DNA from: a bacterium
GTDB taxonomy: Bacteria; Krumholzibacteriota; Krumholzibacteriia; LZORAL124-64-63
DNA: 64,000 nucleotides
Direction of reading: 5' to 3'
Assembly: GCA_031441465.1 (NCBI GenBank)
Contig: JANOEP010000044.1
Location: 1 to 64,000 of the forward strand
Part shown: in pieces, positions 1 through 64,000 of the stretch
Position numbering within the stretch: the first letter of the stretch is position 1
How the letters are laid out: each line of letters begins with the position of its first letter
Notes under the pieces: model-generated
Told to the model about the DNA's origin: nothing
Seen by the model: only the letters and a program-made list of their open reading frames with translations
Databases searched by the model: none
Translations under genes and position numbers: made by a program

Positions 1-11
1 TCCTCGACTTC

Positions 12-1028
12 GTGCTGAACCGCGACCAGCTGGCCCGCTACGGCCTGTCGGTCGATGCCGCCAACATGATGGTGATGACCGCCGTCGGCGGCGACAACCA
101 GACGACGACGGTCGAGGGCCGCGAGCGCTACGGCGTCAACGTGCGCTACGCCCGTGCTTACCGCGAGGACGTCGAGTCGCTGAAACGCGTGCTGCTGCCG
201 CTGCCGAACGGGCAGGGCCAGATCCCGATGAGCGAGATCGCGGATGTGAAGCTGGTCGAGGGCCCGTCGATGATCCGCGACGAGAACGGGCTGCTGTCGG
301 GCTACGTCTACGTGGACTTCTCGCCGGCGGCGGTCGACATCGGCAGCTACGTCACGCAGGCCAAGAAGGCCGTCGCCGCCGGGGCAGTGCTGCCGACGGG
401 GTATGCCTTGTCCTGGAGCGGTCAGTACGAGAACATGATCCGCGTGAAGGAACGGCTGAAGTTGGTCATCCCGCTCACCATCCTCCTGATCTTTGCGCTA
501 CTGTACATGAACACGAAGTCGGCCTTCAAGGCGTCCGTGGTCATGCTGGCGGTGCCGTTCTCGATGGTGGGCGCCGTCTGGCTGTTGCACGCGCTCCACT
601 ACAACGTCTCGATCGCGGTCTGGGTCGGCATGATCGCGCTGATGGGACTCGATGCCGAGACCGGCGTCTTCATGCTGCTGTTCCTGGACCTGTCGCACGA
701 CGAGGCCCGGAAGCGGGGCCAACTGAAGACTTCCGGCGACCTGGTCGAAGCCATCATTCACGGGGCGGTCAAGCGCGTCCGCCCGAAGGCGATGACCGTC
801 GCCGCCGCCTTCATCGGGCTGTTGCCGATCATGTGGTCCACCGGCCCGGGGGCCGACCTGATGAAGCGCATCGCGGCGCCGATGGTCGGCGGGCTCGTGA
901 CCTCGTTCGCGCTGGAGCTGCTCGTCTACCCGGCGATCTACTATCTGTGGCGTCGTCGCGAGGTCGTCGACGGTCCGGCGACCGAGCCGGGAGCCGGTGA
1001 CGGTGCTATGTTGGAGCCCGCGGCCTGA
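12..1028 (+). CDS. cusA: CusA/CzcA-family heavy-metal RND efflux permease, C-terminal part (gene begins before the window)
   Basis: GQYENM, GLDAETG, GAVKRVRPKAMT and IAAPMVGG motifs; paralogous to 16501..19782. Confidence 0.93.
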   Translation: MLNRDQLARYGLSVDAANMMVMTAVGGDNQTTTVEGRERYGVNVRYARAYREDVESLKRVLLPLPNGQGQIPMSEIADVKLVEGPSMIRDENGLLSGYVYVDFSPAAVDIGSYVTQAKKAVAAGAVLPTGYALSWSGQYENMIRVKERLKLVIPLTILLIFALLYMNTKSAFKASVVMLAVPFSMVGAVWLLHALHYNVSIAVWVGMIALMGLDAETGVFMLLFLDLSHDEARKRGQLKTSGDLVEAIIHGAVKRVRPKAMTVAAAFIGLLPIMWSTGPGADLMKRIAAPMVGGLVTSFALELLVYPAIYYLWRRREVVDGPATEPGAGDGAMLEPAA

Positions 1029-1091
1029 AGGTTGCGGCGGGAGTCCCTTGAACGAAGATGAGGCTCCTGGATGAGTCGATACCGGAAATGA

Positions 1092-1697
1092 GTGCTGGTA
1101 GCCACGATGACGGCGGTTGCGACCTGCGGCGTGCTCGTGGTGGTCGCCGCACTGCACCTTGTCACGCACGGGGTGAGCGCTCGGGAGGAGCCGACCATGG
1201 CGGAGTGCCGGGCCGCCGGCATGATGCGCAGACTGGCGACGCCCTCCGCGGCCAGGAATCTTGTCAATCCGGTCTCGGCCGACGAGGCCACTCTCGCTGA
1301 AGCACGGGCGCACTTCGCGGACCACTGCGCACTGTGCCACGGCAATGACGGTCGGGGACAGACGCCCATCGGACGGAATCTATACCCGAAGGCGCCGGAC
1401 ATGACGCTGGCGCAGACCCAGCGGCTCACCGACGGCGAACTTTTCTACATCATCACTAACGGCATCAGACTGACGGGAATGCCGGCCTGGGGCTCAGGAA
1501 CGCCCCAGGACGACGAAGCAACTTGGCGGCTCGTGCTGTTGATCCGGCGACTTGACCAACTTACGCCGGAACAGATCCGGCAGATGAAGGGTAAGAATCC
1601 CCTGTCGCGTGCCCAATTTGAAGAAGAAGAGCAGGAGCGACTCTGGCTGGAAGGCGGAAGCAACCAAAGCGCGTCGGGCGACCTGCCGCCGCGTTGA
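1092..1697 (+). CDS. Mono-heme c-type cytochrome with N-terminal anchor
   Basis: CALCH heme motif; TDGELFYIITNGIRLTGMPAW segment with the Met axial ligand. Confidence 0.85.
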   Translation: MLVATMTAVATCGVLVVVAALHLVTHGVSAREEPTMAECRAAGMMRRLATPSAARNLVNPVSADEATLAEARAHFADHCALCHGNDGRGQTPIGRNLYPKAPDMTLAQTQRLTDGELFYIITNGIRLTGMPAWGSGTPQDDEATWRLVLLIRRLDQLTPEQIRQMKGKNPLSRAQFEEEEQERLWLEGGSNQSASGDLPPR

Positions 1698-1711
1698 GAA
1701 GGGAATAGACC

Positions 1712-2038
1712 ATGAAGACGAAGACGAAGACCGGGGCACTGTTGAGTTTCTTGCTGATTCTGGCGGTGCCCGTGGCTGTTCTGGCCCACGAGGATCATAA
1801 GCACCACCTGATGGGGACCGTGGCCGTGATCGACGCGGCCCACATGACCCTGACGACCACGGAAGGCAAGACAGCCTCCGTGGCCATCACTGCGGACATC
1901 AAGGTCTTCCGGGAGAAGACCGCGGCCAAGTTGGCCGACATCAAGGTTGGAGACCGGGTCATGGTGGAAACGGACGGCGCCACCGACAAGCCGAAAGCAA
2001 TCTCGATCATGTTGGGGGCTGAGATGAACAAGAAGTAG
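1712..2038 (+). CDS. Small exported protein with His-rich mature N-terminus (HEDHKHH), probable OB-fold metal chaperone
   Basis: Signal peptide ending VLA-H; GTV...DIKVGDRVMV beta-barrel pattern; copper-gene context. Confidence 0.6.
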   Translation: MKTKTKTGALLSFLLILAVPVAVLAHEDHKHHLMGTVAVIDAAHMTLTTTEGKTASVAITADIKVFREKTAAKLADIKVGDRVMVETDGATDKPKAISIMLGAEMNKK

Positions 2039-2086
2039 TTTGCGGCGCCGGCGGGCAGCCCCGCGCGCCCAGTCCCTGCAGTTGGC

Positions 2087-2131
2087 CCGGCCCGCGACAC
2101 TGGGCGTCCTGTCGCGGGCCGGCGCAGTTTT
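2087..2131 (+). terminator. Probable intrinsic terminator
   Basis: 13-bp inverted repeat CCGGCCCGCGACA/TGTCGCGGGCCGG followed by CGCAGTTTT. Confidence 0.45.
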
Positions 2132-2311
2132 AGAGACTATTCTCCGGTCGCCTGCGGGATTGTCATCAACTCGCTGTGCGGATCGGCTCGCCACAACAAG
2201 CAACTAGTTGCCCCGCAACATCTTAAGGTATTGGTCCGATAGTTGCGATGGAAGTCGTCAACGCTCGTTGATGTAGGCCGGACCCATGAACTCGCGGGAT
2301 GAGGTACGAAC

Positions 2312-2806
2312 ATGACCATCGACCGACTGCTGCCCGGACGCACATTCAGAGTCCTGTCAATCCTGGCGGTACTACTCCTGCTCGCGTCGCGACCGGCGGT
2401 CGCGCAATGCTCAATGGGACAAGGCGGCACGCACGACCACGGCAATACCCGCGGGAAGGCAACTGTCTCGACACCGGTGTCCACCGTGGAATTGCAGCAA
2501 AGCATCGACCAGTTGCTGGCCGACGAGCGCGGACGCGCCTTCCTCGCCGACTCGCTGCTGAACGACACTGACTTCATGCACGGATTCGTCGCGCGCCTGA
2601 TGGCCGATCCGAAGTGGAGCGCCCTGGCGACCCGCATGCAGGCGGAGTCCCCGAACAGCAAGGGCGTTGCCGACGCGGCGGTTCGTGAGCAGCCGCAGGT
2701 GTCGTACACATGCCCGATGCATCCGGAAGTCCAGTCTACAGCTCCCGGTGCCTGCCCTGTCTGCGGAATGCGCCTGGTGCGCAATGAGACCGATGATCGC
2801 AAGTAG
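2312..2806 (+). CDS. Exported heavy-metal-binding-domain protein
   Basis: Signal peptide; C-terminal YTCPMHP...CPVCGM motif. Confidence 0.8.
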   Translation: MTIDRLLPGRTFRVLSILAVLLLLASRPAVAQCSMGQGGTHDHGNTRGKATVSTPVSTVELQQSIDQLLADERGRAFLADSLLNDTDFMHGFVARLMADPKWSALATRMQAESPNSKGVADAAVREQPQVSYTCPMHPEVQSTAPGACPVCGMRLVRNETDDRK

Positions 2807-2879
2807 CCCAAGCGCCACGCGCCCGCGGTGACTCGTCTGCATCCGTCACGTAACGCCACCCATGACCCCGGAGGTCGAC

Positions 2880-3464
2880 ATGTTGCCCAAATTTTTCGTT
2901 GCCGCTCTTCTGGTTCTATTTTTACTCGCTGGTTGCTCCGCGGATCCAACGGCTCCGCCCGGTTCACAGGCGCGCGCGCCATTGACGCTCACGCCGGCGG
3001 ATGGCACGACCAACGTCCAATTGGACGCGCCCGTCATACTCGCCTTCGCCGTGGCCGTTGACCGCGCCGTGGTGGAACGTGACATGCACCTGATCAGTGA
3101 ATTCGACCTGATGAACGCAGCCTGCCCCGATTTGGCGATGGCGCCGCACGGCGACATGATGACCGTCATGGCGGATTCACTGATGATGCGGCACCTTGAC
3201 GAAGCCCACGCCACCGACATCACTTACGAGTGGAACGCTGAGGGTACGGAATGCACCGTACGGCCCGTGGCCTGGTTGCGATCCCAGACGCGCTACATGG
3301 TCCACGTGAACCGCGAGATGTCCGAGATGATGCAGTCCCGCATGGACTCGATCGGCGGGATGGGCGGGATGGGCGGGCACGGCTCCGGCGACACGGATGC
3401 GGACATGATGTTCCACTTCACGACCCTGGACACATCAGGTGGCGGGCATCTGGGACATCACTAG
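2880..3464 (+). CDS. Met/His-rich lipoprotein with Ig-like (Big_5-type) domain
   Basis: GGAGG RBS at 2870-2874; lipobox LAGC; LTPADGTTNV Ig start; Met-rich inserts and GGHLGHH tail. Confidence 0.65.
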   Translation: MLPKFFVAALLVLFLLAGCSADPTAPPGSQARAPLTLTPADGTTNVQLDAPVILAFAVAVDRAVVERDMHLISEFDLMNAACPDLAMAPHGDMMTVMADSLMMRHLDEAHATDITYEWNAEGTECTVRPVAWLRSQTRYMVHVNREMSEMMQSRMDSIGGMGGMGGHGSGDTDADMMFHFTTLDTSGGGHLGHH

Positions 3465-3494
3465 TCCAGGGAAGCAGGCCCCTCTCAGATACAC

Positions 3495-3743
3495 ATCTGG
3501 CTGTTCCACCTGCTGCACTACAACGTGTCGATCTCCGCCTAGGTGGGAATGATCGCCCTGCTCGGCCTCGTCGCGGAGGCCATCCTGCACGGTGCGGTCA
3601 AGCGCGTGCCCGAAGTTGATGACGGCCGCTGCGGCGCCGATGATCGGCGGGCTGTCGACGTCCTTCCTGCTGGAACTGCTCGTGTACCCAGCGGTCTACA
3701 AGCTGTGGAAAACGAGGGAGCTGGGCCTGGGGCGCCCTGGTGA
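3495..3743 (+). pseudogene. cusA: Decayed cusA 3'-end remnant
   Basis: Translates as IWLFHLLHYNVSISA*VGMIALLGL...AILHGAVKRV / PKLMT...AAPMIGGLSTSFLLELLVYPAVYKLWKTRELGL, with an in-frame TAG, a frameshift and two internal deletions relative to 16501..19782. Confidence 0.85.
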
Positions 3744-3777
3744 GCGGCGGGTCCCGGCGGCAGCCCGCCACGAATCG

Positions 3778-3806
3778 TTGATCCAGCGGCGTTGTGACGG
3801 TATCCT
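3778..3806 (+). promoter_or_regulatory. Putative sigma70-type promoter for the ECF sigma gene
   Basis: TTGATC-17 nt-TATCCT about 40 nt upstream of the GTG start. Confidence 0.45.
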
Positions 3807-3845
3807 GGCGCGAGGCCCGGAAGGCTGAGGCGCCAGGAGGCGGAC

Positions 3846-4445
3846 GTGACCGGTGACGGCGAGCGACACGACGAGCAGGTCCTGGCCGCGGGACTGCGGT
3901 CCACGGCGCCCTGGGCGCGACAGGAATTCTTCGTCGCCGCCCACGACGCGGTCTATGCCTATGCCTGCCGTCTGACGCGCGACGTCGACCTGCGGCGCGA
4001 TTGGACCCACGACTGCCTGCTGCGCCTCGCCGGGGAAGTCGCCGAAGGGCGTTTCGTCTACCGGCGGCCGGGCTCGTTCTGGGCCTGGTTCCGCACCCGC
4101 GCCCCCTTCGTGGTGCTCGATAGCCTGCGCGCGCGCCGGCGGCTGGAATCCCGCGAACTCTCGACGGGGACCGATCCCGACGACGTTCCCGATCCGCCGG
4201 CGTCCGACGATCCCCGGCTCGACCTCGAGCGCCTGGAAATCCTGCACGCCGTGAACGCCTGCCTGGAACACCTGACGAACCCCGATCAGCGCCGGGTCCT
4301 GTCGTTGCTGCTGTTCGAGGAGATGTCGTATGAGGAGATCGCCGTGTCGATCGGCCGGCCCCTCAACACGGTTCGCACGGACATCCGGCGCGGTCGTCTG
4401 GCCCTGCGCAGCTGCCTGGTGCTACGGCTGGGTCTGGAACGATGA
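3846..4445 (+). CDS. ECF (sigma-70 group 4) RNA polymerase sigma factor
   Basis: Region 2 (D..HD..L, SFWAWF) and region 4 (EEMSYEEIA...PLNTVRTDIRRG); AGGAGG RBS. Confidence 0.88.
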   Translation: MTGDGERHDEQVLAAGLRSTAPWARQEFFVAAHDAVYAYACRLTRDVDLRRDWTHDCLLRLAGEVAEGRFVYRRPGSFWAWFRTRAPFVVLDSLRARRRLESRELSTGTDPDDVPDPPASDDPRLDLERLEILHAVNACLEHLTNPDQRRVLSLLLFEEMSYEEIAVSIGRPLNTVRTDIRRGRLALRSCLVLRLGLER

Positions 4446-4503
4446 ACGGCCGCGTTGCAACTTTCGGGCGGTTCGGCGCCGTGTTCCCGGCGGAGGTGGT
4501 AAG

Positions 4504-5286
4504 GTGACATCCGAATGCACACGGCTGCGCCGGCTGATCCTCGTCGAGGAGGATCTCGAAGCGCAGGAGCTGTCCGAGGTGCGGCGCCACCTGCAGAGTT
4601 GCTCCGCCTGCCGCTCGCTGCGCGACCGCGTGCTCACCGTCGAAGACGCGGTGCGGGCGGTCGCCGCCCTGCCCGAGACGCCGGATCCCCTCGCGGCGTC
4701 GAGCGAGGTCGAACGCGACCAGGCGCGCGCCAGCCTCTCGGCGCTGTTGGCCGCACCGGCGACGCGCCCGTCCCCGCGGTGGTGGCGGCCGCTGCCGCTG
4801 GCGTTGGCCGCGGTCGTGGCCCTCGCGGTCTTTTGGCCCGCTCTGCAGAGCGGGGCGCCGGTGCGCGACCTGCGGGTCGGGTCGCCCCTGGTCCTGCGGG
4901 GTGGTACGCCGGCGCCGGCAGGCGAGACGCACGGCGTGAGCCTCCGTCTGAAGAAGCCCGGCTACCCGGTCCTGGTCCACATCGACGGGGGAGGCGCGGC
5001 GCGCCTGCTCCACCCGACCGCCGGGGCTCCGCCAGCGTTGATGGCCGAGGGCAGGCTCGTGCTGCTGCCGACGGGCGATGCGCCCGCATGGCGCGCGGAT
5101 CTGGCGCCCGGCCCCGAGACCTACCTGCTGGCCGTCGCCACCCGGGAACCGCCCGATCCGGCGCAGCTGCGGGCGCTGCTGGCGATCGCGGCCGGGACGC
5201 GGCAGGAGGCGATCCGCACGGTCGCCGAGCGCCTCTCCGCGACGGTCGGCAAGGTGTCCCGTTGCGACGACCCGAGCACGGACTGA
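4504..5286 (+). CDS. Anti-sigma factor: zinc-binding HxxxCxxC N-terminus, one TM helix, DUF4384-like extracytoplasmic domain
   Basis: HLQSCSAC; TM PLPLALAAVVALAVFWPAL; GYPVLVHID...LLHP...GPETYLLAVAT; GGAGG before the GTG. Confidence 0.72.
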   Translation: MTSECTRLRRLILVEEDLEAQELSEVRRHLQSCSACRSLRDRVLTVEDAVRAVAALPETPDPLAASSEVERDQARASLSALLAAPATRPSPRWWRPLPLALAAVVALAVFWPALQSGAPVRDLRVGSPLVLRGGTPAPAGETHGVSLRLKKPGYPVLVHIDGGGAARLLHPTAGAPPALMAEGRLVLLPTGDAPAWRADLAPGPETYLLAVATREPPDPAQLRALLAIAAGTRQEAIRTVAERLSATVGKVSRCDDPSTD

Positions 5287-5413
5287 TCTGCTCGCCCCTT
5301 CTCCCTGTATTTAACCCCCGCCTCACCGCACCGGTGCGTGGGCAAGCCCGTCCGGGTATGGTAGCCTCGATCCGCGTCGAGGAGCCGACCATCCCCGCCG
5401 GGAGCAACCAGAC

Positions 5414-8125
5414 ATGCGCCACGCCCTCGCGCCGATTCTGATCGCCTTCGCCGTTTCCTTCACGACGGCCGCGGCCGCCGCGACGACCGACCACGTCGCT
5501 CTCGCCGCCCGGTTGGCCGACTGGCGCGCGCGCTCCCTGCCGGACTCCGTGGAAACGCTCGTCGCGTCGATGCTGCCGCCGGCCCGCGAGGCCGGCGACA
5601 GTGCGCTCGTCGCGACGCTGACGCTCGAGCGCGGCATGACGCGCGTCGCCTACGGCCGCGCGGCCGACGGCGAGGCCGACCTGCGCGAAGCCCTCGCGCT
5701 GGCCGAAGCGCGTGGCAACACGCCGGCCGCCCTGAAGGCGCTGCGCTACCTGGCGGAGGCCTGCCAGCACCTCGGGCGGCGCGACGAATCGGCGGCGACG
5801 TTCGCCGAGCTGGAGACCAGGGCCCGCGCGGCGGGCGACGGCTTCCACACCGGCAAGGCCCTGTACGGTCGCGGGCGCCTGCTCTACCGGGCGCGCGACC
5901 TCGCCGGCGCCGACTCCCTCTACTCGGCCGCCCGCCCCTTCCTGGAGGCCGCCGCCGATTCGGCCGATCTCGCCGCCCTCTTCAACGGGCTGGGCAACTG
6001 CCGCGCCGGCCGCGGAGCCTACCGCGACGCCGCAGCGCACTATGCGCGCGCGGCGGTCATGGCGCGGGGCGGCGGCTCGCGCTCGCTGGAGGCCATGGCC
6101 GCGAACAACCTCGCTGGCATCGAGATGATCCTCGGCGATCCGGGAGCGGCGGTCGCTGGTTACCGTCGCGCCCGCGACATCCAGCGCGAGCTCGAACTCT
6201 GGCAGCAGGCCGGCGCGCCCTGGCGCAACCTGGCGTCGGCGCTGCTGGAGCTGGGATCGTCGGACGAGGCCGGCGCCGAGCTGGAGGCCGCGCTGGCCTT
6301 CTGCCGCGAGCGCGGCTTCCGCGACGAGGAGGCCCTCACGCTCGTCCGTCTCGCCGAGGTCGACCTGGCCGCCGGCCGGTACGCCGCGGCTTACGCCCGC
6401 TGTCGGGAGGCGATGGCATCGGACGTGGAACTCGCGCCGGACGTGCTCTGCAACGCGCGCCTGGCCGCGGCCGACGCGCTGCTCGGTCTGGATCGCGGCG
6501 ACGAGGCCCTGGCGGAGTGCGCTGCCGCCGCGGCCCCGCTCGAAGGTCGCGACGATTTCATCCTGGAGATGCAGCTGGCCGCCGGCCGCAGCCGCGTGCT
6601 GCGCGCGCTCGGCCGCCACGCCGAAGCGCTCGCCGTCGTCGCACCGGCGCTGGCGGCGGCGACGGCCGCCGACGTCGCGCGCCACCGGCTGCCCCTGCTG
6701 GTCGCGGGCGCCGAATCCTGGCGGGCGCTGGGCGCCGCCGACTCGGCCGGCGTCTGGCTCGATGCGGCGCAGCGGCTCTGGGAGCGGGAGCGCGCCCTGC
6801 CGGCGGATCCCCAGTGGCGGGAACGGCGCGGCGCCGAGGCCCAGCGTCTGTTCGAACTGCGGCTCGGCCTGGCGATGGAGCGGTCCGACCCGGTCGCGGC
6901 CTTCGACGCCGCCCAGCGTTACAAGGCGCGCACGATGCTCGAACGCATCCTGGGCCCCGGCGAGGAACTGCCGGTCGCGCAAGAGGCGCCGCCCATCACC
7001 CTGCACGACCTGCAGACCGCCGTCCTGGAGCCGGGCGAAGTCCTGCTGGACGTGTTCGCGGGCCGGGACCGCGGCTGGCTTTTCGTCGTCACGCGCGACG
7101 ACCTCCTCGCGAGGCCGCTGCCCGGCGGGGACGGTTGGGAGGCCGTCCTCGCACCGCTGTTCACGCAGCTCGCCCACCCCTTCGACGACTTCGACGCGCG
7201 CGACGCCTGCGCCGCGCGCGACACGCTGCTGGGCGCGCCGGGATCACCGGCGGCGGCGGCGGCGGTCGCCGGCGCCGCGACGGTCTTCGTCTGTCCGGAC
7301 GGCGTCCTGCACCGCGCCCCCTTCGCCCTGCTGCTGGCGCCGGCCGAACCCCGCCGGCTGCCCTCGGCGACCGTGCTGGCGCATCTGCGCGCCCGCGCCG
7401 CGCCGCCACCGGCGGCGGCGTGCGTGCTGGCGGTCGCGGGCCGCGAGAACGCCGGCCGCGGTCGCCTGTCCGGCGCCGGCGCCGAGGTCGCGCGCCTGCG
7501 ACGGCGGTTCCGGCGCGTCACCGTACCGTCGGCGGCCCGCACCGACACCGCCGCCTTCGGCGGCGCCGCGGTGGAGAGCTTCGACGTCCTGCATTTCGCC
7601 AGCCACGGCGAAGTCGATGCGCAACGGCCCTGGAATTCGGCCCTCGTCTTCGGCGACGCGGACCGCCCCCTGCGCGTGCGCGCCGGCGACATCGCCCGCC
7701 TCGACCTGAAGGCACAGCTGGCGGTTCTCTCCAGCTGCGGCAGCGCGGACGGCGGGCTGGTAGCCGGGGAGGGTGTGCTCGGATTAGCCTCCGGGTTCCT
7801 GGGTGCCGGCGTGCCGGCCGTGGTAGCCACGCTCTGGCCGGTCGACGACACGACGACAGCCCGGCTGATCGGTGTCTTCTACGACGAGCTGGCCGCCGGC
7901 CGACCGCCGGCGGCGGCCCTCGGCGCGGCCCGCGCGGCGTTGCGCGGCGATCCCGCGACGTCGCACCCGTTCTTCTGGGCGGGCTTCGTCCTGCTAGGGG
8001 AAGGGGACGAGCCGATACCATTGCAACCGCGCCGCGTTCCCCGGGGCCTGATCGCCGGGATCGCGGTCATCGCCGCTGCGGGCGTGCTGGCAGTGCCGGT
8101 CCTGCGGCGCAGGCGGTCACCATAA
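5414..8125 (+). CDS. TPR-repeat + CHAT (caspase-like) protease with N-terminal signal peptide and C-terminal TM anchor
   Basis: TPR-like helices; PDGVLHRAPF, LHFASHG (His), VLSSC (Cys), VVATLWPVDD, HPFFWAGF; C-terminal hydrophobic stretch followed by RRRR. Confidence 0.9.
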   Translation: MRHALAPILIAFAVSFTTAAAAATTDHVALAARLADWRARSLPDSVETLVASMLPPAREAGDSALVATLTLERGMTRVAYGRAADGEADLREALALAEARGNTPAALKALRYLAEACQHLGRRDESAATFAELETRARAAGDGFHTGKALYGRGRLLYRARDLAGADSLYSAARPFLEAAADSADLAALFNGLGNCRAGRGAYRDAAAHYARAAVMARGGGSRSLEAMAANNLAGIEMILGDPGAAVAGYRRARDIQRELELWQQAGAPWRNLASALLELGSSDEAGAELEAALAFCRERGFRDEEALTLVRLAEVDLAAGRYAAAYARCREAMASDVELAPDVLCNARLAAADALLGLDRGDEALAECAAAAAPLEGRDDFILEMQLAAGRSRVLRALGRHAEALAVVAPALAAATAADVARHRLPLLVAGAESWRALGAADSAGVWLDAAQRLWERERALPADPQWRERRGAEAQRLFELRLGLAMERSDPVAAFDAAQRYKARTMLERILGPGEELPVAQEAPPITLHDLQTAVLEPGEVLLDVFAGRDRGWLFVVTRDDLLARPLPGGDGWEAVLAPLFTQLAHPFDDFDARDACAARDTLLGAPGSPAAAAAVAGAATVFVCPDGVLHRAPFALLLAPAEPRRLPSATVLAHLRARAAPPPAAACVLAVAGRENAGRGRLSGAGAEVARLRRRFRRVTVPSAARTDTAAFGGAAVESFDVLHFASHGEVDAQRPWNSALVFGDADRPLRVRAGDIARLDLKAQLAVLSSCGSADGGLVAGEGVLGLASGFLGAGVPAVVATLWPVDDTTTARLIGVFYDELAAGRPPAAALGAARAALRGDPATSHPFFWAGFVLLGEGDEPIPLQPRRVPRGLIAGIAVIAAAGVLAVPVLRRRRSP

Positions 8126-8135
8126 ATGATTGATA
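8123..8135. promoter_or_regulatory. IHF-consensus-like site in an AT-rich intergenic patch
   Basis: TAAATGATTGATA matches TAA-N4-TTGATW; TATAAT lies just downstream. Confidence 0.3.
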
Positions 8136-8268
8136 TTATTAAATATAATGAACATGGCACCCTGCCGGTCCACGCCAATCCTTCCCATCGATCAATTCCA
8201 TGAAACTAAACGATTCTGTCGGCTCGTTTTCCCGAGGAGTGTACCCACCCGCATCCCGGAGTGACGCC

Positions 8269-8679
8269 ATGAACCCCTGCATCAAGTTCTTCTGCGCGGC
8301 GCTGCTGGCCGGCGCCTGCGCGCTCGCCGCGCCGGCCCGCGCCGCAGCGCCGGTCTTCGCGGCCAAGGTCGCCGGCATCGAGTCGGCCCAGGCCGCCGAA
8401 CTCGTCCGCCTGGGCGAGGCGATCGCCGCCGCCGCCGCCGGCCCCGTCGAGGTGCTCGCCCTCCAGCGCTGCGCGGCGTACGTGAAATCGGCCAGCCGTC
8501 TCGCGCTGCACGAAGCGCAGATGGAGACCGCAACCGACGATTCGTTGCGGGCGAACATCTCCGTCCTCGTCCAGGATCTGCGTGCGCGGCTCGAAGTGCA
8601 GAAGACGCAACTGCCGGCCGACTACTCGTTCGCGCCTTCGGCGCCCGTCGTCCAGGAGGTGCCGCCGTGCGCAGAGTGA
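8269..8679 (+). CDS. Small exported helical hypothetical protein overlapping the start of the next gene
   Basis: GGAG RBS; signal peptide ending ARA; contains the AGGAGG RBS of the 8667 gene. Confidence 0.6.
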   Translation: MNPCIKFFCAALLAGACALAAPARAAAPVFAAKVAGIESAQAAELVRLGEAIAAAAAGPVEVLALQRCAAYVKSASRLALHEAQMETATDDSLRANISVLVQDLRARLEVQKTQLPADYSFAPSAPVVQEVPPCAE

Positions 8680-11600
8680 AACAACTGCTGACCATCATGA
8701 TCCTGCTGGCGATCGCAGGAACAGCCGCGGCGGACATCGTGTCGCGACCGGTCAAGGCGCGTCTCGACCGCCCGCAGCGCTTCGCCGTCGCAGGCCAGGA
8801 GTTCGCCACCGCCCTGGAGATCGAAGCGGCGGGCGATGCGACCCTGAGCGAGGTCGAGATCAAGGGCGAGGGCTGGACGATCTCCCGCTGGGAGGGCCCG
8901 CGCGACCTGACGCTCGCCGCCGGCGGTTCGGTGCGTTGGGCGCTGACGGCCACACCGGACGCCGGTTTCGGACCGCTCGTGCTGTCGGCCCTGGTGAACG
9001 GCAAGCCGTGGCGCAAGAGCTTCGATCCTTCGCGCGAGGCCTACGGCGGCCTTGTACCCACCGACAGCGACCTGGTGCCGCCGCGCCGCATCCGGGCGGC
9101 CGGAGGCGATCAGTTCAAGGGGACGCCGCAACTGACGATGGCCGAGTTGACGGCCCTGGCCGCGGACGAACCGCCGCCTGCCGTGCCCATCGACAAGGAC
9201 CGCACGACCTGCAACGTCTACGGCAACCTCTACTACCTGCACGGGACCCAGAGCAGGCTGCTGCCGGCCTTCGGCGCCACCGTCTGGATCCAGGTGGTCC
9301 CCGCGTCCGGCTTGCCTTACCCGGTCGGGACGCAGCGCGTGAACGAGTTCGGCCGCTTCGAGATCGACATCCCCGCCGGGAGCACCTTCCGCATCTGCAT
9401 GGCGGCCGTCAGCAACGCCGTGGTGGTGCAGGAGGACGGCCTCTGGGAGGACAACTACACCTGGACGACGACGAACACCACGCTGCCCGCAAACGCCACC
9501 AGCTACAACGCCGCCATCGTCTTCCCCACCTCGCACCACGGCGCCCTGCACATCTGCACGGACCTCACCTATACCCACAACAACATCCGCGATATCGGCT
9601 GGGACGTGAGCCGCGTCGACGTGCAGTGGCCGGACGCCGACGGCAGCTTCTATTCCACGGACTATAACGAGATCCACTACGAGCGCGACGACGCGTGGAA
9701 TGACGGGACGATCTGCCACGAGTGGGGACACTACTGGCACGAAATGCACGCCCACTACGTCAGCTTCGACTACTGCAACGACGTCTGCGACGATCCCGGT
9801 GACTGCGGTCACTGCCTGTGGTGTCCCGAGAACCTCGAGGTGGCCTGGATGGAGGGCTGCGCGCAGGCCATCAGCCGGATCAGCACGCAGCACCTCGCCG
9901 AGCGGGTGCAGTTCAACGTCGTGCACAAGGGCGTCGGTGCCGTGACCGACGATCCCGGCTGCGACTGGGACGCCTGGAGCATCGAAGGCGCGTTCGCCGG
10001 CGCCGTCTGGGACATGGCCGACGACGACTACGGCACCGAGACGGACCACTTCCGCTTCGACAGCCTCGGAGAGGACGTGTACGACCAGCTCGACCTCGAG
10101 GTCGTCGACATCCTGAACATCATGGCCCAGGACTGCGATGTCGAAGGACACGCGCCCTACCGCGCCCCCGGTTTCTTCCGCTGCGCGGCCGAGTACCTCG
10201 ACGGCCTCGGCTCGCCGCAGGCCACGCGGGCCATGCTCTGGGAGACGGCCTGGAACTTCGACCTGCAGATCGACGAGCAGTCGCCCGGGATGGTGCCGAA
10301 CCTGACCGCGTCGTTCCCCGTCGGCACTCCGACGCAGATCGCCAACGGCACCTTCCACTGGCAGCAGCCCTGGGACGACATGTCGGGCGCCTGCGCCTAC
10401 AGCGTCCAACTGTCCGTGGGGCACATGCAGACGCCCGACCGCATCGTCGACACGACACACCTGTGGTGGGAGCCCGAGGAGCAGCTCGCGCCGGGCACCT
10501 ACTACTTCTCGGTGCTCGCCATGGACCGTGCCGGGCGCTGGAGCGGCACCGCCAGCAACTACGGGCCGATCGTGATCATCGCGCCGGGCCCCTCCGACCT
10601 CGAGCCCATGACCCCGGCCGGCTGGACGGCGTCGCTGGTGCTGCGCAACGTCACGGTGGCGGCTCCGGACCCGGTGTTGCAGACCAGCCTGGTCAACGGC
10701 AGCAGCGTCTACTTCAACTGGGGCGAGCGCAACGTCGGCATCGGCACTTCGGGGAACTTCGTGGACGTGATGTACCTTGACGGCAACCCGGTCTACACCT
10801 CGACCATTCGCCTGCTCAACGCCGGCGTCACGAACGCCCCGCGCAACAACGGGCCCGTGAACCTGGGCGCGATCGGCCGCCACACCGTGTGGGTGCGCGA
10901 GGACGGCATGGACAACGCGGCCGAGTCCGACGAGGACAACAACATCTACGCCAAACAGTTCGTCTTCGCGCCGCAGGACCTGGATCTGGGCGAGACGATC
11001 TCGCGCACGGGCGGCCTGCCCGACGCGACCGCCGGCCAGGGGATGCTGCCCATCGGCAGCACGTTCTACCCCAACGGCGACGGCTTCGAGATCGAAGTCT
11101 GCCTCTTCCCCGAACTGGTCTGGGCCGTGCCGGACGACGCGGACGACCGGATCGTGCTGCGCCTGCACCCGCACGACTTCAACCAGACCGGGTTCACCAC
11201 GCCGCTGGCGACGTCGACCAGCCTCGCCGACCTGCCGGCGACCGTCATCCAGAACCCCTCCGAGACGATCATGACCAGCTACTGCGTCGGCGTCCTGGAC
11301 GACGAAGGCAGTGGCGCCGACTACCGCATCCACCGCGAGATCGGGGAGTGCTTCGCCATGCCGGACACCCTGCCGGGGGTGCTGTCGACGGCCGACTGCC
11401 TGGACTTCTACCTGACCTACAACGAGCTCGGCGAGGAGGCGTGGTTCACGATCAAGCTGGCCAACGCGAGCACGCGCGACCTGCAACTGCGCTTCTTCGA
11501 ACCCGGGTTCGCCCTGGGCTCCCTGGCGAACGCCGACGCCCTCGTCACGGCCGCAGCGGGCGACACGGTACACCACAGCGTGCTGCTGCCGCCGGGCGCG

Positions 11601-13136
11601 ATGGCGCTGACGGTGGTCACCCGGGATCCCCGTCCCGCCGGCTCGTCGCCGTACACGGTCTTCGCCTACCGGGCGAAGTCCGACCCGGCGGCCACGGTGC
11701 CCGCGGGCTGGTTCGCCAACGTCGTGCCGCAGATCGGCACGCCGTACAACGCCGCCTCGGACAATATCCCCGCCCCGACCTCGCTCACCGGAAACAGCGC
11801 GGCGACCGGCATCTACTGGTCGCTGAGCAACGAGAGCGCCGAGGCCGCGGTCCCGATCGGGCTGAGCCACAGCCTCTACCTGGACGGCACGAGCTTCCTC
11901 ACCGGGACCTTCATCGAGGCGATCTCGCCGTCCTACACCGTCAAGGCCGTGCGCAGCACACTGCTGAACGTCCGCGGCGGCCGCCACGCGCTCACCCACA
12001 GCGTCAACAGCAACTCCGTCATCGACGAGGATGACTGGACCAACAACCGCCACGGCCGGCAGTGGGTCTGGTCCGCCCAGAACCTGTCGGCGAACACGAC
12101 CTACCAGCTGCCGGCGCCCGCGAACCCGTTCGGCGGCCTCGCCCAGGTGACCGCGGGCACCGTGGCCCCGAACTGCGACGGCTACCGCCCGAGCACGCCG
12201 GTGATGCCGACCGTGCCGACGATCGTCGCCGCCTACGCGTGGGACGACGTGCTCGACGTGGATCTGGGGATCTACGCGAGCGCCACCGTGCAGGAGGGGT
12301 ACACGTCGGACTACGCCCTGTCGCAGTGGAGCGGACCGGGCTGCGATTTCGTGCTGCGCGGCGTCGCGACGCACGGGACGGCCACGTTCAACCTCGGGGT
12401 CGTCCGCGCCGGCGGCCAGTCCACCGGCGACTACACCCTGGCCACCAAGACGACCACCGACGCCTGGGCCAGCCCGGTCGACGGGCGGCTTCTCGGCACC
12501 GTGGAGGCGGGCAGCTACCTCGACGCCGTCCGCCTGGACCTGCCGGCAGGGACCTACGTCTTCACCCTGACGAGCACCGACGTCGAGCTCGGCTTCTCCC
12601 TACACGACTTCAGCTTCGGCGCCACGGGCAAGACCGAGCCCTGGCAGGACGGGATCGCCTGGCAGACCGCCGAGGAAGGCAGCCCGTACGCGTCTTTCGC
12701 GGTGACGATCCCGGCCACCGGGGCGCCGACCGAGTTCGCGCTCGTGGTCTGGCGCACGGACGGAACCTCGGCCGCCCTGGACGGCGACTGGCGCGTCATG
12801 GTCGGCGACGATGTCACCGGCGTCGACGACGGCGAACCCGTGCCGGACGCCGTCACCGCTTCGCGGCTGCTGGGCGCGACGCCGAACCCGTTCAATCCGT
12901 CGACCGAAGTCGCGTACGAGGTGGCCCGTGCCGGCCGCGGCGAGTTGACGGTGCACGACGTGCGCGGGCGGCAGGTCCGGACTCTCGTCGAGGGCGAGCT
13001 GACGACGGGACGCCACGTCGTGATCTGGAACGGCCTGGACGATGCCGGGCAGCGTGTGCCCAGCGGCATCTACATGGTGCGCTTGCGATCGGCGGGGGGA
13101 GGGGAGGATCTGCTCAAGCTGACCCTCGTCAAGTGA
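8667..13136 (+). CDS. Large secreted protein: HExxH zinc-metallopeptidase-like domain, two CARDB-like repeats, FlgD-Ig/T9SS-like C-terminal domain
   Basis: Signal peptide; HEWGH followed by WMEG; ESDEDNN and DEDDWTNN CARDB-type ends; PNPFNP...WNGLDDAG...SGIY tail. Confidence 0.8.
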   Translation: MRRVKQLLTIMILLAIAGTAAADIVSRPVKARLDRPQRFAVAGQEFATALEIEAAGDATLSEVEIKGEGWTISRWEGPRDLTLAAGGSVRWALTATPDAGFGPLVLSALVNGKPWRKSFDPSREAYGGLVPTDSDLVPPRRIRAAGGDQFKGTPQLTMAELTALAADEPPPAVPIDKDRTTCNVYGNLYYLHGTQSRLLPAFGATVWIQVVPASGLPYPVGTQRVNEFGRFEIDIPAGSTFRICMAAVSNAVVVQEDGLWEDNYTWTTTNTTLPANATSYNAAIVFPTSHHGALHICTDLTYTHNNIRDIGWDVSRVDVQWPDADGSFYSTDYNEIHYERDDAWNDGTICHEWGHYWHEMHAHYVSFDYCNDVCDDPGDCGHCLWCPENLEVAWMEGCAQAISRISTQHLAERVQFNVVHKGVGAVTDDPGCDWDAWSIEGAFAGAVWDMADDDYGTETDHFRFDSLGEDVYDQLDLEVVDILNIMAQDCDVEGHAPYRAPGFFRCAAEYLDGLGSPQATRAMLWETAWNFDLQIDEQSPGMVPNLTASFPVGTPTQIANGTFHWQQPWDDMSGACAYSVQLSVGHMQTPDRIVDTTHLWWEPEEQLAPGTYYFSVLAMDRAGRWSGTASNYGPIVIIAPGPSDLEPMTPAGWTASLVLRNVTVAAPDPVLQTSLVNGSSVYFNWGERNVGIGTSGNFVDVMYLDGNPVYTSTIRLLNAGVTNAPRNNGPVNLGAIGRHTVWVREDGMDNAAESDEDNNIYAKQFVFAPQDLDLGETISRTGGLPDATAGQGMLPIGSTFYPNGDGFEIEVCLFPELVWAVPDDADDRIVLRLHPHDFNQTGFTTPLATSTSLADLPATVIQNPSETIMTSYCVGVLDDEGSGADYRIHREIGECFAMPDTLPGVLSTADCLDFYLTYNELGEEAWFTIKLANASTRDLQLRFFEPGFALGSLANADALVTAAAGDTVHHSVLLPPGAMALTVVTRDPRPAGSSPYTVFAYRAKSDPAATVPAGWFANVVPQIGTPYNAASDNIPAPTSLTGNSAATGIYWSLSNESAEAAVPIGLSHSLYLDGTSFLTGTFIEAISPSYTVKAVRSTLLNVRGGRHALTHSVNSNSVIDEDDWTNNRHGRQWVWSAQNLSANTTYQLPAPANPFGGLAQVTAGTVAPNCDGYRPSTPVMPTVPTIVAAYAWDDVLDVDLGIYASATVQEGYTSDYALSQWSGPGCDFVLRGVATHGTATFNLGVVRAGGQSTGDYTLATKTTTDAWASPVDGRLLGTVEAGSYLDAVRLDLPAGTYVFTLTSTDVELGFSLHDFSFGATGKTEPWQDGIAWQTAEEGSPYASFAVTIPATGAPTEFALVVWRTDGTSAALDGDWRVMVGDDVTGVDDGEPVPDAVTASRLLGATPNPFNPSTEVAYEVARAGRGELTVHDVRGRQVRTLVEGELTTGRHVVIWNGLDDAGQRVPSGIYMVRLRSAGGGEDLLKLTLVK

Positions 13137-13164
13137 CGGTGGCCTCGGCCGAGTGGAACCGACT

Positions 13165-13199
13165 GCGCCCCGCTCCTGTATGAGCGGGGCGCGTGTTTT
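13165..13199 (+). terminator. Intrinsic terminator
   Basis: GCGCCCCGCTC/GAGCGGGGCGC 11-bp stem, then GTGTTTT. Confidence 0.7.
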
Positions 13200-13374
13200 A
13201 GGGAGACCCGGCGCGCGCCGGCGATTCGCCGACTCTGGGGATGCCGGCCGCAGATATCCTAGGCTATTACCAGGAATTTGCTGTAGATTACCCACCTGTT
13301 GAATGTTCGCCCGGGACGGCAGGGCGCTCCGAGCGTGTTGCCGGCCGGCCCGCTGTTCCGCCGAAGGAGAACCC

Positions 13375-13929
13375 ATGTTCCAGCGCCTGCCGATCGTCGC
13401 CGTCGCGGCCGTCGCCATCCTGCCCCTGCTCGCCGTGGCCGCCGGTGCCGGATCCGCGACGGTCGCGCCCCTGCACGGCGGCGCCGTCACCGCCACCAAG
13501 GCCCACGCCTTCGAGACCCTGATCACGCCGCAGGGGGTGCGCGTCTTCCTCTACACCGACGAATCGGCGCCGGCCATGGTCGAGAAGGCGACCGGCACCG
13601 CCAAGCTGGCGCTGCCCGACGGCCGCACGCTCGACGTGCCCCTGAAGACGCGCCAGCCGGCCGGCGGCGAGCCCACCGCCTACTTCTGCCCCATGCACGC
13701 CGAAGTCGTGCGCGACGCGCCGGGCAAGTGTGAGCTGTGCGGCGGGATGGTCCTCTTCGTGCAGGACCACCTGTTCGGCGCCGCCGATCTCGGGGCCGTC
13801 GACCCCGCCGCGGTCACGGCGTTGATCCGCGTGTCCGGCCTGCGGGGCGCCGAGAAAGAGGCGACTTTCACGCCGGCCTTCTCGACGCCCGACGAGAAGG
13901 CCGGAGCCGTGCAGGCGGGCCAAGAATAA
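13375..13929 (+). CDS. Exported heavy-metal-binding-domain protein
   Basis: AAGGAG RBS; signal peptide; YFCPMH...CELCGGM. Confidence 0.75.
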   Translation: MFQRLPIVAVAAVAILPLLAVAAGAGSATVAPLHGGAVTATKAHAFETLITPQGVRVFLYTDESAPAMVEKATGTAKLALPDGRTLDVPLKTRQPAGGEPTAYFCPMHAEVVRDAPGKCELCGGMVLFVQDHLFGAADLGAVDPAAVTALIRVSGLRGAEKEATFTPAFSTPDEKAGAVQAGQE

Positions 13930-13976
13930 GCGGGGAGGCCGGCACGCCGGATCTCCTGGCTTCCGAACCGTTCGCG

Positions 13977-15191
13977 GTGATCTCCGGCAACAGGGACGCC
14001 GCCGCCGCCGTCGTCGCGGCCGATTCCCTCGTCGCCCTGGCCCTGGCCCGCTCGCCCCGCCTCGCGGCGCTCGCCGAGTACATCGCCGTCGCGCGCGAGG
14101 AGGCGCCCGCCGAAGGCGCCCTGCCCGACCCGATGGTCGGCTTCAGCGCGCGCGGCGAAGACTACCCCGGCGCCGGCATCGGCGAGGATCCGATGGCCAT
14201 GGCCGCGTTCGAGGTCAGCCAGACCCTGCCGTGGCCCGGCAAGCGCGGGCGCCGGCAAGCCGCGGCCGCAGCCAAGGTCGCCGTTGCCGAGGCGGAACTC
14301 GTCGCGGCGCGGCGGCGCCTCGCGGCCGAGGTGCGCGCCGCCTATGCCGAGCAGGCGGTGATCGATGCGCAGCGGGCGACGTTGCGCGAAGCGATCGCCC
14401 TGGTCGAACTGCTGGTCCCCGCCGTCACGGCGCGCTACGCGAACGGCCTGGCCGGCCAGAGCGACGTGGTCGGCCTGCAGCTCGAGCGGCTGCGCCTGGA
14501 GGTCGACCTGGAGGATCTCGACACGCGGTGCGCCGAGCATCTGGCCGAATTGTCCGCCGCGCTCGATCTGCCAGTCTCCGATCTGCCGCCGCTGGACGCG
14601 GGTCTGCCGGCCGTCGCGCCCGCCGACGTGGCCTCCGTCGCGGCCGGCGACCTCGCCGAGGTCGCCGCAGCCGAGGCCCGCGTGAACGCCGCCGCGCAGC
14701 GGGCCGCCGCGGCCGAAGGCGAAGGCTCGCCCGACCTCGTCCTGGGCGCCGAGTACGGCTGGCGCGACGCGCTGCCGCCGATGGTCACCGCCCGCCTGGG
14801 CGTGGAGCTGCCGCTGTGGCAGGGCCGCAAGCAGGACGCCCTGGCCCGCGCCGCCGGTCGCGAGCACCTGATGGCCGAGGCCGAACGGCGCGACGCGCTC
14901 GCCATGGCCGGGGCGGAAGTCGCGGGACTGCAGGCGCGCGCCGGCGCCGCGCAGCGGCAGATCGAACGTCTCCGCAACGGCATCCTGCCCCAGGCGACCC
15001 TGGTCGTCGAGTCGGCCCGCTCCGGGTACGCCACGGGCGTCGCCGACGCCGCCGAGGTGATCATGGCCCTGCGTCAGCTCGTCGAATCCCGCGCGATGCT
15101 GGTCGAACGCGAGGCCGACCTGTACACCGCTTGGGCCGCGCTGCGCGCCCTCGCGGGCCGCGACCCCGTTCTTCAGGAGTACCGCCGATGA
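13977..15191 (+). CDS. TolC-family outer-membrane efflux protein (start uncertain, no clear signal peptide)
   Basis: ALPDPMV, SQTLPWPGK, ELPLW motifs; directly upstream of cusB/cusA. Confidence 0.8.
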   Translation: MISGNRDAAAAVVAADSLVALALARSPRLAALAEYIAVAREEAPAEGALPDPMVGFSARGEDYPGAGIGEDPMAMAAFEVSQTLPWPGKRGRRQAAAAAKVAVAEAELVAARRRLAAEVRAAYAEQAVIDAQRATLREAIALVELLVPAVTARYANGLAGQSDVVGLQLERLRLEVDLEDLDTRCAEHLAELSAALDLPVSDLPPLDAGLPAVAPADVASVAAGDLAEVAAAEARVNAAAQRAAAAEGEGSPDLVLGAEYGWRDALPPMVTARLGVELPLWQGRKQDALARAAGREHLMAEAERRDALAMAGAEVAGLQARAGAAQRQIERLRNGILPQATLVVESARSGYATGVADAAEVIMALRQLVESRAMLVEREADLYTAWAALRALAGRDPVLQEYRR

Positions 15192-16504
15192 AGCACGCGC
15201 CGTTGCCGGCCTTCGCGCTCGCCTTCCTCGTCCTCTTCGTCGCACTCGCCGTCGGCGGCTGCGACGGCGGCCATGATCGCGGCGCGCAGGGCGGCGAGGC
15301 GGCCGGCGCGGGGCGGACCGCCGCCGCGGACGAGAAGTGGCTTTGCCCCATGCACCCCACCTACATCGTCGACCGCAAGGGCGCCTGCCCCATCTGCGGC
15401 ATGGACCTGGTGCCGGCGGTGGAGTTCTCGGCACAGCAGGGCGCTGCGGCGTCGGGTGTCCCGGGCATGGCGGCCATGGAATTGAGCGACGAGGCTGTCC
15501 GCCTCGCGGGCGTGCGGACGCATCCCGCGACGATGGAGCCGCTGAGCACCGGGATCCGGGCCGTCGGCCTGATCGTCGCCGACGAGACGCGCGTGCGCAG
15601 CGTGCAGACGCGGGTCGCCGGCTGGATCGAGTCGCTGGCCGTGAATTCGGTCGGGGCGCGCGTGTCCGCGGGCGAGCCCCTGCTGACCATCTACTCGCCG
15701 GAACTCGTGGCGGGCCAGGAGGAGCTGCTGCGCGCCGTCGCCGCCCGCGACGCCGCCGGCGGCGAACCGCAGTCGCTGGCCAACGCCGAACTGCTCGTCG
15801 CCGCGGCGCGCCGCCGCCTGCAGCTCTTCGAGGTGCCCGACAGCTTCGTCGCGAGGCTCGAGGAGACCGGCGCGGTCCTGCGCACCGTGCCCCTGCGCTC
15901 GCCTGCGTCCGGCGTCGTCACGGAGCGCATGGCCTACGTGGGCATGCAGGTGGAGCCGGGCATGGCCCTCTTCCAGGTCACGGACCTCGCCGTGGTGTGG
16001 GTCGACGCCCGCTTCTACGAATACGAGGCCGGCCTGGTCGTCGAGGGCGCGCCGGTCGAGGTGCGCCTGCCGCACGACCCCGGGCTCGTCCTGCAGGGTG
16101 CGATCGACTACGTCTACCCGACGCTGGACGACGCCTCGCGCACCCTCTCCGCGCGCGTCGTCCTGGCCAACGATTTCGGGTTGCTGAGGCCGGGCATGTA
16201 CGCGGACGTGACGCTCTTCGCCGACCGGGGCGAAGCCCTGGTCGTCCCCGACGACGCCATCCTCGACACCGGCGAACGCCGCCTGGTGTTCGTGTCCCTC
16301 GGCGAGGGGCGCTTCACCCCGCGCGAGGTCGAAGTGGGGGTCCGCGCGCACGGCAAGGCGCAGATCCTGAGCGGCCTCTCGGCCGGGGAGCAGGTCGTCG
16401 TGAAGGCCAACTTCCTGCTGGACAGCGAGTCGCGCCTCCGCGCCGCGCTCGCGGGCGCCGGCGCCGCCGTCCCGACGGGCGGCCACGCGGAGGAGCACCG
16501 GTGA
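15188..16504 (+). CDS. cusB: CusB-like RND periplasmic adaptor with heavy-metal-binding domain
   Basis: Lipobox VGGC; WLCPMHP...CPICGM; GWIE, IYSPEL, LRPGMY, FLLDSESRL; ATGA overlap with TolC. Confidence 0.9.
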   Translation: MKHAPLPAFALAFLVLFVALAVGGCDGGHDRGAQGGEAAGAGRTAAADEKWLCPMHPTYIVDRKGACPICGMDLVPAVEFSAQQGAAASGVPGMAAMELSDEAVRLAGVRTHPATMEPLSTGIRAVGLIVADETRVRSVQTRVAGWIESLAVNSVGARVSAGEPLLTIYSPELVAGQEELLRAVAARDAAGGEPQSLANAELLVAAARRRLQLFEVPDSFVARLEETGAVLRTVPLRSPASGVVTERMAYVGMQVEPGMALFQVTDLAVVWVDARFYEYEAGLVVEGAPVEVRLPHDPGLVLQGAIDYVYPTLDDASRTLSARVVLANDFGLLRPGMYADVTLFADRGEALVVPDDAILDTGERRLVFVSLGEGRFTPREVEVGVRAHGKAQILSGLSAGEQVVVKANFLLDSESRLRAALAGAGAAVPTGGHAEEHR

Positions 16505-19500
16505 TCCCGCGCATCATCGAGTTCAGCGCGCGCAACCGCCTCCTGGTGCTCGTGCTCACGGCGCTGGCCTGCGCGTACGCCGTCCACACGCTGCAGACGA
16601 TCCGCCTCGACGCGCTGCCCGACCTGTCGGACACCCAGGTGATCATCGCCGCGAAGTGGGACCGCTCGCCGGACATCATGGAAGACCAGGTCACCTACCC
16701 CGTGGTCAGCGGCCTGCTCGGGGCGCCCCGGGTGAAGGCCATCCGCGGCTTCTCGGACTTCGGCTATTCCTTCGTCTACGTGATCTTCGAGGACGGCACC
16801 GACCTCTACTGGGCGCGCTCGCGGGTGCTCGAGTACCTGGACGAGATCCAGCCGCGGCTGCCCGCCGGGGTGAACGTCGCGCTGGGACCCGACGCCACGG
16901 GCGTGGGCTGGGTCTTCCAGTACGCGCTGGCGGACCCCGAGGGCCGCCACGGTCTCGACGAACTGCGTTCCTACCAGGACTGGACGTTGCGCTACGCGAT
17001 CCAGGCCGTGCCCGGCGTGGCCGAAGTGGCCTCCATCGGCGGTTACCAGCGGCAATTCCAGATCACGGTCGATCCCGTCCGCCTCGCGGCCCTCGGGGTG
17101 CCGCTGCACGCGGTGATGGGAGCCGTCCAGGCCTCCAATAACGAGGTGGGCGGCCGCCTGCTCGAGTGGAGCGGCGCCGAGTACATGGTCCGCGGCCGCG
17201 GTTACGCCAAGACGCTCGCGGACTTCGAACAGATCGTCGTGAAGACCGCCGCCGGCGGCGTGCCGGTGCTGTTGAGCGACGTCGCCCGCGTGGAACTGGG
17301 ACCCGACCTGCGCCGCGGCGTGGCCGACCTCGACGGCGGCGGCGACGCGGTGGGCGGCATCGTCGTGATGCGCCACGGCGAGAACGCCCTGCGCGTGATC
17401 GAGCGCGTCAAGGAGAGGCTGCACGAGCTGGAACCCGGCCTGCCGGCGGGCGTCGAGTTCGTCACCACCTACGACCGCAGCGACCTCATCCACCGCGCCA
17501 TCGACACCCTCAAGCACGAGCTGCTGCTGCAGATGATCATCGTGTCGCTGGTGATCCTGGTCTTCCTGTGGCACGTGCCGTCGGCCATCGTGCCCATCAT
17601 CACGATCCCCGTCTCGGTGCTGCTGGCCTTCATCCCGCTGCGCGCCCTGGGCGTCACGGTGAACATCATGTCGCTCGCCGGCATCGCCATTTCCATCGGC
17701 GTGCTCGTCGACGGGGCCATCGTCGAGGTGGAGAACGCCTACAACCGGATCCACCTCTGGCAGGTGGGCGGCCGCAAGGGGAGCTTCCACGACGTGCGCC
17801 TCGAGGCGCTCAAGGAGGTCGGTCCTTCGGTCTTCTTCTCGCTGCTGGTGATCGCGGTGGCCTTCATCCCGGTCTTCACCCTGGTCGACCAGGAGGGCCG
17901 GTTGTTCCGGCCGCTCGCCTTCTCGAAGAACCTCGCGATGGCCCTCGCCGCCGTCCTCGCCATCACGCTGGACCCGGCGATGCGCATGATGTTCGCGCGC
18001 AGCGACCCGTTCACGTTCAAGCCCCGCGCCCTGGCGCGCTTCGCCAGCGCGGCCCTCGTCGGCACCTACCACGACGAATTGAAGCACCCGATCAGCCGCG
18101 CGATCTACCGCGTCTACGACCCCGCCTGCCGCTTCGTGCTGCGCCACCCGGCGGCGGTGATCCTCGCGGCGTTCCTGGCGGTCGCGGCCACCGTCCCGAT
18201 GTACTTCCGCCTGGGCACCGAGTTCATGCCGCCCCTGAACGAGGGGTCCATCCTCTACATGCCGACGACGCTGCCGGGCATCTCGGTGACGCAGGCCGTC
18301 GAGCTGATGACGACGCAGGACCGCGTCCTGAAGTCGTTCCCCGAGGTCCTGAGCGTGTTCGGCAAGGCCGGCCGCGCCGACACGGCCACCGACCCGGCGC
18401 CGCTGTCGATGATGGAGACCACGGTCATCCTCAAACCCGCGGACCAGTGGCGGCCCAAGGCGCGCTGGTACAGCGGCCGCCTGCCGGATTTCCTGCTGCC
18501 GCTGGTGCGGCCGATCTGGCCCGACCGCATCTCCTGGGCCGAACTGGTGGACGAGATGGACCGCGCCCTGCGCATCCCGGGCGTGACCAACGCCTGGACC
18601 ATGCCCATCAAGGCCCGCACCGACATGCTCACCACGGGCGTGCGCACCCCGGTGGGCATCAAGATCTTCGGGCCCGACCTCGCCGAGCTCGAGCGCCTCG
18701 GCACGCGGATCGAGTCGATCCTGCCCGCGGTCGCGGGCACCCGCAGCGTCTTCGCCGAGCGCGCCGCGGGCGGCTACTTCGTGGACATCGAGCCCCGCCG
18801 CGGCGAGCTGGCCCGCCTCGGCCTCACCGTCGCCGACCTCCAGGATGTGATCATGTTCGCCGTCGGCGGCGAGAACGTCGGCACCGTGATCGACGGCCGG
18901 GCCCGGTACTCCATCAACGTCCGCTACCCGCGCGAGCTGCGCGACGATCTCGACAAGCTCGGGCGCGTCCTCGTCGACGCGCCCGGCGGCGCCGCCGTGC
19001 CGCTCGCGCAGGTCGCCGACCTGAAGATCGTCTCCGGCCCGGCGATGCTGCGCGACGAGAACGGGTTCCTCGCCAGCTACGTCTACGTCGACGTCGCGGG
19101 CCGCGACATCGGCGGCTACGTGGAAGAAGCCAAGCGCGTCGTGCGCGAGCAGGTCGCGTTGCCGGCCGGCTACGTCCTGCAATGGAGCGGCCAGTACGAG
19201 AACATGCTGCGGGTCGAGAAGCGCCTGCGGCTCGTCGTGCCGGCCACCCTGGTGCTCATCTTCCTGCTGCTGCTCGCGAACACGCGCTCGAGCTTCAAGG
19301 CGGGCGTGATCCTGCTGTCGGTGCCCTTCTCGGCAGTGGGCGCCATCTGGCTGCTCCACTTCCTGGACTACAACGTCTCGATCGCCGTGTGGGTGGGGCT
19401 GATCGCCCTGCTGGGCCTCGACGCCGAGACCGCCGTCTTCATGCTGCTGTTCCTCGACCTGTCGTACGACCAGGCCAAGCGCGAGGGCCGGCTGCGCGAC

Positions 19501-19782
19501 CTCGCCGAGCTGGACGAGGCCATCCACCACGGCGCCGTCAAGCGCGCCCGGCCGAAACTGATGACCGTCGCCGCGACCTTCATCGGGCTGCTGCCCATCA
19601 TGTGGTCGACCGGGGCGGGCGCGGACGTGATGAAGAGGATCGCGGCGCCGATGATCGGCGGGCTCGTGACGTCCTTCCTGCTGGAACTGCTCGTGTACCC
19701 GGCGGTCTACAAGCTTTGGAAGATGCGGGAGCTGGGCCTGTCGTTCCCCGCCGGACGGCGGCTGCGGGCGGGGCGCTTGTAA
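16501..19782 (+). CDS. cusA: CusA/CzcA heavy-metal efflux RND permease
   Basis: LDALPDLSDTQVII, EDQVTYP, GPDATGVGW, EFMPPLNEG; GTGA overlap with cusB. Confidence 0.95.
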   Translation: MIPRIIEFSARNRLLVLVLTALACAYAVHTLQTIRLDALPDLSDTQVIIAAKWDRSPDIMEDQVTYPVVSGLLGAPRVKAIRGFSDFGYSFVYVIFEDGTDLYWARSRVLEYLDEIQPRLPAGVNVALGPDATGVGWVFQYALADPEGRHGLDELRSYQDWTLRYAIQAVPGVAEVASIGGYQRQFQITVDPVRLAALGVPLHAVMGAVQASNNEVGGRLLEWSGAEYMVRGRGYAKTLADFEQIVVKTAAGGVPVLLSDVARVELGPDLRRGVADLDGGGDAVGGIVVMRHGENALRVIERVKERLHELEPGLPAGVEFVTTYDRSDLIHRAIDTLKHELLLQMIIVSLVILVFLWHVPSAIVPIITIPVSVLLAFIPLRALGVTVNIMSLAGIAISIGVLVDGAIVEVENAYNRIHLWQVGGRKGSFHDVRLEALKEVGPSVFFSLLVIAVAFIPVFTLVDQEGRLFRPLAFSKNLAMALAAVLAITLDPAMRMMFARSDPFTFKPRALARFASAALVGTYHDELKHPISRAIYRVYDPACRFVLRHPAAVILAAFLAVAATVPMYFRLGTEFMPPLNEGSILYMPTTLPGISVTQAVELMTTQDRVLKSFPEVLSVFGKAGRADTATDPAPLSMMETTVILKPADQWRPKARWYSGRLPDFLLPLVRPIWPDRISWAELVDEMDRALRIPGVTNAWTMPIKARTDMLTTGVRTPVGIKIFGPDLAELERLGTRIESILPAVAGTRSVFAERAAGGYFVDIEPRRGELARLGLTVADLQDVIMFAVGGENVGTVIDGRARYSINVRYPRELRDDLDKLGRVLVDAPGGAAVPLAQVADLKIVSGPAMLRDENGFLASYVYVDVAGRDIGGYVEEAKRVVREQVALPAGYVLQWSGQYENMLRVEKRLRLVVPATLVLIFLLLLANTRSSFKAGVILLSVPFSAVGAIWLLHFLDYNVSIAVWVGLIALLGLDAETAVFMLLFLDLSYDQAKREGRLRDLAELDEAIHHGAVKRARPKLMTVAATFIGLLPIMWSTGAGADVMKRIAAPMIGGLVTSFLLELLVYPAVYKLWKMRELGLSFPAGRRLRAGRL

Positions 19783-19805
19783 TTCCCCGGCGGATTTGCT
19801 AACCT
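19777..19805 (+). promoter_or_regulatory. Putative sigma70 promoter with extended -10
   Basis: TTGTAA-17 nt-TAACCT, with TG one base before the -10. Confidence 0.35.
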
Positions 19806-19882
19806 CATGGCGTCAAATCGCCCGAGATGACACCCCCGGTCCTTTCCGGGCTCCTCCTCGCGTCAGCGGATGGGAGTTTGTC

Positions 19883-20461
19883 GTGCATCGGCGGCGCACC
19901 TGGGTCCGGACTCTCTCGCTCCTGTTTAGCTTCGCCACGCTCATCCCCGCGAGCGCCGGCGCCCAATCGATCGTCATCACCCTGCAGGCACACTCCGATG
20001 TCGTCACCTCCGACCTTCACCGCTTCGGCGTGCACGACGACGCCCTGATGGGCCTGGACGGCTATGATCTGCCGGAACCGCCGCCGCCTCCCGGCAGCTA
20101 CCTGAGCCTGTCTTTCGTGATGCCCGGCGCGGCGACGGACCTGCCGAACCGCTGGCGCCACGAGCTGCGCCCGTCGGAGATCTTCATGGATCAGACCGAG
20201 ACCTGGGAGCTGGTCCTGGAGACCGACCAGGTCGGCCGGCCGCTGTTGCTGGACTTCGCCGCGGAGATCGGGGCGCAGTACCCGCTGGCCGTGACGATCG
20301 TCGCGCCGCCGGAGCGCGCGTACCGCGTCGAGCTGCCGGCCCAGCTGCCCTTCGTGGCGCTGGCGCCCGTCACGACGCTCCGGCTGGAATTGACGTCCGA
20401 CGATCCCGTCGCTACGCAAGACGTCGATTGGGGCGCGCTCAAGCGGCGGTACGAGCGATGA
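19883..20461 (+). CDS. Secreted hypothetical protein with WGxxK tail
   Basis: Signal peptide ending AGA; GLDGYDLPEPPPPPGSYL domain shared with the 21239 gene; ends DWGALKRRYER. Confidence 0.65.
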   Translation: MHRRRTWVRTLSLLFSFATLIPASAGAQSIVITLQAHSDVVTSDLHRFGVHDDALMGLDGYDLPEPPPPPGSYLSLSFVMPGAATDLPNRWRHELRPSEIFMDQTETWELVLETDQVGRPLLLDFAAEIGAQYPLAVTIVAPPERAYRVELPAQLPFVALAPVTTLRLELTSDDPVATQDVDWGALKRRYER

Positions 20462-20507
20462 GTGCAGCTTGGATCGGGAGCAATTCCTTCATGACGGGAG
20501 CTCGACC

Positions 20508-21101
20508 ATGCGATGCCGGATCCCCTCCACTCTGGTCCTGGTCGTCGCCCTGCTGACCGCGGCGAGCGGCGATCTGGCGCAGACCGACGCCTTCTGCATC
20601 AGCGAAAACGAGACGGGAACCGGAGGTTGGGGTTGCACCAACATCCCCGCCTTCGTGCCGACGAACATTTACCTGTGCCTGCTCCACCCGAGCGGGGAAC
20701 AGGTCTTGGCCTGGGAGGCCAGGATCATTCACGACAACGCCACCGCCATGGTCGGCTCCTGGGTGGTCAACGGCGTGGATTCCCACCCGGACGCCGAGAA
20801 TTTCGTCGTCACCTGCGTGGTCTCACCGCTGTATCCCAACCCGCAGGATATCGTCGTGCTGGGCTCGATGCAGGTTATCGTCCTGAATCCGAGCGAGCGC
20901 ATCGAGTTCTTCATCGGCCCGATTCCCGGATCCACGAACTTCCCCGCAGGCACGCCCGGTTACGTCCACACGATGGGCATCAACACGCCCGCCACCGTGT
21001 GTAGCGGCGAATACGCTTTGCCGGTGTTCCACATCAACATGTGCCTCATGGACGCGGTGGAGGAAGCCGACTGGGGTGCGATCAAGGCGCTGTACGAGTG
21101 A
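20508..21101 (+). CDS. Secreted hypothetical protein with WGxxKxxY tail
   Basis: Signal peptide; strongly similar to the N-terminal domain of the 21239 gene; ends DWGAIKALYE. Confidence 0.75.
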   Translation: MRCRIPSTLVLVVALLTAASGDLAQTDAFCISENETGTGGWGCTNIPAFVPTNIYLCLLHPSGEQVLAWEARIIHDNATAMVGSWVVNGVDSHPDAENFVVTCVVSPLYPNPQDIVVLGSMQVIVLNPSERIEFFIGPIPGSTNFPAGTPGYVHTMGINTPATVCSGEYALPVFHINMCLMDAVEEADWGAIKALYE

Positions 21102-21238
21102 TGAGCGCTTCGTGCCGGCAAGGCCGTGATTCCCGCCGGCGTGCCGGCGTGCGTCCACCCGCGCCCGCTCAATCCGAGCGGCAACCAGATCATGGTCCTC
21201 GATGCCAGATTCACCGATCCCCATCACGGAGGCCATCC

Positions 21239-23566
21239 ATGAGCATGTCCACCCGGTTCTACCTGACGATCTTCGCCGCCCTGCTCGCCCTGTCCGGCGC
21301 CGCGCTGGCGCAGCAGGACGCCTTCTGCATCTGCGTCGACCCGACGGATCCCGCCGAATGCGGCGGCAACGCCGACATCCCGATGTTCGTGCCGACGAAC
21401 ATCTACCTGTGCCTGCTCAATCCGAGCGGCAGCCCGGTCCGGGCCTGGGAGGCCCGGATCACGAACACCAACCAGTCGGGCATGATCGGAACCTGGGTGA
21501 TGTCCGGGCTGGACGTCGACAACGACCCCATGGACTTCGTCATCGGCAACGGCGCCTCGCCGCTGGTCCCGAATGCGCAGGATGTCGTCGTGATGGGCTC
21601 GATGCAGGTCATCATCCTGAACGCCAGCACGCCCGTCGAATTCTATATCGGGCCGATCCCGGGTTCGGGCACGTTCCCGGGCGGCACCCCGGGCTACGTG
21701 CACACGCTAGGGTTCAACACGCCTGCGACCGTGTGCGGCGACGACTTCACACAACCCGTCTTCAGCATCAACGGCGACAACCCGCCGCCCTTCGAGGACT
21801 CCTTCACCGTGACCATCTCGTCGACGCTCGGCGCCTACCACGACTTGAACAACCTCGCCGGCATGGAAGCGAGCGCGACGGACGGCCTGGACCCAAACCT
21901 CGATATCCCCGAGCCGCCGGCCCCGCCGGCGGGATTCGCGTACCTGACCTTCCCGCATCCCGAGTGGGCCTCGCCTCTGGGTGACAATTTCCGCACGGAT
22001 TACAGGGCGACCTACGTGCCGGCGACCACGACCAAGACCTGGTCGCTGCATTTCACGACCGACCAGAGCGGCGTCGCGATGCTCGACTTCCAGCCGAGCT
22101 TCGACCAGACCGCGAACTGGGAGCTGACGTTGATCGACCTCGATTCCGGCGAGGTCGTGGATCTCTGGGGCGCAGGACTCGACTACTCGTTCAACGCCAT
22201 GCCGGGTCAAGTCCGCCACCTGGAGCTGCTGGTGGGCCCGACCCAGATCCCGCCCCTCAGCCCAACGTCCAGCCTCCTGCCGACCGGTTGGTCTCTGGTG
22301 GGCATGCCCCTGCTGCCGGACGCGCCGGGCACCGTGGGCTCGGTGCTGCTGGACGACATCGTCAGCCCCACGTTCGTCTACAGCCACACGGTGAGCTCCG
22401 GCTACCAGCAGCAGTTGCCGAACGACGTCATGCGGCAGGGCAAGGGCTACTGGGTGGGCGCGAACAACCCCTTCACCTGGACGATGGAGGGGCAGCGCGA
22501 CCTCAACGGCGCCTCGTTGGTCCTGAACAGCGGCTGGAACCTGCTCGGCGCGCCGTTGTGGACCGCCATGAGTATCGACGACATCAAGGTCGACTACCAG
22601 GGCACCCGTTACGACTACGCGACGGCGGTCCAGATGGGCCTCGTCGGCAGCTACGTCTATTTCTACCAGACCTCGACGGGCACCTACGTGACCCGGTCCA
22701 CCCTCCATCCCTGGCACGGTTACTGGGTACCCGCCTACATGAGCGGCGTCAGCCTGTGGTTCCACTACACCAACATCGGCCCCGACAAATCCACCCCGGC
22801 CGCCCCGATCTTCGAACCGAACGACCTGAACTGGCGCCTGAGCCTCGGCCTCGAGGGCAACCCCGAGTCCGTGGTCGTCGGTCGCCTCGAGAAGGCCGCC
22901 GACGGCTTCGACGCCGCCTGGGACCAGCCCCGCCCGCCGCGCGCGCCGGTCGCCGCGTCCCGGCCGGAGCTGTGGCTCGACGGTTCGGCCCTGCACCTCA
23001 GCACCGGCGACCAGCTCACGTCCGACTACCGCGCCGCGACGGACGCGGACGTGGCCTGGGACCTCGTCGTCACCGCGCCCGCGCCTGGGCCGGTCACGCT
23101 GCGCTGGGACGCCGCGGAGTGGGGCGGCCGCGAAGATCTGCAGCTGTACCTGCCCCACCAGAACCGCGTCGCGGTGATGTCGATGCGCGAGCGGTCGAGC
23201 TTGACACTCGATGTGGGCGCCGCGCCGATGATCGTGCGCCTGCGCACGCCGGACCTGTCGACCGGCGCGCCGGAGGTTGTCGCGGGCAGTTATCTGCTGC
23301 GCGCGGTGCCGAACCCGTTCAACCCGCGCACCGAGATCGTGATGACGCTGCCGCGCGCCGGCAAGGCCGAGGTGCGGGTCCACGACGTTCTCGGTCGCGT
23401 GGTGAAGCGCTTCGCGGTCGACGCGGCCGTGGCCGGGGAGAACCGCGTCACCTGGCTGGGCACCGACGATCGCGGCCGTGACGTGGCCAGCGGCGCGTAC
23501 TTCGCGGCGCTCTACGTGGATGGGGCCGCGTCGGGCGCGGTGGTCCGGTTGAGCCTGGTGCGCTGA
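21239..23566 (+). CDS. Multidomain secreted protein with FlgD-Ig/T9SS-like C-terminal domain
   Basis: GGAGG RBS; signal peptide; GWSLVGMP/GWNLLGAP repeats; PNPFNP...WLGTDDRG...SGAY tail. Confidence 0.8.
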   Translation: MSMSTRFYLTIFAALLALSGAALAQQDAFCICVDPTDPAECGGNADIPMFVPTNIYLCLLNPSGSPVRAWEARITNTNQSGMIGTWVMSGLDVDNDPMDFVIGNGASPLVPNAQDVVVMGSMQVIILNASTPVEFYIGPIPGSGTFPGGTPGYVHTLGFNTPATVCGDDFTQPVFSINGDNPPPFEDSFTVTISSTLGAYHDLNNLAGMEASATDGLDPNLDIPEPPAPPAGFAYLTFPHPEWASPLGDNFRTDYRATYVPATTTKTWSLHFTTDQSGVAMLDFQPSFDQTANWELTLIDLDSGEVVDLWGAGLDYSFNAMPGQVRHLELLVGPTQIPPLSPTSSLLPTGWSLVGMPLLPDAPGTVGSVLLDDIVSPTFVYSHTVSSGYQQQLPNDVMRQGKGYWVGANNPFTWTMEGQRDLNGASLVLNSGWNLLGAPLWTAMSIDDIKVDYQGTRYDYATAVQMGLVGSYVYFYQTSTGTYVTRSTLHPWHGYWVPAYMSGVSLWFHYTNIGPDKSTPAAPIFEPNDLNWRLSLGLEGNPESVVVGRLEKAADGFDAAWDQPRPPRAPVAASRPELWLDGSALHLSTGDQLTSDYRAATDADVAWDLVVTAPAPGPVTLRWDAAEWGGREDLQLYLPHQNRVAVMSMRERSSLTLDVGAAPMIVRLRTPDLSTGAPEVVAGSYLLRAVPNPFNPRTEIVMTLPRAGKAEVRVHDVLGRVVKRFAVDAAVAGENRVTWLGTDDRGRDVASGAYFAALYVDGAASGAVVRLSLVR

Positions 23567-23673
23567 GGCGCCGGGTGGTCGTTGGGCGGCGGGGCAGCTG
23601 CGGCTTGTCCCGCCGCCGTCTTTTCAGTAAGGTGATCCCGGACCGCCACCGCCCCGCCGCCGGAGGGATGCCG

Positions 23674-24270
23674 ATGCGTTTCCCGCGCCCCGCGCCTGCC
23701 CTGTTCTTCGCCCTGATGCTCGGCGCCGCCGCCGCCGCGTCGGCCCAGTCCGACGTGTTCTGCGTTTGCACCGACGCCACGACCGGAACCTGCGGCGGGA
23801 ACCTCGAGGTGAGCGTGCCGGGGTCGTGCACCGTCTATCTGGTGCTCGCGCAGCCGTCGGGGTCGCCGGTGATGGCCTGGGAGGCCCGGGTGACCGTCGA
23901 GGGGTCGGCCACCTACGTGGGCGGCTGGACGCTGGCGGCCGGCTTGAACGTGGGCAGCGGCGACAACTACACCGTCGGACTGCAACTGGGCGGCCTGAAC
24001 GGCCTGATGCCCAACGGCGTCGGCTTGGTGCCGCTGATGTCCATGACCGTGATGCTGCTGGGGGAGGGCCCGCTGCTCTTCAAGGTGGGGCCCGTGCCCG
24101 GCTCGGCCAGTTTCCCGGACGGGACGCCCGGCTACCTGGTGGGCGCGGACACCCTGAAGCCGGCGTCGGTCTGCAGCGGCTCTTTCGACCGGGCCGTGTT
24201 CACCCTGAACAACGGCGACGCCGACGAGCAAGGCACCTGGGGCGAGGTCAAAACCCTGTATTCGCACTGA
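23674..24270 (+). CDS. Secreted hypothetical protein, paralogue of the 20508 gene, WGxxKxxY tail
   Basis: PSGSPVMAWEAR and GPVPGSASFPDGTPGY shared motifs; ends TWGEVKTLYSH. Confidence 0.75.
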   Translation: MRFPRPAPALFFALMLGAAAAASAQSDVFCVCTDATTGTCGGNLEVSVPGSCTVYLVLAQPSGSPVMAWEARVTVEGSATYVGGWTLAAGLNVGSGDNYTVGLQLGGLNGLMPNGVGLVPLMSMTVMLLGEGPLLFKVGPVPGSASFPDGTPGYLVGADTLKPASVCSGSFDRAVFTLNNGDADEQGTWGEVKTLYSH

Positions 24271-24394
24271 TTCCGCTGCCCGCCACCCGCTCCGGACCCG
24301 CCGATCACAGCATTTTCTGCTCAACCGTGAGAACCGCCGGCCGATCATCTCCTGCGATCGCCCAGAAAGGCATGTCCTCAACCGCGAGCGAGCC

Positions 24395-25036
24395 ATGCAA
24401 GAAACCAACGTCGCCGTTGCCGTCCCCGCCTTCACCGGCGCGGCCCCCGATTCCCTGCTCGACGTCTTCCAGGACCAGATCCGTCCCGGCGGGAGGATCC
24501 TCGACTTCGGGTCCGGCGACGACCGCCGTGACCTGTACCTGGCTTCTGAGGGTTACCGCGTCACCGTACTCGCCGGGTCCGCCGAGGCCGAGTCGCGCCT
24601 GAACGAGGCCGCGGCCGCCGACGGCCTGGACCTCGTCGCGCTTCGGGAATCGTTCCTGGAGCACGATCCCGGGACGCAGCCGTACGACGCGCTGCTCTGC
24701 TACGACCTGCTGCCGCGCCTGTCGCGCACGGACAACGCCAGCCTGCTGCACCGCATCTTCAGCTGGACGGCGCACGGGTCGCTGCTGTTCCTGACGGCAC
24801 GGCACGTGGACGACACGTCCTACGACGAGGTGAGCGCGACGTGGGAGAAGGCGGGCCTGCACAGCTTCCGCGGTCCGGACGGCGAGTACCGCACCTACCT
24901 GGCGCGCGGCGTCGTGCGCAACCTGTTCCGTGGCTGGAACACGCTGCACCATCGGGAATCCATGTCGCTGGTCGACGGGAGTGCGGCCGATGGACCCAGG
25001 GCGGGGAGGATCGAACTCGTGGCGAGGCGCCGCTAG
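24395..25036 (+). CDS. Class I SAM-dependent methyltransferase-like protein (TehB-like, divergent motif I)
   Basis: RILDFGSGDDRRDLYLASEGYRV; YDALLC; terminal LVARR. Confidence 0.6.
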   Translation: MQETNVAVAVPAFTGAAPDSLLDVFQDQIRPGGRILDFGSGDDRRDLYLASEGYRVTVLAGSAEAESRLNEAAAADGLDLVALRESFLEHDPGTQPYDALLCYDLLPRLSRTDNASLLHRIFSWTAHGSLLFLTARHVDDTSYDEVSATWEKAGLHSFRGPDGEYRTYLARGVVRNLFRGWNTLHHRESMSLVDGSAADGPRAGRIELVARRR

Positions 25037-25389
25037 ATCAGCGGCGCCCCGCCACGTCAACCCCCACCTGCACTGCTGGAGCGTGAGACTGGGAAGGCCG
25101 GAACTCCCCCGAATGGCCCTCGCCCGTAGGTCATTCTCGAAAAAGGAGTTCCGGCCAAGGATGTGAAGGAGGTTCGGGTCGCGACTCGCTAGCGCTTCGC
25201 ACAGTGTTTCGGATACTGCCCGCAATCGAATGGTATGCCCCCCACACCCACTCCGACATCATCTATAAGCACGAACCCGGCGGGACGTTGCATGGCTTCG
25301 GCGGTTTTCCGCAATATTTTCACATTCCGGTATCCCGATAAGTGTATGCTATGAAAAGCCCTCGCCCGGCCGACGGGAGAATGAAGCGC

Positions 25390-25575
25390 ATGATCAAGAT
25401 CGTCGAACCAGACCACCGCCCCGAGATCCTCACCCCGCGTGCCGACGGGACGTGCGGTTGCTCGTGTGCCTGTAATTGTGCGACTGGAGATCAGGCCGGG
25501 AACCAGTCGATCAAATCACCCAAGAGCGATATCATCTCATTTCCGGTCATCCACGGGAAGCGTGACGGCGCCTGA
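25390..25575 (+). CDS. Putative RiPP precursor peptide with CxCxCxCxC core (61 aa; alternative starts 25351/25381)
   Basis: GGGAGA RBS; MIKIVEPDHRPEILTPRADGT-CGCSCACNC-ATGDQAG...; overlaps the start of the radical SAM gene. Confidence 0.72.
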   Translation: MIKIVEPDHRPEILTPRADGTCGCSCACNCATGDQAGNQSIKSPKSDIISFPVIHGKRDGA

Positions 25576-27013
25576 GTCCGGCCGCCCGCTCTGCCGGGTC
25601 TTCCAGCACGGGGGCCGGAGCTATGTCTACGACGCCGGGGCTGATCAGGTCGTCGAGGTGTCGGCGTCCGTCGCCTCGTGGCTGGATGCAGCGATGTCCT
25701 ATCCGGACTGGATCGCCGCCGATGCCGCCGTCGAGGCAGAGATCGTGCAGGCCCGCGTCGTGCACGGCCTGTTCCGCACCGGGCGCCCGCGCCTGGTCGC
25801 GAAGCGATCCGGTCGGAATCGCGCCGCCGACGATGCCGGCCGCATCTCACAAATGACCCTCACCCTGGACGAGCGCTGCAACCTGCGCTGCGCCTACTGC
25901 CCGCACACGCTCGCCGCCCCCTGGACGCGACCTCACGGCGAGCGGCGGATGTCGGAAGATACGGTGCGGGCCGCTGTGGATCTGTTCCTGGCGTGTGCGG
26001 ACGGCGGTTCGCCGTCGATATCGCTTTACGGCGGCGAGCCCCTGCTGGCGCCGGGACTCGTCCGCGTGGTCGCGGACCTGGTCCACGCGGCACGGCGGCC
26101 CGGAATCCGGATCATCCTGGACACCAACGGCACCCTGCTCGATGACGCGATGGTGGAGATCGTCGCCGTACGGGGTCTGTACCTGCAGGTGAGCTTGGAT
26201 GGTCCGGCGCCGATCCACGACCGCTGGCGCACCACGGTCGACGGCCGTCCCACGCACGCCGCGGTGATGGCGGGCCTGGAACGCCTGCTCGCTCGGGATC
26301 CCGCAGCGGCAGGCCGGTTGCAGTTCCAGGCGACGCTGGCGCCCGGCAGCGATATGCTGGAGGCCGACGCCTTCTTCGTGGAGCTGGGCCGCGAGTTGGG
26401 CCTCGCCGACATGTCGGTGGGTGCGTCCTATGCGGACATCCCAGGGATGGTCGAGGCCGACCCGACCGCGACCTCGCCGGAAGCGGGCGGGTGGGAGCGG
26501 GCACGCGCCGTGTACGTCGAGGCCTGCTCGTCTGGTCGCCACGCCGACTTGGGGCCGCTGGTGCAAGCTTGGTTCGACGGCCCCCTGATCCGTTTCTACC
26601 ACCGCGAAGCAGAACCGTTGGCCTCGACCTTCCGGCCGGGCGGCGTCTGCACGCCCGGTCTGCGCCGCCTCCACGTTTGCAGCGACGGCACGCTGCAGCC
26701 TTGCGAACGCGTGGGCACGGCGTTCGGCCTCGGCGACGTGCGGCGCGGGTTCGATCTCGACGCCGTGGACCGGCTCGAGCAGGCGTGGTTCGATGCCCTC
26801 GGCGGCCGGTGCGCGGACTGCTGGGCGCTTCGCCACTGCAGCCTCTGCTTCACGGCGATGATCGACAGGGAGTCGGGCTGCGTGGGCGCCGTGCCGGAAT
26901 CGGCTTGCCAAGACGTCAGGAAGGAGTTCGAAGGCACGCTGCGCTTGTGGGTGGAGCTGCTGGCGCGCAACCCGCGGGCCCTGGATCACCTGAGGGGCAG
27001 CAGCGTCAGTTGA
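25562..27013 (+). CDS. Radical SAM/SPASM peptide maturase (CcpM-like)
   Basis: CNLRCAYC; YGGEPLL; VSLDGP; C-terminal GGVCTPGLRRLHVCSDGTLQPCERV...CADCWALRHCSLC...C; N-terminal FQHGGRSYVYD RRE-like segment. Confidence 0.88.
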   Translation: MTAPESGRPLCRVFQHGGRSYVYDAGADQVVEVSASVASWLDAAMSYPDWIAADAAVEAEIVQARVVHGLFRTGRPRLVAKRSGRNRAADDAGRISQMTLTLDERCNLRCAYCPHTLAAPWTRPHGERRMSEDTVRAAVDLFLACADGGSPSISLYGGEPLLAPGLVRVVADLVHAARRPGIRIILDTNGTLLDDAMVEIVAVRGLYLQVSLDGPAPIHDRWRTTVDGRPTHAAVMAGLERLLARDPAAAGRLQFQATLAPGSDMLEADAFFVELGRELGLADMSVGASYADIPGMVEADPTATSPEAGGWERARAVYVEACSSGRHADLGPLVQAWFDGPLIRFYHREAEPLASTFRPGGVCTPGLRRLHVCSDGTLQPCERVGTAFGLGDVRRGFDLDAVDRLEQAWFDALGGRCADCWALRHCSLCFTAMIDRESGCVGAVPESACQDVRKEFEGTLRLWVELLARNPRALDHLRGSSVS

Positions 27014-27710
27014 GCGGGGTGCCCTGATGGAAGGTGATCACGCCGCATTCCGGCACGTCGAACTGCCAGGACGAGAACGCCACCGGCGTGCCGTTGAGCA
27101 TGATGGTGTCCATTGGCGCGGGACCCAGGGTGCCCCGGTAGGCCGCCAGGCCGATCTCCCGGTAGCGGGGGCTCTGGAAGAACTCGCGGAGCTGCTCGTT
27201 GTCCTCGATCTCGCCGATGCTGACCGGGAAGGTGTTCGCTTTGTCCACTCCGTACGCCAAGTGGTATTCCGTTTTCCCCTTGTACGACAGGCCGAAAGCA
27301 TGGGCCAAGGGCAACAGCCCCTCTAGGTATGACTGCTGCAGCTCTTCCATCGCCAGTCGTAGAGACTCGAGTTCTGCGCTGGCGTAGGGCACGCGCACCC
27401 CGTCGGCGGTGCTGCGACTGAATCCGAAGGAGGCCTTGGCGTCCCGGGTGGACGAAAGGGATGCTGTACCGTCATCGTGGATCTGCATGACGTCGAGACG
27501 GAGCCCCGTTGATTCCAGCGCCGGCTGATTGGCGAAGGTCGCGCCCAGCATCACCGCCACGATCGCGAACGCGACCAGGGGTCGCGAGGTCCGCCGGTCG
27601 CTGATACGCCTCCGCAGTTCCGCCCGCAGCGCCTCCTTGTGCTCGGAGTCGAGCCGGGGCGAGATGCGCGTCCCGCTCAGCCTGCGTTCGAGATCGTCGT
27701 GGTCAGACAT
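27006..27710 (-). CDS. Probable anti-sigma factor / single-TM membrane protein
   Basis: Overlaps the stop of the ECF sigma gene; short charged N-terminus (EHKEALRAEL), TM, extracytoplasmic domain. Confidence 0.55.
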   Translation of the reverse strand: MSDHDDLERRLSGTRISPRLDSEHKEALRAELRRRISDRRTSRPLVAFAIVAVMLGATFANQPALESTGLRLDVMQIHDDGTASLSSTRDAKASFGFSRSTADGVRVPYASAELESLRLAMEELQQSYLEGLLPLAHAFGLSYKGKTEYHLAYGVDKANTFPVSIGEIEDNEQLREFFQSPRYREIGLAAYRGTLGPAPMDTIMLNGTPVAFSSWQFDVPECGVITFHQGTPLN

Positions 27711-28374
27711 GCCGGTCGTTCCCATCCCAGTGTTTGTCCCGGCCGTCCTCCATGGCGCCGCGCAGCTTGCCGAGCGTGCGGTGCAGCCGGGACTTCATGG
27801 TGCCCTCGGGGACGCCGTAGATCGCGGCGATCTCCTTCACGGGCAGGTCTTCGTAGATGCGCAGGGCGAGCCAGTTCCGTTCTTCGTGCGTCAGTTCGCT
27901 GAGATACCGGTCGAGCCGGAAGCGCTGCCGGGCCTTTTCCAGCTTCAGGGCGGGACTCGACTCGCTGTCCGCGAGCACTTCCTCGCCCAGGACGTTCAGG
28001 GGCGTGAACCAGGACTGCTGCCGTTGCGCCAGCTTGAAGTGGCGGTTCAGCCGGTTGATCGCGATCCGATAGAGCCACGCCTGGAACGGTTTGCTCTGCC
28101 ACCGGAACTGCCACAGCCGGCTCAGGGCGAGGTGGAACACGTCGGCGGTCAGGTCCTGGGCGTCCACCCGGTTCAGGAGCCGGTTGTAGAGGAAACGAAA
28201 GATCCGATCGTAGTAATACTCATACAAGTAGTCGAACGCATCGGCATCGATCTTGGCGCTCTGGATGCGGAGCCGCTCGTACTCGAGCCGCTGGGGATCG
28301 TCCACCGCGGCCGTCTTCGGATCGAAGACAACCGCAAGCCCCGGCCGCAGCCCAGGATGTTCCTCTCGTGCCAT
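27703..28374 (-). CDS. ECF sigma factor
   Basis: AFDYLYEYYYDRIFRFL, AQDLTADVF, FQAWLYRIAIN, EIAAIYGVPEGTMKSRLHR; start uncertain. Confidence 0.9.
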   Translation of the reverse strand: MAREEHPGLRPGLAVVFDPKTAAVDDPQRLEYERLRIQSAKIDADAFDYLYEYYYDRIFRFLYNRLLNRVDAQDLTADVFHLALSRLWQFRWQSKPFQAWLYRIAINRLNRHFKLAQRQQSWFTPLNVLGEEVLADSESSPALKLEKARQRFRLDRYLSELTHEERNWLALRIYEDLPVKEIAAIYGVPEGTMKSRLHRTLGKLRGAMEDGRDKHWDGNDRHV

Positions 28375-28526
28375 TACAATGACGATGTCCCGGATCGGTT
28401 GCCACAAATGAGCGGTCGCGGGGGCGGGTTCTCGATTTGCCGCCCGGTGACGACTCTGCTACGTTCTCGGTTGAATATACCACATCGGGCGCCGTCGTGG
28501 CGCGTCGTTCCCCGAAAGGCCCCGTC

Positions 28527-30071
28527 ATGGCCGAGCTTCCCGCCAGGAACCTCAAGGCGTTCATCGCCTTGCTCGAGCAGGCCGGCGACCTGGTGCGCGT
28601 CCGGGAGCCCGTCGATCCCGTCCTGGAGGCCGGCGAGATCGCCGACCGCTTCGTCAAGGCCGGCGAGGGCCCCGCCCTGCTCTTCGAGGACCCGCGCCCC
28701 GGCCGCTGGAGCGAGCGGGCCGGCCGGACGGCCCGGGCCACGGCGTCCGACGGCCGGCCGGTGCCCCTGGCCATGAACCTGTTCGCCTCGCGCCGCCGCA
28801 TGGCCTGGGCCCTGGGCTGCGAGTCGTTGGAGGAGGCCGTCGCCCGGGTGCGCGAGCCCCTGGAACTCGCTCCCCCTGAGGGGCTTTGGGAGAAGTTGAA
28901 GCTGCTGGGCAAGGCCCGCGACTGGAGCGCCGGCCTGCCCCGCTCGGTGGCCGGCGGACCCTGCCAGGAGGTCGTGGTCCGGGGCGAGGAGCTGGACCGC
29001 CGCGGCATCCTGGACCTGATGCCCGTGCTGACGACTTGGCCGCAGGACGGCGGTCCCTTCATCACCCTGCCGCTGGTCATCACCCGCAACCCCGAGACCG
29101 GCCGGCGCAACATCGGCATGTACCGGCTGCAGGTCTTCGACGGCCGCACCACCGGCATGCACTGGCAGCTGCACAAGACCGGCGCCGACCACTACCGCGC
29201 CTACGAACGGCGCTGCGAGCGCATGCCCGTCTGCGTGGCGCTCGGCGGGCCGCCGTCGCTGACCTACGCCGCGACGGCGCCGCTGCCGCCGGAGATCGAC
29301 GAGTCGATGTTCGCGGGCTTCCTGCAGGGCGCCCCGATCGCCTGGACCAAGGCCCTCACCTGCGACCTGGAAGTGCCGGCCGAGGCCGACTTCGTGCTGG
29401 AGGGCTACGTCGATCCCGGCGAGCGCCGCCGCGAGGGGCCGTTCGGCGACCATACCGGTTTCTACACCCTGCCCGAGGAGTTCCCGGTCTTCCACGTGAC
29501 CGCGATCACCTCGCGCCGCGATCCCGTCTACCCGTCGACCATCGTGGGCATCCCGCCCATGGAGGACAAGTGGCTGGGTTGGGCCACCGAACGCCTGTTC
29601 CTGCCGCTGATGCAGAAGCCGCTGCCCGAGGTCGTCGACTACCACCTGCCGCCGGCCGCCTGCTTCCACAACCTGGCGATCGTGGCGATCCGCAAGCAGT
29701 ACCCCGGGCACGCGCGCAAGGTCTGCCACGCGCTGTGGGGGATGGGCCAGATGATGTTCTGCAAGACCATCGTGGTGGTCGACGCCGAGGTCGACGTCCA
29801 CGACCCATCCGGCGTGCTGTGGCGCGTGACCAACTCCATCGACCCCAAGCGCGACACGTTCTTCGTCGACGGGCCCGTCGACCACCTCGACCACGCCGTG
29901 AACGTCCAGTTCCTGGGCGGCAAGATGGGGATCGACGCCACCGCGAAGTGGGAGGGCGAGGACGGCTACCGGCGCGAGTGGCCGCCGATCGTGCGCATGG
30001 ACGACGCGGTCAAGCTCGATGTCGCGGAGCGCTGGCGCGACCTCCTGGCACAGGCGGGGCGGCAGAAGTGA
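28527..30071 (+). CDS. ubiD: UbiD-family decarboxylase (menaquinone biosynthesis, MqnL-like)
   Basis: GPALLFE, WPQDGGPFIT, EGPFGDHTGFY, GGKMGIDAT. Confidence 0.93.
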   Translation: MAELPARNLKAFIALLEQAGDLVRVREPVDPVLEAGEIADRFVKAGEGPALLFEDPRPGRWSERAGRTARATASDGRPVPLAMNLFASRRRMAWALGCESLEEAVARVREPLELAPPEGLWEKLKLLGKARDWSAGLPRSVAGGPCQEVVVRGEELDRRGILDLMPVLTTWPQDGGPFITLPLVITRNPETGRRNIGMYRLQVFDGRTTGMHWQLHKTGADHYRAYERRCERMPVCVALGGPPSLTYAATAPLPPEIDESMFAGFLQGAPIAWTKALTCDLEVPAEADFVLEGYVDPGERRREGPFGDHTGFYTLPEEFPVFHVTAITSRRDPVYPSTIVGIPPMEDKWLGWATERLFLPLMQKPLPEVVDYHLPPAACFHNLAIVAIRKQYPGHARKVCHALWGMGQMMFCKTIVVVDAEVDVHDPSGVLWRVTNSIDPKRDTFFVDGPVDHLDHAVNVQFLGGKMGIDATAKWEGEDGYRREWPPIVRMDDAVKLDVAERWRDLLAQAGRQK

Positions 30072-30835
30072 GCGACCTCGACCACGCCCACGCCCGCGGC
30101 CGCGACGGCGTGGTGGGCGATCCCGCCGCCCACGACCGCGCCGTGCGGTCGATGTTCGCGCGGATCGCGCACGTCTACGACTTCATGAACCACGCCCTGA
30201 GCTTCAACCGCGACCGCGCGTGGCGGCGCGACCTCGTGCGCGCCCTCGACCCCGGCACCGACCTGCTGCTGGACCTGTGCGCGGGCACGGGCGACCTCGG
30301 CCTCGCGGCCCTGCGCGGTGGCCGCTGCCGCCGGGTCGTGGCGGCCGACTTCACGCCGGCGATGCTGAAGGCGGGCCGCGGCAAGGGGCTCGGCGCGGAA
30401 ATCCCCGCCGTGGCCGCCGACGCCCAGGCGCTCCCGCTGCGCGCCGGCTGCGCCGACGCGATCGCCGTCGGTTTCGGTGTGCGCAACCTGGCCGACCTGC
30501 GCCGCGGCCTGGCCGAGATGCGGCGCGTCCTGAAGCCGGGCGGCCGCTTGCTGGTGCTCGATTTCTTCCGCGACGACCCGGCCGCCGCCGGCCCGAGCCG
30601 CGGCGCCGCCCGCCCGCTGCGCCGCGGGCTGGACCTGGCGCTGCCGCTGGCAGGCCGGCTGCTCGGCCGCGATCGAGCCGCCTACGCCTACCTCGCCGCC
30701 AGCCGGGACCGCTTCGTGACCCCGGCGCAGTTCACGGCGCTGCTCGGCGAGTTCGGCTTCCGGGACATCCTGGTGCGCCGTCAGACCCTCGGCATCGCCC
30801 ACCTGATCGGCGGGCGGCTCGACCACCAGGAGTGA
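30068..30835 (+). CDS. ubiE: UbiE/MenG-family quinone C-methyltransferase
   Basis: MFARIAHVYDFMNHALSF..D..WR; LDLCAGTGD; FGVRN; RVLKPGG. Confidence 0.88.
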   Translation: MSDLDHAHARGRDGVVGDPAAHDRAVRSMFARIAHVYDFMNHALSFNRDRAWRRDLVRALDPGTDLLLDLCAGTGDLGLAALRGGRCRRVVAADFTPAMLKAGRGKGLGAEIPAVAADAQALPLRAGCADAIAVGFGVRNLADLRRGLAEMRRVLKPGGRLLVLDFFRDDPAAAGPSRGAARPLRRGLDLALPLAGRLLGRDRAAYAYLAASRDRFVTPAQFTALLGEFGFRDILVRRQTLGIAHLIGGRLDHQE

Positions 30836-30845
30836 GGAGAGAGTC

Positions 30846-31478
30846 ATGGACCGCGAAAGGATCCCGTCGCCCCCGATCACGGTCGCCTGGACCGGCGCCA
30901 GCGGCTTGGTGTACGGCGTGCGCCTGGTGGAGGTCTTGCTGAACGCGGGCCGCGACGTGGCGCTGCTGCGCAGCGACGCCGTCGAGCAGACGGCGGCCGC
31001 CGAGCTGGGCCGTGCCCCGCGTGCGCTGGTCGAAGAGCTGCGGCAGGTCGCAGTCGCCCGCGGCGCGGCGCTGCGCGAGTACGGCAAGCACGAGTTTTCG
31101 GCGCCGGTCGCCAGCGGCTCGGCGCCTTCGGGCGGCATGGCGGTGTGCCCCTGCTCGATGAGCACGCTGGCCCGCATCGCCACCGGCACCGGCGACGATC
31201 TGCTGCATCGCGCCGCCGACGTGCAACTGAAGGAGCGGCGGCGCCTCGTGCTCGTGCCGCGAGAGACCCCGCTGGCGGTCCACCACCTCGAGCACATGGC
31301 CCGGCTCGCCGCCGCCGGCGCCGTGATCCTGCCGGCGATGCCCGGCTTCTACCAGCGACCGGCGACCGTGCAGGACCTCGTCGACTTCGTGGTGCAGCGC
31401 GTCTGCGACCAACTCGGCGTCGCGGTGCGCCTGGCGCGGCCGTGGGGCGACGCCGACGCCCCGGGAGAACCGGCATGA
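30846..31478 (+). CDS. ubiX: UbiX flavin prenyltransferase
   Basis: TGASG, ASGS, PCSMSTL, LVLVPRETPL, PAMPGFY. Confidence 0.93.
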   Translation: MDRERIPSPPITVAWTGASGLVYGVRLVEVLLNAGRDVALLRSDAVEQTAAAELGRAPRALVEELRQVAVARGAALREYGKHEFSAPVASGSAPSGGMAVCPCSMSTLARIATGTGDDLLHRAADVQLKERRRLVLVPRETPLAVHHLEHMARLAAAGAVILPAMPGFYQRPATVQDLVDFVVQRVCDQLGVAVRLARPWGDADAPGEPA

Positions 31479-32383
31479 CGACGGGACGCGGCGCACCGCG
31501 CGGTCGCGGCTGGCGGACCGTCGGCGACTACTTCGGGCTGGTGAAGTTCGAGCACACCGTCTTCGCCCTGCCGTTCGCCCTGATCTCGCTGCTGGTCGCC
31601 ACCGCCGGTCGCCCTTCGCGGCGCCTGCTGTGGGGCGTGCTGGCGGCGATGGTCGGCGCGCGCTGCGCGGCGATGGCCTTCAACCGCCTCGCCGACCGCG
31701 GCTACGACGCGCGCAACCCGCGCACGGCCGACCGCCACCTGCCCGCGGGGCGGATCGGGGTGGCCGGCGCGGCGACCTTCACGCTGGTCAGTGCGATCGT
31801 CTTCCTGCTGGCCGCCCGCAGCCTCAACCCGCTGTGTTTCGCGCTGGCGCCGGCCGCGCTCGCGGTGGTCCTCGGCTACTCCTACGCCAAGCGGTTCACC
31901 CCCTGGTCGCACCTGGTGCTGGGCCTAAGCCTGGGCATCGCGCCGACGGGTGCGTGGCTCGCGGCCACCGGCGCCTTCGCCGCGTTCCCGCTGTGGATGT
32001 CGGCGGGCGTGATGCTCTGGGTCGGCGGGTTCGACGCGATCTACGGCTGCCAGGACGTCGAGATCGACCGGAGCGAAGGGCTGCGCTCCCTGGCGGTCCG
32101 CTTCGGCGTGCCCGGCGCGCTGGGGATCGCCAAGGGCCTGCACGTGCTGGCCGTGCTGTGCCTCGCGTTCGCGTACCGCGCGGCGCCGACGTTGGGCGCG
32201 ACGGCGGACCTGGGCCTGTGCGCGCGCCTCGGCCTGATCGTCATGACGCTGCTGCTGGTCTGGGAGCACCGCCTGGTGCGCGGCGGGGATCTGCGCCACA
32301 TCGACCGGGCGTTCTTCACCATCAATTCCTGGATCGGGATGCTCCTGCTGCTCTTCGTCGCCTGCGACGTCTACCTGGTCTGA
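31475..32383 (+). CDS. UbiA-like polyprenyltransferase (MqnP-like)
   Basis: VKFEHTVFALPFA, AMAFNRLAD..YDARNPRT, YSYAKRFT, GFD.IY..QD. Confidence 0.9.
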   Translation: MTTGRGAPRGRGWRTVGDYFGLVKFEHTVFALPFALISLLVATAGRPSRRLLWGVLAAMVGARCAAMAFNRLADRGYDARNPRTADRHLPAGRIGVAGAATFTLVSAIVFLLAARSLNPLCFALAPAALAVVLGYSYAKRFTPWSHLVLGLSLGIAPTGAWLAATGAFAAFPLWMSAGVMLWVGGFDAIYGCQDVEIDRSEGLRSLAVRFGVPGALGIAKGLHVLAVLCLAFAYRAAPTLGATADLGLCARLGLIVMTLLLVWEHRLVRGGDLRHIDRAFFTINSWIGMLLLLFVACDVYLV

Positions 32384-32768
32384 GGGGGCGCCGCCGCCGT
32401 CCAGATTCCGACCCCCCGATGCTTCCGTATTGCGCACCTCCCGCACCGCAGGAAGGCATTCTGCGCCCTCCCGCGACACGACGGAACACGTCCTGTTCAC
32501 GGTTCCTCCCGGATGGAGCGCCTTTTCGGGAGCGGCGTCCGCCTTGGGGGCTGTTGGCGCATCTATAATAATATCAATGTGATACAACGATCATCGCGCA
32601 GCCGGGTGACCCGGCTGTCCGGTCGGTGCAGACCGGGCGCAGCTTCCGGCAAGGAAATCCTCAAGCGGGTATGAGGCTTGCCGATGGACTCTCGTGAATT
32701 CACCCCGGTCCGGCCGTGCGGACCCGACAAGAGCGCCCCCCCGCGAGGGCAAGAGAAAGGGATCTGGA

Positions 32769-33722
32769 ATGAAGACTCGTTACAGCATGCTGGCCGTCGT
32801 CCTGATGCTCGGCCTGGCCACGTCCGCGATGGCGACCGGGACGATCGGCCTGTTCTTCGACACCGAGGGCAACAGCGCCCAGCTCGTCGGCGAGCCCACG
32901 ATGGTCTACGACGGCTACGTCCTGATCAACAACTCCGACATGCTGCTCGGCGGGGCGGCCTTCAAGCTCGAGTCCGAGGGCGGCTTCATGATCGTCAGCG
33001 AGACCTGGGCTCCGGGCTTGCTGTTCGGCACCCTGCTGACCGGCGCCGAGATCGGTCTCTACACGCCCATCGCGCAGTTCGGCAACGACCCCCAGTCGAT
33101 CTGCCACATCCAGGTGTTCTCGCCGACGATGATCGTCAACTCGCACCAGACCATCGTCGCCGACCCGGACTACGCCACGCCGGTGCTGGCGAACACGTCC
33201 GCCATCCTGTTCCCGGCCGACGGCCTGACCTCCAGCATCACGCTGCGCCCGACCCCCCAGATCGGCGTGTTCTGGGACGAGGCCGGCACCCAGGGCGTGT
33301 TGATCGAGAACGGCGGCATGACCGAGATCCACAACGCCTGGATCATGGTCCGCAATGCCGAGATGATGGTCGGCGGCGCCGCCTTCAAGCTGGTCCTGGA
33401 TCCGCGCATCATGATCCTGAGCGCGACCCCGGCTTCGGGCCTGATCTTCGGCAGCCTGTCGGCCGGCGTCGAGATGGGTCTGTACAGCTACCTGCCCGTG
33501 TTCGGCACCGACCCGGGCCTGCTGTACACCCTGCAGATGACGACCTTCAACAACCTGATGGTCAACGCCGAGCTGTCGATCGTCAATCATCCCAGCTACG
33601 ACGCGCCCAAGGTGGCGGACAACAGCGCCGTCCAGTGGACCGCCGAAGGCCTGACCTCGTACCTGACCATCCCCGTCGGCACCGAGGAGATGAGCTGGGG
33701 CCAGGTCAAGAGCCTGTACTAG
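32769..33722 (+). CDS. Secreted protein with two tandem copies of a beta-rich domain and WGxxKxxY tail
   Basis: Signal peptide; duplicated IG(L/V)F.D..G...M..GGAAFKL...GL.FG.L..G.E.GLY; ends SWGQVKSLY. Confidence 0.8.
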   Translation: MKTRYSMLAVVLMLGLATSAMATGTIGLFFDTEGNSAQLVGEPTMVYDGYVLINNSDMLLGGAAFKLESEGGFMIVSETWAPGLLFGTLLTGAEIGLYTPIAQFGNDPQSICHIQVFSPTMIVNSHQTIVADPDYATPVLANTSAILFPADGLTSSITLRPTPQIGVFWDEAGTQGVLIENGGMTEIHNAWIMVRNAEMMVGGAAFKLVLDPRIMILSATPASGLIFGSLSAGVEMGLYSYLPVFGTDPGLLYTLQMTTFNNLMVNAELSIVNHPSYDAPKVADNSAVQWTAEGLTSYLTIPVGTEEMSWGQVKSLY

Positions 33723-33787
33723 GCACAACGTTCCCGCGGAGGGCGTGTCGGAATCCCCCCCAGGACGCGACGGACCTCCGCAAACGG

Positions 33788-33820
33788 GAAGCGGGAGAGG
33801 GCAACCTCTCCCGCTTCTTC
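33788..33820. terminator. Terminator between convergent genes
   Basis: 13-bp stem GAAGCGGGAGAGG/CCTCTCCCGCTTC with GCAA tetraloop. Confidence 0.7.
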
Positions 33821-33837
33821 GTCCGTTCCCGCCGACC

Positions 33838-34641
33838 TCACCCGGGCGGGGGCTCGGGGTCGCGCTTCACGACGTGGAACCCGTAGGAAGTTTCCACCAC
33901 GCCGGTGATTTCGCCGGGCTTCAGGCCGAACAAGGCATCCTCGAAGGACGACTCCAGATTCCCCGGTTCCACGAGCCCGATCAGGCCGCATTCGAAACGA
34001 CTCTGTTCGTCGTCGGAGAAGCGGGCGGCCAGACCGCAGAAGTCGGCGTCGGGTACCTGCGCCTTGGCGGCGATCTCGCCTGCCAGGGCCTGCGCCTGGT
34101 CCCGGGAACGGGTGATCGTGCCGCCGTCGCCCCCCGCTCCCCGCCAGGCGATCAGGATGTGGCGGGCCACGGCGCGCCGCACAGGCACGCGCATCAGCAC
34201 GTGGAACCCGGCGGTCGACTCGACGCAGGGATCCAACTCGCCGATTTCCAGTTGCGACAGGGTCACTTCCAGGGACAAGGGCAGCCGGCCGGGCCGCACG
34301 ACGCCCAGTTCGCCGCCGTGGCGCGCCGTGCGGGCGTCGTCGGAGTAGCGGCGGGCCAGTTCCGCGAACGAGGCGCGGTTGTCGAGGATCTCGGTCGCCA
34401 GGCGCACGGCCAGGGCGCGCGCCTCGTCCGGCGTGCGCGTGACGCCGGGCATCGCCGGGCTGCCGTCACGATGGGCGATCAGGATGTGCGCGCCGGCGAT
34501 CTCCGTCGGCCGCGCGAGGGAGTCCGCGGCGGCCGTCGCGGGCCCGCGCGTCGCCGGTTCGCGGCCGCGCAGCAGCGCGAACGCCACCAAGGCGACGGCG
34601 CCCGCCAGGGTCGCCAGCAATGCGAGGCGCCGGAGTTTCAT
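33838..34641 (-). CDS. Parvulin-type peptidyl-prolyl isomerase, two domains
   Basis: Two HILI...FxxLAxxxSDD...G(F)HV repeats. Confidence 0.88.
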   Translation of the reverse strand: MKLRRLALLATLAGAVALVAFALLRGREPATRGPATAAADSLARPTEIAGAHILIAHRDGSPAMPGVTRTPDEARALAVRLATEILDNRASFAELARRYSDDARTARHGGELGVVRPGRLPLSLEVTLSQLEIGELDPCVESTAGFHVLMRVPVRRAVARHILIAWRGAGGDGGTITRSRDQAQALAGEIAAKAQVPDADFCGLAARFSDDEQSRFECGLIGLVEPGNLESSFEDALFGLKPGEITGVVETSYGFHVVKRDPEPPPG

Positions 34642-35468
34642 CGTCCGCCCTTCTGGTAGGGATCGGCGCCCGTCGCCAGCAGGATCTTGCTCGCGAGCAG
34701 GTGGTAGATCTGCAGCTCCCAGTTCACGATCCCCGCGCGCATGTGCAGGTGGCGCATGTAGGTCAGGAACTTCTCCCGCTCCGGCGGCCCGAGGCCGACC
34801 GCCGCCATGGCGGCGCCGAAATGCTCGTACATCACGTCCAGCTCGTCCTGCGTTGGCAGCTTGGTGGAACGGTGCGGGTGGTTGACACGCATCTCGGGCC
34901 GGCGGCTGGGCTCGCGGCGCGGCGCGACGCAGGCCGCGCGCCAGGCGCGGCGCAGCTCGTAGCTCAGGACCATCACGGCTTGCGAGAGGTTCAGGGACGG
35001 CTGCTCGGGGGCGGTGTCGATCGAGCAGACGTAGCGGCAGGCGTAGACCTCGTCGTTGGTCAGGCCGGTGCGCTCGGTGCCGAACATCAGGGCCACCGGC
35101 CCCTCGGCCGCGTGTTCGATCAGCAGCGCCGCCAGATCGTGCGGCGCCATCAGGGCGCCCTTGCGCAGCTCGCGCGGGCGGGCCGTGGTGCCGGCAACGA
35201 CCAGGCAGTCGCGCACGGCCGCCCGGTGGTCCAGCACGACCTGCGCGCCTTCGAGCACGTCCTCGGCCCCGTGCGCCAGCGCGCGCGCCCGCTCGCCGTA
35301 GGGATCGTGCGGCGAGATCAGCACCAGGTGCGACAGGCCCATCGTCTTCATGGCGCGGGCCGTCGCCCCGACGTTGCGCGGCTCGGTGGTGCGGCTCAGC
35401 ACGATGCGGACGTTGTCCAGCACCGCCTGGGCCGCGGGGTCGACGGGATCGGAGGGGAAGCGGGCCAC
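34638..35468 (-). CDS. trmJ: TrmJ/LasT-family SPOUT RNA methyltransferase
   Basis: NVGATARAMKTMG, FGTERTGLTNDE, PSLNLSQAV. Confidence 0.88.
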   Translation of the reverse strand: MARFPSDPVDPAAQAVLDNVRIVLSRTTEPRNVGATARAMKTMGLSHLVLISPHDPYGERARALAHGAEDVLEGAQVVLDHRAAVRDCLVVAGTTARPRELRKGALMAPHDLAALLIEHAAEGPVALMFGTERTGLTNDEVYACRYVCSIDTAPEQPSLNLSQAVMVLSYELRRAWRAACVAPRREPSRRPEMRVNHPHRSTKLPTQDELDVMYEHFGAAMAAVGLGPPEREKFLTYMRHLHMRAGIVNWELQIYHLLASKILLATGADPYQKGGR

Positions 35469-35553
35469 GGGTTTCGTCCTCTGGGGGGATGGCTGGTCGT
35501 CCGTCCCCCCAATATCGCGCCCCGCGGGTCGGTTGTCACGCGCGGGGGCGGCG

Positions 35554-36330
35554 TCAGCCTGGCAGCCGGTACGTCACCGTCAGCGGGAACGACGTCCCTT
35601 GCGGGTAGTAGCGCCGCCAGCTCACGAACGATGCGCCGCCGTGCTCGTGGACGCGAACTTCGGGGCTGACCGTGAGGACCTCGGCGCCCGCCGGCAGGCG
35701 CAGCTTGCGCTCGTAGAGGCGGTCGTCGGGGAAGTCGCCGGGGTAGGTGCAGGTCCACACGTCGCCGTCGCGGAAGGCGCCGCGGGGTCGGATCGTGCTC
35801 ATCGACATCTCGACGCTCTCTCCCGGCAGGACGGGCACGGCCAGCTCGACGATCACGTTCTGGATGTCGGTGCCTGGCCGGGGCTCGAAACGGTGGGGCA
35901 GCGTATTGCCCCAGGGGTCCAGGATCTTCAGCGTGCGGTACGTCTCCATCTCGTGGGGGCCGGCGCCCCACACGACGCTGGTCTGCAGCTCCCGGCCGTC
36001 GTTGGCGACGTGGAAGGTGTTCCAGGCCTCGACGCTGCCGTCGGCGCGCAGGACCTCGTAGCAGGAAGAGCGCACCAGCCGCCGGCCTTCGGGTCGCGGC
36101 AGATCGCGGTCGCCGTCGACCTCGCGGATCTGACGGCCCTCCAGCTCGTAGAGCGCGTCGCCGGTCTGCAGCAGGTACGTGGCTTCGTCGACCGGCCGCA
36201 GCACGCCGGTGAGCGTGCGGCCATCGGTCAGGCGGACCTCCGTAGCGCAGCAGGTCTCGGCGGCCAGCAGCAGCAGGAGAAGCGGAGCCGCGCGGGTGGC
36301 GGTGCGGAGCGTGGCGTTCGTCGTGGTCAT
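35554..36330 (-). CDS. Secreted hypothetical protein in an ECF operon
   Basis: GGAGG RBS; signal peptide; VRLTDGRTLTG N-terminal motif. Confidence 0.6.
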   Translation of the reverse strand: MTTTNATLRTATRAAPLLLLLLAAETCCATEVRLTDGRTLTGVLRPVDEATYLLQTGDALYELEGRQIREVDGDRDLPRPEGRRLVRSSCYEVLRADGSVEAWNTFHVANDGRELQTSVVWGAGPHEMETYRTLKILDPWGNTLPHRFEPRPGTDIQNVIVELAVPVLPGESVEMSMSTIRPRGAFRDGDVWTCTYPGDFPDDRLYERKLRLPAGAEVLTVSPEVRVHEHGGASFVSWRRYYPQGTSFPLTVTYRLPG

Positions 36331-36341
36331 CTTCGTGCCTC

Positions 36342-36773
36342 CTAGAACGGGCTGTCGCCGAGATTCAGGGTCCCCGTCGCGAGCGCGGTTTCCGGTCCCA
36401 CGTCGCCGCCGTCGCGCACCAGCGTGATGGCGCCGGAATGCAGCGTCGCGTCGCCGTCGCCGAGACGCCGCATGACCGACGGCGCGACCAGGACGACTGC
36501 CAGCACGGCGGCCGCGGCCCAGACGACCGGACGCAGCAGGACGATCGGCGCCAACGGCGCGGGCGCGGCCAAGATCCGCCCGCGCAGATCGTCCGCCGCG
36601 CGGTCGCCCGCCAACGCCTCCCGCCACTCCTCCCGCTCGCGGCGGCGCCGCGCCGCCTCCGCCCGGCAGTCCGCGCATCCGTCCAGGTGCGCGGACAGGG
36701 CGGCGGCCCGCTCGCCGTCGAGCTCGCCGTCGACCAGCGCGGTCAGCAGCGCGAGCGCGTCCTCACAACGCAT
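36342..36773 (-). CDS. zf-HC2 anti-sigma factor
   Basis: MRCEDA..LL...DGEL...HLDGCADC followed by a TM helix. Confidence 0.85.
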   Translation of the reverse strand: MRCEDALALLTALVDGELDGERAAALSAHLDGCADCRAEAARRRREREEWREALAGDRAADDLRGRILAAPAPLAPIVLLRPVVWAAAAVLAVVLVAPSVMRRLGDGDATLHSGAITLVRDGGDVGPETALATGTLNLGDSPF

Positions 36774-37278
36774 GACCCATCCTCCCGAGTTCGCGGCGCA
36801 GTTGTTGCACCGCATGGTGCTTGCGTGAGGCGACGGTGCCCGGCGGGATCCCCAGGACCTCGGCGATCTCCCCGTAGCGCAACCCCTCCACCTCCGAGAG
36901 CAGGAAGACCGCGCGGTGCTCCTCGTCCATCAGGTCGAGGGCCCGGTCGAGGGCCGCGCGCAGTTCGGTGGCGTGCAGGAGGGCGTCGGCCGGGGCCGGC
37001 GGGTCGAGGTCGGCGGCGAGGTGCGGCGCCGCGTCCCGCCGCGTGCGCCGGCGCCGCCAGTGGTCGACGGCCGCGTGGCGCGCACAGGCGAAGACGTAGG
37101 CCGCCGACGGCAGCTCGTCGTCCCGGTCGGGACGCAGACGCCGCAGCCGCAGGAAGGTGTCGTGCGTCAGGTCGCGGGCGAGGTCGTCGTCCCGCACCAG
37201 GCTGCGCAGGAAGCGATGGACCCGGTCGAGATCTCTCTCGACCAGCCTGGTGAACCCGTCGTCCCGCTGCTGCGCCAC
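36763..37278 (-). CDS. ECF sigma factor
   Basis: ARDLTHDTFLRL; EGLRYGEIAEVLGIPPGTVASR. Confidence 0.88.
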   Translation of the reverse strand: MAQQRDDGFTRLVERDLDRVHRFLRSLVRDDDLARDLTHDTFLRLRRLRPDRDDELPSAAYVFACARHAAVDHWRRRRTRRDAAPHLAADLDPPAPADALLHATELRAALDRALDLMDEEHRAVFLLSEVEGLRYGEIAEVLGIPPGTVASRKHHAVQQLRRELGRMGHAL

Positions 37279-37378
37279 TGCACCCCCCCGAACCCGAAGT
37301 TACCCTTGCCGGGCACCGTCGTCACGACAGTAAGACGCACGGGGGCGCGCTTTCTTCAGCGATCGATTCCGTCCGCCG

Positions 37379-37414
37379 AAAAAAAAGGCGGGGACCCCCG
37401 TGGGAATCCCCGCC
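37379..37414 (-). terminator. Intrinsic terminator (minus strand)
   Basis: GGCGGGGA...TCCCCGCC stem followed by 8 T on the minus strand. Confidence 0.75.
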
Positions 37415-37441
37415 CGTTGCCGGCGATGCGGCTCATGAGGG

Positions 37442-39448
37442 TCAGCGCGCGAGGACCGCCTTGGTGATGTTCACGAACCCGGCCGCCGAAGCCCGCACCA
37501 GGTAGACGCCGCTGGAGGCGGCGCGCCCGCCATCGTTGCGGCCGTCCCAGGCCAGGGCGTGGGGGCCGGCCGCCAGGGCGCCGTCGTGCAGGGTGCGCAC
37601 GAGGTGACCCTGGAGGTCGTAGACCGCCACGCGGGCGGGGCCGTCGGCCGGCAGCGTGAAGGCGACGCTCGTCTGCGGGTTGAACGGGTTGGGCCGCACC
37701 CGCAGGTCCAGGCCGGGGTTGAACGGCAGCTCGCCGACCGCGGTGGCGTCGGCGGTCAGCAGCCAGGCGCTGGCGTTCAGAAAGAACTCGCGGTTGTCCG
37801 AGCCGACCTCGGTCCAGTTGTTCGCGTGGGATTCGCTGTCGGTGCCATCGGCGGTGCTCGAGGAGTCGCCGTAGCCCACGATCTTGCCCTGGCCGTAGCG
37901 TGACCAGGCGGCGACGTGGGGCGAGCCCTCGTTCTTGCTGATCAGGGCGCCCACGTCCGCGAGGTCGGGGTTGGCGGTCGGCCACAGGCTCATCACGTTG
38001 CCCACGTGGTAGATGACGGCCGCCACCTCGCCGTAGGGGCCGTGGATCACGGGATTGACCGGGTCGCCGGTCACGTTGGTGAAGGTGCCGGTGATCGCGT
38101 TGTTGCCCTCGTCCTTCACGTGGAAGTGCAGGCCGAACAGGGCGCCGCAGAAGGTTTCGGTGTCGCCGGCCGGGGGGACCGTGATGTGCGGCACGGAGTA
38201 GCCGCCGAAGATGCTCGGGCTGTCCCAGCCATCGCCGTCGCGGTCGCTGCCGTTGTGGTCGGCCACCACGAAGAGCGAGCCGCCGGCGTAGACGAACTGG
38301 CGCACGGCCTCGATCTCGGCCGCGGTGAACGGGGCCTGCGGCTCGGGGATCACCAGCAGGTCGACGTCGGCGAGCTGGGCCGATGTGATCGCCGCGTTGT
38401 TGCTGCGGATGGTGTTGCCCGCGAGGAACAGCTCGTAGCCCCAGCTCGACAGCTGGCCGCTCCAGGCCGACTCGCTCGTCGGGTTGGCCGGCAGGGGGTT
38501 GGGATGGTTGTCGTCGACGCGCCAGTTGCCCGAGGTGCCGGCGTCCTGCTGATGCATGTGGTCGAAGAGCACGACCTTGCCGCCGGCGATGCCGCCCTGG
38601 ATGGTGACGGAGAAGTAGCCCGTCGGGGCGTTGGCCGGGTTCAGCGACTCGGCGCTCTCGTCGTCCCGGGCCCAGACGTAGTACTGCAGGACCGTGTTGC
38701 CGACCTGATTCGCGAAGGTCGCGGCGTACTGGTCGCCGCCCACGGAGGTCATGACCGTGGAGGTGAACGAGCCGGCGCCCACGCGCGACCAGCACCAGAC
38801 CGCGTCGACGGTGCCGTCGGCGTCGGTGACCGTCGTGGTGATGGTGACGTCGTCGCCATCGGACGGTGTCGCGGGCGCGTGCTGGACCGTCGCGATGACC
38901 GGCGGCTGGTTCGAGGTGCCGGTCGTGCCGTCGTAGTACAGCTCGATGAATTCGTAGGGGTAGTCGGCGGGGTCGTTGGCCTCGCTGATCACCAGGCCCG
39001 ACATGACGGCGTCGGGCGCCTCGACGCCCGTACCCGGCGTCGGCGTGGTGTTGATGGTCCAGGCCAGGGTCTCGGGATCCGGACGGTGGTAGGCGCGTCC
39101 GGTGGTGGTGATCCCGGGGGTCGGCCCGTCCTCGTTGCCGTTGGCGGCGTTGCGCAGCTCGTAGGTCTCGGCCCCGTTGATGAAGGGGAACGTCGCCGCG
39201 GAGTTCAGGAACACCACATTGCCGCCCAGAGCGACCCCGTAGTAGGTCTCGAACGCGGCCTGGGCGGCGTCGCGCGCCACGATGAGGTAGCCGCCCGCGG
39301 GCACCACGGTGCCGGCCGGGATCGTGTAGGTCTGGGCGGAGTTCGCCTGCACGAGCTTCCAGCCGCCCACGTTCAGGCTCTGGGCCAGGCAGGGTGCGGC
39401 GAGCAGCAGCAGCGCGGCGAAAGCGAGCAGGGGGCGGCAACGGGTCAT
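37442..39448 (-). CDS. Secreted multidomain protein: lamin-tail-like, Ig-like, GATase-fold (DUF4350-like) domain, FlgD-Ig C-terminal domain
   Basis: YTIPAGTVVPAGGYLIVAR; ISE..D...EFIELY; VLFD..H, DLLVIPEP..FT..E...FV..GG; PNPFNP tail. Confidence 0.72.
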   Translation of the reverse strand: MTRCRPLLAFAALLLLAAPCLAQSLNVGGWKLVQANSAQTYTIPAGTVVPAGGYLIVARDAAQAAFETYYGVALGGNVVFLNSAATFPFINGAETYELRNAANGNEDGPTPGITTTGRAYHRPDPETLAWTINTTPTPGTGVEAPDAVMSGLVISEANDPADYPYEFIELYYDGTTGTSNQPPVIATVQHAPATPSDGDDVTITTTVTDADGTVDAVWCWSRVGAGSFTSTVMTSVGGDQYAATFANQVGNTVLQYYVWARDDESAESLNPANAPTGYFSVTIQGGIAGGKVVLFDHMHQQDAGTSGNWRVDDNHPNPLPANPTSESAWSGQLSSWGYELFLAGNTIRSNNAAITSAQLADVDLLVIPEPQAPFTAAEIEAVRQFVYAGGSLFVVADHNGSDRDGDGWDSPSIFGGYSVPHITVPPAGDTETFCGALFGLHFHVKDEGNNAITGTFTNVTGDPVNPVIHGPYGEVAAVIYHVGNVMSLWPTANPDLADVGALISKNEGSPHVAAWSRYGQGKIVGYGDSSSTADGTDSESHANNWTEVGSDNREFFLNASAWLLTADATAVGELPFNPGLDLRVRPNPFNPQTSVAFTLPADGPARVAVYDLQGHLVRTLHDGALAAGPHALAWDGRNDGGRAASSGVYLVRASAAGFVNITKAVLAR

Positions 39449-39694
39449 CGGGCACGTCCTTCGGGTGCGGATCCGGGCGGGCGGATGCCGGGTCGGGCTG
39501 TTGGGGCGGCGGGCGAATCCGCCCCAAAGTTGATCAATGGTAACACACTGAGAACAAGAGAACAAACGTTGAGATCGGTAAGGCTAAAATCGTCGTTGTT
39601 CACAGCCGTGAGACGCGGCAATATGTATCTATATAGACTGTTATAAGGATATTATCTTTGCCGACCCATGGTAGGGTCCATCTGCAGTGCGTTC

Positions 39695-39723
39695 TTGACA
39701 TATTCGCGAATCGCGAATACAGT
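39695..39723 (+). promoter_or_regulatory. Sigma70 promoter with perfect palindromic operator in the spacer
   Basis: TTGACA-17 nt-TACAGT; TATTCGCGA-A-TCGCGAATA at 39701-39719; ATG 6 nt downstream of the -10. Confidence 0.75.
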
Positions 39724-39729
39724 ATGTGC

Positions 39730-40266
39730 ATGGAACTCAAGCCACAGGACATCTACGTTACCCTGAAATTAGTGGCTCGTGGCAAACAACCATGGACGTA
39801 CAACCAGTTGTCCCTCGAATTGGCAATGAGCGCTTCCGAGGTCAACGCCGCCGTGAAACGCGCCCAACAGGCCGGATTGGTACGCGTGCAGGTGTACCAT
39901 GAGAAAAACCCACAACCGATCATGAAAGCGATCGATGAGTTCGTGTTCCATGGGCTCAAGTACGCGTTTCCTCCCGATCTGGGTGGAATGGTACGTGGGA
40001 TGCCGACGGCCTTCGCAGCTCCTGGAATTAGTGAATCCGTGCAATCCGATGGTCAGCCACCCCATGTTTGGCCCTGGGAGTCTGGTGTCGTGCGGGGGCT
40101 CGCACTTTCTCCTCTCTATCGATCTGCACCCCAGGCCGCGCACGCGGACAGCCAATTCTATCAGATGCTAGCTTTAGTCGATTGCCTGCGCATTTCTTCG
40201 CCACGCGGCACAGGAGCGGCAACGATCATGCTCAAGACCATGCTGGCGTCCTATGGCAAGAACTAA
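39730..40266 (+). CDS. HTH DNA-binding protein, probable antitoxin/regulator of a nucleotidyltransferase pair
   Basis: MELKPQDI...WTYNQLSLELAMSASEVNAAVKRA..AGL wHTH pattern; overlaps the next gene. Confidence 0.65.
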   Translation: MELKPQDIYVTLKLVARGKQPWTYNQLSLELAMSASEVNAAVKRAQQAGLVRVQVYHEKNPQPIMKAIDEFVFHGLKYAFPPDLGGMVRGMPTAFAAPGISESVQSDGQPPHVWPWESGVVRGLALSPLYRSAPQAAHADSQFYQMLALVDCLRISSPRGTGAATIMLKTMLASYGKN

Positions 40267-40960
40267 AAGTTCGAACCTGGATGCACTCGTGCGTGCTTCG
40301 GAGCTGCTCGGCCCCCTTCTCGATGAGATGGTGCTGATCGGCGGTTGTGCCGTTGATCTACTGATCACGGACGATGCGGCGCCTCCCGTGCGGATCACCC
40401 GCGATATCGATGTGATCATTGAGGCCGCATCCTATAACGAATTTCAGGCGATCGAACGACGTCTCCGCGAGCGGGGGTTTTCTCAGGATATGTCCCTGCC
40501 TGGGCCGATCTGCCGCTTTCACCATGACTCGCTGTTCCTGGATGTGATGCCTTGTGATGAGACAGTTCTCGGGTTCGGAAGCTGTTGGTTCAGTCGTGCG
40601 TTCGCCAACAGTCTGGTCTGTCGACTGCCGAACGGGCTCGATATCCGGTACGTATCCGCGCCCTACTTCCTGGCGACCAAGCTGATCGCCTTCAAAACGC
40701 GCGGAGCCGGCGATCTATTCAGGAGCAAGGATTTCGAGGATATCGTGGCGCTGATCGACGGTCGCCCGGAACTACCGGAGGAAGTTGCCGGGGAGAATGC
40801 CGAACTGCGGTGCTTCATCCGCGATGAGTTTCAAGACCTGATGGCCATGGGTGACTTTGTCGACTGCCTGCCGGGGATGATCCCGGCAGCGGACGCCACA
40901 TCCCGGCGCCTGCAGGTCATCCTCGGCCGTTGCGAGAGCCTCCGCGCCGAAACTCCCTGA
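40253..40960 (+). CDS. Pol-beta-superfamily nucleotidyltransferase (AbiEii-like)
   Basis: LIGGCA...RITRDIDV, LDVMP, FLATKL.AF..RG, KDFEDI. Confidence 0.7.
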   Translation: MARTKSSNLDALVRASELLGPLLDEMVLIGGCAVDLLITDDAAPPVRITRDIDVIIEAASYNEFQAIERRLRERGFSQDMSLPGPICRFHHDSLFLDVMPCDETVLGFGSCWFSRAFANSLVCRLPNGLDIRYVSAPYFLATKLIAFKTRGAGDLFRSKDFEDIVALIDGRPELPEEVAGENAELRCFIRDEFQDLMAMGDFVDCLPGMIPAADATSRRLQVILGRCESLRAETP

Positions 40961-41077
40961 TCATGCCGGCGCCCCCCCTCGTACCCGTATCGAGCTGGTC
41001 ATGTGGTAATGAGGCTGACGATCAGCCAGAACGGTGCTAGGCTCACCGCGGTTCAGGTTGTCGAGGAGGATCGGACG

Positions 41078-42136
41078 TTGAAATCGAGATTCCCGGCGCT
41101 CACGGTGCTGCTCGTTGCCGCGGCGGCGACGGTCGCTCCCGGCCAGGCTTCTCCGGCCAAGACGCAACATCGCGCCCCCTCGCCGCGCGCCGCCGGCTCC
41201 CGCATCGGCGGCGACTCCATCGAATCCGCCGTGGGCATCTTCACGCTGCCGTACACCGACACGGGCTCCACCCTCGAGGCGCTCAACGACTACGACGAGA
41301 TCTGCCCCTGGGACGGGAGCGAGTCGCCGGACGTGGTCTACGCGATCAAGCAGACCAACGACACCTACGTCACGATCGACCTCTGCGGCTCCGGCTACGA
41401 CACGCGCGTCTTCGTCTACGACTACAACCGGGTCAGGGTGGGCTGCAACGACGACCGCATCGGCACGGAGTTCCCCTGCAACTCCCTTGACTCGCGGATC
41501 GACGCCCTGCTGCTCGAGGCGGGCATCCCCTACTACATCATCATCGACGGCTACGGCGGCGACAGCGGCGACTACGTCCTGACGGTGAGCGTCGCCGACA
41601 TCCCCGTCCTGGAGTGCCCCGACGGCGCTCCGGTCGAGGGCGAGCCGCCGATGGTGTTCGGGTTCGACGACAAGTACAACTGCGGCTGCTTTTGCGTCAA
41701 TCCACCTGCCAGGTACCAGAGCCTCCCGGTCGACGCCGCCGGCACGACCTTCGCCTGCTTCCGCTCCGGCTGGAACGGCATCGCCGGCGGGAGCGCAAGC
41801 GACTTCGACTGGATCGAGACCGAGGTCGGCCCTGACGGGATGCTCCACTTCGAACTCGCCGTGGAGTGGCCCTCGGAACTCGTCGTGCTGCCGCCCACCT
41901 GTGACGTCACCGAATACTACGGCTTCGTCGCCGCCGACCCGAGCGCGACCGCGACCCTGGACGTCCCGCTCGCGCCCGGTACGCCGGTGTGGGTGGTCCT
42001 GAGTTCCTCGCCCTACGTCGACCCGGGCCCCAACCTGCCCCTGGAGTACGACCTCCACCTGTCCATCGCCGGTCAGGCCGCCACAACGTCCAACGAGGGG
42101 CTGAGCTGGGGAGAGATCAAGGCCGCGTACCGTTGA
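41078..42136 (+). CDS. Secreted Cys-containing PPC-like-domain protein, paralogue 1 of 3, WGxxKxxY tail
   Basis: GAGGAGG RBS and TTG start; PDVVY...IDLCGS.YDT...CNDD...YYII.DG; ends SWGEIKAAYR. Confidence 0.75.
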   Translation: MKSRFPALTVLLVAAAATVAPGQASPAKTQHRAPSPRAAGSRIGGDSIESAVGIFTLPYTDTGSTLEALNDYDEICPWDGSESPDVVYAIKQTNDTYVTIDLCGSGYDTRVFVYDYNRVRVGCNDDRIGTEFPCNSLDSRIDALLLEAGIPYYIIIDGYGGDSGDYVLTVSVADIPVLECPDGAPVEGEPPMVFGFDDKYNCGCFCVNPPARYQSLPVDAAGTTFACFRSGWNGIAGGSASDFDWIETEVGPDGMLHFELAVEWPSELVVLPPTCDVTEYYGFVAADPSATATLDVPLAPGTPVWVVLSSSPYVDPGPNLPLEYDLHLSIAGQAATTSNEGLSWGEIKAAYR

Positions 42137-42243
42137 AGGGCGGCCTGCCGCCGCAGTCTCGAACACTGGTGCGAATCGTGTACCGCCCGCCCGCGATGTT
42201 CCCTAGTTTCATCGACCGCCCCCCGATCACGAAGGAGAGGCCG

Positions 42244-43242
42244 ATGAGATCGTCGACCCTGATCGTCATGGCGTTGCTCGTTGCGGTGCCGGTCGCGGCC
42301 GCGCCGCGGGTCGCCGGCGACACCATCGAAAGCGCCATGGGCATCGCCGCCCTGCCTTACCTCGACACCGGCTCCACCACCATGGCCTTCGACGACTACG
42401 ACGAGACCTGTTCCTGGGACGGGAGCGGGTCGCCGGACGTCGTCTACGCGATCAAGCTGCCCGCCGACGCGTACGTCACCGTCGACCTCTGCGGCTCGAC
42501 CTACGACACCCGCGTCTACGTCTACGACCAGGCCCGGGCCGTCATCGGCTGCAACGACGACAGCGGCAGCACGGATCCCCTCTGCAACCCGCCCGATTCG
42601 CGGATCGACGCCCTGCGGCTCGAGGCCGACGTCCCCTACTACATCATCGTCGACGGCTTCGGCGGCGACAGCGGCGGCTACGTCCTGAAGGTGAGCGTCG
42701 CCGACATCCCCGTCCTGGTCTGCCCCGGCGGCGCCCGGGTCGAGGGCGAACCGCCGCTGGTGTTCGACGTCGACGACGCGTTCAACTGCGGTTGCGCTTG
42801 CGCGAGCCCGCCGGACCGGTTCCAGAAGCTCGGGGCCGACGCCGCGGGTTCGACCTACGCCTGCCTCCGCTCCGGCTGGAACGGCTACCCCGGGGCCCCC
42901 GTGTTCGACGAGGACTGGCTGACGGTCATCGTCGGACCGGACGGTCTGCTCCATTTCGAACTCGTCGTCGAAAGGGCGACGGAACTCATCGTGCGCCGGG
43001 CCACCTGCGAGACCGCCGTGTACTACGGTTACGTCACCGCGGAAGCGAACGAGCCCGCGACCCTGGACGTCCATCTCGCCCCCGGCACGCCGATATGGGC
43101 CGTGCTGAGCCCTTCACCCTTCTTCGATCCGGGCATCGTCCTGCCCCTGGAGTACGGCCTCCACTTGACCATCGACGGCCAAGCCACCGCCACGGCGAAC
43201 GAGGGACGGAGCTGGGGGGAGATCAAGGCGGTCTACCGGTAA
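42244..43242 (+). CDS. Secreted paralogue 2 of 3, WGxxKxxY tail
   Basis: Collinear similarity to the 41078 gene; ends SWGEIKAVYR. Confidence 0.78.
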   Translation: MRSSTLIVMALLVAVPVAAAPRVAGDTIESAMGIAALPYLDTGSTTMAFDDYDETCSWDGSGSPDVVYAIKLPADAYVTVDLCGSTYDTRVYVYDQARAVIGCNDDSGSTDPLCNPPDSRIDALRLEADVPYYIIVDGFGGDSGGYVLKVSVADIPVLVCPGGARVEGEPPLVFDVDDAFNCGCACASPPDRFQKLGADAAGSTYACLRSGWNGYPGAPVFDEDWLTVIVGPDGLLHFELVVERATELIVRRATCETAVYYGYVTAEANEPATLDVHLAPGTPIWAVLSPSPFFDPGIVLPLEYGLHLTIDGQATATANEGRSWGEIKAVYR

Positions 43243-43367
43243 GGCCCGGCCGGCCGGTGTGATTTTGCTGGTACATGCCATGGTTGCTGATACGCTACGA
43301 TCGTTGTCCGATGCAACCGGAGAAGGACGAACTCGGCGACATCGACCCGCTCATGGAGGAGAGGACG

Positions 43368-44450
43368 ATGAAAGCGAACACCCTGGTATTGATCCTGCTG
43401 CTGTTCGCAGCCCCCCTGCTCTCGACCCCCTTGGCCGCCCGGAACCCCGACGCCTGGTCCCAGCAGAAGCCCCACCGTCCGGCGCCGCCCGCCGCCGCCG
43501 CAACCGACGCGCGTGACGGCGGTGACACGATCATGGAGGCGGTGGAGATCGCCGGCCTGCCCTACGCCGACAGCGGCTTGACGACCAACGCCGCCGACGA
43601 CTACGACGCGGTCTGCCCCTTCGAGGGCAGCGAATCGCCCGACGTCGTCTACGCCTACACTCCCGTTTCCGGCGGCGCGATCGCGATCGATCTCTGCGGC
43701 TCCGACTACGACACGAAGGTCTTCGTCTACGACATCGCGATGAACGTCGTCGCCTGCAACGACGACTTCTACCCGTCCGGCGACCAGGTCTGCGGCGCCT
43801 ACGCGTCGAAGATCGAGTACCTCGAGGTCCAGGCGGGAACCACGTACTACATCATCGTCGACGGCTACGACGGCGAGTCCGGCGCGTACCAGCTGGCCGT
43901 CGCGCCGGCGACGGCCGCCGGCCTGGAGTGCCCGGCCGGCTTGCGCGTCGAGGGCGAACCGCCGCCGGACGCCGGCGGGGACGACGTCTTCAACGGCGGC
44001 TGCACCACCGGCGGGTTGCACTTCCAGACCATCACGGGCGGCCTCGACGGCATGCTCGAGATCTGCCAGATCTCGGGCTGGAACGACAGCCAGGCCGCCT
44101 ACATCTACGACGTCGACTGGCTCGAGGCGACGGTAGGTCCGGGCGGGCTGTTCCACTGCGAGTTCGACGCCGACTGGACGATGGACTGCCGGGTGTTCAG
44201 CGCCGATAACTGCTTCTTCACCCAACAACTGGCGTACGCCAGGGGCGGCCGCGGCGTGATCGGGACGATCGATCTGGAACTGACTCCCGGCGCCGTCATC
44301 TGGCTGTACTTCGCGCCGGCCAGTTCGAGCCCGCCGATCGACGTGACGCCTTACACGTTCGACTACACGCTCGACGTGTCGGGCCTCGAACCGGCGGCGG
44401 CGGCCAACGAGGCGATGGGGTGGGGGGCGGTCAAGAGCCTGTATAAATAG
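43368..44450 (+). CDS. Secreted paralogue 3 of 3, WGxxKxxY tail
   Basis: Same motifs, more divergent; ends GWGAVKSLYK. Confidence 0.78.
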   Translation: MKANTLVLILLLFAAPLLSTPLAARNPDAWSQQKPHRPAPPAAAATDARDGGDTIMEAVEIAGLPYADSGLTTNAADDYDAVCPFEGSESPDVVYAYTPVSGGAIAIDLCGSDYDTKVFVYDIAMNVVACNDDFYPSGDQVCGAYASKIEYLEVQAGTTYYIIVDGYDGESGAYQLAVAPATAAGLECPAGLRVEGEPPPDAGGDDVFNGGCTTGGLHFQTITGGLDGMLEICQISGWNDSQAAYIYDVDWLEATVGPGGLFHCEFDADWTMDCRVFSADNCFFTQQLAYARGGRGVIGTIDLELTPGAVIWLYFAPASSSPPIDVTPYTFDYTLDVSGLEPAAAANEAMGWGAVKSLYK

Positions 44451-44463
44451 GGTTCTGGCCACA

Positions 44464-44505
44464 AAATTGTCCCTGGCGCGGCAACGACTGCGCCAGGGAC
44501 AATTT
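44464..44505. repeat. 16-bp perfect inverted repeat between convergent genes (terminator or REP-like)
   Basis: AAATTGTCCCTGGCGC / GCGCCAGGGACAATTT. Confidence 0.75.
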
Positions 44506-44524
44506 CACGTCCAGAACCCATCAC

Positions 44525-45925
44525 TCACTCGGAGCGGGTCAGTTCCCCGAGCACTTCCACGTGCCCCGTCATCGGGAACATGTCGATCACCCGCGCGCGC
44601 CGCAGCTGGTAGCCCCCCTCGCCCAACGTCTTGACGTCGCGGGCGAACGTCGCCGGATCGCAGCTCATGTAAAGCACGCGGGCGGGACCGAGTACGGCGA
44701 GGTCCTTCGCCACCTGTTCGCCCAGGCCGGTGCGCGGCGGATCGGCGACGACCGTTGTGCCGGACCAATCGAGCGCTCCGGCGGGATCGCCCGGGTTGCC
44801 GGGTTGGTCGGCGGGATCGCCGGTCTTCCAGGACAGGACGGCCCGCTCGACCGGGGTGTCGAGCACGGCGGTGCGGGCGGCGGCGGCGCGGTCGCGTTTG
44901 ACGTTGTTGCGGGCGTCGCGGACCGCGCCCGCGTCGCTCTCGACGGCCACGGTGCGGGCGAAGCGGTCGTCCAACGCCAGGCTGAACAGACCGACACCGG
45001 CGTACAGGTCCAGCAGCGCGGCTCCCGGCGCGGCGGCGGTAACGCCGGCCTCGTCCAGCCAGTTCCTGACGAGCGCGACGGCGGCCTCGGTCTCCCGGTA
45101 GTTCGTCTGGAAGAAGCTCGTGGCGTGGACGCGGTAGGTGCGGCCGGCGAGCTGGACCACGAGGTGGTCGCGGCCCCACAGGGGCCGGTTGTTGTACAGG
45201 ATCCCCAGGCACTTCGGGTGCGGCGCCGTGCCCTCGGGCAGTTTCTTCAGCACCGCCTTGAGCATCCGCGCGCGGTCGGGCTCGCCGAACAGCGACACCA
45301 GGAAGCGGTCCTGGTGGTCCAGGCGCACCACGACCTGGTCCGCCGGCGGCAGGGTGACGACGAAGGGGAAGATGTCGTCGTTGAACGCATCCGGCATCAG
45401 GCCGTGCCGCTCGATCAGCAGGACCTCGTGGCTGTCGTGGCGAAGCATGCCGTACGGGCCGGCCGGCGTCCGCCACAGGCGGACCTTGTTGCGGTATCCC
45501 AGCGCGGGGCCGGCGGGGACGGGACTTTCGAGACGGTCGCCGAGGTCGAGACCGGCGATTCGGGCGAGGCAGTCGCGCACGATCTCCGTCTTGACCCGCA
45601 ACTGAGCCGCCACCGACAGGTGCTGCAGATCGCAGCCCGAGAGCGATCCCAACTCGCCCAGGGGTGGCTCGACGCGGTCGGCCGACGGGGTGACCACCTC
45701 GATCAGCTCGGCTTCCAGGAAGCCTTTGCGCCGGCGCGTTACGCGCGCTCGGACCGTATCGCCCGCGGCAGTGCCGGCCACGAACGTGGTCAAGCCGTCG
45801 GGACTGCGGCCCAGACCGGCGCCGCCGGTGACCAGCTTCGTGATGGCGGTCTCGAACAAGTCGCCCACGTTCAGGGGGGCGGGCGTCGGGACGCCGGAGG
45901 GATTCGTGGTCTGCAGGTCGTTCAT
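44525..45925 (-). CDS. rlmD: RlmD/TrmA-family RNA (uracil-5)-methyltransferase with TRAM domain
   Basis: GYRNK, SFFQTN, DLYAGVG, DPPRTG, YMSCDPATFARD, DMFPMTGHVE. Confidence 0.88.
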   Translation of the reverse strand: MNDLQTTNPSGVPTPAPLNVGDLFETAITKLVTGGAGLGRSPDGLTTFVAGTAAGDTVRARVTRRRKGFLEAELIEVVTPSADRVEPPLGELGSLSGCDLQHLSVAAQLRVKTEIVRDCLARIAGLDLGDRLESPVPAGPALGYRNKVRLWRTPAGPYGMLRHDSHEVLLIERHGLMPDAFNDDIFPFVVTLPPADQVVVRLDHQDRFLVSLFGEPDRARMLKAVLKKLPEGTAPHPKCLGILYNNRPLWGRDHLVVQLAGRTYRVHATSFFQTNYRETEAAVALVRNWLDEAGVTAAAPGAALLDLYAGVGLFSLALDDRFARTVAVESDAGAVRDARNNVKRDRAAAARTAVLDTPVERAVLSWKTGDPADQPGNPGDPAGALDWSGTTVVADPPRTGLGEQVAKDLAVLGPARVLYMSCDPATFARDVKTLGEGGYQLRRARVIDMFPMTGHVEVLGELTRSE

Positions 45926-45993
45926 GTGGGATCCTTGGATATGGTGAGGGACCCCCCAAGCTAACACCCGCGCCCATCACATCCAAGCCGACG

Positions 45994-46119
45994 GTTGTGG
46001 CCGGAAAATTGTCCCTGGGGCCCAAGGACCAGCTTGGCACCCATTATATGGTAATATATAGGTATAATTATGGATATTCATGGGCCGGAAGGCCCGAGGG
46101 ACAATTTCCCGGCCATAAC
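45994..46119. repeat. 29-bp imperfect inverted repeat enclosing an AT-rich core
   Basis: GTTGTGGCCGGAAAATTGTCCCTGGGGCC vs reverse complement of 46091-46119 (3 mismatches); shares AAATTGTCCCT with the 44464 element. Confidence 0.7.
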
Positions 46120-46160
46120 AAAAGTGACACCGGGAAGGGTTCCGGTCTAGACTGCCCGAC

Positions 46161-46823
46161 ATGTTGAGAACGCCCCCCAATTGGAACTCCCTTCCCCCCG
46201 CCGCCCTGTTCCTGGCCGGCATGCTCCTGCTGACCCCCGGCTGCGCCCCCCACCGCCGCGGCAAACTGCCGCCGCTCAGCGACCAGCCTGCGGCGCCCCA
46301 TCCCGACTCCGACAGGCCGGACCGCTCGCGTCCCGGTCGAGTTCAGCCTCGATCGGGGACGACGTGGCCGCCCGTCGGGATGCCGGAAGGTACCCTGGCC
46401 GATTCGTCATCCGGGGAGGCTGCGGTGCCGCCGACCGAGGTCGCCACGGCGACGGGGCAGGAAGTCTGCCGGCTGGCCATGGAGCACCTGGGCACGCCCT
46501 ACCGGTTCGGGGGCTCGACGGCCAAGGGCTTCGACTGTAGCGGGTTTGCGAGGTTCATCTTCAAGAAGGTCGGGATCGTGTTGCCGCGGTCGTCGGTCGA
46601 GCAGTCCCGCGCCGGGCACCACGTACCCAAGGGGGAGCTGCGGGTGGGCGACCTGCTCTGCTTCAACAACGGGCGCGGTCGGATCTCGCATGTGGGGATC
46701 TACATCGGGCACGGGGACTTCATCCACTCGACGTCCACGGGGGGGCGTGTGCAGATCGACAGCCTGAACGAGCCCTGGTGGACGAAAAGCCTCGAAGCGA
46801 TCCGGCGTGTGCTGCCCGAGTAA
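46161..46823 (+). CDS. NlpC/P60 (C40) cell-wall peptidase lipoprotein
   Basis: Lipobox-like TPGC; GTPYRFGG...GFDCSG, LPR, HVGIYIG. Confidence 0.9.
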   Translation: MLRTPPNWNSLPPAALFLAGMLLLTPGCAPHRRGKLPPLSDQPAAPHPDSDRPDRSRPGRVQPRSGTTWPPVGMPEGTLADSSSGEAAVPPTEVATATGQEVCRLAMEHLGTPYRFGGSTAKGFDCSGFARFIFKKVGIVLPRSSVEQSRAGHHVPKGELRVGDLLCFNNGRGRISHVGIYIGHGDFIHSTSTGGRVQIDSLNEPWWTKSLEAIRRVLPE

Positions 46824-46846
46824 GTGGGTACCCGCGCGGGCCGGGC

Positions 46847-48088
46847 TCAGGCGTCGTGGCTGGGTTCGGCGCGCCCGCCCGGGCCGATCCGCAGTTTGGT
46901 CGAAGTCTGCATCGCCTCGTTCACCGCCTCTTCCATCCCGATCACCTCCGACAGCTCCAGCAGCTTGACGGCGCGGGCGTTGAGCACCGGCCGCGGCGAG
47001 CGGATCGAGCAGCAGTCGCGGTGCGGCTCGATGGAGATGCCGTACGCGCCGATGCGCCGGCTCAAGGCCGTGATCTCGAGCTTGTCCATGCCGATCACCG
47101 GCCGCAGGATCGGCAGGCGGATGTCGGGCGTGATGGCCGCGAGGTTGGGCAGGGTCTGGCTGGCGACCTGGCCGACGCTGTCGCCGGCGATCACCGCCTG
47201 GCAGTTCTCCCGGCGCGCGAAGCGCACCGCCGTCTTGAACATGTAGCGGCGGAAGAGCACCATGTCGTAGGCGTCCTCGACCGCGCCCATGGCGCGCACC
47301 TCGTACGGGTAGGACGGCACCAGGTGCAGCACCAGCGGCTGGGGGGCGAAACCGGCCAGGACGGCGACCAGGCGTTCGATCTTGTCGGAGTCGGCCTCGG
47401 CGACGCTGCGGCCCGGGTAGAAGTGGACGAACTCGGGGCGGCAGCCCCGCCGCATCATCATCCACGCCGCCACCGGCGAGTCGATCCCGCCGGACATCAG
47501 GACCGTGACGCGCCCGCTGGAGCCCACGGGCAGGCCGCCGCAACCGGGCAGCTTCTGGGCGAAGATCAGGATTTCCCGCTTCATCACCAGCACGTGGACC
47601 GTGAATTCGGGATTCCGTAGGTCCACCGGCAGGCCGGTCGCCGTGACGATGGCGGCGCCGAGCTGCGCGCTGATCTGGGGCGAGGGCATCGGGAAAGTCC
47701 GGTCGGATCGCCGCGTTTCCACCTTGAAGGTGCGGGCGGCGCCCACCTCGCGGCGGGCCATCGCGGCGGCGATCTCGCCGGCGCTGTCCAGGTCGGCCGC
47801 GTCGTCGCCGGTGCGGGGGACCGAGGCGGCCAGCGACAGGTTCTGGATGCCGGGCACCCGCTGCAGTTTCGCGGCGGCGCGCACGGCGGCCGCCGGATCG
47901 CCGAGGCGCAGCAGCAGGCGGCTCTCGATGTGGTTGAGGGCGACCACCGGCTCGCCGCGCAGCTGCGCCATCATGTTGTTGCGCAGGCGCAGCAGGAACA
48001 CGTGGCGGTTCTTGCCCTTCAGGGCGATCTCCGAGTAGTGGGCGCTGATCACCGTTCGGTCGGCGTCGGTCGGCAGGCGGTCGTGCAC
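46847..48088 (-). CDS. thiI: tRNA 4-thiouridine synthase ThiI (no rhodanese domain)
   Basis: YSEIALKGKNR, THUMP domain, SGGIDSPVA, GQVASQTL, DCC. Confidence 0.92.
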   Translation of the reverse strand: MHDRLPTDADRTVISAHYSEIALKGKNRHVFLLRLRNNMMAQLRGEPVVALNHIESRLLLRLGDPAAAVRAAAKLQRVPGIQNLSLAASVPRTGDDAADLDSAGEIAAAMARREVGAARTFKVETRRSDRTFPMPSPQISAQLGAAIVTATGLPVDLRNPEFTVHVLVMKREILIFAQKLPGCGGLPVGSSGRVTVLMSGGIDSPVAAWMMMRRGCRPEFVHFYPGRSVAEADSDKIERLVAVLAGFAPQPLVLHLVPSYPYEVRAMGAVEDAYDMVLFRRYMFKTAVRFARRENCQAVIAGDSVGQVASQTLPNLAAITPDIRLPILRPVIGMDKLEITALSRRIGAYGISIEPHRDCCSIRSPRPVLNARAVKLLELSEVIGMEEAVNEAMQTSTKLRIGPGGRAEPSHDA

Positions 48089-48161
48089 GGAATCTCCGTC
48101 GACGAAGGAAGGGAGCCGCAGTTCGCGGGTCAGCCCAAGGATGCGCCCTGAGCGGGCGAAG

Positions 48162-50342
48162 TCAACGGGCGAGGGTGATCTTGGCCGTACGGCGGGCCGC
48201 GGCGGATCCGTCCTGCGGGCTGCTGAAGAAGGTGGCGAAGTAGATGCCGGCCGGGCAGGCGCGCCCGTCCCGGTCGCGGCCGTCCCAGGACGCGGAGCGC
48301 TCGCCGGCGGGGGCCGGGGGCAGGGCGTGTGCGTGGACGAGGCGTCCGCGGATGTCGTGGATCTCCAGGCGGTCGCGGCTCGGGGCGGCGGTCCGCCAGC
48401 GCAGGATGCCGCGGCCGTGGAAGGGGTTGGGCAGCGGGGGCAGCAGGCTCAGGCCCGGGCCGTCGGCGCCGTCGCCCACCGCGACGACGACGTCCGCGGC
48501 GTGCAGCAGCCAGCCCTGGGGATCGACCGTCACCCCGGTCACCGCGGCGGGGACGGGCAGCCGGAAGTCCATGATCCGCCGGTCCACCCACAGGGCCACC
48601 GGGATGTCTCCGGCGGCGGTGGTGAGCGTCAGGTCCAACGGCATGATGAAGGGTTCGTCGCCGGTCAGGGGATCCGGCGGCTGGACCTGGCGCAGGTCGA
48701 GGTGCAGCACGTTCTGCCCGAATTCCTGCTCGTTGAACCAGGTCAGCGCCAACTCGGGGTGGGTCGTGCGCAGGAGCCACTGGTCGAAGAACCAGTCGAG
48801 CTGTTGGCGGCTGGTGCGCTCGCAAGAGCCGACGAAGTCCGCTGTGGTGACCGCCGTGTGGGAAACGTCGCGGTTCGTGATGTACTCGCGCAGGGCGTCG
48901 AAGAACATCTGGTCGCCGAGCACCCGCCGCAGCATGTGCAGCACCCAGGCGCCCTTGTGGTAGACCAGATCGTCGAAGTAGTACCAGGGGTCCGCGACGC
49001 CGGGCTCCCGCAGCAGGGGCGTGTCCCAATTCGTGAAGTTGCTGCGCGCCTTCATGAACCACTTCAGGGCGCTCGGGCCGGAGTTGTGCTCGCGCCACAG
49101 CCCCTCGACGTAGGTCGCGAACCCTTCGTTCAGCCAGACGTGGGTCCAGTCGGCGCAGGTGACCTTGTTGCCGAACCACTGGTGGGACAGCTCGTGCATG
49201 ATGATGGTGTCGAAGAAGTGGTCGCCGCGCACGAAGTGGGACCCGTACGAGGTGGCTGTGGGGTGCTCCATGGCGCCGTCCCACTCGAACAGGGCCATGC
49301 CGTACTTTTCGCCCGGGAACGGGTAGGCCCCGAACTTCGACTCGCAGAACGCCATCATGGCGCCCAGTCGTTCGAAGTCGACGACGGCATCTTCCACGAG
49401 GTTGGGGTAGACGTAATGGGTCAGCGGCAGATCGCCGCCGATGCCGGCGTAGATTTCCTGGAGCACGACGTAGTCGCTGACGGCGACCGACAGGTGGTAG
49501 GTGCTCAGGGGCTGGGCCTCGCGCCAGCAGAACAGCTCGGTCGTCGCCGGGTCGCGACCCGCGAGCGGCGAGCCGGGCGGGGCGAGGGCGACGGCGCCAG
49601 GCAGGTAGGGGTGCGGCGGCGGCGCGGCCAGCGGCGCGCCGTTGGAGACGCCGATCAGGCCCGCGGGCACCACCAGCATGATGTCGCAGGTGGCCTTGTC
49701 CAGGGGGTAGTCCTTGCACGGCCACCAGGAACGGGCGCTCCAGGGTTCGCTGAGGCTGGCGGCGATCGGCTCGCCGTCGGGCCGCGTCGTGAACTGGAAG
49801 CCGAAGAAACCGGCCGGTTGGGGCGCACCGCTGAAGAACACGGCGACGGTCAGCGTGTCGACGGGCGAAACGGACGCCGCCAGCGACACGCGCAGCAGGT
49901 CGCCGTCGCGCTGCCAGGGCAGGGGCGTGAACACCGTGCTGATCTCGCCGGCGCCGCTGACGCCCATGCCGGCGGCGAAGTCCAGGACCAGCTCGCCGAC
50001 GCCGGCCTGGACCGGCGTGAAGGTGACGAAGCAGGCGCCGCTCAGGACTTCCTGGTCGATGTTCACGTCGAGGTAGAGGGCGTAGTGCAGGACGTCGATG
50101 GCATCCTGCTCGGGTGTCGCCTGGGGCATCCGGTCGGCAGTGAAGGCGGCCGCGGCGGCCAGGGCCCGTGCCTTGCCTTCGTACGCCCAGGAGTCCGGGC
50201 TTTGGTCGGCCAGGAGGTGGTCGGTCGTGGTTCGAACGGCAGGATCGGTGACGGGCGCGGCGAAGCCCGCGACGGGCGACAGCAGCGCGACGCACAGCAG
50301 AGCGGCGACTAGGCCGGCGGATGTCTTGGGCGATGTGTGCAT
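48162..50342 (-). CDS. Secreted M1-family aminopeptidase with FlgD-Ig C-terminal domain
   Basis: GAMEH, HELSHQWFG...WLNEGFATY, YHKG; PNPF tail. Confidence 0.92.
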   Translation of the reverse strand: MHTSPKTSAGLVAALLCVALLSPVAGFAAPVTDPAVRTTTDHLLADQSPDSWAYEGKARALAAAAAFTADRMPQATPEQDAIDVLHYALYLDVNIDQEVLSGACFVTFTPVQAGVGELVLDFAAGMGVSGAGEISTVFTPLPWQRDGDLLRVSLAASVSPVDTLTVAVFFSGAPQPAGFFGFQFTTRPDGEPIAASLSEPWSARSWWPCKDYPLDKATCDIMLVVPAGLIGVSNGAPLAAPPPHPYLPGAVALAPPGSPLAGRDPATTELFCWREAQPLSTYHLSVAVSDYVVLQEIYAGIGGDLPLTHYVYPNLVEDAVVDFERLGAMMAFCESKFGAYPFPGEKYGMALFEWDGAMEHPTATSYGSHFVRGDHFFDTIIMHELSHQWFGNKVTCADWTHVWLNEGFATYVEGLWREHNSGPSALKWFMKARSNFTNWDTPLLREPGVADPWYYFDDLVYHKGAWVLHMLRRVLGDQMFFDALREYITNRDVSHTAVTTADFVGSCERTSRQQLDWFFDQWLLRTTHPELALTWFNEQEFGQNVLHLDLRQVQPPDPLTGDEPFIMPLDLTLTTAAGDIPVALWVDRRIMDFRLPVPAAVTGVTVDPQGWLLHAADVVVAVGDGADGPGLSLLPPLPNPFHGRGILRWRTAAPSRDRLEIHDIRGRLVHAHALPPAPAGERSASWDGRDRDGRACPAGIYFATFFSSPQDGSAAARRTAKITLAR

Positions 50343-50508
50343 GACGGGGTTACAGTCTCAAAGAACCTGGTTGTCTCCTCAAGTTGTCTGGCTCACAATG
50401 CAGGATGCCGCGCGGATCGCGCGAACGGTCCATGTTAGCACATGAGAGCATCTTTTGCACCCGCCGGTATCCGCGATGCGGGCCGGCTCGGACCTTCGGG
50501 AGGAACCG

Positions 50509-51801
50509 ATGCCGGACAATCGCGCTTTTTCGCTCGATCTGACTGGTTTAGAGTCATTTCTCGACCGCGGCGCGATCGACGAGCGCGCCGACCTGGCGCG
50601 TGCCATCGGCGCGGAACTGGCCCGCCGCGAGGGTCCCGGCGCCGACTTCTTGGGTTGGCTGGACCTGCCGCGCAACGCGTCCGGCCCGGATCTGGACCGC
50701 CTCCGGGACGCCGCCGAAGAAGCCCGCCGCGCCACCGACGTCGTGGTGGTGATCGGCATCGGCGGCTCCTACCTGGGCGCCGAGGCCGTCCTGCACGCCC
50801 TGGCCGACCGCACCTCCGGACCCGAGATCCTGTTCGCCGGCACGCACCTGTGCGCCGCCGGACTGCGCCGCCTGCTGCGGCGCATCGAAGGGCGCGAGGT
50901 GCGGCTGTGCGTGATCTCCAAGTCCGGCACGACGCTGGAGCCCGCCGTGTCGTTCCGCCTGTTCCGCGCCGCGCTGCGGGAGCGCTACGGCCGCGACGGC
51001 GAGCGGCGCCGCATCACCGCGATCACCGACGCCTCGCGCGGCGCCCTGCGCGCGCTGGCCGACGCCGAAGGTTGGGACAGCTACGTCATCCCCGACGACG
51101 TGGGCGGGCGCTTCTCGGTGCTGAGCCCGGTGGGCCTGTGGCCGCTGGCCGTCGCCGGTCTGGACGTGCGCCGCCTGCTCGAGGGGGCGGCCGACATGGC
51201 GGCCACCTGCGAAAACCCCGTGCTCGCCGCCAATCCCGCGCACCTGTACGCCGTGGCGCGCCACCAGCTCTACAGCGCCGGCTTCACGACCGAGGTGCTC
51301 AGCACCTTCCACAGCGACCTCGGGCCCCTGCAGGAGTGGTGGAAGCAGCTGTTCGGCGAGAGCGAGGGCAAGCACGGGCGCGGCATCTTCCCGGCGTCGT
51401 GCCGTTTCACGACCGACCTGCACAGCCTCGGCCAGTACCTGCAGGACGGCCGCCGCGAACTGTTCGAAACCTTCCTGACCGTCCGCGAGACCGATCCCTC
51501 GCTCGTCGTCCCCGCCTCGACGGACCGGGGCGACGGGCTCGGCTACCTCGAGGGCCGCTCCCTCGACGACATCAACGCCCAGGCCTACGCCGGCACGCGC
51601 GCCGCTCACCGCGAGGGGGGGCTGCCGACGCTCAGTCTGGAGCTGGCGCGACTGGACGAGTGGAGCGTCGGCGGGCTGCTCTTCTTCTTCGAGAAGGCCG
51701 TGGCGGTCAGCGGGCGCCTGCTGGGGGTGAACCCCTTCGATCAGCCCGGTGTCGAGGCCTACAAGCGCGAGATGTTCCGGCTGCTGGGCAAGCCCGCCTG
51801 A
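50509..51801 (+). CDS. pgi: Glucose-6-phosphate isomerase
   Basis: GIGGSYLG, SKSGTTLE, DDVGGRFSVL, QLFGESEGK, NPFDQPGVEAYK. Confidence 0.95.
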   Translation: MPDNRAFSLDLTGLESFLDRGAIDERADLARAIGAELARREGPGADFLGWLDLPRNASGPDLDRLRDAAEEARRATDVVVVIGIGGSYLGAEAVLHALADRTSGPEILFAGTHLCAAGLRRLLRRIEGREVRLCVISKSGTTLEPAVSFRLFRAALRERYGRDGERRRITAITDASRGALRALADAEGWDSYVIPDDVGGRFSVLSPVGLWPLAVAGLDVRRLLEGAADMAATCENPVLAANPAHLYAVARHQLYSAGFTTEVLSTFHSDLGPLQEWWKQLFGESEGKHGRGIFPASCRFTTDLHSLGQYLQDGRRELFETFLTVRETDPSLVVPASTDRGDGLGYLEGRSLDDINAQAYAGTRAAHREGGLPTLSLELARLDEWSVGGLLFFFEKAVAVSGRLLGVNPFDQPGVEAYKREMFRLLGKPA

Positions 51802-51802
51802 A

Positions 51803-51840
51803 GCGGGGAAACCGCGTCCGGATGGCTGCGGCTTCCCCGT
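51803..51840. terminator. Imperfect hairpin between convergent genes
   Basis: GCGGGGAAACCGC ... GCGGCTTCCCCGT. Confidence 0.4.
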
Positions 51841-51856
51841 TGGAACGCGGCGCGGG

Positions 51857-54802
51857 TCAACGCGCGAGCGTCACTTTGATCGAGCGCTCTTTTCCGTCGG
51901 CGGTCAGCCTCACCACGTAACTTCCCGAAGCAGCAACGCGTCCGCGCTCGTCGCGACCGTCCCAGACCAGCGCCTGCCAGCCGGCCGGTCGCGCGGTCAT
52001 CGCCAGTTCGCGAACCAGCCTCCCCATCTGGTCGTAAACGGCAAGACGGATCCGGGACGCCGCCGGCAACCCGAAGCGGATCGTCGTGCTGGGATTGAAG
52101 GGATTGGGATAACTCTCCAGCGCGAACGGCGCCGCGGGGGTGCTCGGCCCGGCGCCGGTGACGTCCTGCGGCCGCAACAGGCCTGGGGCACCCCGGTTCC
52201 CGTGCACGTCAACGCCCGCCACCTTGTAATAGGAACCGCTTCCGGTCTCCCACGACGCGTCGGTCCAGATCGTGTCACGCAAAGAGGCGACCAGACTGGC
52301 CTCGTTCACTGGGAAGTCCGGACTCGTGCCGCGGTGGACCTCGTAGCGGTCGAGGTCCGCTTCGGTATTCGGATGCCAGGCGAGGTCGAGCCGCGCCGGA
52401 CCGAACTGTGCGCGGCCGGCCAGCCCCTGTAGCAGCGCCGGCGCCAGGTTGTCGACCGAGCGCGCGCTGTCGGGCGGCGACGCCCAGAACACGGCGGGAT
52501 CGGCCGTGTGCGCGAGGACCTGGACGTAGGTGGGATCGTCGCAGACCGCGGTGGAGTCGAACAGCGTCGGGACGGTCTCCGCGTAGCCGGGCAGGTAGTA
52601 CGCGTCCAGCGAGGAGATCAGCCGCCAGTAGAAGGTCCGGCCGTCGAGGGTTTCCGTCCGCAGTTCCCGCTGTGGGGCGGCCGCTTTCTGGAGCGCCGCT
52701 TCGGCGGCGGTGATGGCGCGCCAGACCGTGTAGCGGGTGATGAGCCGCTGCTGCGCGTCGTCGCCGGGGCTGGCGTGCCACGAGAGGTCGAGCAGGCCAC
52801 CCTGGTCGCCCGGGACGTCCCGCACCGCGTGGAGGCGCGGCACGCGGTCGCCGGCGCCGCTGCACGCGACGCCGGGGCAGGCGACTCCGGTCGTGATCAT
52901 GGCGGCCGCCGGCTCGACCGCGACGGGGGAGAAGCGGACCACCACGTCGAGCGTGTCGCCGTGGCCGAGGTCGAAGGGCCCGGCGCCCTGGACGAGGCTG
53001 AAGGGCGAGGCTGGCGTGTCGACGGTCCCGGTCAGCCGGCAGCCGCCCTGGTTCGTGACGACGAACGGGAGATCCGCGTGCTGCCCGATCGACACGACGC
53101 CGAAGTCCAGCGACGCGGGCGCGACCAGGCAGGAGGGATCGACGCCGAGGCCGGTGAGCGGGATGTCCGCGCAGCCGCCGAGCCCGATGTCCAGGGTGCA
53201 GGCGTGCGTCCCGCCGGAGGTCGGTTCGCAGCGCACGGTCACCGCCAGCTGTTCGCCGGCGCCGAGGCTGAATGGGCCGCCGCCCGCCAGGACGGTGAAA
53301 TGGTCGCACGATTCGGAGACGTCGCCGGTCACGACGCCGCCGCCGTCGTTGCTGATGACCAGCGTGCTGTCCCTGTAGGCTTCCACCTGCCCGAAGTCGA
53401 GCTGGTCCGGCTCGACCCGGCACAGGGGCGTCGGCTGCGCGAAGATGTCCGTGCCGCCGCCGCCGCCGCTGCGGGCGTCCCACCAGGCGACCAGCTCGTT
53501 GCTCGTGGTGAGGGTGGCGGGGTAGGGGTAGGTCTGGTCGCCGTCGGCCGCGCACAGGACGAGCCCGTCGGCCGCCCACCGCGCGGCGCCGTTGGCGTCG
53601 ACCTGCTGGACGTAGATGTCGGCGTCGGCGCCGCGCTGGTCGTGCCAGGTCACGACGGCGCCGCCGTCGCCGTCGGCGACGACCCGGGCGCCCTGCTGGT
53701 GGCCGCTCGCATCGCAGATCGCGAGTCCGGCGGTTCCCCACATCAGATCCCCGGTGGAGCGTACGCGCTGGGCGTAGATGTCGTAGTTGTAGTTTCGCAT
53801 GTCGCGCCAGACGACGATCGCGCCGCCGTTGCCGGTGCTTGCGATCTGGGGGTTGTCGGCGGCCGGCAAGCCGGAGGAGAACATGACGACGCCGCCGGCT
53901 CCCCACTGGACGGTGCCCGTGGTATCGATGCGCTGAGCTGAGATCGTGGAGGTGCCCAAACCGTTCGTACACCAGGCGATGACGGCTCCCGTCCCGCCGT
54001 CGTCGACGATCTGGGGGCTGATCCTATTGTACATAGGGGTGTAAGGTGAAATCTGCACGCCGCCGCCGCTCCACATCGTGGCGCCGGTGCTCAGTAGTCG
54101 CTGGGCGTAGATGGTGCTGTTGGCGCTGCGGCCGTCCTGCCAGACGACGATCAGCCCACCAAGGCCGTCGGAGGCGAGCCGGGGCACGCTCTGGTTGCCG
54201 CTCACGCCGGAGACGTTCACACCCTGCGTCGTCCACTGCCCCGTTCCGTCCGGGGACAGCCGTTGCGCGTAGATGTCCTCGTTGCCGGCGGTGCGGCTGT
54301 CGGCCCAGACGATGAAGGCGCCGCCCGCCCCGTCCGCCGTGATCCGGGCGTATTGCTGGGTACCGGACATCGTGCAGACCGGAACACCGTTCGCCGCCCA
54401 GAGACAGACACCGGACAGGCTCACCTTCTGGGCGTAGACGTCGGAATTGCCGGATCTGGTGTCCTCCCAGACGACGACCACGGCCTCCGGATCGACCAGC
54501 GCCAGGCCCGTGAAGTACTGCGCCGAGGCACCCGTGCACACCGCGACGCCGTCGAGGCCCCAGAGCGGTTCCCCGGCGGCGTCCATCCTCTGTGCGTAGA
54601 CGTCGAGGTTGCCGTTGCGGTTGTCCCGCCAGGCGACGACCGTCCCGCCGGTGCCGTCGGACACGACGCAGACCTCGCTCTGATCGCCGGCCGACCGGCA
54701 GACGGGAACCCCGTCGGGCACCCAGGCGGACGTCGGCGCCGCCGAGGCGAGCAAGATCGCCAGGGCCGCGATCGCGGTTGTCGTGAAGGTGGTCCGGGTC
54801 AT
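51857..54802 (-). CDS. Secreted protein: repeated DG.GG...W.D.R...DIYAQ units (beta-propeller-like), two choice-of-anchor-D/ASH Ig domains, FlgD-Ig C-terminal domain
   Basis: About seven W.D.R..D(I/V)YAQ repeats; two LDFG.V Ig repeats; YPNPFNP tail. Confidence 0.82.
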   Translation of the reverse strand: MTRTTFTTTAIAALAILLASAAPTSAWVPDGVPVCRSAGDQSEVCVVSDGTGGTVVAWRDNRNGNLDVYAQRMDAAGEPLWGLDGVAVCTGASAQYFTGLALVDPEAVVVVWEDTRSGNSDVYAQKVSLSGVCLWAANGVPVCTMSGTQQYARITADGAGGAFIVWADSRTAGNEDIYAQRLSPDGTGQWTTQGVNVSGVSGNQSVPRLASDGLGGLIVVWQDGRSANSTIYAQRLLSTGATMWSGGGVQISPYTPMYNRISPQIVDDGGTGAVIAWCTNGLGTSTISAQRIDTTGTVQWGAGGVVMFSSGLPAADNPQIASTGNGGAIVVWRDMRNYNYDIYAQRVRSTGDLMWGTAGLAICDASGHQQGARVVADGDGGAVVTWHDQRGADADIYVQQVDANGAARWAADGLVLCAADGDQTYPYPATLTTSNELVAWWDARSGGGGGTDIFAQPTPLCRVEPDQLDFGQVEAYRDSTLVISNDGGGVVTGDVSESCDHFTVLAGGGPFSLGAGEQLAVTVRCEPTSGGTHACTLDIGLGGCADIPLTGLGVDPSCLVAPASLDFGVVSIGQHADLPFVVTNQGGCRLTGTVDTPASPFSLVQGAGPFDLGHGDTLDVVVRFSPVAVEPAAAMITTGVACPGVACSGAGDRVPRLHAVRDVPGDQGGLLDLSWHASPGDDAQQRLITRYTVWRAITAAEAALQKAAAPQRELRTETLDGRTFYWRLISSLDAYYLPGYAETVPTLFDSTAVCDDPTYVQVLAHTADPAVFWASPPDSARSVDNLAPALLQGLAGRAQFGPARLDLAWHPNTEADLDRYEVHRGTSPDFPVNEASLVASLRDTIWTDASWETGSGSYYKVAGVDVHGNRGAPGLLRPQDVTGAGPSTPAAPFALESYPNPFNPSTTIRFGLPAASRIRLAVYDQMGRLVRELAMTARPAGWQALVWDGRDERGRVAASGSYVVRLTADGKERSIKVTLAR

Positions 54803-54883
54803 GGCTGATCTCCCTCCGCTTCGGTGGTGCCGGCAGGAACGGGGGCGCGGACCGGCGGCCGCGCCCTCCTCATCGATGGGACT

Positions 54884-55687
54884 TCATCGGTACATGCTCT
54901 TGATGGCCCCCCAGCTCGTGGTGTCTCCGGCGACCGCACCGCAGTCGCAGGCCGTCGCGCAGAGGTTCACGGGCGTGATGACGCCGCCGCAGTTGAAGTT
55001 GAGCGCGAAGCAGCAGACCGCGGCGAAGGGCACGGTCGCGTCGGCCGACACGGCGAGGTGGCCGCTCCAGCCCGGCGGCACCGGGTTGGGCGCGGGCGAC
55101 AGGTCCTCGTTCAGCAGCGCGACGTTCCAGCCGGCGCACACGCCGGCGAACCACCAACCGGCCCAGCCCGGGCACATCGTCACGACGTGGATCATGGAAT
55201 GGCCGAAGCCCGGGCAGACCAGCAGATTGCCGAAGTGGGCGTTGACCTGGCCGCCGGGGGCGCCGTTGAAGAACCAGATGATGTCCACGTTGCCGTCCCA
55301 GTGGTCCTCGGGTCCGCAGTAGTCCTTGTCCCCGGTCGGCATGAGCCAGGGCAGGGTCTCGGTCGCCGAGGGAGGCAATTCCTCCCGCAGAACCTCCAGG
55401 AAGACGTCGAAGAAGCTGTCCGGCATCATCGGCGGTATCTGGAAGGTGCCGATCGTGCCGTGACGAGGCAGGAAGGCGCCGTACTCCTGCGAGAAGAGTT
55501 CGCCCGACGCCAGTTCAGAGGTCTGGGTGCCCGCGTTGTGGAACTGGACGTGGAAGGCGACCATGGCTCCCTGCGTCTCCCAGTCGACGGCGACGACCTC
55601 GAGCCCGCCCTGCGCCGCAGTGGCCGCAGGCAGCAGCAGAACCGCAGCCGCGACCAAGCAGAGTGCGATACGTAGCTTGTGGTGCAT
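54884..55687 (-). CDS. Secreted Cys-rich hypothetical protein with WGxxKxxY tail
   Basis: Signal peptide; DSFFDVFLEV motif; ends SWGAIKSMYR. Confidence 0.72.
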   Translation of the reverse strand: MHHKLRIALCLVAAAVLLLPAATAAQGGLEVVAVDWETQGAMVAFHVQFHNAGTQTSELASGELFSQEYGAFLPRHGTIGTFQIPPMMPDSFFDVFLEVLREELPPSATETLPWLMPTGDKDYCGPEDHWDGNVDIIWFFNGAPGGQVNAHFGNLLVCPGFGHSMIHVVTMCPGWAGWWFAGVCAGWNVALLNEDLSPAPNPVPPGWSGHLAVSADATVPFAAVCCFALNFNCGGVITPVNLCATACDCGAVAGDTTSWGAIKSMYR

Positions 55688-56170
55688 GTTCGACCCCCTT
55701 GAAGCTGGACTGTGCCCGGCCGACGACGCTCGCCGACCGGCAGGAGCCGCCGGGCGTCCCTCCCTCGGACGCGCCGTCGGCGTCGAACGCCACCCGCATG
55801 TGGGACGGCCGGTCCGGAGCGCGCGGATACGCCGCGCGCCGGCATCGCAGGCAGGGGGCGGAGTCGGAGTCTTCGGTGACGGAGGCTCGGGATCGAAGAT
55901 CGAGGGCGTGCGGCCGAGGTGAAGGCGGGGTTGATCGGGCTCCGCAGCCCCCGGAACGACGATCTTGGCGCCGGGCGGAGAATGCTGTCAACGGGGCTGC
56001 CGGCCGCCGTTCCAGCTGCATGGGGCCCATCGGGTTGTCGGGCGGTTGCGCGCCGCCGCCACCCTGCCGGAAAGCCGATCTCCCCCGCGGCCGTCTCCGA
56101 CCTGACAAACCCGCCCCGCTGCGCTACATTTCGCCGGCACCGAGCCCACCCACGCGAAGGGAACGCGACC

Positions 56171-57409
56171 ATGTCCAGCCAGATCCGCCCGCACGGCAGC
56201 GACCACCTGATGCCCCTGCTCCTGGAGGGCGCCGCCCGCGACGCCGAACTGAAGCGGGCCGCGGGCCTGCCGCAGGTCGTCATCAGCAGCCGCGAGGCCG
56301 GCGACCTGATCATGCTGGGCATCGGCGGCTTCACGCCGCTGACCGGTTTCATGGGGAAGGCCGACTGGGAGGGCGTCTGCCGCGACATGAAGCTGGCGAA
56401 CGGCGTCTTCTGGCCGATCCCCATCACCCTGAGCGTGGACCGCGCGACGGCCGGCGCGCTCAAGAGCGGCGACGAGATCGCGCTGCTCGAGCCGGAGACG
56501 GGCGAGATCCTCGCCACCATGGCGGTGCGGGAGAAGTACGAGATCGACCGCGCCTTCGAGTGCGAGCGCGTCTTCCGCACCGTCGACCCCGAGCATCCTG
56601 GCGTCAAGATGGTCCTGGAGCAGAAGGACATGAACCTCGGCGGCCCGGTGAAGGTGCTGAGCGAGAGCACGTTCCCGGCCGAGTTCCCCGGCCTTTACAT
56701 GCGACCCGAGGAGAGCCGCCGCATCTTCGCCGAGCGCGGCTGGAAGACGATCGCCGCGCTGCAGCTGCGCAACCCCATGCACCGCAGCCACGAGTACCTC
56801 GCCAAGATCGCGCTGGAAATCAACGACGGCGTGTTCATCCACCAGCTCGTGGGCAACCTGAAGCCCGGGGACATCCCCGCCGACGTGCGCGCGAAGTGCA
56901 TCGACGCGCTGGTCGACGGCTACTTCCTCAAGCAGAGCGTCCTGCAGGGCGGCTACCCGCTGGACATGCGCTACGCCGGACCGCGCGAGGGCCTGCTGCA
57001 CGGCCTGTTCCGCCAGAACTTCGGCTGCACGCACATGATCATCGGCCGCGACCACGCCGGCGTCGGCAACTACTACGGCCCCTTCGACGCCCAGAACATC
57101 TGGTCGGAGATCCCCGCGGGCTCGCTCGAGATCGAGATGCTGCCCATCGACTGGACCTTCTGGTGCTTCAAGTGCGGCGGCATGATCTCCATGCGCACCT
57201 GCCCCCACGGCAAGGAGGACCGCCTGTTCCTCTCGGGTACGGCCCTGCGCAAGGGCCTGAGCGAGGGCGGCGAGATCCCGCCCGAGTTCTCGCGCCCCGA
57301 GGTGCTGACGATCCTGAAGGAGTACTACGCCGGGATCGACGCCGCGAGCCGCGTGGAAGTGAAGCTGCACGACGCGGCGACGGGCAAGGGGACCGAGAAG
57401 AAATCCTGA
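56171..57409 (+). CDS. sat: Sulfate adenylyltransferase (homo-oligomeric Sat type)
   Basis: [49 protein letters not shown]. Confidence 0.95.
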
Positions 57410-57502
57410 CGCGTCCTGACCGCGGTGCGGAAGTTGCCCTCGCCGGGAGAGAGGGAGTCGGCGTGAAGGACCGGCCAGCGAGCGCGATTCGGTGAATCGG
57501 GC

Positions 57503-57531
57503 TTGACCCGCGGTCCGTTCTTGCCGACAAT
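57503..57531 (+). promoter_or_regulatory. Putative sigma70 promoter upstream of the NYN leader
   Basis: TTGACC-17 nt-GACAAT. Confidence 0.55.
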
Positions 57532-57537
57532 CAGGGA

Positions 57538-57608
57538 GCAGTCAACCCCAGTTCGGCTCGTTGAGCCGACTGGCCCCCTCCGGGTTGCGACCCGGAGGGT
57601 TTCTTTTT
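57538..57608 (+). ncRNA. Candidate short structured RNA / terminated leader of the NYN gene
   Basis: Hairpin 57548-57573, then 10-bp hairpin 57576-57599 followed by TTTCTTTTT, 10 nt before the NYN ATG. Confidence 0.45.
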
Positions 57609-57618
57609 GATAACCACA

Positions 57619-58257
57619 ATGAATAGAACGACTTTCCTGGTTGATGGCTTCAATCTCTATCATTCATTGCGCACGGCGTCGGAGGAAATGGGCGGCGCTT
57701 CGACGAAGTGGTTGGACCTGTCCAGCCTCCTGCGATCCTATCTGCCGAACATCGGCGGCGGTGCGCAGGTCGAGCGCATTTACTATTTCTCCGCGCTTGC
57801 CACACACCTGGAGCAGCGACAACCGGGCGTGACAGTTCGCCATCGCACCTACATCGAATGCTTACAGTCGACAGGCATCATCCCGGTTCTGGGGCGCTTC
57901 AAGTCAAAGCAGGTCCATTGCAGAAACTGCCAGCGCCAGAGCGTGCACTTCGAGGAGAAAGAAACGGACGTCGCGATATCGACGAAATTGCTCGAGGTGC
58001 TCCATCTGGTCGCAGCAGACACGGTGGTGCTCGTTACCGGAGACACGGATCTGGCGCCGGCCGTCCGTACCGCGCGGTCGCTGTTTCCGGCCAAGCGCAT
58101 CTGGTTCGTCTTCCCGTACAAACGGAAGAACAACGAGCTTGCACAAATCGCCGACGGCTACTGCTACATCCGCAAAGAGCGCTACAGGCAACACCAATTC
58201 CCTGCGACCGTGACATTGGCCACCGGCCGAACCATTGACAAGCCCGCCGCATGGTAG
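57619..58257 (+). CDS. NYN-domain (LabA/DUF88, PIN-like) ribonuclease
   Basis: FLVDGFNLYH, YYFSA, EEKETDVAI, LVTGDTDLAP acidic catalytic motifs intact; lower GC than flanks. Confidence 0.9.
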   Translation: MNRTTFLVDGFNLYHSLRTASEEMGGASTKWLDLSSLLRSYLPNIGGGAQVERIYYFSALATHLEQRQPGVTVRHRTYIECLQSTGIIPVLGRFKSKQVHCRNCQRQSVHFEEKETDVAISTKLLEVLHLVAADTVVLVTGDTDLAPAVRTARSLFPAKRIWFVFPYKRKNNELAQIADGYCYIRKERYRQHQFPATVTLATGRTIDKPAAW

Positions 58258-58272
58258 GACCGCGGACGGGGC

Positions 58273-58731
58273 CTAGTCGCAGGGGGGGCAGCCGCGGTCC
58301 AGGATGATTTCCCAGCGGCCCGCGGCGGTGCGGCGCCAGGTCGAAGTGAAGAAGCCGGCGGGCGAGCCGTCGGGGGCGGTGACCGGGCCGCTCGAGAGGC
58401 CCAGCTCGCCCGAGGCCAGCACCGCGACGTCCAGGGGCGACCAGGCGAAGGGGGCCTCGTCGCCCTCGAAGAAGCGCGCCCAGGCGGCGGCGACCGTGTC
58501 GCGCCCACGCAGGAAGCCCTGCCCTCCCAGGAAGACCGCGTCTTCGGCCAGGAACGACGTGAAGGCGGCGAGGTCGCGGTCGGCCATCGACTTGGCGAAG
58601 GCCGTCTCGGTCGCCCGCAGCTCGGCCTCCAGCGCCGCGACGTCGAACGGAGCTTCGTCGGCTGCCAAGACAGCGGGGACGAGCAGGACCGCGAGCAAAC
58701 CCGCGATGAGCAGATGGCGGATCGTCGTCAT
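58273..58731 (-). CDS. Exported NTF2/SnoaL-like (DUF4440-type) protein
   Basis: ETAFAKSMADRD..F..F.AEDAVF...GR..V...W; F.STWRR...W.I.LD. Confidence 0.8.
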   Translation of the reverse strand: MTTIRHLLIAGLLAVLLVPAVLAADEAPFDVAALEAELRATETAFAKSMADRDLAAFTSFLAEDAVFLGGQGFLRGRDTVAAAWARFFEGDEAPFAWSPLDVAVLASGELGLSSGPVTAPDGSPAGFFTSTWRRTAAGRWEIILDRGCPPCD

Positions 58732-58908
58732 GGGAACACCACCCTGACCTGAGGTGACCGAGCTGCAACTGTTGAATGAGGTCAATATAGGTCCCGGAGC
58801 TGGATTTGTCCGCGCCCGAAGGCGTTGCCGCAGGGGCGGGGCGGGGTTATCCTGGATTCCGCAACGAAGCTGGAATACCGGATGACCACCTCAAGCGAGG
58901 AGAACGAA

Positions 58909-59493
58909 ATGGCGCACGTCCTGCCCGACCTCAAGTACGCGAAGAACGCGCTCGAGCCGCACATCTCGGCCGAGACGCTCGAGTACCACCACGACAAGCA
59001 CCACGCGGCCTACGTCACCAACCTGAACAACCTGGTCCCGGGCACGGAGTTCGAGAAGCTGTCGCTCGAAGACATCGTCCGCAAGGCCGCGGCCGGCGGC
59101 GTCTTCAACAACGCGGCCCAGGTGTGGAACCACACCTTCTACTTCGACGGCATGGGCCCCAAGGCCGGCGGCGCGCCCGCCGGTGCGCTGGCGGCGGCCA
59201 TCGACAAGGCCTTCGGCACCTTCGCGGCCTTCAAGGAGCAGTTCGGCAAGGCGGCCGTCGGCAATTTCGGTTCCGGCTGGACGTGGTTGGCGAAGAACAG
59301 CGGCGGCGGCCTCGAGATCGTGAGCACGAGCAACGCCGGCTCGCTGATCACTTCCGACAAGACGCCTGTGCTGACCATCGACGTCTGGGAGCACGCCTAC
59401 TACATCGACACGCGCAACGCGCGGCCCAAGTACGTCGAGAACTGGTGGAACGTCGTGGACTGGAACGTCGCGGCGAAGCACTTCGGCGGCTGA
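58909..59493 (+). CDS. sodB: Superoxide dismutase, Fe-type
   Basis: LEPHIS.ETLEYHH.KHH, FNNAAQVWNH, DVWEHAYY. Confidence 0.93.
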   Translation: MAHVLPDLKYAKNALEPHISAETLEYHHDKHHAAYVTNLNNLVPGTEFEKLSLEDIVRKAAAGGVFNNAAQVWNHTFYFDGMGPKAGGAPAGALAAAIDKAFGTFAAFKEQFGKAAVGNFGSGWTWLAKNSGGGLEIVSTSNAGSLITSDKTPVLTIDVWEHAYYIDTRNARPKYVENWWNVVDWNVAAKHFGG

Positions 59494-59509
59494 CCAAAGG
59501 CGATCCGCG

Positions 59510-60418
59510 ATGACCACGACCGAGCGGCCGGCGCCGCCCCACTTCCTGGGCATCGGCGTCGTGCGCGGCGGCACGACCTGGCTGTGGCGTCAGATCGGGT
59601 TGCACCCGGGGGCCTGGATGACCCCGGTCAAGGAACTGGACTACTTCAACCGCCTGTACCCGGTGGTCGGTGGGCCGCCGGGCGGCGAGGTCGAGGTGGT
59701 CGAGGGGGTGGACCCCTGGCGCGAGACGCTGCGGCGTCTGCGCTGGGACCGCCTCGGCCGCTACCTGCGGGGCAACGACCCGGCGACGCTGGCCTGGCGC
59801 TGGCGTTTCTACCGGGGTCGCCCCGGACCCGAGTGGTACGCGTCGCTCTTCGCACCGGCGCGCGGCCGCGTCACCGGCGACGTCACGCCCCACTACAGCG
59901 CGCTCGGCGACGAAGGTGTGCGCCACGTCGCCGAGTGCTACCCGCAGACGAAGATCGTCCTGCTGCTGCGCGACCCGGTCGCCCGCGACTGGTCCCACGC
60001 CGCGCACTTCCTGGGCTTCGAGCGCGGCCGCCCGGTCGCGGACCTCACCGAGCGCGAGATCCTCGACCACATCCACGATCCCTCGACGCGGGCGCGCGGC
60101 GACTACCTGCCCATGCTGGCGCGGTGGGAGCGGCACGTGCCGCCGGAGAGGTTCTTCGTGGGGTTCTTCGAGGACATCCACGAGCGGCCCGACGAATTGC
60201 TGCGCAGCCTGTGGCGTTTCCTGGATCTCGACGACGACCCGGTGCTGCTGCCGCCGGGGCGCGGGCGCAAGGTCAACGCCGCCGGCGGTGGCGCGGCACC
60301 TCCGGCCGTCGCCCGCCATCTGGCCGAGCTGCACCTGCCGGCGCTCGAGGCGCTGGCCGGGCGGTACGGCGGGGCGCCGGAGCGTTGGCTGGCGCGAGCA
60401 CGCGGGTTGCTGGTTTGA
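59510..60418 (+). CDS. PAPS-dependent sulfotransferase
   Basis: PHFLGIG..RGGTTWL...HP, KELDYF, GDVTPHY, LLRDPVARDWS. Confidence 0.85.
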   Translation: MTTTERPAPPHFLGIGVVRGGTTWLWRQIGLHPGAWMTPVKELDYFNRLYPVVGGPPGGEVEVVEGVDPWRETLRRLRWDRLGRYLRGNDPATLAWRWRFYRGRPGPEWYASLFAPARGRVTGDVTPHYSALGDEGVRHVAECYPQTKIVLLLRDPVARDWSHAAHFLGFERGRPVADLTEREILDHIHDPSTRARGDYLPMLARWERHVPPERFFVGFFEDIHERPDELLRSLWRFLDLDDDPVLLPPGRGRKVNAAGGGAAPPAVARHLAELHLPALEALAGRYGGAPERWLARARGLLV

Positions 60419-60465
60419 TAGAACTGGACGGGTGAAACAGGCCTCCCAGAAGGGAACGCAGGAGG

Positions 60466-60999
60466 GTGAAGGACTCAGGTCGTGAACTGCGCGTAGGAGA
60501 TGTGGAGCAACGAATTCTGTTCATTCGTGGTGAGAAGGTCATTCTCGATGCGGACCTTGCTGCCTTCTATGGAGTGCCGACGAAGCGGCTGAACGAGCAG
60601 GTGAAGCGCAACAAGGGACGCTTTCCTGCGGACTTCATGTTCGAACTGACTGGTATCGAGAAAGACGAGGTGGTCGCAAATTGCGACCACCTTTCTAGAT
60701 TGAAGTACTCCAAGGCTTTACCGTACGCTTTCACGGAACATGGCGCCATCATGGCCGCGAGCGTGCTCAACTCGCAACGAGCAGTCGAAATGAGCGTGTT
60801 CGTGGTGAGAGCATTCGTCAAGCTTCGGCAAACGGTTCTTCAGCACGCCGAATTGGGCCGGCGCCTGGAGGAGCTGGAACACCGGCTCGGCTCGCACGAT
60901 CAACAGATTGTGGCTCTGGTGGAGGCAATTCGGCGCCTGATGAGTCCCGCGGCCGTGCCCATGCGGCGACGGATCGGTTTCGGGGGTGGCGAGCCCTGA
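60466..60999 (+). CDS. ORF6N-domain DNA-binding protein
   Basis: IRGEKVILDADLA.FYGV.TKRLNEQVKRN..RFPADFMF; PYAFTEHG; RRIGF. Confidence 0.9.
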   Translation: MKDSGRELRVGDVEQRILFIRGEKVILDADLAAFYGVPTKRLNEQVKRNKGRFPADFMFELTGIEKDEVVANCDHLSRLKYSKALPYAFTEHGAIMAASVLNSQRAVEMSVFVVRAFVKLRQTVLQHAELGRRLEELEHRLGSHDQQIVALVEAIRRLMSPAAVPMRRRIGFGGGEP

Positions 61000-61108
61000 C
61001 AGGCGCATGAACCTGTCGAAGGCTCTGTCACGGATCCGGCTTGCGCCAGATCCGCGCCAACCGGTTTCGCCGGCCACCTTCGCTGGTCATGCGCAGCGAT
61101 ACCCCGCT

Positions 61109-62008
61109 TCAGCGATGACACCACCAGGCGACGCCCTGCCCGGCCAGGAAGGCCTCGGCGTCGCGTCCGTGCAGCATCGCGACGGTCGCCAGCACGCCGG
61201 CCTCGGTGCAGGTGGCGGCCGCCACGGTCACCGCGCGCGGGGCGTCGCGCACCGGCCAGCCCGTGCGCGGGTTCAGGAGGTGGCCGTAGCGGACGCCGTC
61301 CTTCAGCAGGAAGCGACGGGCGTCGCCGCTGGTCGCCAGACCCCCGCCTCTCATCTCCAGCACGCGTTCAGCGTGGTCCTCGCGACCCGGATCTTCGACG
61401 CCCACACGCCAGGCCGCGCCGCCGCCGCGCGGGCCGGTGGCGCGCAGGTCGCCGCCCAGATTCACCAGCGCCGCGGCCGGCGCCGCCGCGGCCAGCAGCT
61501 CGGCCGTGCGGTCGGCCGCGTACTCCTTGCCGAGACCGCCGAGATCGATTTCCATCCCCGCCGGCAGCGTGATCTCCGGGTTGCGCCACACGACCTTGTC
61601 CCAGCCGACCAGCGGCAGCAGCGCCTTGACCCGGCCGCGCGACGGCAGCCGGTCGCTGCCGTCGAAGTTCCACGCGCGGCGCAGGATCCCCGAGGTGACG
61701 TCGAAGCGGCCGCCGCTGAGCGCGTGGCAGCTCGCCGCGAGGTCGAGCAGCCGGGCGGTCTCGTCGTCGACGCGGACGGCGGCGCCGCCGGCGGCGTTGA
61801 TCGCGTGCACGGCGCCGTCGTCGCGGTAGCGGCTGAACTTGTGTTCGATGCGGAGGGTTTCGGCGGCGGCGAGTTCGGTGAGACGGCGGGCCTGCTCGAC
61901 GTCGCAGCCCTCGAACAGGACCTCGCAGGGGCCGGCCATCGCCGTGAAGGTCCCGGCCTGGATGTCGCCGCGGCGCTGCACGGCAATGATCATGTCAGGA
62001 ACTGTCAC
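61109..62008 (-). CDS. apbE: FAD:protein FMN transferase
   Basis: FDVT, IDLGGLGKEYAAD, VNLGGD, ATSG, GHLLNPRTG. Confidence 0.9.
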   Translation of the reverse strand: MTVPDMIIAVQRRGDIQAGTFTAMAGPCEVLFEGCDVEQARRLTELAAAETLRIEHKFSRYRDDGAVHAINAAGGAAVRVDDETARLLDLAASCHALSGGRFDVTSGILRRAWNFDGSDRLPSRGRVKALLPLVGWDKVVWRNPEITLPAGMEIDLGGLGKEYAADRTAELLAAAAPAAALVNLGGDLRATGPRGGGAAWRVGVEDPGREDHAERVLEMRGGGLATSGDARRFLLKDGVRYGHLLNPRTGWPVRDAPRAVTVAAATCTEAGVLATVAMLHGRDAEAFLAGQGVAWWCHR

Positions 62009-62009
62009 G

Positions 62010-63272
62010 TCAGGACCCGAACGAGTAGCCCAACTGGAAGATCCAGGCATCCACGACCGGGAACAGGTCGAAGGACGCCAGGTCGCCGGGCGCGCCTGCG
62101 GGGTGCCCGTCGCCGGACTGGCGGTAATATTCCACGCGCGCCGTGACGCGGTGGTCGCGGCCGACGTTGCGCCCGTGCTCCAGCCCGAACGTCCAGCCGT
62201 CGAACGCGCCGAGCCGGTAGTCGGCCGTGGCGTGGTCCGGCAGCGCGGCGCCGTCGAGCAGCCAGCGAGCGTAGAAGTCGGCGGCCGATTGGTGGTAGAA
62301 GCGCACGTGGGGCTGCAGGTACTTGTCGCCGCCCAGCTCGAGGCGGTCGCGCAGTTCGAGGGTGTGGGAGACGATGCCCCAGTCGTCGGTCATGAAGCGG
62401 TAGGACAGGTCGACGACGCCGTGCGGCAGCTGCCGCTTCGCGCGGCCGAAGAGGATGTGCTTGGTGCGCGCGTCGGGGCGGTTCTCGAAGAGCTGGTCGA
62501 CCGGCGCGCCGCTCGTCGGGTCCACCACGCTGACCAGCTTGTAGGGGTCGGTCTGGTAGCCCGTGACCCGGCTCAGCGAGTACGTCAGCTGGACGAGGGT
62601 CGCGCGGTCGATCACCTGCACCAGCCCGAGCATCGCGTCGGCGACGTTCTTGCTGCCGTCGCCGGCGAGGCGCGGCAGGTCGGCGCCGACCGGCGTCATC
62701 GAGGCGAAGGGGATGGGGCGGCCGCCCTCGGGCGTGACCGTGTCGCGGGAGAAGGAGACGCCGGCGTTCAGCGTGCGGTTGCGGCGGTCGAAGTCGCGGG
62801 CGATCGAAGCGTTGGCGCCCATCGACGTGTAGTCGTGCTCGCCGGAACCGTAGAGACCGGCCGTGGCCGTGGACAGGCGGCCCAGCGGCAGGGTCAAGCC
62901 GCCGCTGACCGCGACGCGCGCGTCGCGGAAGGTGTCGTCCAGGGGCGTCTCGCCGGGCGCGGTCGAGTAGCTGCCGCGGCCCGAGGGTCGCGTGAAGGTC
63001 TGGACCGCGGCGCCCGGCACCGCGCCGCTGGCCGAGGCGCCGGTCAGGGCGTCGTAGACGACCTTGAAGTTCCCGAGATACCCGGAACCGAAGTCGTGCC
63101 GCGCCTGCAGGACGGTCTCGAGGGCCGAGACCCGGTTGGGCTCGGCGTAGCCGAGGATCGCGGTCTCGACATCGGTGGCGCGGGACGTCGCGACGCCGCC
63201 GACGCCCGCGAGCGCGCAGGCGGCCGACAGCGCGCCGCGGATCGAGCGGTAGGTCCGGTCAGTTGCAGCCAC
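62010..63272 (-). CDS. DUF3570-family outer-membrane beta-barrel protein
   Basis: DALTGAS, ETPLDDTF.D.R, E.DY.S, Y..DDWG..SHT, ADYRL; C-terminal YSF; start overlaps the DUF4266 stop. Confidence 0.8.
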   Translation of the reverse strand: MAATDRTYRSIRGALSAACALAGVGGVATSRATDVETAILGYAEPNRVSALETVLQARHDFGSGYLGNFKVVYDALTGASASGAVPGAAVQTFTRPSGRGSYSTAPGETPLDDTFRDARVAVSGGLTLPLGRLSTATAGLYGSGEHDYTSMGANASIARDFDRRNRTLNAGVSFSRDTVTPEGGRPIPFASMTPVGADLPRLAGDGSKNVADAMLGLVQVIDRATLVQLTYSLSRVTGYQTDPYKLVSVVDPTSGAPVDQLFENRPDARTKHILFGRAKRQLPHGVVDLSYRFMTDDWGIVSHTLELRDRLELGGDKYLQPHVRFYHQSAADFYARWLLDGAALPDHATADYRLGAFDGWTFGLEHGRNVGRDHRVTARVEYYRQSGDGHPAGAPGDLASFDLFPVVDAWIFQLGYSFGS

Positions 63273-63492
63273 AGCCGCCACCCCCGAACCCGGCGCCGCC
63301 GGTGGACGCTTCCTTGCTGAAGTAGATGTGCTCGTCGAGGGCGGCGGTGACCGGGTCGCCGTCGAGCCGCATCGAGCGCTGCGCGAGCAGGTCGCGCTCC
63401 CAGGGCTGCACGCCCAGGCTGGCGCAGCCGCCGAACAGCGACAGGGCGAGCACGGCACCCGCCGCGATGATCGACCTATTCCTTTGCCGCAC
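63259..63492 (-). CDS. DUF4266-family small lipoprotein
   Basis: GGC lipobox, VQPWER..LA, HIYFSKE..TGG.G.GGGGCGCN. Confidence 0.85.
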   Translation of the reverse strand: MRQRNRSIIAAGAVLALSLFGGCASLGVQPWERDLLAQRSMRLDGDPVTAALDEHIYFSKEASTGGAGFGGGGCGCN

Positions 63493-63976
63493 CGGGGACT
63501 CCTTCGGCCAGCAGGGTCTTGATCTCGGTCTCGACCTCGGCGGTTTTCTTCGGGTCGAACCCGACGTGGCTCGCCCTGAGTTTGCCTTGGCGATCGATCA
63601 GGTAGCTGGCCGGCATGCCCTCCAGGCCGTAGGCGATCGCGAGCTTGCCCTCGACATCCCAGACGATCTGCAGGTCGCCCCCGAGTTCGGCGAAGAAGGC
63701 CTCGGCGGCCTTGCGCTCGTGGTCCTCGTTCACCATCAGCACGGTCAGCCCCTGCTCGCCGTACTTCGCCTGCATTTCGCGCAGCCAGGGGAAGGACGAC
63801 CGGCAGGGCTGGCACCACGAGGCCCAGAAATCCACGTAGACCACGCGGCCGGCGTAGGGTTTCAGGTCCAGGGCGGTGGGGGTCGGGACGCGCGGGCCGT
63901 CGAGGCCGCCGGCGGAAGGCAGGGAGGCGAACACCAGAACGACCAGAACGGTGAACGCAAGCACGGCCCTCTTCAT
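63476..63976 (-). CDS. TlpA-family thiol-disulfide oxidoreductase
   Basis: VDFWASWCQPC; MPASYLIDR. Confidence 0.9.
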   Translation of the reverse strand: MKRAVLAFTVLVVLVFASLPSAGGLDGPRVPTPTALDLKPYAGRVVYVDFWASWCQPCRSSFPWLREMQAKYGEQGLTVLMVNEDHERKAAEAFFAELGGDLQIVWDVEGKLAIAYGLEGMPASYLIDRQGKLRASHVGFDPKKTAEVETEIKTLLAEGVPGAAKE

Positions 63977-64000
63977 GACGGGCTCCTTTCGGCGGATGCG

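Follow-up and report, generated by a model that had tools for sequence, protein, structure and literature searches.

The window analysed here is a 64,000-nucleotide stretch of DNA (G000:C44:1-64000) belonging to a bacterial genome, designated G000, of 3.49 Mb and 96.8% completeness. The closest relatives of the proteins encoded here bear the labels Latescibacteria or Krumholzibacteria, which makes Krumholzibacteriota the probable phylum. Eight exported proteins encoded in this window end in a short shared motif, here referred to as the tail, and all eight tails were found at their stop codons with the letters quoted in a preliminary description of the locus. On the forward strand, these proteins comprise one of 192 aa (19883..20461), whose tail (20405-20461) is the weakest of the eight, one of 197 aa (20508..21101; tail 21048-21101), a paralogue of the latter of ~198 aa (23674..24270; tail 24214-24270) and one of 317 aa (32769..33722; tail 33672-33722). 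They are followed on the same strand by three tandem paralogues, i.e. a Cys-rich protein of 352 aa (41078..42136; tail 42083-42136), a protein of ~332 aa with a weak match to the PPC domain (42244..43242; tail 43189-43242) and a third protein (43311..44450; tail 44397-44450), the start of which may instead be located at 43368. The eighth, a Cys-rich protein of 267 aa, is encoded on the reverse strand (54884..55687; tail 54884-54937), and its last 32 residues served as the partner in the complex model presented below.

Five other window proteins were confirmed to carry a C-terminal domain (CTD) of the PNPF type, i.e. FlgD_ig-like and resembling the CTD of type IX secretion system (T9SS) substrates, and these were used for comparison. 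Four of them, none of which has a tail, are a CARDB and FlgD_ig protein (8667..13136, forward strand), an LTD and FlgD_ig protein (37442..39448, reverse strand), an M1 aminopeptidase (48162..50342, reverse strand) and a beta-propeller/Ig protein (51857..54802, reverse strand), the gene of which is located directly downstream of the tail gene at 54884. The fifth, of 775 aa (21239..23566, forward strand), shares its N-terminal domain with the two paralogous tail proteins at 20508 and 23674 (59% identity over 154 aa to the former). The preliminary description had presented this trio as a domain carrying alternative C-terminal signals; the domain is indeed shared, but in the 775-aa protein it occupies residues ~25-180 and is thus situated far from the CTD.

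Tail motif and its carriers across the genome

The consensus of the tail was determined as [PAT]-V-[APG]-[NAT]-E-x-x-[ST]-W-[GS]-x-[VIL]-K-[AST]-[LM]-[YF]-R-stop, with a conserved length of ~17 residues including the upstream Glu. When a profile of the tail was run against the whole of G000, 63 matches with a score of at least 24 were obtained, every one of them terminal, and the next-best score was 13; six further proteins have Phe in the Trp position, giving a total of 69. Among six-frame stop-to-stop segments of the entire genome, the pattern WG..K..[YF] occurred 48 times, in 46 cases with the Trp located 8-11 residues before the stop. Furthermore, [WF][GS]x[VIL]Kxx[YFW] was present at the C-terminus of 68 of the 2,753 called genes, compared with an expectation of 0.07 as derived from the five internal matches, so that equal occurrence at internal positions is not observed. 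Chance occurrence can be dismissed, and the tail is a real C-terminal signal.

The presence of signal peptides, noted for the window proteins, extends to the genome as a whole. Using a crude hydropathy rule, a signal peptide was detected in 62 of the 63 tail proteins if starts were selected for a good fit, and in 47 of 62 with automatic starts, compared with 838 of all 2,753 genes. One of the 63 is a doubtful 46-aa fragment. A lipobox was found in none of the 63, and only two contain a 19-residue hydrophobic window beyond residue 35. The tails stop 8-11 residues after the Trp, which bears out the earlier statement that they lack the transmembrane helix of PEP-CTERM and LPXTG signals. The notion that the tail represents a truncated PEP-CTERM-type signal processed by an exosortase is hardly credible: the cargo is alike in size and the E-x-S/T-S/T-W stretch resembles PEPxxW, yet this likeness is superficial, the transmembrane helix is missing, and the exosortase model PF09721 had no match in G000 despite its completeness of 96.8% (the control matched in 1 of 14). 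The model for PEP-CTERM proteins, TIGR02595, gave no match in G000 and none in the controls either.

No Pfam or NCBIfam model was found to match the tail, no PDB sequence matched its profile, and a search of the Atlas retrieved only unnamed short clusters (scores of 0.83-0.86). No already characterised sorting family was therefore recognised in Pfam or NCBIfam, and the tail displays neither the features that define a T9SS CTD nor those of PEP-CTERM. In the full-text literature, a scope outside which subscription journals and supplements fall, no description of the tail or of the barrel-lipoprotein module introduced below was encountered, and the tail motif strings returned one unrelated paper.

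The 63 tail proteins fall into 49 BLAST families. Their median size is 227 aa, with a maximum of 381 aa in G000, whereas CTD proteins exhibit a median of 755 aa. Only 9 of the 54 tail proteins encoded outside the window passed a Pfam cut-off (three LTD, and one each of cohesin, CBM20, DUF642, TSP3, Kre9-like and temptin), and beta-helix proteins are frequent among the tail proteins of other genomes. A strict ceiling on cargo size was considered and rejected: among nine long reading frames that were checked, seven reduced to proteins of 206-326 aa, and the other two correspond to proteins of 506 and 621 aa. Judged by domain content, CTD homologues and median size, the tail cargo looks extracellular and small.

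Tail and FlgD-type CTD were said never to occur together, and the genome-wide overlap between the 63 tail proteins and the 123 terminal-CTD proteins is indeed zero. Seven of the 63 tail proteins have homologues among CTD proteins. The cleanest swap, located outside the window, involves the tail protein at G000:C64:54637 and the CTD proteins at C36:11633 and C18:419 (67% and 56% identical, respectively), in which tail and CTD begin at the same point. A CTD-like linker had also been reported to precede the tail, which proved incorrect: T[GA][VAI] precedes 3 of 63 tails versus 51 of 110 CTDs, while [VTS][APG][VTNA]E precedes 27 of 63 tails versus 6 of 110 CTDs in G000. As this linker is unlike the T-G-V linker of the CTD, the link to a T9SS sortase drawn in the preliminary description is weakened. 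The models TIGR04183, PF18962 and PF13860 were unmatched in the eight window tail proteins and in 54 others, the latter scanned with Pfam. The proposed signal of ~12 residues, interchangeable with a T9SS-like CTD, thus stands as regards its modular, exchangeable and uncatalogued nature, but is longer than claimed and lacks the CTD cleavage linker. Overall, the available sequences support the view that unrelated exported proteins share the tail as a modular C-terminal signal, which has no transmembrane helix and can take the place of a T9SS-like CTD.

Neighbourhood clustering of 109 tail-gene loci revealed a CTD gene nearby in 25 and no dedicated enzyme or transporter. One tail gene is the last gene of a TonB-receptor/CTD/PorV operon.

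G000 encodes T9SS components, with SprA and eight PorV-family matches above their cut-offs and a PorU-like protein just below its own (402.7 bits; cut-off 420). GldM, representing the PorLM/GldLM motor, had no match in G000, although the control genomes gave none either. The tail might consequently be regarded as a minimal alternative T9SS signal that a PorV-family barrel reads and the PorU-like sortase cleaves at the upstream linker, an interpretation in keeping with the swapping of passenger domains, with the aforementioned operon and with the finding that 47 of 195 tail linkers in other genomes match the looser pattern [TS][GAP][VAI][GPED]. We nevertheless consider it improbable. Even the short T9SS CTDs known to date are beta-sheets of 40-55 aa in which motifs B, D and E occur (PMC11969387), in contrast to the predicted helix of the tail; the linkers of tail and CTD differ in G000; and a T9SS signal would leave unexplained both the helix at the end of lipoprotein A and the pocket fit of lipoprotein B described below. 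A 1,158-aa SprA-fragment-like protein encoded in a PorU-PorV operon was also evaluated as a pore for tail proteins and rejected, since no link to the tail was found; its relatives in the Atlas are unnamed.

Barrel-lipoprotein module and candidate receptor

A global search with the tail identified 1,465 clusters, and the motif was positioned no more than 17 residues from the end in 149 of the best 150. Thirteen of these best 150 matches represent a single lipoprotein family, and all 13 contain two to four copies of the motif, arranged in tandem, behind each domain copy or just after the signal peptide; because extra copies raise the search score, 13 of 150 is not to be read as a frequency. Besides these lipoproteins, one other protein among the best 150 had a second motif match. 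The receptor candidate thus emerged from the multi-motif proteins of the global search, and not from the neighbourhoods of tail genes.

In G000, the lipoprotein family is encoded outside the window in a module (G000:C51:17386-21604) that specifies an outer-membrane barrel of 688 aa together with lipoproteins A and B and B', a paralogue of the latter; with a further B paralogue at C10:96325, the family numbers four members in this genome. The module is flanked by genes that we take, from their sequences, to be rsmA-like and secD-secF-like. In 20 loci from two other phyla, picked by lipoprotein match, the barrel adjoined the lipoproteins in all 20, and the rsmA-like gene was located directly upstream in 18.

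Lipoproteins A and B could be aligned at 99.8% probability, with the C-terminal helix in the same columns. Among distant homologues of lipoprotein A, 69 of 76 terminate in the pattern [DST]-W-[GAS]-x-[FLI]-K-x-x-[YF]-[RK]; with a profile derived solely from cargo tails, 75 of the 76 exceeded the 99th percentile of the scores of 2,690 other G000 C-termini. The corresponding helix of the G000 lipoprotein A is degenerate, ranking only in the top 7% of C-termini and not scoring as a tail; in the A family to which this protein belongs, the helix is degenerate, yet aligned and conserved. A direct profile-profile comparison of tail and lipoprotein A is weak by itself (probability 30%, E 0.0006). These sequence relationships show the tail to be homologous to the last helix of lipoprotein A. 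The lipoprotein B of the operon usually stops just short of the helix position, while extra B paralogues are often tailed.

The predicted structure of lipoprotein A was shown to be NTF2-like (best Z of 14.1, rmsd of 2.3, 122 aligned), with a pLDDT of 97 for the C-terminal helix. Matches of the lipoproteins to DUF4440 and SnoaL_3 were weak and below the cut-off, and a PDB sequence search with lipoprotein A returned only hits with E values of 0.3 or worse. On the basis of its model, lipoprotein A is assigned to the NTF2 cone fold, and lipoprotein B would adopt the same fold through its homology to A. The model of the barrel (mean pLDDT of 85.5) consists of 28 strands, as counted from the DSSP list, and is without a plug domain. 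Its best fold match was MtrB (PDB 6r2q chain B; Z of 19.4, rmsd of 9.0, 488 aligned, 10% identity); the fold matches were generic barrels with an rmsd of 6-14, among which PapC and FimD rank low. The barrel had no Pfam match at E 0.01, a single NCBIfam match far below the cut-off (E 0.046) and no PDB sequence match to its profile.

The interaction between lipoprotein B (residues 25-203) and the last 32 residues of the protein encoded at 54884 was modelled with a score of 0.86, compared with 0.02 for the best control. Agreement between the three runs was 92% of contacts or higher, and the pLDDT of the partner was at least 59. Of 157 solved complexes, 116 reached the score mark applied, as did 2 of 215 mismatched pairs; with the authors' own alignments used here, these figures are only approximate. 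Only residues 19-32 of the partner, i.e. ~14 residues of the tail, contact lipoprotein B. In the model, the invariant Lys of the tail is directed to F76, Y91 and D96, and the Trp-Gly pair to Q199 and D201. At the positions of D96 and D201, every aligned row (38 of 38) has Asp or Glu; the equivalent positions of lipoprotein A are acidic in 34 of 35 and 35 of 35 rows, respectively. The modelling comprised this one pair, so that lipoprotein B is one candidate receptor and not necessarily the only or best one, and a sequence search yielded no solved relative. Natural in-cis fusions may have taught the model this fit, in which case it would indicate compatibility rather than binding in trans. On these models, the tail quite probably binds lipoprotein B.

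A generic amphipathic helix that binds membranes and has no protein receptor would provide another account of the tail. The membrane-targeting sequence of MinD offers the comparison, and two features agree with such a helix: an N-cap Ser/Thr/Asp is followed by Trp (i), Val/Ile (i+3), Lys (i+4) and Tyr (i+7), and the median hydrophobic moment is 0.52. However, lipid binding would not call for so strict a conservation as that of Trp-Gly, Lys and the upstream Glu, all of which are near-invariant, and a protein partner is favoured by the specific predicted pocket fit, for which the controls scored 0.02, making the purely lipid-binding role very improbable. Taken together, these findings favour, over the T9SS, a specific receptor in the form of an NTF2-fold lipoprotein that is co-encoded with a large outer-membrane barrel.

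Distribution and proposed mechanism

The preliminary description had suggested phylogenetic profiling for a cognate protease or translocon; in such profiling, the conserved barrel-A-B operon follows the occurrence of the tail. In the phylum of G000, tails were present in 121 of 121 sampled genomes and the barrel in 118 of 121. In the phylum of genome G127 (labelled Eisenbacteria), the corresponding values were 35 of 41 and 41 of 41, the six genomes without a tail at E 0.001 still having the barrel; in the phylum of G168 (labelled Gemmatimonadota), tails were found in 1 of 41 genomes and the barrel in 0 of 41. The barrel is nearly always single-copy in the two tail-rich phyla. Among 48 genomes picked by tail match, 45 possess the barrel, and two of the three exceptions have 17 and 54 tails. 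Genomes within a phylum are kin, mostly drafts and in part shared between sets, so that these counts are descriptive and the tests are not independent; moreover, the profiling covered the tail and the module, and co-occurrence alone does not separate the latter from the T9SS-like machinery. A weak barrel match in G176 was discarded as belonging to another family, and a tail-pattern match in G180 was set aside because it fell inside a 17-codon frame.

The phylum of G135 (labelled Zixibacteria) exhibits a sparser arrangement. Lipoprotein A was detected in 11 of 41 genomes, and a conserved tail-bearing exported protein of ~140 aa was present in 10 of 10 module-positive genomes tested, while no tail genes were found in five genomes without a lipoprotein match. 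This phylum had been provisionally considered cargo-free, as the profile gave three weak matches in 41 genomes; a pattern search revealed the one conserved cargo, which the profile mostly misses.

Our preferred interpretation, to which we assign a probability of about 0.6, is that the tail acts as a donor helix, that lipoprotein B of the barrel module is its receptor, and that export or display takes place at the pore. Cargo would first cross the inner membrane by means of its signal peptide. According to the alignment and the model of A, lipoproteins A and B share the NTF2 fold; A ends in its own copy of the helix, whereas B stops just before the helix position and would consequently present an empty pocket. 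The cargo tail may fill this pocket in trans, aromatic side chains and one acidic residue forming a cage around its Lys. If B is situated at the barrel, captured cargo could pass through, or be displayed from, the plug-less pore, and the barrel might then constitute a route for small cargo parallel to the T9SS-like system. Tailed B paralogues may chain onto one another or occupy their own pockets.

Whether the module also moves cargo across the outer membrane is, in our estimation, close to an even matter, leaning slightly toward export. Export is favoured by the size bias of the cargo, by the empty, large pore and by the fact that tail proteins do not have a CTD even though they exchange domains with proteins that do. 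Docking without export is the reading against which it has to be weighed. The tail would then merely tether cargo to B or its paralogues, either in the periplasm or at the surface after export by another route, and the barrel would have a separate substrate or only assemble or display the lipoproteins. The same complex model and the same conserved acidic contacts fit such a tether, arrays of tailed B paralogues could form a scaffold, and the module occurs once, surrounded by housekeeping genes, including in genomes with a single cargo. This possibility is kept alive by the cargo of 506 and 621 aa, by two drafts that are rich in tails but gave no barrel match and by the presence of the module where cargo is scarce, which implies that its primary job may differ from exporting tail proteins. 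Conversely, tail proteins without a CTD have no other evident exit, up to 115 tail matches per genome contrast with three B proteins in G000, and the size bias suits a pore better than a tether; docking alone accordingly appears unlikely, without being far-fetched.

Returning to the donor-helix interpretation in its widest form, the chances are evenly balanced that these genes represent an undescribed outer-membrane secretion system of several uncultured phyla. This system would consist of a 28-strand pore and two NTF2 lipoproteins, the helix of lipoprotein A having been copied onto up to ~100 unrelated proteins as an export signal that is captured by donor-helix complementation, and the Zixibacteria-labelled genomes would retain an early, one-cargo state.

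Comparison with known sorting and export systems

The tail, its candidate receptor and the candidate pore are apparently undescribed. New bacterial protein-export routes are rare, and here, if the interpretation is true, signal, receptor and pore would be identified together, in a system that could be examined in a laboratory host using three genes, a protein of 20 kDa and a peptide of 14 residues. A destination would then be assigned to ~2.5% of G000 genes, as well as to no fewer than 1,465 sequence clusters that are currently regarded as hypothetical, and the machine would illustrate how one of its own structural elements can give rise to a sorting signal. If docking alone is true, the findings would describe a new peptide-receptor pair that organises the envelope of whole phyla.

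The type A CTD of the T9SS (TIGR04183 and PF18962; here the FlgD_ig-like PF13860) parallels the tail in its role, being a C-terminal signal carried by proteins of many families that have signal peptides, with exchangeable passengers, in the same genome. It differs in being a beta domain of 40-80 residues with another linker, whereas the tail is a predicted helix of ~14-17 residues, and an export or display tag of 14 residues would be far shorter than the CTD. In the T9SS, the CTD is bound by the carrier PorV at the large barrel SprA (PMC10994853). The predicted receptor of the tail is instead an NTF2 lipoprotein, and the tail cargo is smaller.

PEP-CTERM/exosortase, LPXTG/sortase and GlyGly-CTERM/rhombosortase systems likewise place a short tag at the C-terminus of numerous small surface proteins, which are often encoded in paralogue arrays. 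These tags include a transmembrane helix or a basic cluster that is absent from the tail, and no exosortase was found in G000; for the tail, the evidence points to non-covalent capture rather than transpeptidation.

As regards the pore, the MtrAB porin-cytochrome complex provides the best, though poorly superposed, structural match to the barrel, and its plug-less barrel is wide enough to hold a protein. The partner of MtrB is a multihaem cytochrome, whereas NTF2 lipoproteins adjoin the barrel described here, with no decahaem MtrA. Slam/T11SS and LptDE are further examples of an outer-membrane barrel working with lipoproteins in export; they differ in that the present barrel has more modelled strands and no Pfam or NCBIfam family match above noise or PDB sequence match.

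In terms of mechanism, the tail would act like a non-covalent docking tag or like the donor strand of chaperone-usher and type V pili, in which donor-strand complementation allows a terminal element to complete the domain of another protein beside an outer-membrane pore. By analogy, the tail would complete the incomplete domain of lipoprotein B near the barrel, and self-tailed subunits could chain. In pili, a strand is inserted into an Ig fold; here, with no sequence relation found between the two, a helix is predicted to enter an NTF2 pocket.

Tail and CTD proteins in the window and the source genome

An acidic, proline-rich motif was seen by eye to be common to the tail protein encoded at 19883-20461 of the window, which ends in the short WGxxKxxY-type helix, and the second domain of the protein encoded at 21239-23566, which carries the FlgD_ig/T9SS-like C-terminal domain (CTD). 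This pair represents a possible further swap of the two signals, and the likeness was absent from the BLAST matches at an E value of 1e-4. The window also harbours what we take to be a heavy-metal RND efflux-like cluster (13375-19782) and, presumably, a UbiD/UbiE/UbiX/UbiA-like cluster (28527-32383), both named from sequence reading only.

Elsewhere in the source genome (G000), CTD and tail proteins were found to be joined in a single operon (L078; G000:C47:170-9705), in which a tail protein is encoded together with a TonB-dependent receptor, a CTD protein, a PorV-family barrel and a second CTD protein, which is glucoamylase-like. A 46-codon fragment bearing a good tail (G000:C15:1334-1474) is probably a gene remnant, and one non-terminal tail-profile hit (score 13) was observed at G000:C73:5377-5871, in a frame of low GC3 that overlaps a CTD gene.

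Paralogue arrays and the cargo of Zixibacteria-labelled genomes

Tandem arrays were observed at two loci, with L110 containing at least six tailed paralogues of lipoprotein B, the predicted tail receptor, together with one whose tail has decayed, and L093 containing five mutually paralogous cargo genes. Lipoprotein A at L300:6153-6812 is seemingly broken across two frames, an apparent frameshift or assembly error.

The sole tail cargo found in Zixibacteria-labelled genomes is a conserved exported protein of ~140 aa (loci L310, L316, L319, L326, L331 and L352-L356), for which no Pfam match was obtained and which may represent the founding substrate. A gene that appears from its sequence to be Rex-like adjoins the cargo gene in nine of these ten loci.

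T9SS-like genes of the source genome

Across the whole G000 genome, 13 PorV-family matches (8 above the cut-off) and 8 C25 peptidases were identified; GldM gave no match in G000, with an uninformative control. A weak PorV-family match was also seen at G000:C44:67897-68964, on the same contig and just past the window end. The T9SS-like cluster L076 (G000:C10:145514-162320) encodes a PorU-like sortase, PorV, an M6 protease and two unknown proteins, as well as an NHL-repeat protein, an Omp85-like protein and a 1,158-aa protein. The latter exhibited a weak match to a fragment of SprA, and may constitute a second, unnamed translocon.

Follow-up and report, generated by a model that had tools for sequence, protein, structure and literature searches.

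An Alternating-Cysteine Peptide and Its Radical SAM/SPASM Partner in a Conserved Gene Module with an ECF-Type Sigma Factor

What does a bacterium make from a 61-residue peptide with five cysteines at alternate positions, when the gene for that peptide runs directly into the gene for a radical SAM/SPASM enzyme? The question was raised by a stretch of 64,000 nucleotides, here called the window, which comprises positions 1–64,000 of the forward strand of contig JANOEP010000044.1 (assembly GCA_031441465.1; lineage Krumholzibacteriota, LZORAL124-64-63). The crosslinking of Cys-rich peptides by radical SAM/SPASM enzymes is already known, and the class of enzyme is not new. What is new is a distinct enzyme subfamily together with its own peptide family, in which the cysteine ladder extends from CxCxC to CxCxCxCxCxC, with no curated model or name for either. 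The system is spread over most of a single family of uncultured Krumholzibacteria-like bacteria from sediment and groundwater (habitat labels from runs with only a small share of the stretch were disregarded).

A previous sequence-only reading described the locus as a minimal two-gene RiPP system. Our preferred reading, to which we assign a probability of roughly 0.6, is that the locus encodes, within a conserved four-gene module, a thioether-crosslinked RiPP-like peptide system with a functional link to an ECF sigma switch. The features of the locus are collected in Table 1.

Table 1. Features of the peptide-enzyme locus and its neighbors, with positions in the window
Feature	Position	Strand	Remarks
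TehB-like SAM-dependent methyltransferase (c5)	24395..25036	+	directly upstream of the peptide gene, same strand; Pfam TehB
Shine-Dalgarno GGGAGA	25375..25380	+	9 nt 5' of the peptide ATG
Precursor peptide gene, 61 aa + stop	25390..25575	+	N-terminal leader, acidic or Pro-rich linker, Cys ladder, variable tail
Leader MIKIVEPDHRPE, residues 1–12	25390..25425	+	predicted recognition sequence for the enzyme RRE
Core CGCSCACNC, residues 22–30	25453..25479	+	five Cys at alternate positions
Radical SAM/SPASM peptide maturase, 483 aa, GTG start	25562..27013	+	14-nt overlap with the peptide gene
N-terminal RRE-like domain, about residues 10–70	25589..25771	+	three strands then helices (model); predicted leader docking
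Radical SAM cluster motif CNLRCAYC, residues 106–113 (C106, C110, C113)	25877..25900	+	invariant in 38 homologs
SPASM-type auxiliary-cluster region	26648..26908	+	C363-x12-G-x4-C381 ... C417-x2-C420-x5-C426-x2-C429 ... C449
c1, 239-aa single-pass membrane protein, putative anti-sigma or sensor	27006..27725	-	runs toward the enzyme gene, with an 8-nt overlap of the 3' ends
ECF-type sigma factor (c2)	27703..28407	-	likely start ATG 28374; ORF open from TTG 28407

The Peptide Gene and Its Family

The open reading frame for the peptide (MIKIVEPDHRPEILTPRADGTCGCSCACNCATGDQAGNQS...KRDGA, 61 aa) was found to have its own ribosome-binding site, as had been claimed: the ATG is at 25390, the stop codon occupies 25573–25575, and GGGAGA stands 9 nt ahead of the start codon. 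The enzyme reading frame is open across 25439–27013, and its start was set at GTG 25562 because public record P0001 begins with MTAPESG and is 483 aa in length; it is this start that gives the 14-nt overlap with the peptide gene. The peptide had been supposed small enough to be missed by gene callers, but the identical 61-aa protein has already been called, without a name, in public collections.

An initial peptide profile (A2) recovered only the 5- and 6-Cys type (E ≤ 4e-13, 15 of 91 genomes), and recovery of the 3-Cys type took a regex scan followed by a second profile. The proposed inspection of homologous neighborhoods for a CxCxC reading frame was productive. A related peptide of 45–71 aa with an invariant CxCxC core was found no more than about 1.7 kb from the enzyme gene at 50 of the 63 homologous enzyme loci; no match to the peptide profile was obtained at the other 13, which counts against our preferred reading. 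The pairing of an alternating-Cys precursor with a maturase of the RiPP type is conserved across genera. Met1, C24, C26, and C28 are the only invariant residues among 43 aligned members of the peptide family.

Within the genus, pN/pS was determined to be 0.50 in the peptide frame, versus 1.27 and 0.86 in the two alternative frames. Purifying selection on the leader is strong, with a pN of 0.014 against a pS of 0.40. A GGAG-like Shine-Dalgarno sequence lies at similar spacing 5' of the peptide start in all 17 of the loci listed.

Could the small ORF be a chance reading frame in GC-rich DNA? The pattern CxCxCxCxC occurs in 4 of the 53,530 six-frame ORFs of the genome (the window ORF and three others), and CxCxC occurs in 365, so the pattern alone is not unique. 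The peptide-family profile, however, returned the window ORF only (E 3e-16; next best 0.013) when searched against the same 53,530 ORFs. This specificity, the conservation of the peptide across genera at 11–40% identity with invariant cysteines, the frame-specific selection, and the ribosome-binding sites refute a chance frame, whose probability we regard as close to nil.

Motifs, Fold, and Predicted Leader Docking of the Enzyme

The three cysteines of the CxxxCxxC motif (C106, C110, and C113) and the seven cysteines of the SPASM region (C363, C381, C417, C420, C426, C429, and C449) are invariant in 38 homologs, and Pfam Radical_SAM (PF04055) matched the enzyme with 56.1 bits. Together with the CteB and anSME fold matches given below, this invariance upholds the original assignment of a CxxxCxxC motif and a Cys-rich SPASM domain. 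The Pfam SPASM model (PF13186) gave no match to the enzyme at E ≤ 0.01, which counts against our preferred reading, and Pfam PqqD gave no match to the enzyme N-terminus.

A resemblance to CcpM had been proposed, and the string CTPGLRRLHVCSDGTLQPCERVG is present in the enzyme. Among the known maturase models, the best family match was CcpM (NCBIfam TIGR04068) at 176.1 bits, with enzyme residues 12–464 aligned to profile positions 2–453 of 462. CcpM was also the best match for all 38 homologs scanned (strongest E-value 4e-71). The resemblance stands as the best family match, but membership does not: 176 bits falls below the cutoff of 500. The enzyme represents a separate subfamily without a name. 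The SCIFF maturase model gave 65.7 bits (cutoff 425). The anaerobic sulfatase maturase model (TIGR03942) gave 66.8 bits against a cutoff of 349, for residues 104–243 only, and the enzyme does not group with those maturases. Among the homologs, the ranked families are all peptide maturases, with CcpM followed by RumMC, lachnocin, QhpD, and PapB. Among the matches listed from a scan of genome contigs with the enzyme alignment, generic radical SAM patterns were found, and the useful ones were L003, L004, and a few CcpM-like loci.

The structure model of the enzyme (pLDDT 89.4) has strands at residues 11–16, 19–24, and 29–33 and helices at residues 35–46 and 55–68 in its N-terminal part. The best PDB fold match is the thioether-forming SCIFF maturase CteB (5why; E 1.5e-19, TM 0.59 by query length and 0.67 by target length), followed in order by ChlB, anSME, SkfB, and SuiB. 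The full-length CteB alignment takes in the N-terminal domain of the enzyme, and the RRE-like segment proposed there is borne out at the level of prediction. The modeled enzyme and CteB (5why, 5wgg) share an RRE, a radical SAM barrel, and a SPASM domain over their whole length. They differ in that their sequences are only 16–17% identical and in that the SCIFF score of the enzyme is under its cutoff. The cysteine pattern of SCIFF peptides probably also differs from that of the window's peptide.

Cofolding of the peptide with the enzyme gave a score of 0.86 (median of three runs), versus 0.01 for the best control. Among solved complexes, 116 of 157 reached this mark, as did 2 of 215 mismatched pairs. 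A score this high may stem from similarity to known structures in which RRE enzymes hold their leader peptides, and the peptide's own fold is uncertain (pLDDT 40–43). The three runs share at least 36% of their contacts. In the predicted complex, leader residues 1–11 contact enzyme residues 21, 29–34, 37, and 60–70, which places the leader on the β-strand at 29–34 and the helix at 60–70 of the RRE, and core residues 20–24 and 26 contact the SPASM region near C363, C381, C426, and C429. Cofolding of the leader with the N-terminal domain had been suggested as a check; on these models, the enzyme RRE is predicted to bind the peptide leader.

The same pair of genes could carry out a different chemistry, such as C–C or C–O crosslinking, epimerization, or modification of the tail, with the cysteines serving mainly to anchor the peptide to an auxiliary cluster. 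Enzymes of this architecture catalyze many reactions, and the further ranked matches of the enzyme include the cyclophane formers YhhB, FxsB, and XyeB as well as QhpD; the second fold match, ahead of the sulfatase maturase anSME, is ChlB. In most relatives, many of the 3-Cys peptides among them, the tail also has a conserved C-terminal [YW]-x-D-[IV]-N-G (DING-like) motif, and such a tail brings to mind enzymes whose target is a C-terminus, MftC for example. This motif is, however, absent from the window's genus. Besides Met1, only the three alternating cysteines are invariant in the peptide family, and the best family and fold matches of the enzyme (CcpM, RumMC, and CteB) all act on cysteines. 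We consider a chemistry other than thioether formation to be unlikely.

A Sigma Factor and a Membrane Protein Beside the Pair

The description of the locus as a minimal two-gene system was wrong. At 41 of the 63 loci an ECF-type sigma factor is encoded no more than 2 kb away from the enzyme, c1 adjoins the enzyme in 49 of the 63, and the module of peptide, enzyme, sigma factor, and c1 occurs in at least four gene orders. All of the c1-linked enzymes fall within a single clade of the enzyme tree (50 rows, SH-aLRT 96), and the CcpM-like rows fall outside this clade. Pairs of sigma factor and c1 also occur alone, with neither enzyme nor peptide at 10 of 16 extra c1 places, which counts against our preferred reading, and at locus L203 the peptide stands beside sigma factor and c1 with no enzyme within 4 kb.

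The assignment of c2 rests on the NCBIfam sigma70-ECF model (TIGR02937; 89.5 bits, cutoff 42.9) and on matches to both Pfam Sigma70_r2 and Sigma70_r4; its score against the BldN family was 123 bits, with a cutoff of 206. Nine sigma-like genes were counted in the 3.49 Mb of the genome, in which c1 is single-copy. The c1 protein begins with a short cytoplasmic N-terminus and a basic stretch, after which a transmembrane helix leads to an ectodomain of about 170 aa. No Pfam or NCBIfam domain matched c1, and the best PDB sequence-profile match had an E-value of 0.29. Foldseek returned no match to c1 at E ≤ 0.001, and the best Z in the VIA wide search was 4.6, for a long helix only. In the ESM Atlas the matches to c1 were hypothetical proteins, including one cluster in which 27% of the members carry DUF4367.

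The c2 stop overlaps the c1 start by 23 nt. Because of this overlap and the co-occurrence of both genes, c1 is probably an anti-sigma or sensor partner of c2. An overlap of the sigma gene with the gene for a single-pass membrane protein is the usual layout of ECF sigma/anti-sigma pairs; unlike the familiar pairs, c1 matches no known anti-sigma domain. The searched literature, as far as it was accessible, contained no ECF group tied to a radical SAM peptide system and no publication on the present module, and the term "radical SAM" does not occur in the available part of the ECF reclassification paper. Members of the present family could be contained in the supplementary data sets of PMC10288494; according to the available text, RRE-associated enzymes number about 15,000 there, and predicted clusters for sacti- or ranthipeptides number 3,421.

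Does the sigma factor control the pair? Inspection by eye of the sequences in front of the peptide, sigma, and enzyme genes gave no convincing shared ECF-type promoter (GGAAC...CGT), and housekeeping-like extended -10 boxes precede the peptide genes and the sigma genes alike. These observations count against our preferred reading, in which the regulatory link to the sigma factor is only presumed. Among 47 regions 5' of peptide genes, 36% scored ≥5 for a housekeeping-like -10 box, versus a mean of 15% and a maximum of 30% in 200 shuffles, which is suggestive only of such a box before the peptide genes. A consensus scan of 24900–28700 predicted no promoters, and a terminator scan of the same interval gave one terminator-like site, located within the enzyme gene, a count not above that in shuffled sequences. 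Rfam gave no match at E ≤ 0.1 for nine loci. A sigma-54 reading of a conserved TTGCAT motif was ruled out by inconsistent spacing, as judged by eye. In the RNA-library run X14, a 638-nt contig of a relative with about 90% identity spans 25235–25871 and covers sequence upstream of the peptide gene, that gene in full, and the first part of the enzyme gene; since other genes occur at similar depth in X14 and DNA carry-over is possible, this contig is no proof of transcription.

The company of an ECF sigma factor also brings up an unmodified peptide. In this explanation the peptide binds a metal or an Fe-S cluster in the manner of a metallothionein and, as a sensor of redox state or metals, gives input to the sigma switch, and the enzyme has another substrate or is a mere chaperone. 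CxC repeats are typical metal ligands. The absence of a protease or exporter and the TehB-like methyltransferase upstream would fit, as would the sigma factor itself, since ECF factors, in the literature as far as it was accessible, often serve metal and redox stress. An RRE-like domain and a conserved leader are nevertheless hard to explain without an enzyme that recognizes the peptide. The linkage of enzyme and peptide has moreover been kept through four gene orders, and the closest families of the enzyme are all peptide maturases. We regard the unmodified metal-binding peptide as quite improbable.

Known Systems and the Possible Role of the Product

A true CcpM locus, L005, was used as a positive control. 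Its enzyme scored 547.9 bits against the cutoff of 500, and the upstream peptide, which contains CSC and CDC motifs, passed TIGR04065 with 31.7 bits (cutoff 26); the statement that the partners of CcpM are CxC peptides holds for this locus. The CcpM/CLI_3235 system and the window's enzyme have in common an N-terminal peptide-binding part and a SPASM end. Among the matches listed, however, the enzyme is 24–29% identical to the L005-type enzymes, and the window's peptide has no TIGR04065 match at E ≤ 1.

A CcpM-type cluster of Paenibacillus yields the antimicrobial peptide SacP23, and, as described in the accessible portion of PMC10731318, it includes TIGR04066 and TIGR04069 proteins, a subtilase, and an ABC transporter. 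By this precedent the product of the window could be a classical secreted antimicrobial sacti- or ranthipeptide whose protease and exporter are encoded elsewhere, with the sigma factor and c1 controlling only its production or immunity. In place of accessory, protease, and transporter genes of the kind described for SacP23, though, the present module has an ECF sigma factor and c1. SacP23-type accessory genes were found neither among the six window proteins scanned nor in common to the 22 clustered neighborhoods. No protease or exporter is conserved in those 22 neighborhoods, in agreement with the initial remark that none is adjacent. The tail of the window-type peptides is also long, hydrophilic, and variable, and they have no conserved double-glycine site. 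We strongly doubt that the peptide is a secreted antimicrobial.

A precedent for the core is StsA/StsB from Streptomyces sparsogenes. In the available text of PMC10288494, StsB converts the StsA core CxCxCx4GxGxG to three nested Cys-Gly sactionines, and this system shares with the window a CxCxC core and an RRE-dependent radical SAM enzyme. StsB is MftC-like and works with a separate RRE protein, whereas the window's enzyme is CcpM/RumMC-like with the RRE fused. StsA has three cysteines and GxGxG, whereas the window's peptide has five cysteines and no GxGxG after the Cys block, nor any conserved acceptor pattern of that kind. That text mentions no sigma-factor link for StsA/StsB. The StsA model (NF045558) was the sole subthreshold family match of the window's peptide (15.1 bits, cutoff 42, E 0.016).

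For the thioether system that we prefer, the following sequence of events is proposed. The 61-aa peptide would be translated from its own ribosome-binding site, and its leader, MIKIVEPDH, would be bound as an added β-strand by the RRE-like N-terminal domain of the enzyme. With the leader bound, the alternating-Cys core would be delivered to the active site and to the auxiliary Fe-S clusters. The enzyme would then most likely couple the sulfur atoms of the cysteines to carbon atoms in residues farther downstream. The product would carry thioether crosslinks of the sactionine or ranthionine type, forming a rigid multi-ring ladder like that made by StsB on the CxCxC of StsA. The type of crosslink is a guess, since no product has been observed.

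The modified peptide likely acts in the producing cell, given that neither a leader protease nor an exporter is conserved. The enzyme-peptide pair is genetically tied to the ECF sigma factor and a presumably co-translated c1. Because the pair travels with the sigma factor and its membrane partner in dozens of related, uncultured bacteria from sediments, the peptide may be regulated or regulatory rather than a secreted antibiotic, and it would act within the sigma switch or under its control. A more specific proposal is that the crosslinked peptide is an intracellular ligand that binds c1 or the sigma factor and sets ECF activity, either as an anti-anti-sigma factor or as a reporter of redox, Fe-S, or SAM status. 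This proposal fits the absence of a protease and exporter, the housekeeping-like promoters of the peptide genes themselves, and the persistence of a reshuffled four-gene module, and it also fits the sigma/c1 pairs that stand without the enzyme and the peptide of L203. We hold it only tentatively and regard it as rather unlikely in this exact form.

The steady coupling to an ECF sigma factor and to a membrane partner with no known fold match, without genes for export or cleavage, is new. As only four small genes are involved, both the chemistry and a possible regulatory role lend themselves to direct tests. If the peptide does belong to the sigma switch, this would be a new use of RiPP chemistry, with the modification as a step in signal transduction. 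If it is a plain thioether peptide, the pair would provide a compact two-gene tool for rigid multi-ring peptides.

The upstream methyltransferase, c5, matched Pfam TehB with 24.1 bits (cutoff 20.4) and NCBIfam TehB with 30.9 bits, which is far under the cutoff of that model. The c5 gene is single-copy in the genome and was found upstream on the same strand at 13 of the 63 loci, all of them with the peptide gene ahead of the enzyme gene. It may encode a tailoring enzyme or may be merely a syntenic neighbor.

Peptide gene and radical SAM enzyme

The observation of a cysteine-rich peptide encoded with a radical SAM enzyme was confirmed, and the RiPP reading is backed by the genes, the fold of the enzyme, and predicted leader recognition. 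Among five sequences from the window's genus, the peptide leader (residues 1-12) was found to have a pN of 0.014 and a pS of 0.40, and pN/pS was 0.50 in the frame of the peptide versus 1.27 and 0.86 in the two alternative frames. More variation is seen in the linker, core, and tail, with the cysteines retained; in an alignment of 43 peptides, Met1 and three alternating cysteines are the sole invariant residues. Using the peptide profile, this ORF alone was matched among the 53,530 ORFs of the window's genome (E 3e-16; next 0.013), where the bare CxCxCxCxC pattern is present in 4 ORFs. Searches of public records at E<=0.01 returned 20 related small proteins, all unnamed or labelled "hypothetical", and the exact 61-aa protein is already there, contrary to the supposition that gene callers had missed it.

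Features of the peptide-enzyme region in the window
Feature	Position	Strand	Remarks
TehB-like methyltransferase gene	24395-25036		upstream of the peptide gene
Ribosome-binding site GGGAGA	9 nt upstream of the peptide ATG	+	
Peptide ORF	25390-25575	+	ATG 25390, stop 25573-25575; 61 residues, MIKIVEPDHRPEILTPRADGTCGCSCACNCATGDQAGNQSIKSPKSDIISFPVIHGKRDGA
Enzyme gene	25562-27013	+	GTG start 25562; 483 aa; 14-nt overlap with the peptide gene in a different frame
c1 (putative anti-sigma/sensor)	27006-27725	-	239 aa; start overlaps the stop of the sigma gene by 23 nt
ECF sigma factor	27703-28374/28407	-	TIGR02937 89.5 (cutoff 42.9); nearest the BldN family, under that family's cutoff

The GTG start was assigned to the enzyme because the public protein P0001 begins MTAPESG; the reading frame is open from 25439. 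The enzyme contains CNLRCAYC and the string CTPGLRRLHVCSDGTLQPCERVG quoted in the sequence-only reading. Pfam detected the radical SAM core only (56.1 bits), with no SPASM match at E<=0.01. The top NCBIfam family is CcpM (TIGR04068), matched over its full length with an E value of 1.2e-51 and 176.1 bits against a curated cutoff of 500, followed by RumMC (146 bits; cutoff 720), the lachnocin maturase (128 bits; cutoff 550), QhpD (110 bits; cutoff 453), and PapB (97 bits; cutoff 340). The likeness to CcpM proposed earlier thus stands as that of a nearest relative and fails as family membership. CcpM is also the best family for all 38 enzyme homologues, the best E value being 4e-71 and none being near the cutoff. 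An identity as an anaerobic sulfatase maturase was rejected (66.8 bits versus a cutoff of 349, only the core being covered).

In the alignment of 38 homologues, all three cysteines of the radical SAM motif are invariant, as are seven more (C363-x12-G-x4-C381 ... C417-x2-C-x5-C-x2-C429 ... C449), arranged in a SPASM-type pattern. The AlphaFold model obtained with this alignment (pLDDT 89.4, pTM 0.89) has three strands and then helices at residues 11-68, as in a RiPP recognition element (RRE). The top Foldseek match in the PDB was CteB (5why; E 1.5e-19, TM 0.59 by query length and 0.67 by target length, 16-17% identity), a SCIFF thioether-forming maturase, with ChlB with leader peptide, anSME, SkfB, SuiB, and TigE ranking next. 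The family scores, the invariant cysteines, the model, and the fold matches together identify the enzyme as a peptide-modifying radical SAM/SPASM protein whose nearest family is CcpM but which lies outside that equivalog. The sole other match to the enzyme profile in the window's genome (G000) is a 928-aa ORF with a radical SAM core on contig C36 (53042-55825, +), with an E value of 5e-17 relative to the window's enzyme.

Predicted leader recognition and proposed chemistry

When the enzyme and the peptide were co-folded, each with its own alignment, the median score was 0.86 (runs of 0.88, 0.86, and 0.85) versus 0.01 for the best of three controls, and part of this score may reflect likeness to known complexes rather than this particular pair, since solved complexes of the RRE-leader kind exist. 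In the calibration, a score of that level was obtained for 116 of 157 solved complexes and for 2 of 215 mismatched pairs. At least 36% of the contacts were common to the runs, with the peptide's own pLDDT being only 40-43. The confident contacts of peptide residues 1-11 are with enzyme residues 21, 29-34, 37, and 60-70, in the third strand and a helix of the N-terminal domain, and the predicted arrangement is the canonical hold of an RRE on a leader. Peptide residues 17, 20-24, and 26, at the start of the cysteine ladder, adjoin enzyme residues 344-350, 361-369, 381-383, and 426-429, regions that include four SPASM cysteines.

In the proposed RiPP-type pathway, the fused RRE would bind the leader, and radical chemistry would then take place on the Cys-rich core positioned near the auxiliary clusters. 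By analogy, thioether formation is the best-supported chemistry because the nearest families (CcpM, RumMC, PapB, QhpD, and SCIFF) and CteB all act on cysteine sulfur. It also draws support from the characterised StsA/StsB system of Streptomyces sparsogenes, in which a CxCxC core becomes three nested Cys-to-Gly sactionines (PMC10288494), and from a Paenibacillus CcpM-type cluster that yields an active peptide, the crosslinks of which are described as still unsolved (PMC10731318). Peptides of the window's type carry a near-invariant Ala six residues past the last Cys, inside a TGDQA stretch, and the commoner three-Cys peptides have conserved alternating Tyr/Trp, Asp, and Asn at the C-terminus; a role for these residues as crosslink acceptors is speculation.

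A module with an ECF sigma factor

At E<=1e-40 the enzyme family was found in 60 of the 208 genomes of the phylum. Most of these belong to the window's own family (54 of its 90 genomes); two further families have it in 3 of 43 and 2 of 23 genomes, and the remaining families lack it. A first survey of 32 loci identified, in the window's genus, an upstream ORF with the leader M[IY]xK[IV][DE]P.H followed by CxCxCxCxC, and an ORF of the same build in other genera whose enzyme is only 37-45% identical. Loci lacking this five-Cys type were found to have a shorter three-Cys (CxCxC) variety, often ending [YW]-x-D-I-N-G, that is placed divergently upstream of the enzyme, directly downstream, or beyond the sigma and c1 genes. 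For the counts, one locus was taken for each of 63 of the 65 enzyme places (the two omitted are fragments in genome G149), and a profile made from the peptide sequences was run against every six-frame ORF. A related peptide, not always in the upstream position that had been expected, was matched in 50 of 63 loci at E<0.01, 49 of these at E<=5e-7. The 13 negative loci comprise two that end at contig edges (L173 and L197), one with c1 present (L156), and ten from outlying clades in which c1 and an adjacent sigma gene are both lacking.

Other CxC-rich small ORFs, some in tandem pairs, stand near outlying or paralogous enzymes without sigma and c1, at loci L171 (G093:C4), L179 (G133), L191 (G035), L196 (G099:C5), and L198 (G188), the first four of which are among the ten just named. 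At L198 there are two ORFs with a CxCxCxCxC core and a borderline profile match (E 3e-3), and at L179 both ORFs have a leader similar to a double-glycine site (LSEVNGGG). These cases point to a wider superfamily of CxC peptides around CcpM-like enzymes.

The sequence-only reading described a two-gene locus; the pair is instead part of a four-gene module. Neighbour clustering of 22 loci and the window demonstrated that an ECF sigma factor and c1 stay with the enzyme despite changes in order and strand; no protease or transporter is conserved in these neighbourhoods. c1 adjoins the enzyme in 49 of 63 loci, the sigma factor lies within 2 kb of it in 41, and the peptide and c1 are both present in 48. 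The genes are arranged in at least four ways: peptide>enzyme> <c1<sigma, as in the window; enzyme>peptide> <c1<sigma; enzyme>sigma>c1> <peptide; and c1> <peptide enzyme>. With a single c1 gene and 9 sigma-like genes in the 3.49 Mb of the window's genome, the probability of chance adjacency is negligible. In a tree of 66 enzymes, every c1-linked enzyme falls in one clade (50 rows, SH-aLRT 96), with the Firmicutes CcpM-like enzymes outside; a nested 13-row clade (support 96) unites the window's genus with two others, and the peptides in this clade mostly have five or six Cys. This coupling to an ECF sigma factor, absent from the earlier account, is the most interesting feature of the system, and a description of the module was not found in full-text searches of the literature.

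c1 has a single transmembrane helix, preceded by a short cytoplasmic N-terminus with an arginine run and followed by an ectodomain of roughly 170 aa; it has no match in Pfam, NCBIfam, or PDB entries, nor to any solved fold. It is present in 58 of 208 genomes, 56 of these among the 90 of the window's family. At 16 c1 places without a known enzyme neighbour, a sigma gene is next to c1 in 10, a peptide match was found in 6, the enzyme gene is split or truncated in 2, and neither enzyme nor peptide is present in 10. The sigma/c1 pair is therefore a unit of its own, an independence that favours c1 as the partner of the sigma factor, and the enzyme and peptide are attached to most, not all, such units. 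At L203 (G089:C32) sigma, c1, and a DING-type peptide stand together with no enzyme match within 4 kb; the G089 genome is 95% complete and no enzyme was found in it at E<=1e-40.

Upstream elements and neighbouring genes

TTGaca-like and TGnTAnnnT boxes stand 40-50 nt ahead of many peptide genes, including ones located directly behind the enzyme gene. Among 47 regions before peptide genes, 36% scored 5 or more versus 15% in shuffles, and the sigma genes are preceded by similar boxes. No ECF-type promoter was found by eye in the regions upstream of the peptide, sigma, and enzyme genes. A housekeeping promoter may thus drive the peptide gene, and the peptide may act on or with the sigma/c1 switch, not as its target. 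For this reason the modified peptide could be a working part of the sigma-factor switch, a reading that we consider unlikely, with roughly one chance in five.

Upstream of the enzyme gene in several genera (L160, L162, L163, L174, and L182), a near-consensus promoter (TTGAC-N17-TGnTAtAAT) is directly followed by a conserved GC-rich hairpin, GGGAAGAGG...CCTCTTCCC, and then by a T run that is only short or broken in L174 and L182. This element, about 25-80 nt ahead of the enzyme start, has the appearance of a leader RNA such as a short attenuator; a search of Rfam returned nothing at the three such places covered (L100, L097, and L102, in genomes G153, G137, and G134). Three genera that share the gene order of the window have a conserved TTGCAT-containing motif roughly 100-125 nt before the start of the peptide gene: CGTTGCATGG in the window (25286-25295) and likewise in L084, L086, L099, and L108, CTTTGCAT in L089-L091, and CCTTTGCAC in L094. 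It may be a regulator site or, since TTGCAT-N18-CAATAT occurs in the window, a -35 box; the spacing does not fit a sigma-54 promoter.

The whole stretch was found only in two freshwater-sediment metagenome runs, which may be the source of the DNA. A contig from an RNA library, from a relative about 90% identical, runs through the peptide gene into the 5' end of the enzyme gene and is no proof of transcription.

The TehB-like gene occurs in 13 of 63 loci, all of the window's gene order, and its presence may reflect a functional role or mere synteny. Several large secreted proteins are encoded further upstream (21041-24270, +), with Cys-containing N-terminal repeats (FCICVDP..., FCVCTDA...) and a sorting-domain-like C-terminal end (...PNPFNPRTEI...); the one at 23575-24270 has no match in Pfam or NCBIfam. 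Within the window's family, their genes (c3/c7 in related loci) keep synteny with the module. In many three-Cys loci (L103, L106, L107, L111, L097, L100, and L102), the gene that diverges from the enzyme gene encodes a protein starting M..KK.TLHNHLLALKNDE..FENAF, which may resemble the N-terminus of PrkA/YeaG-type kinases.
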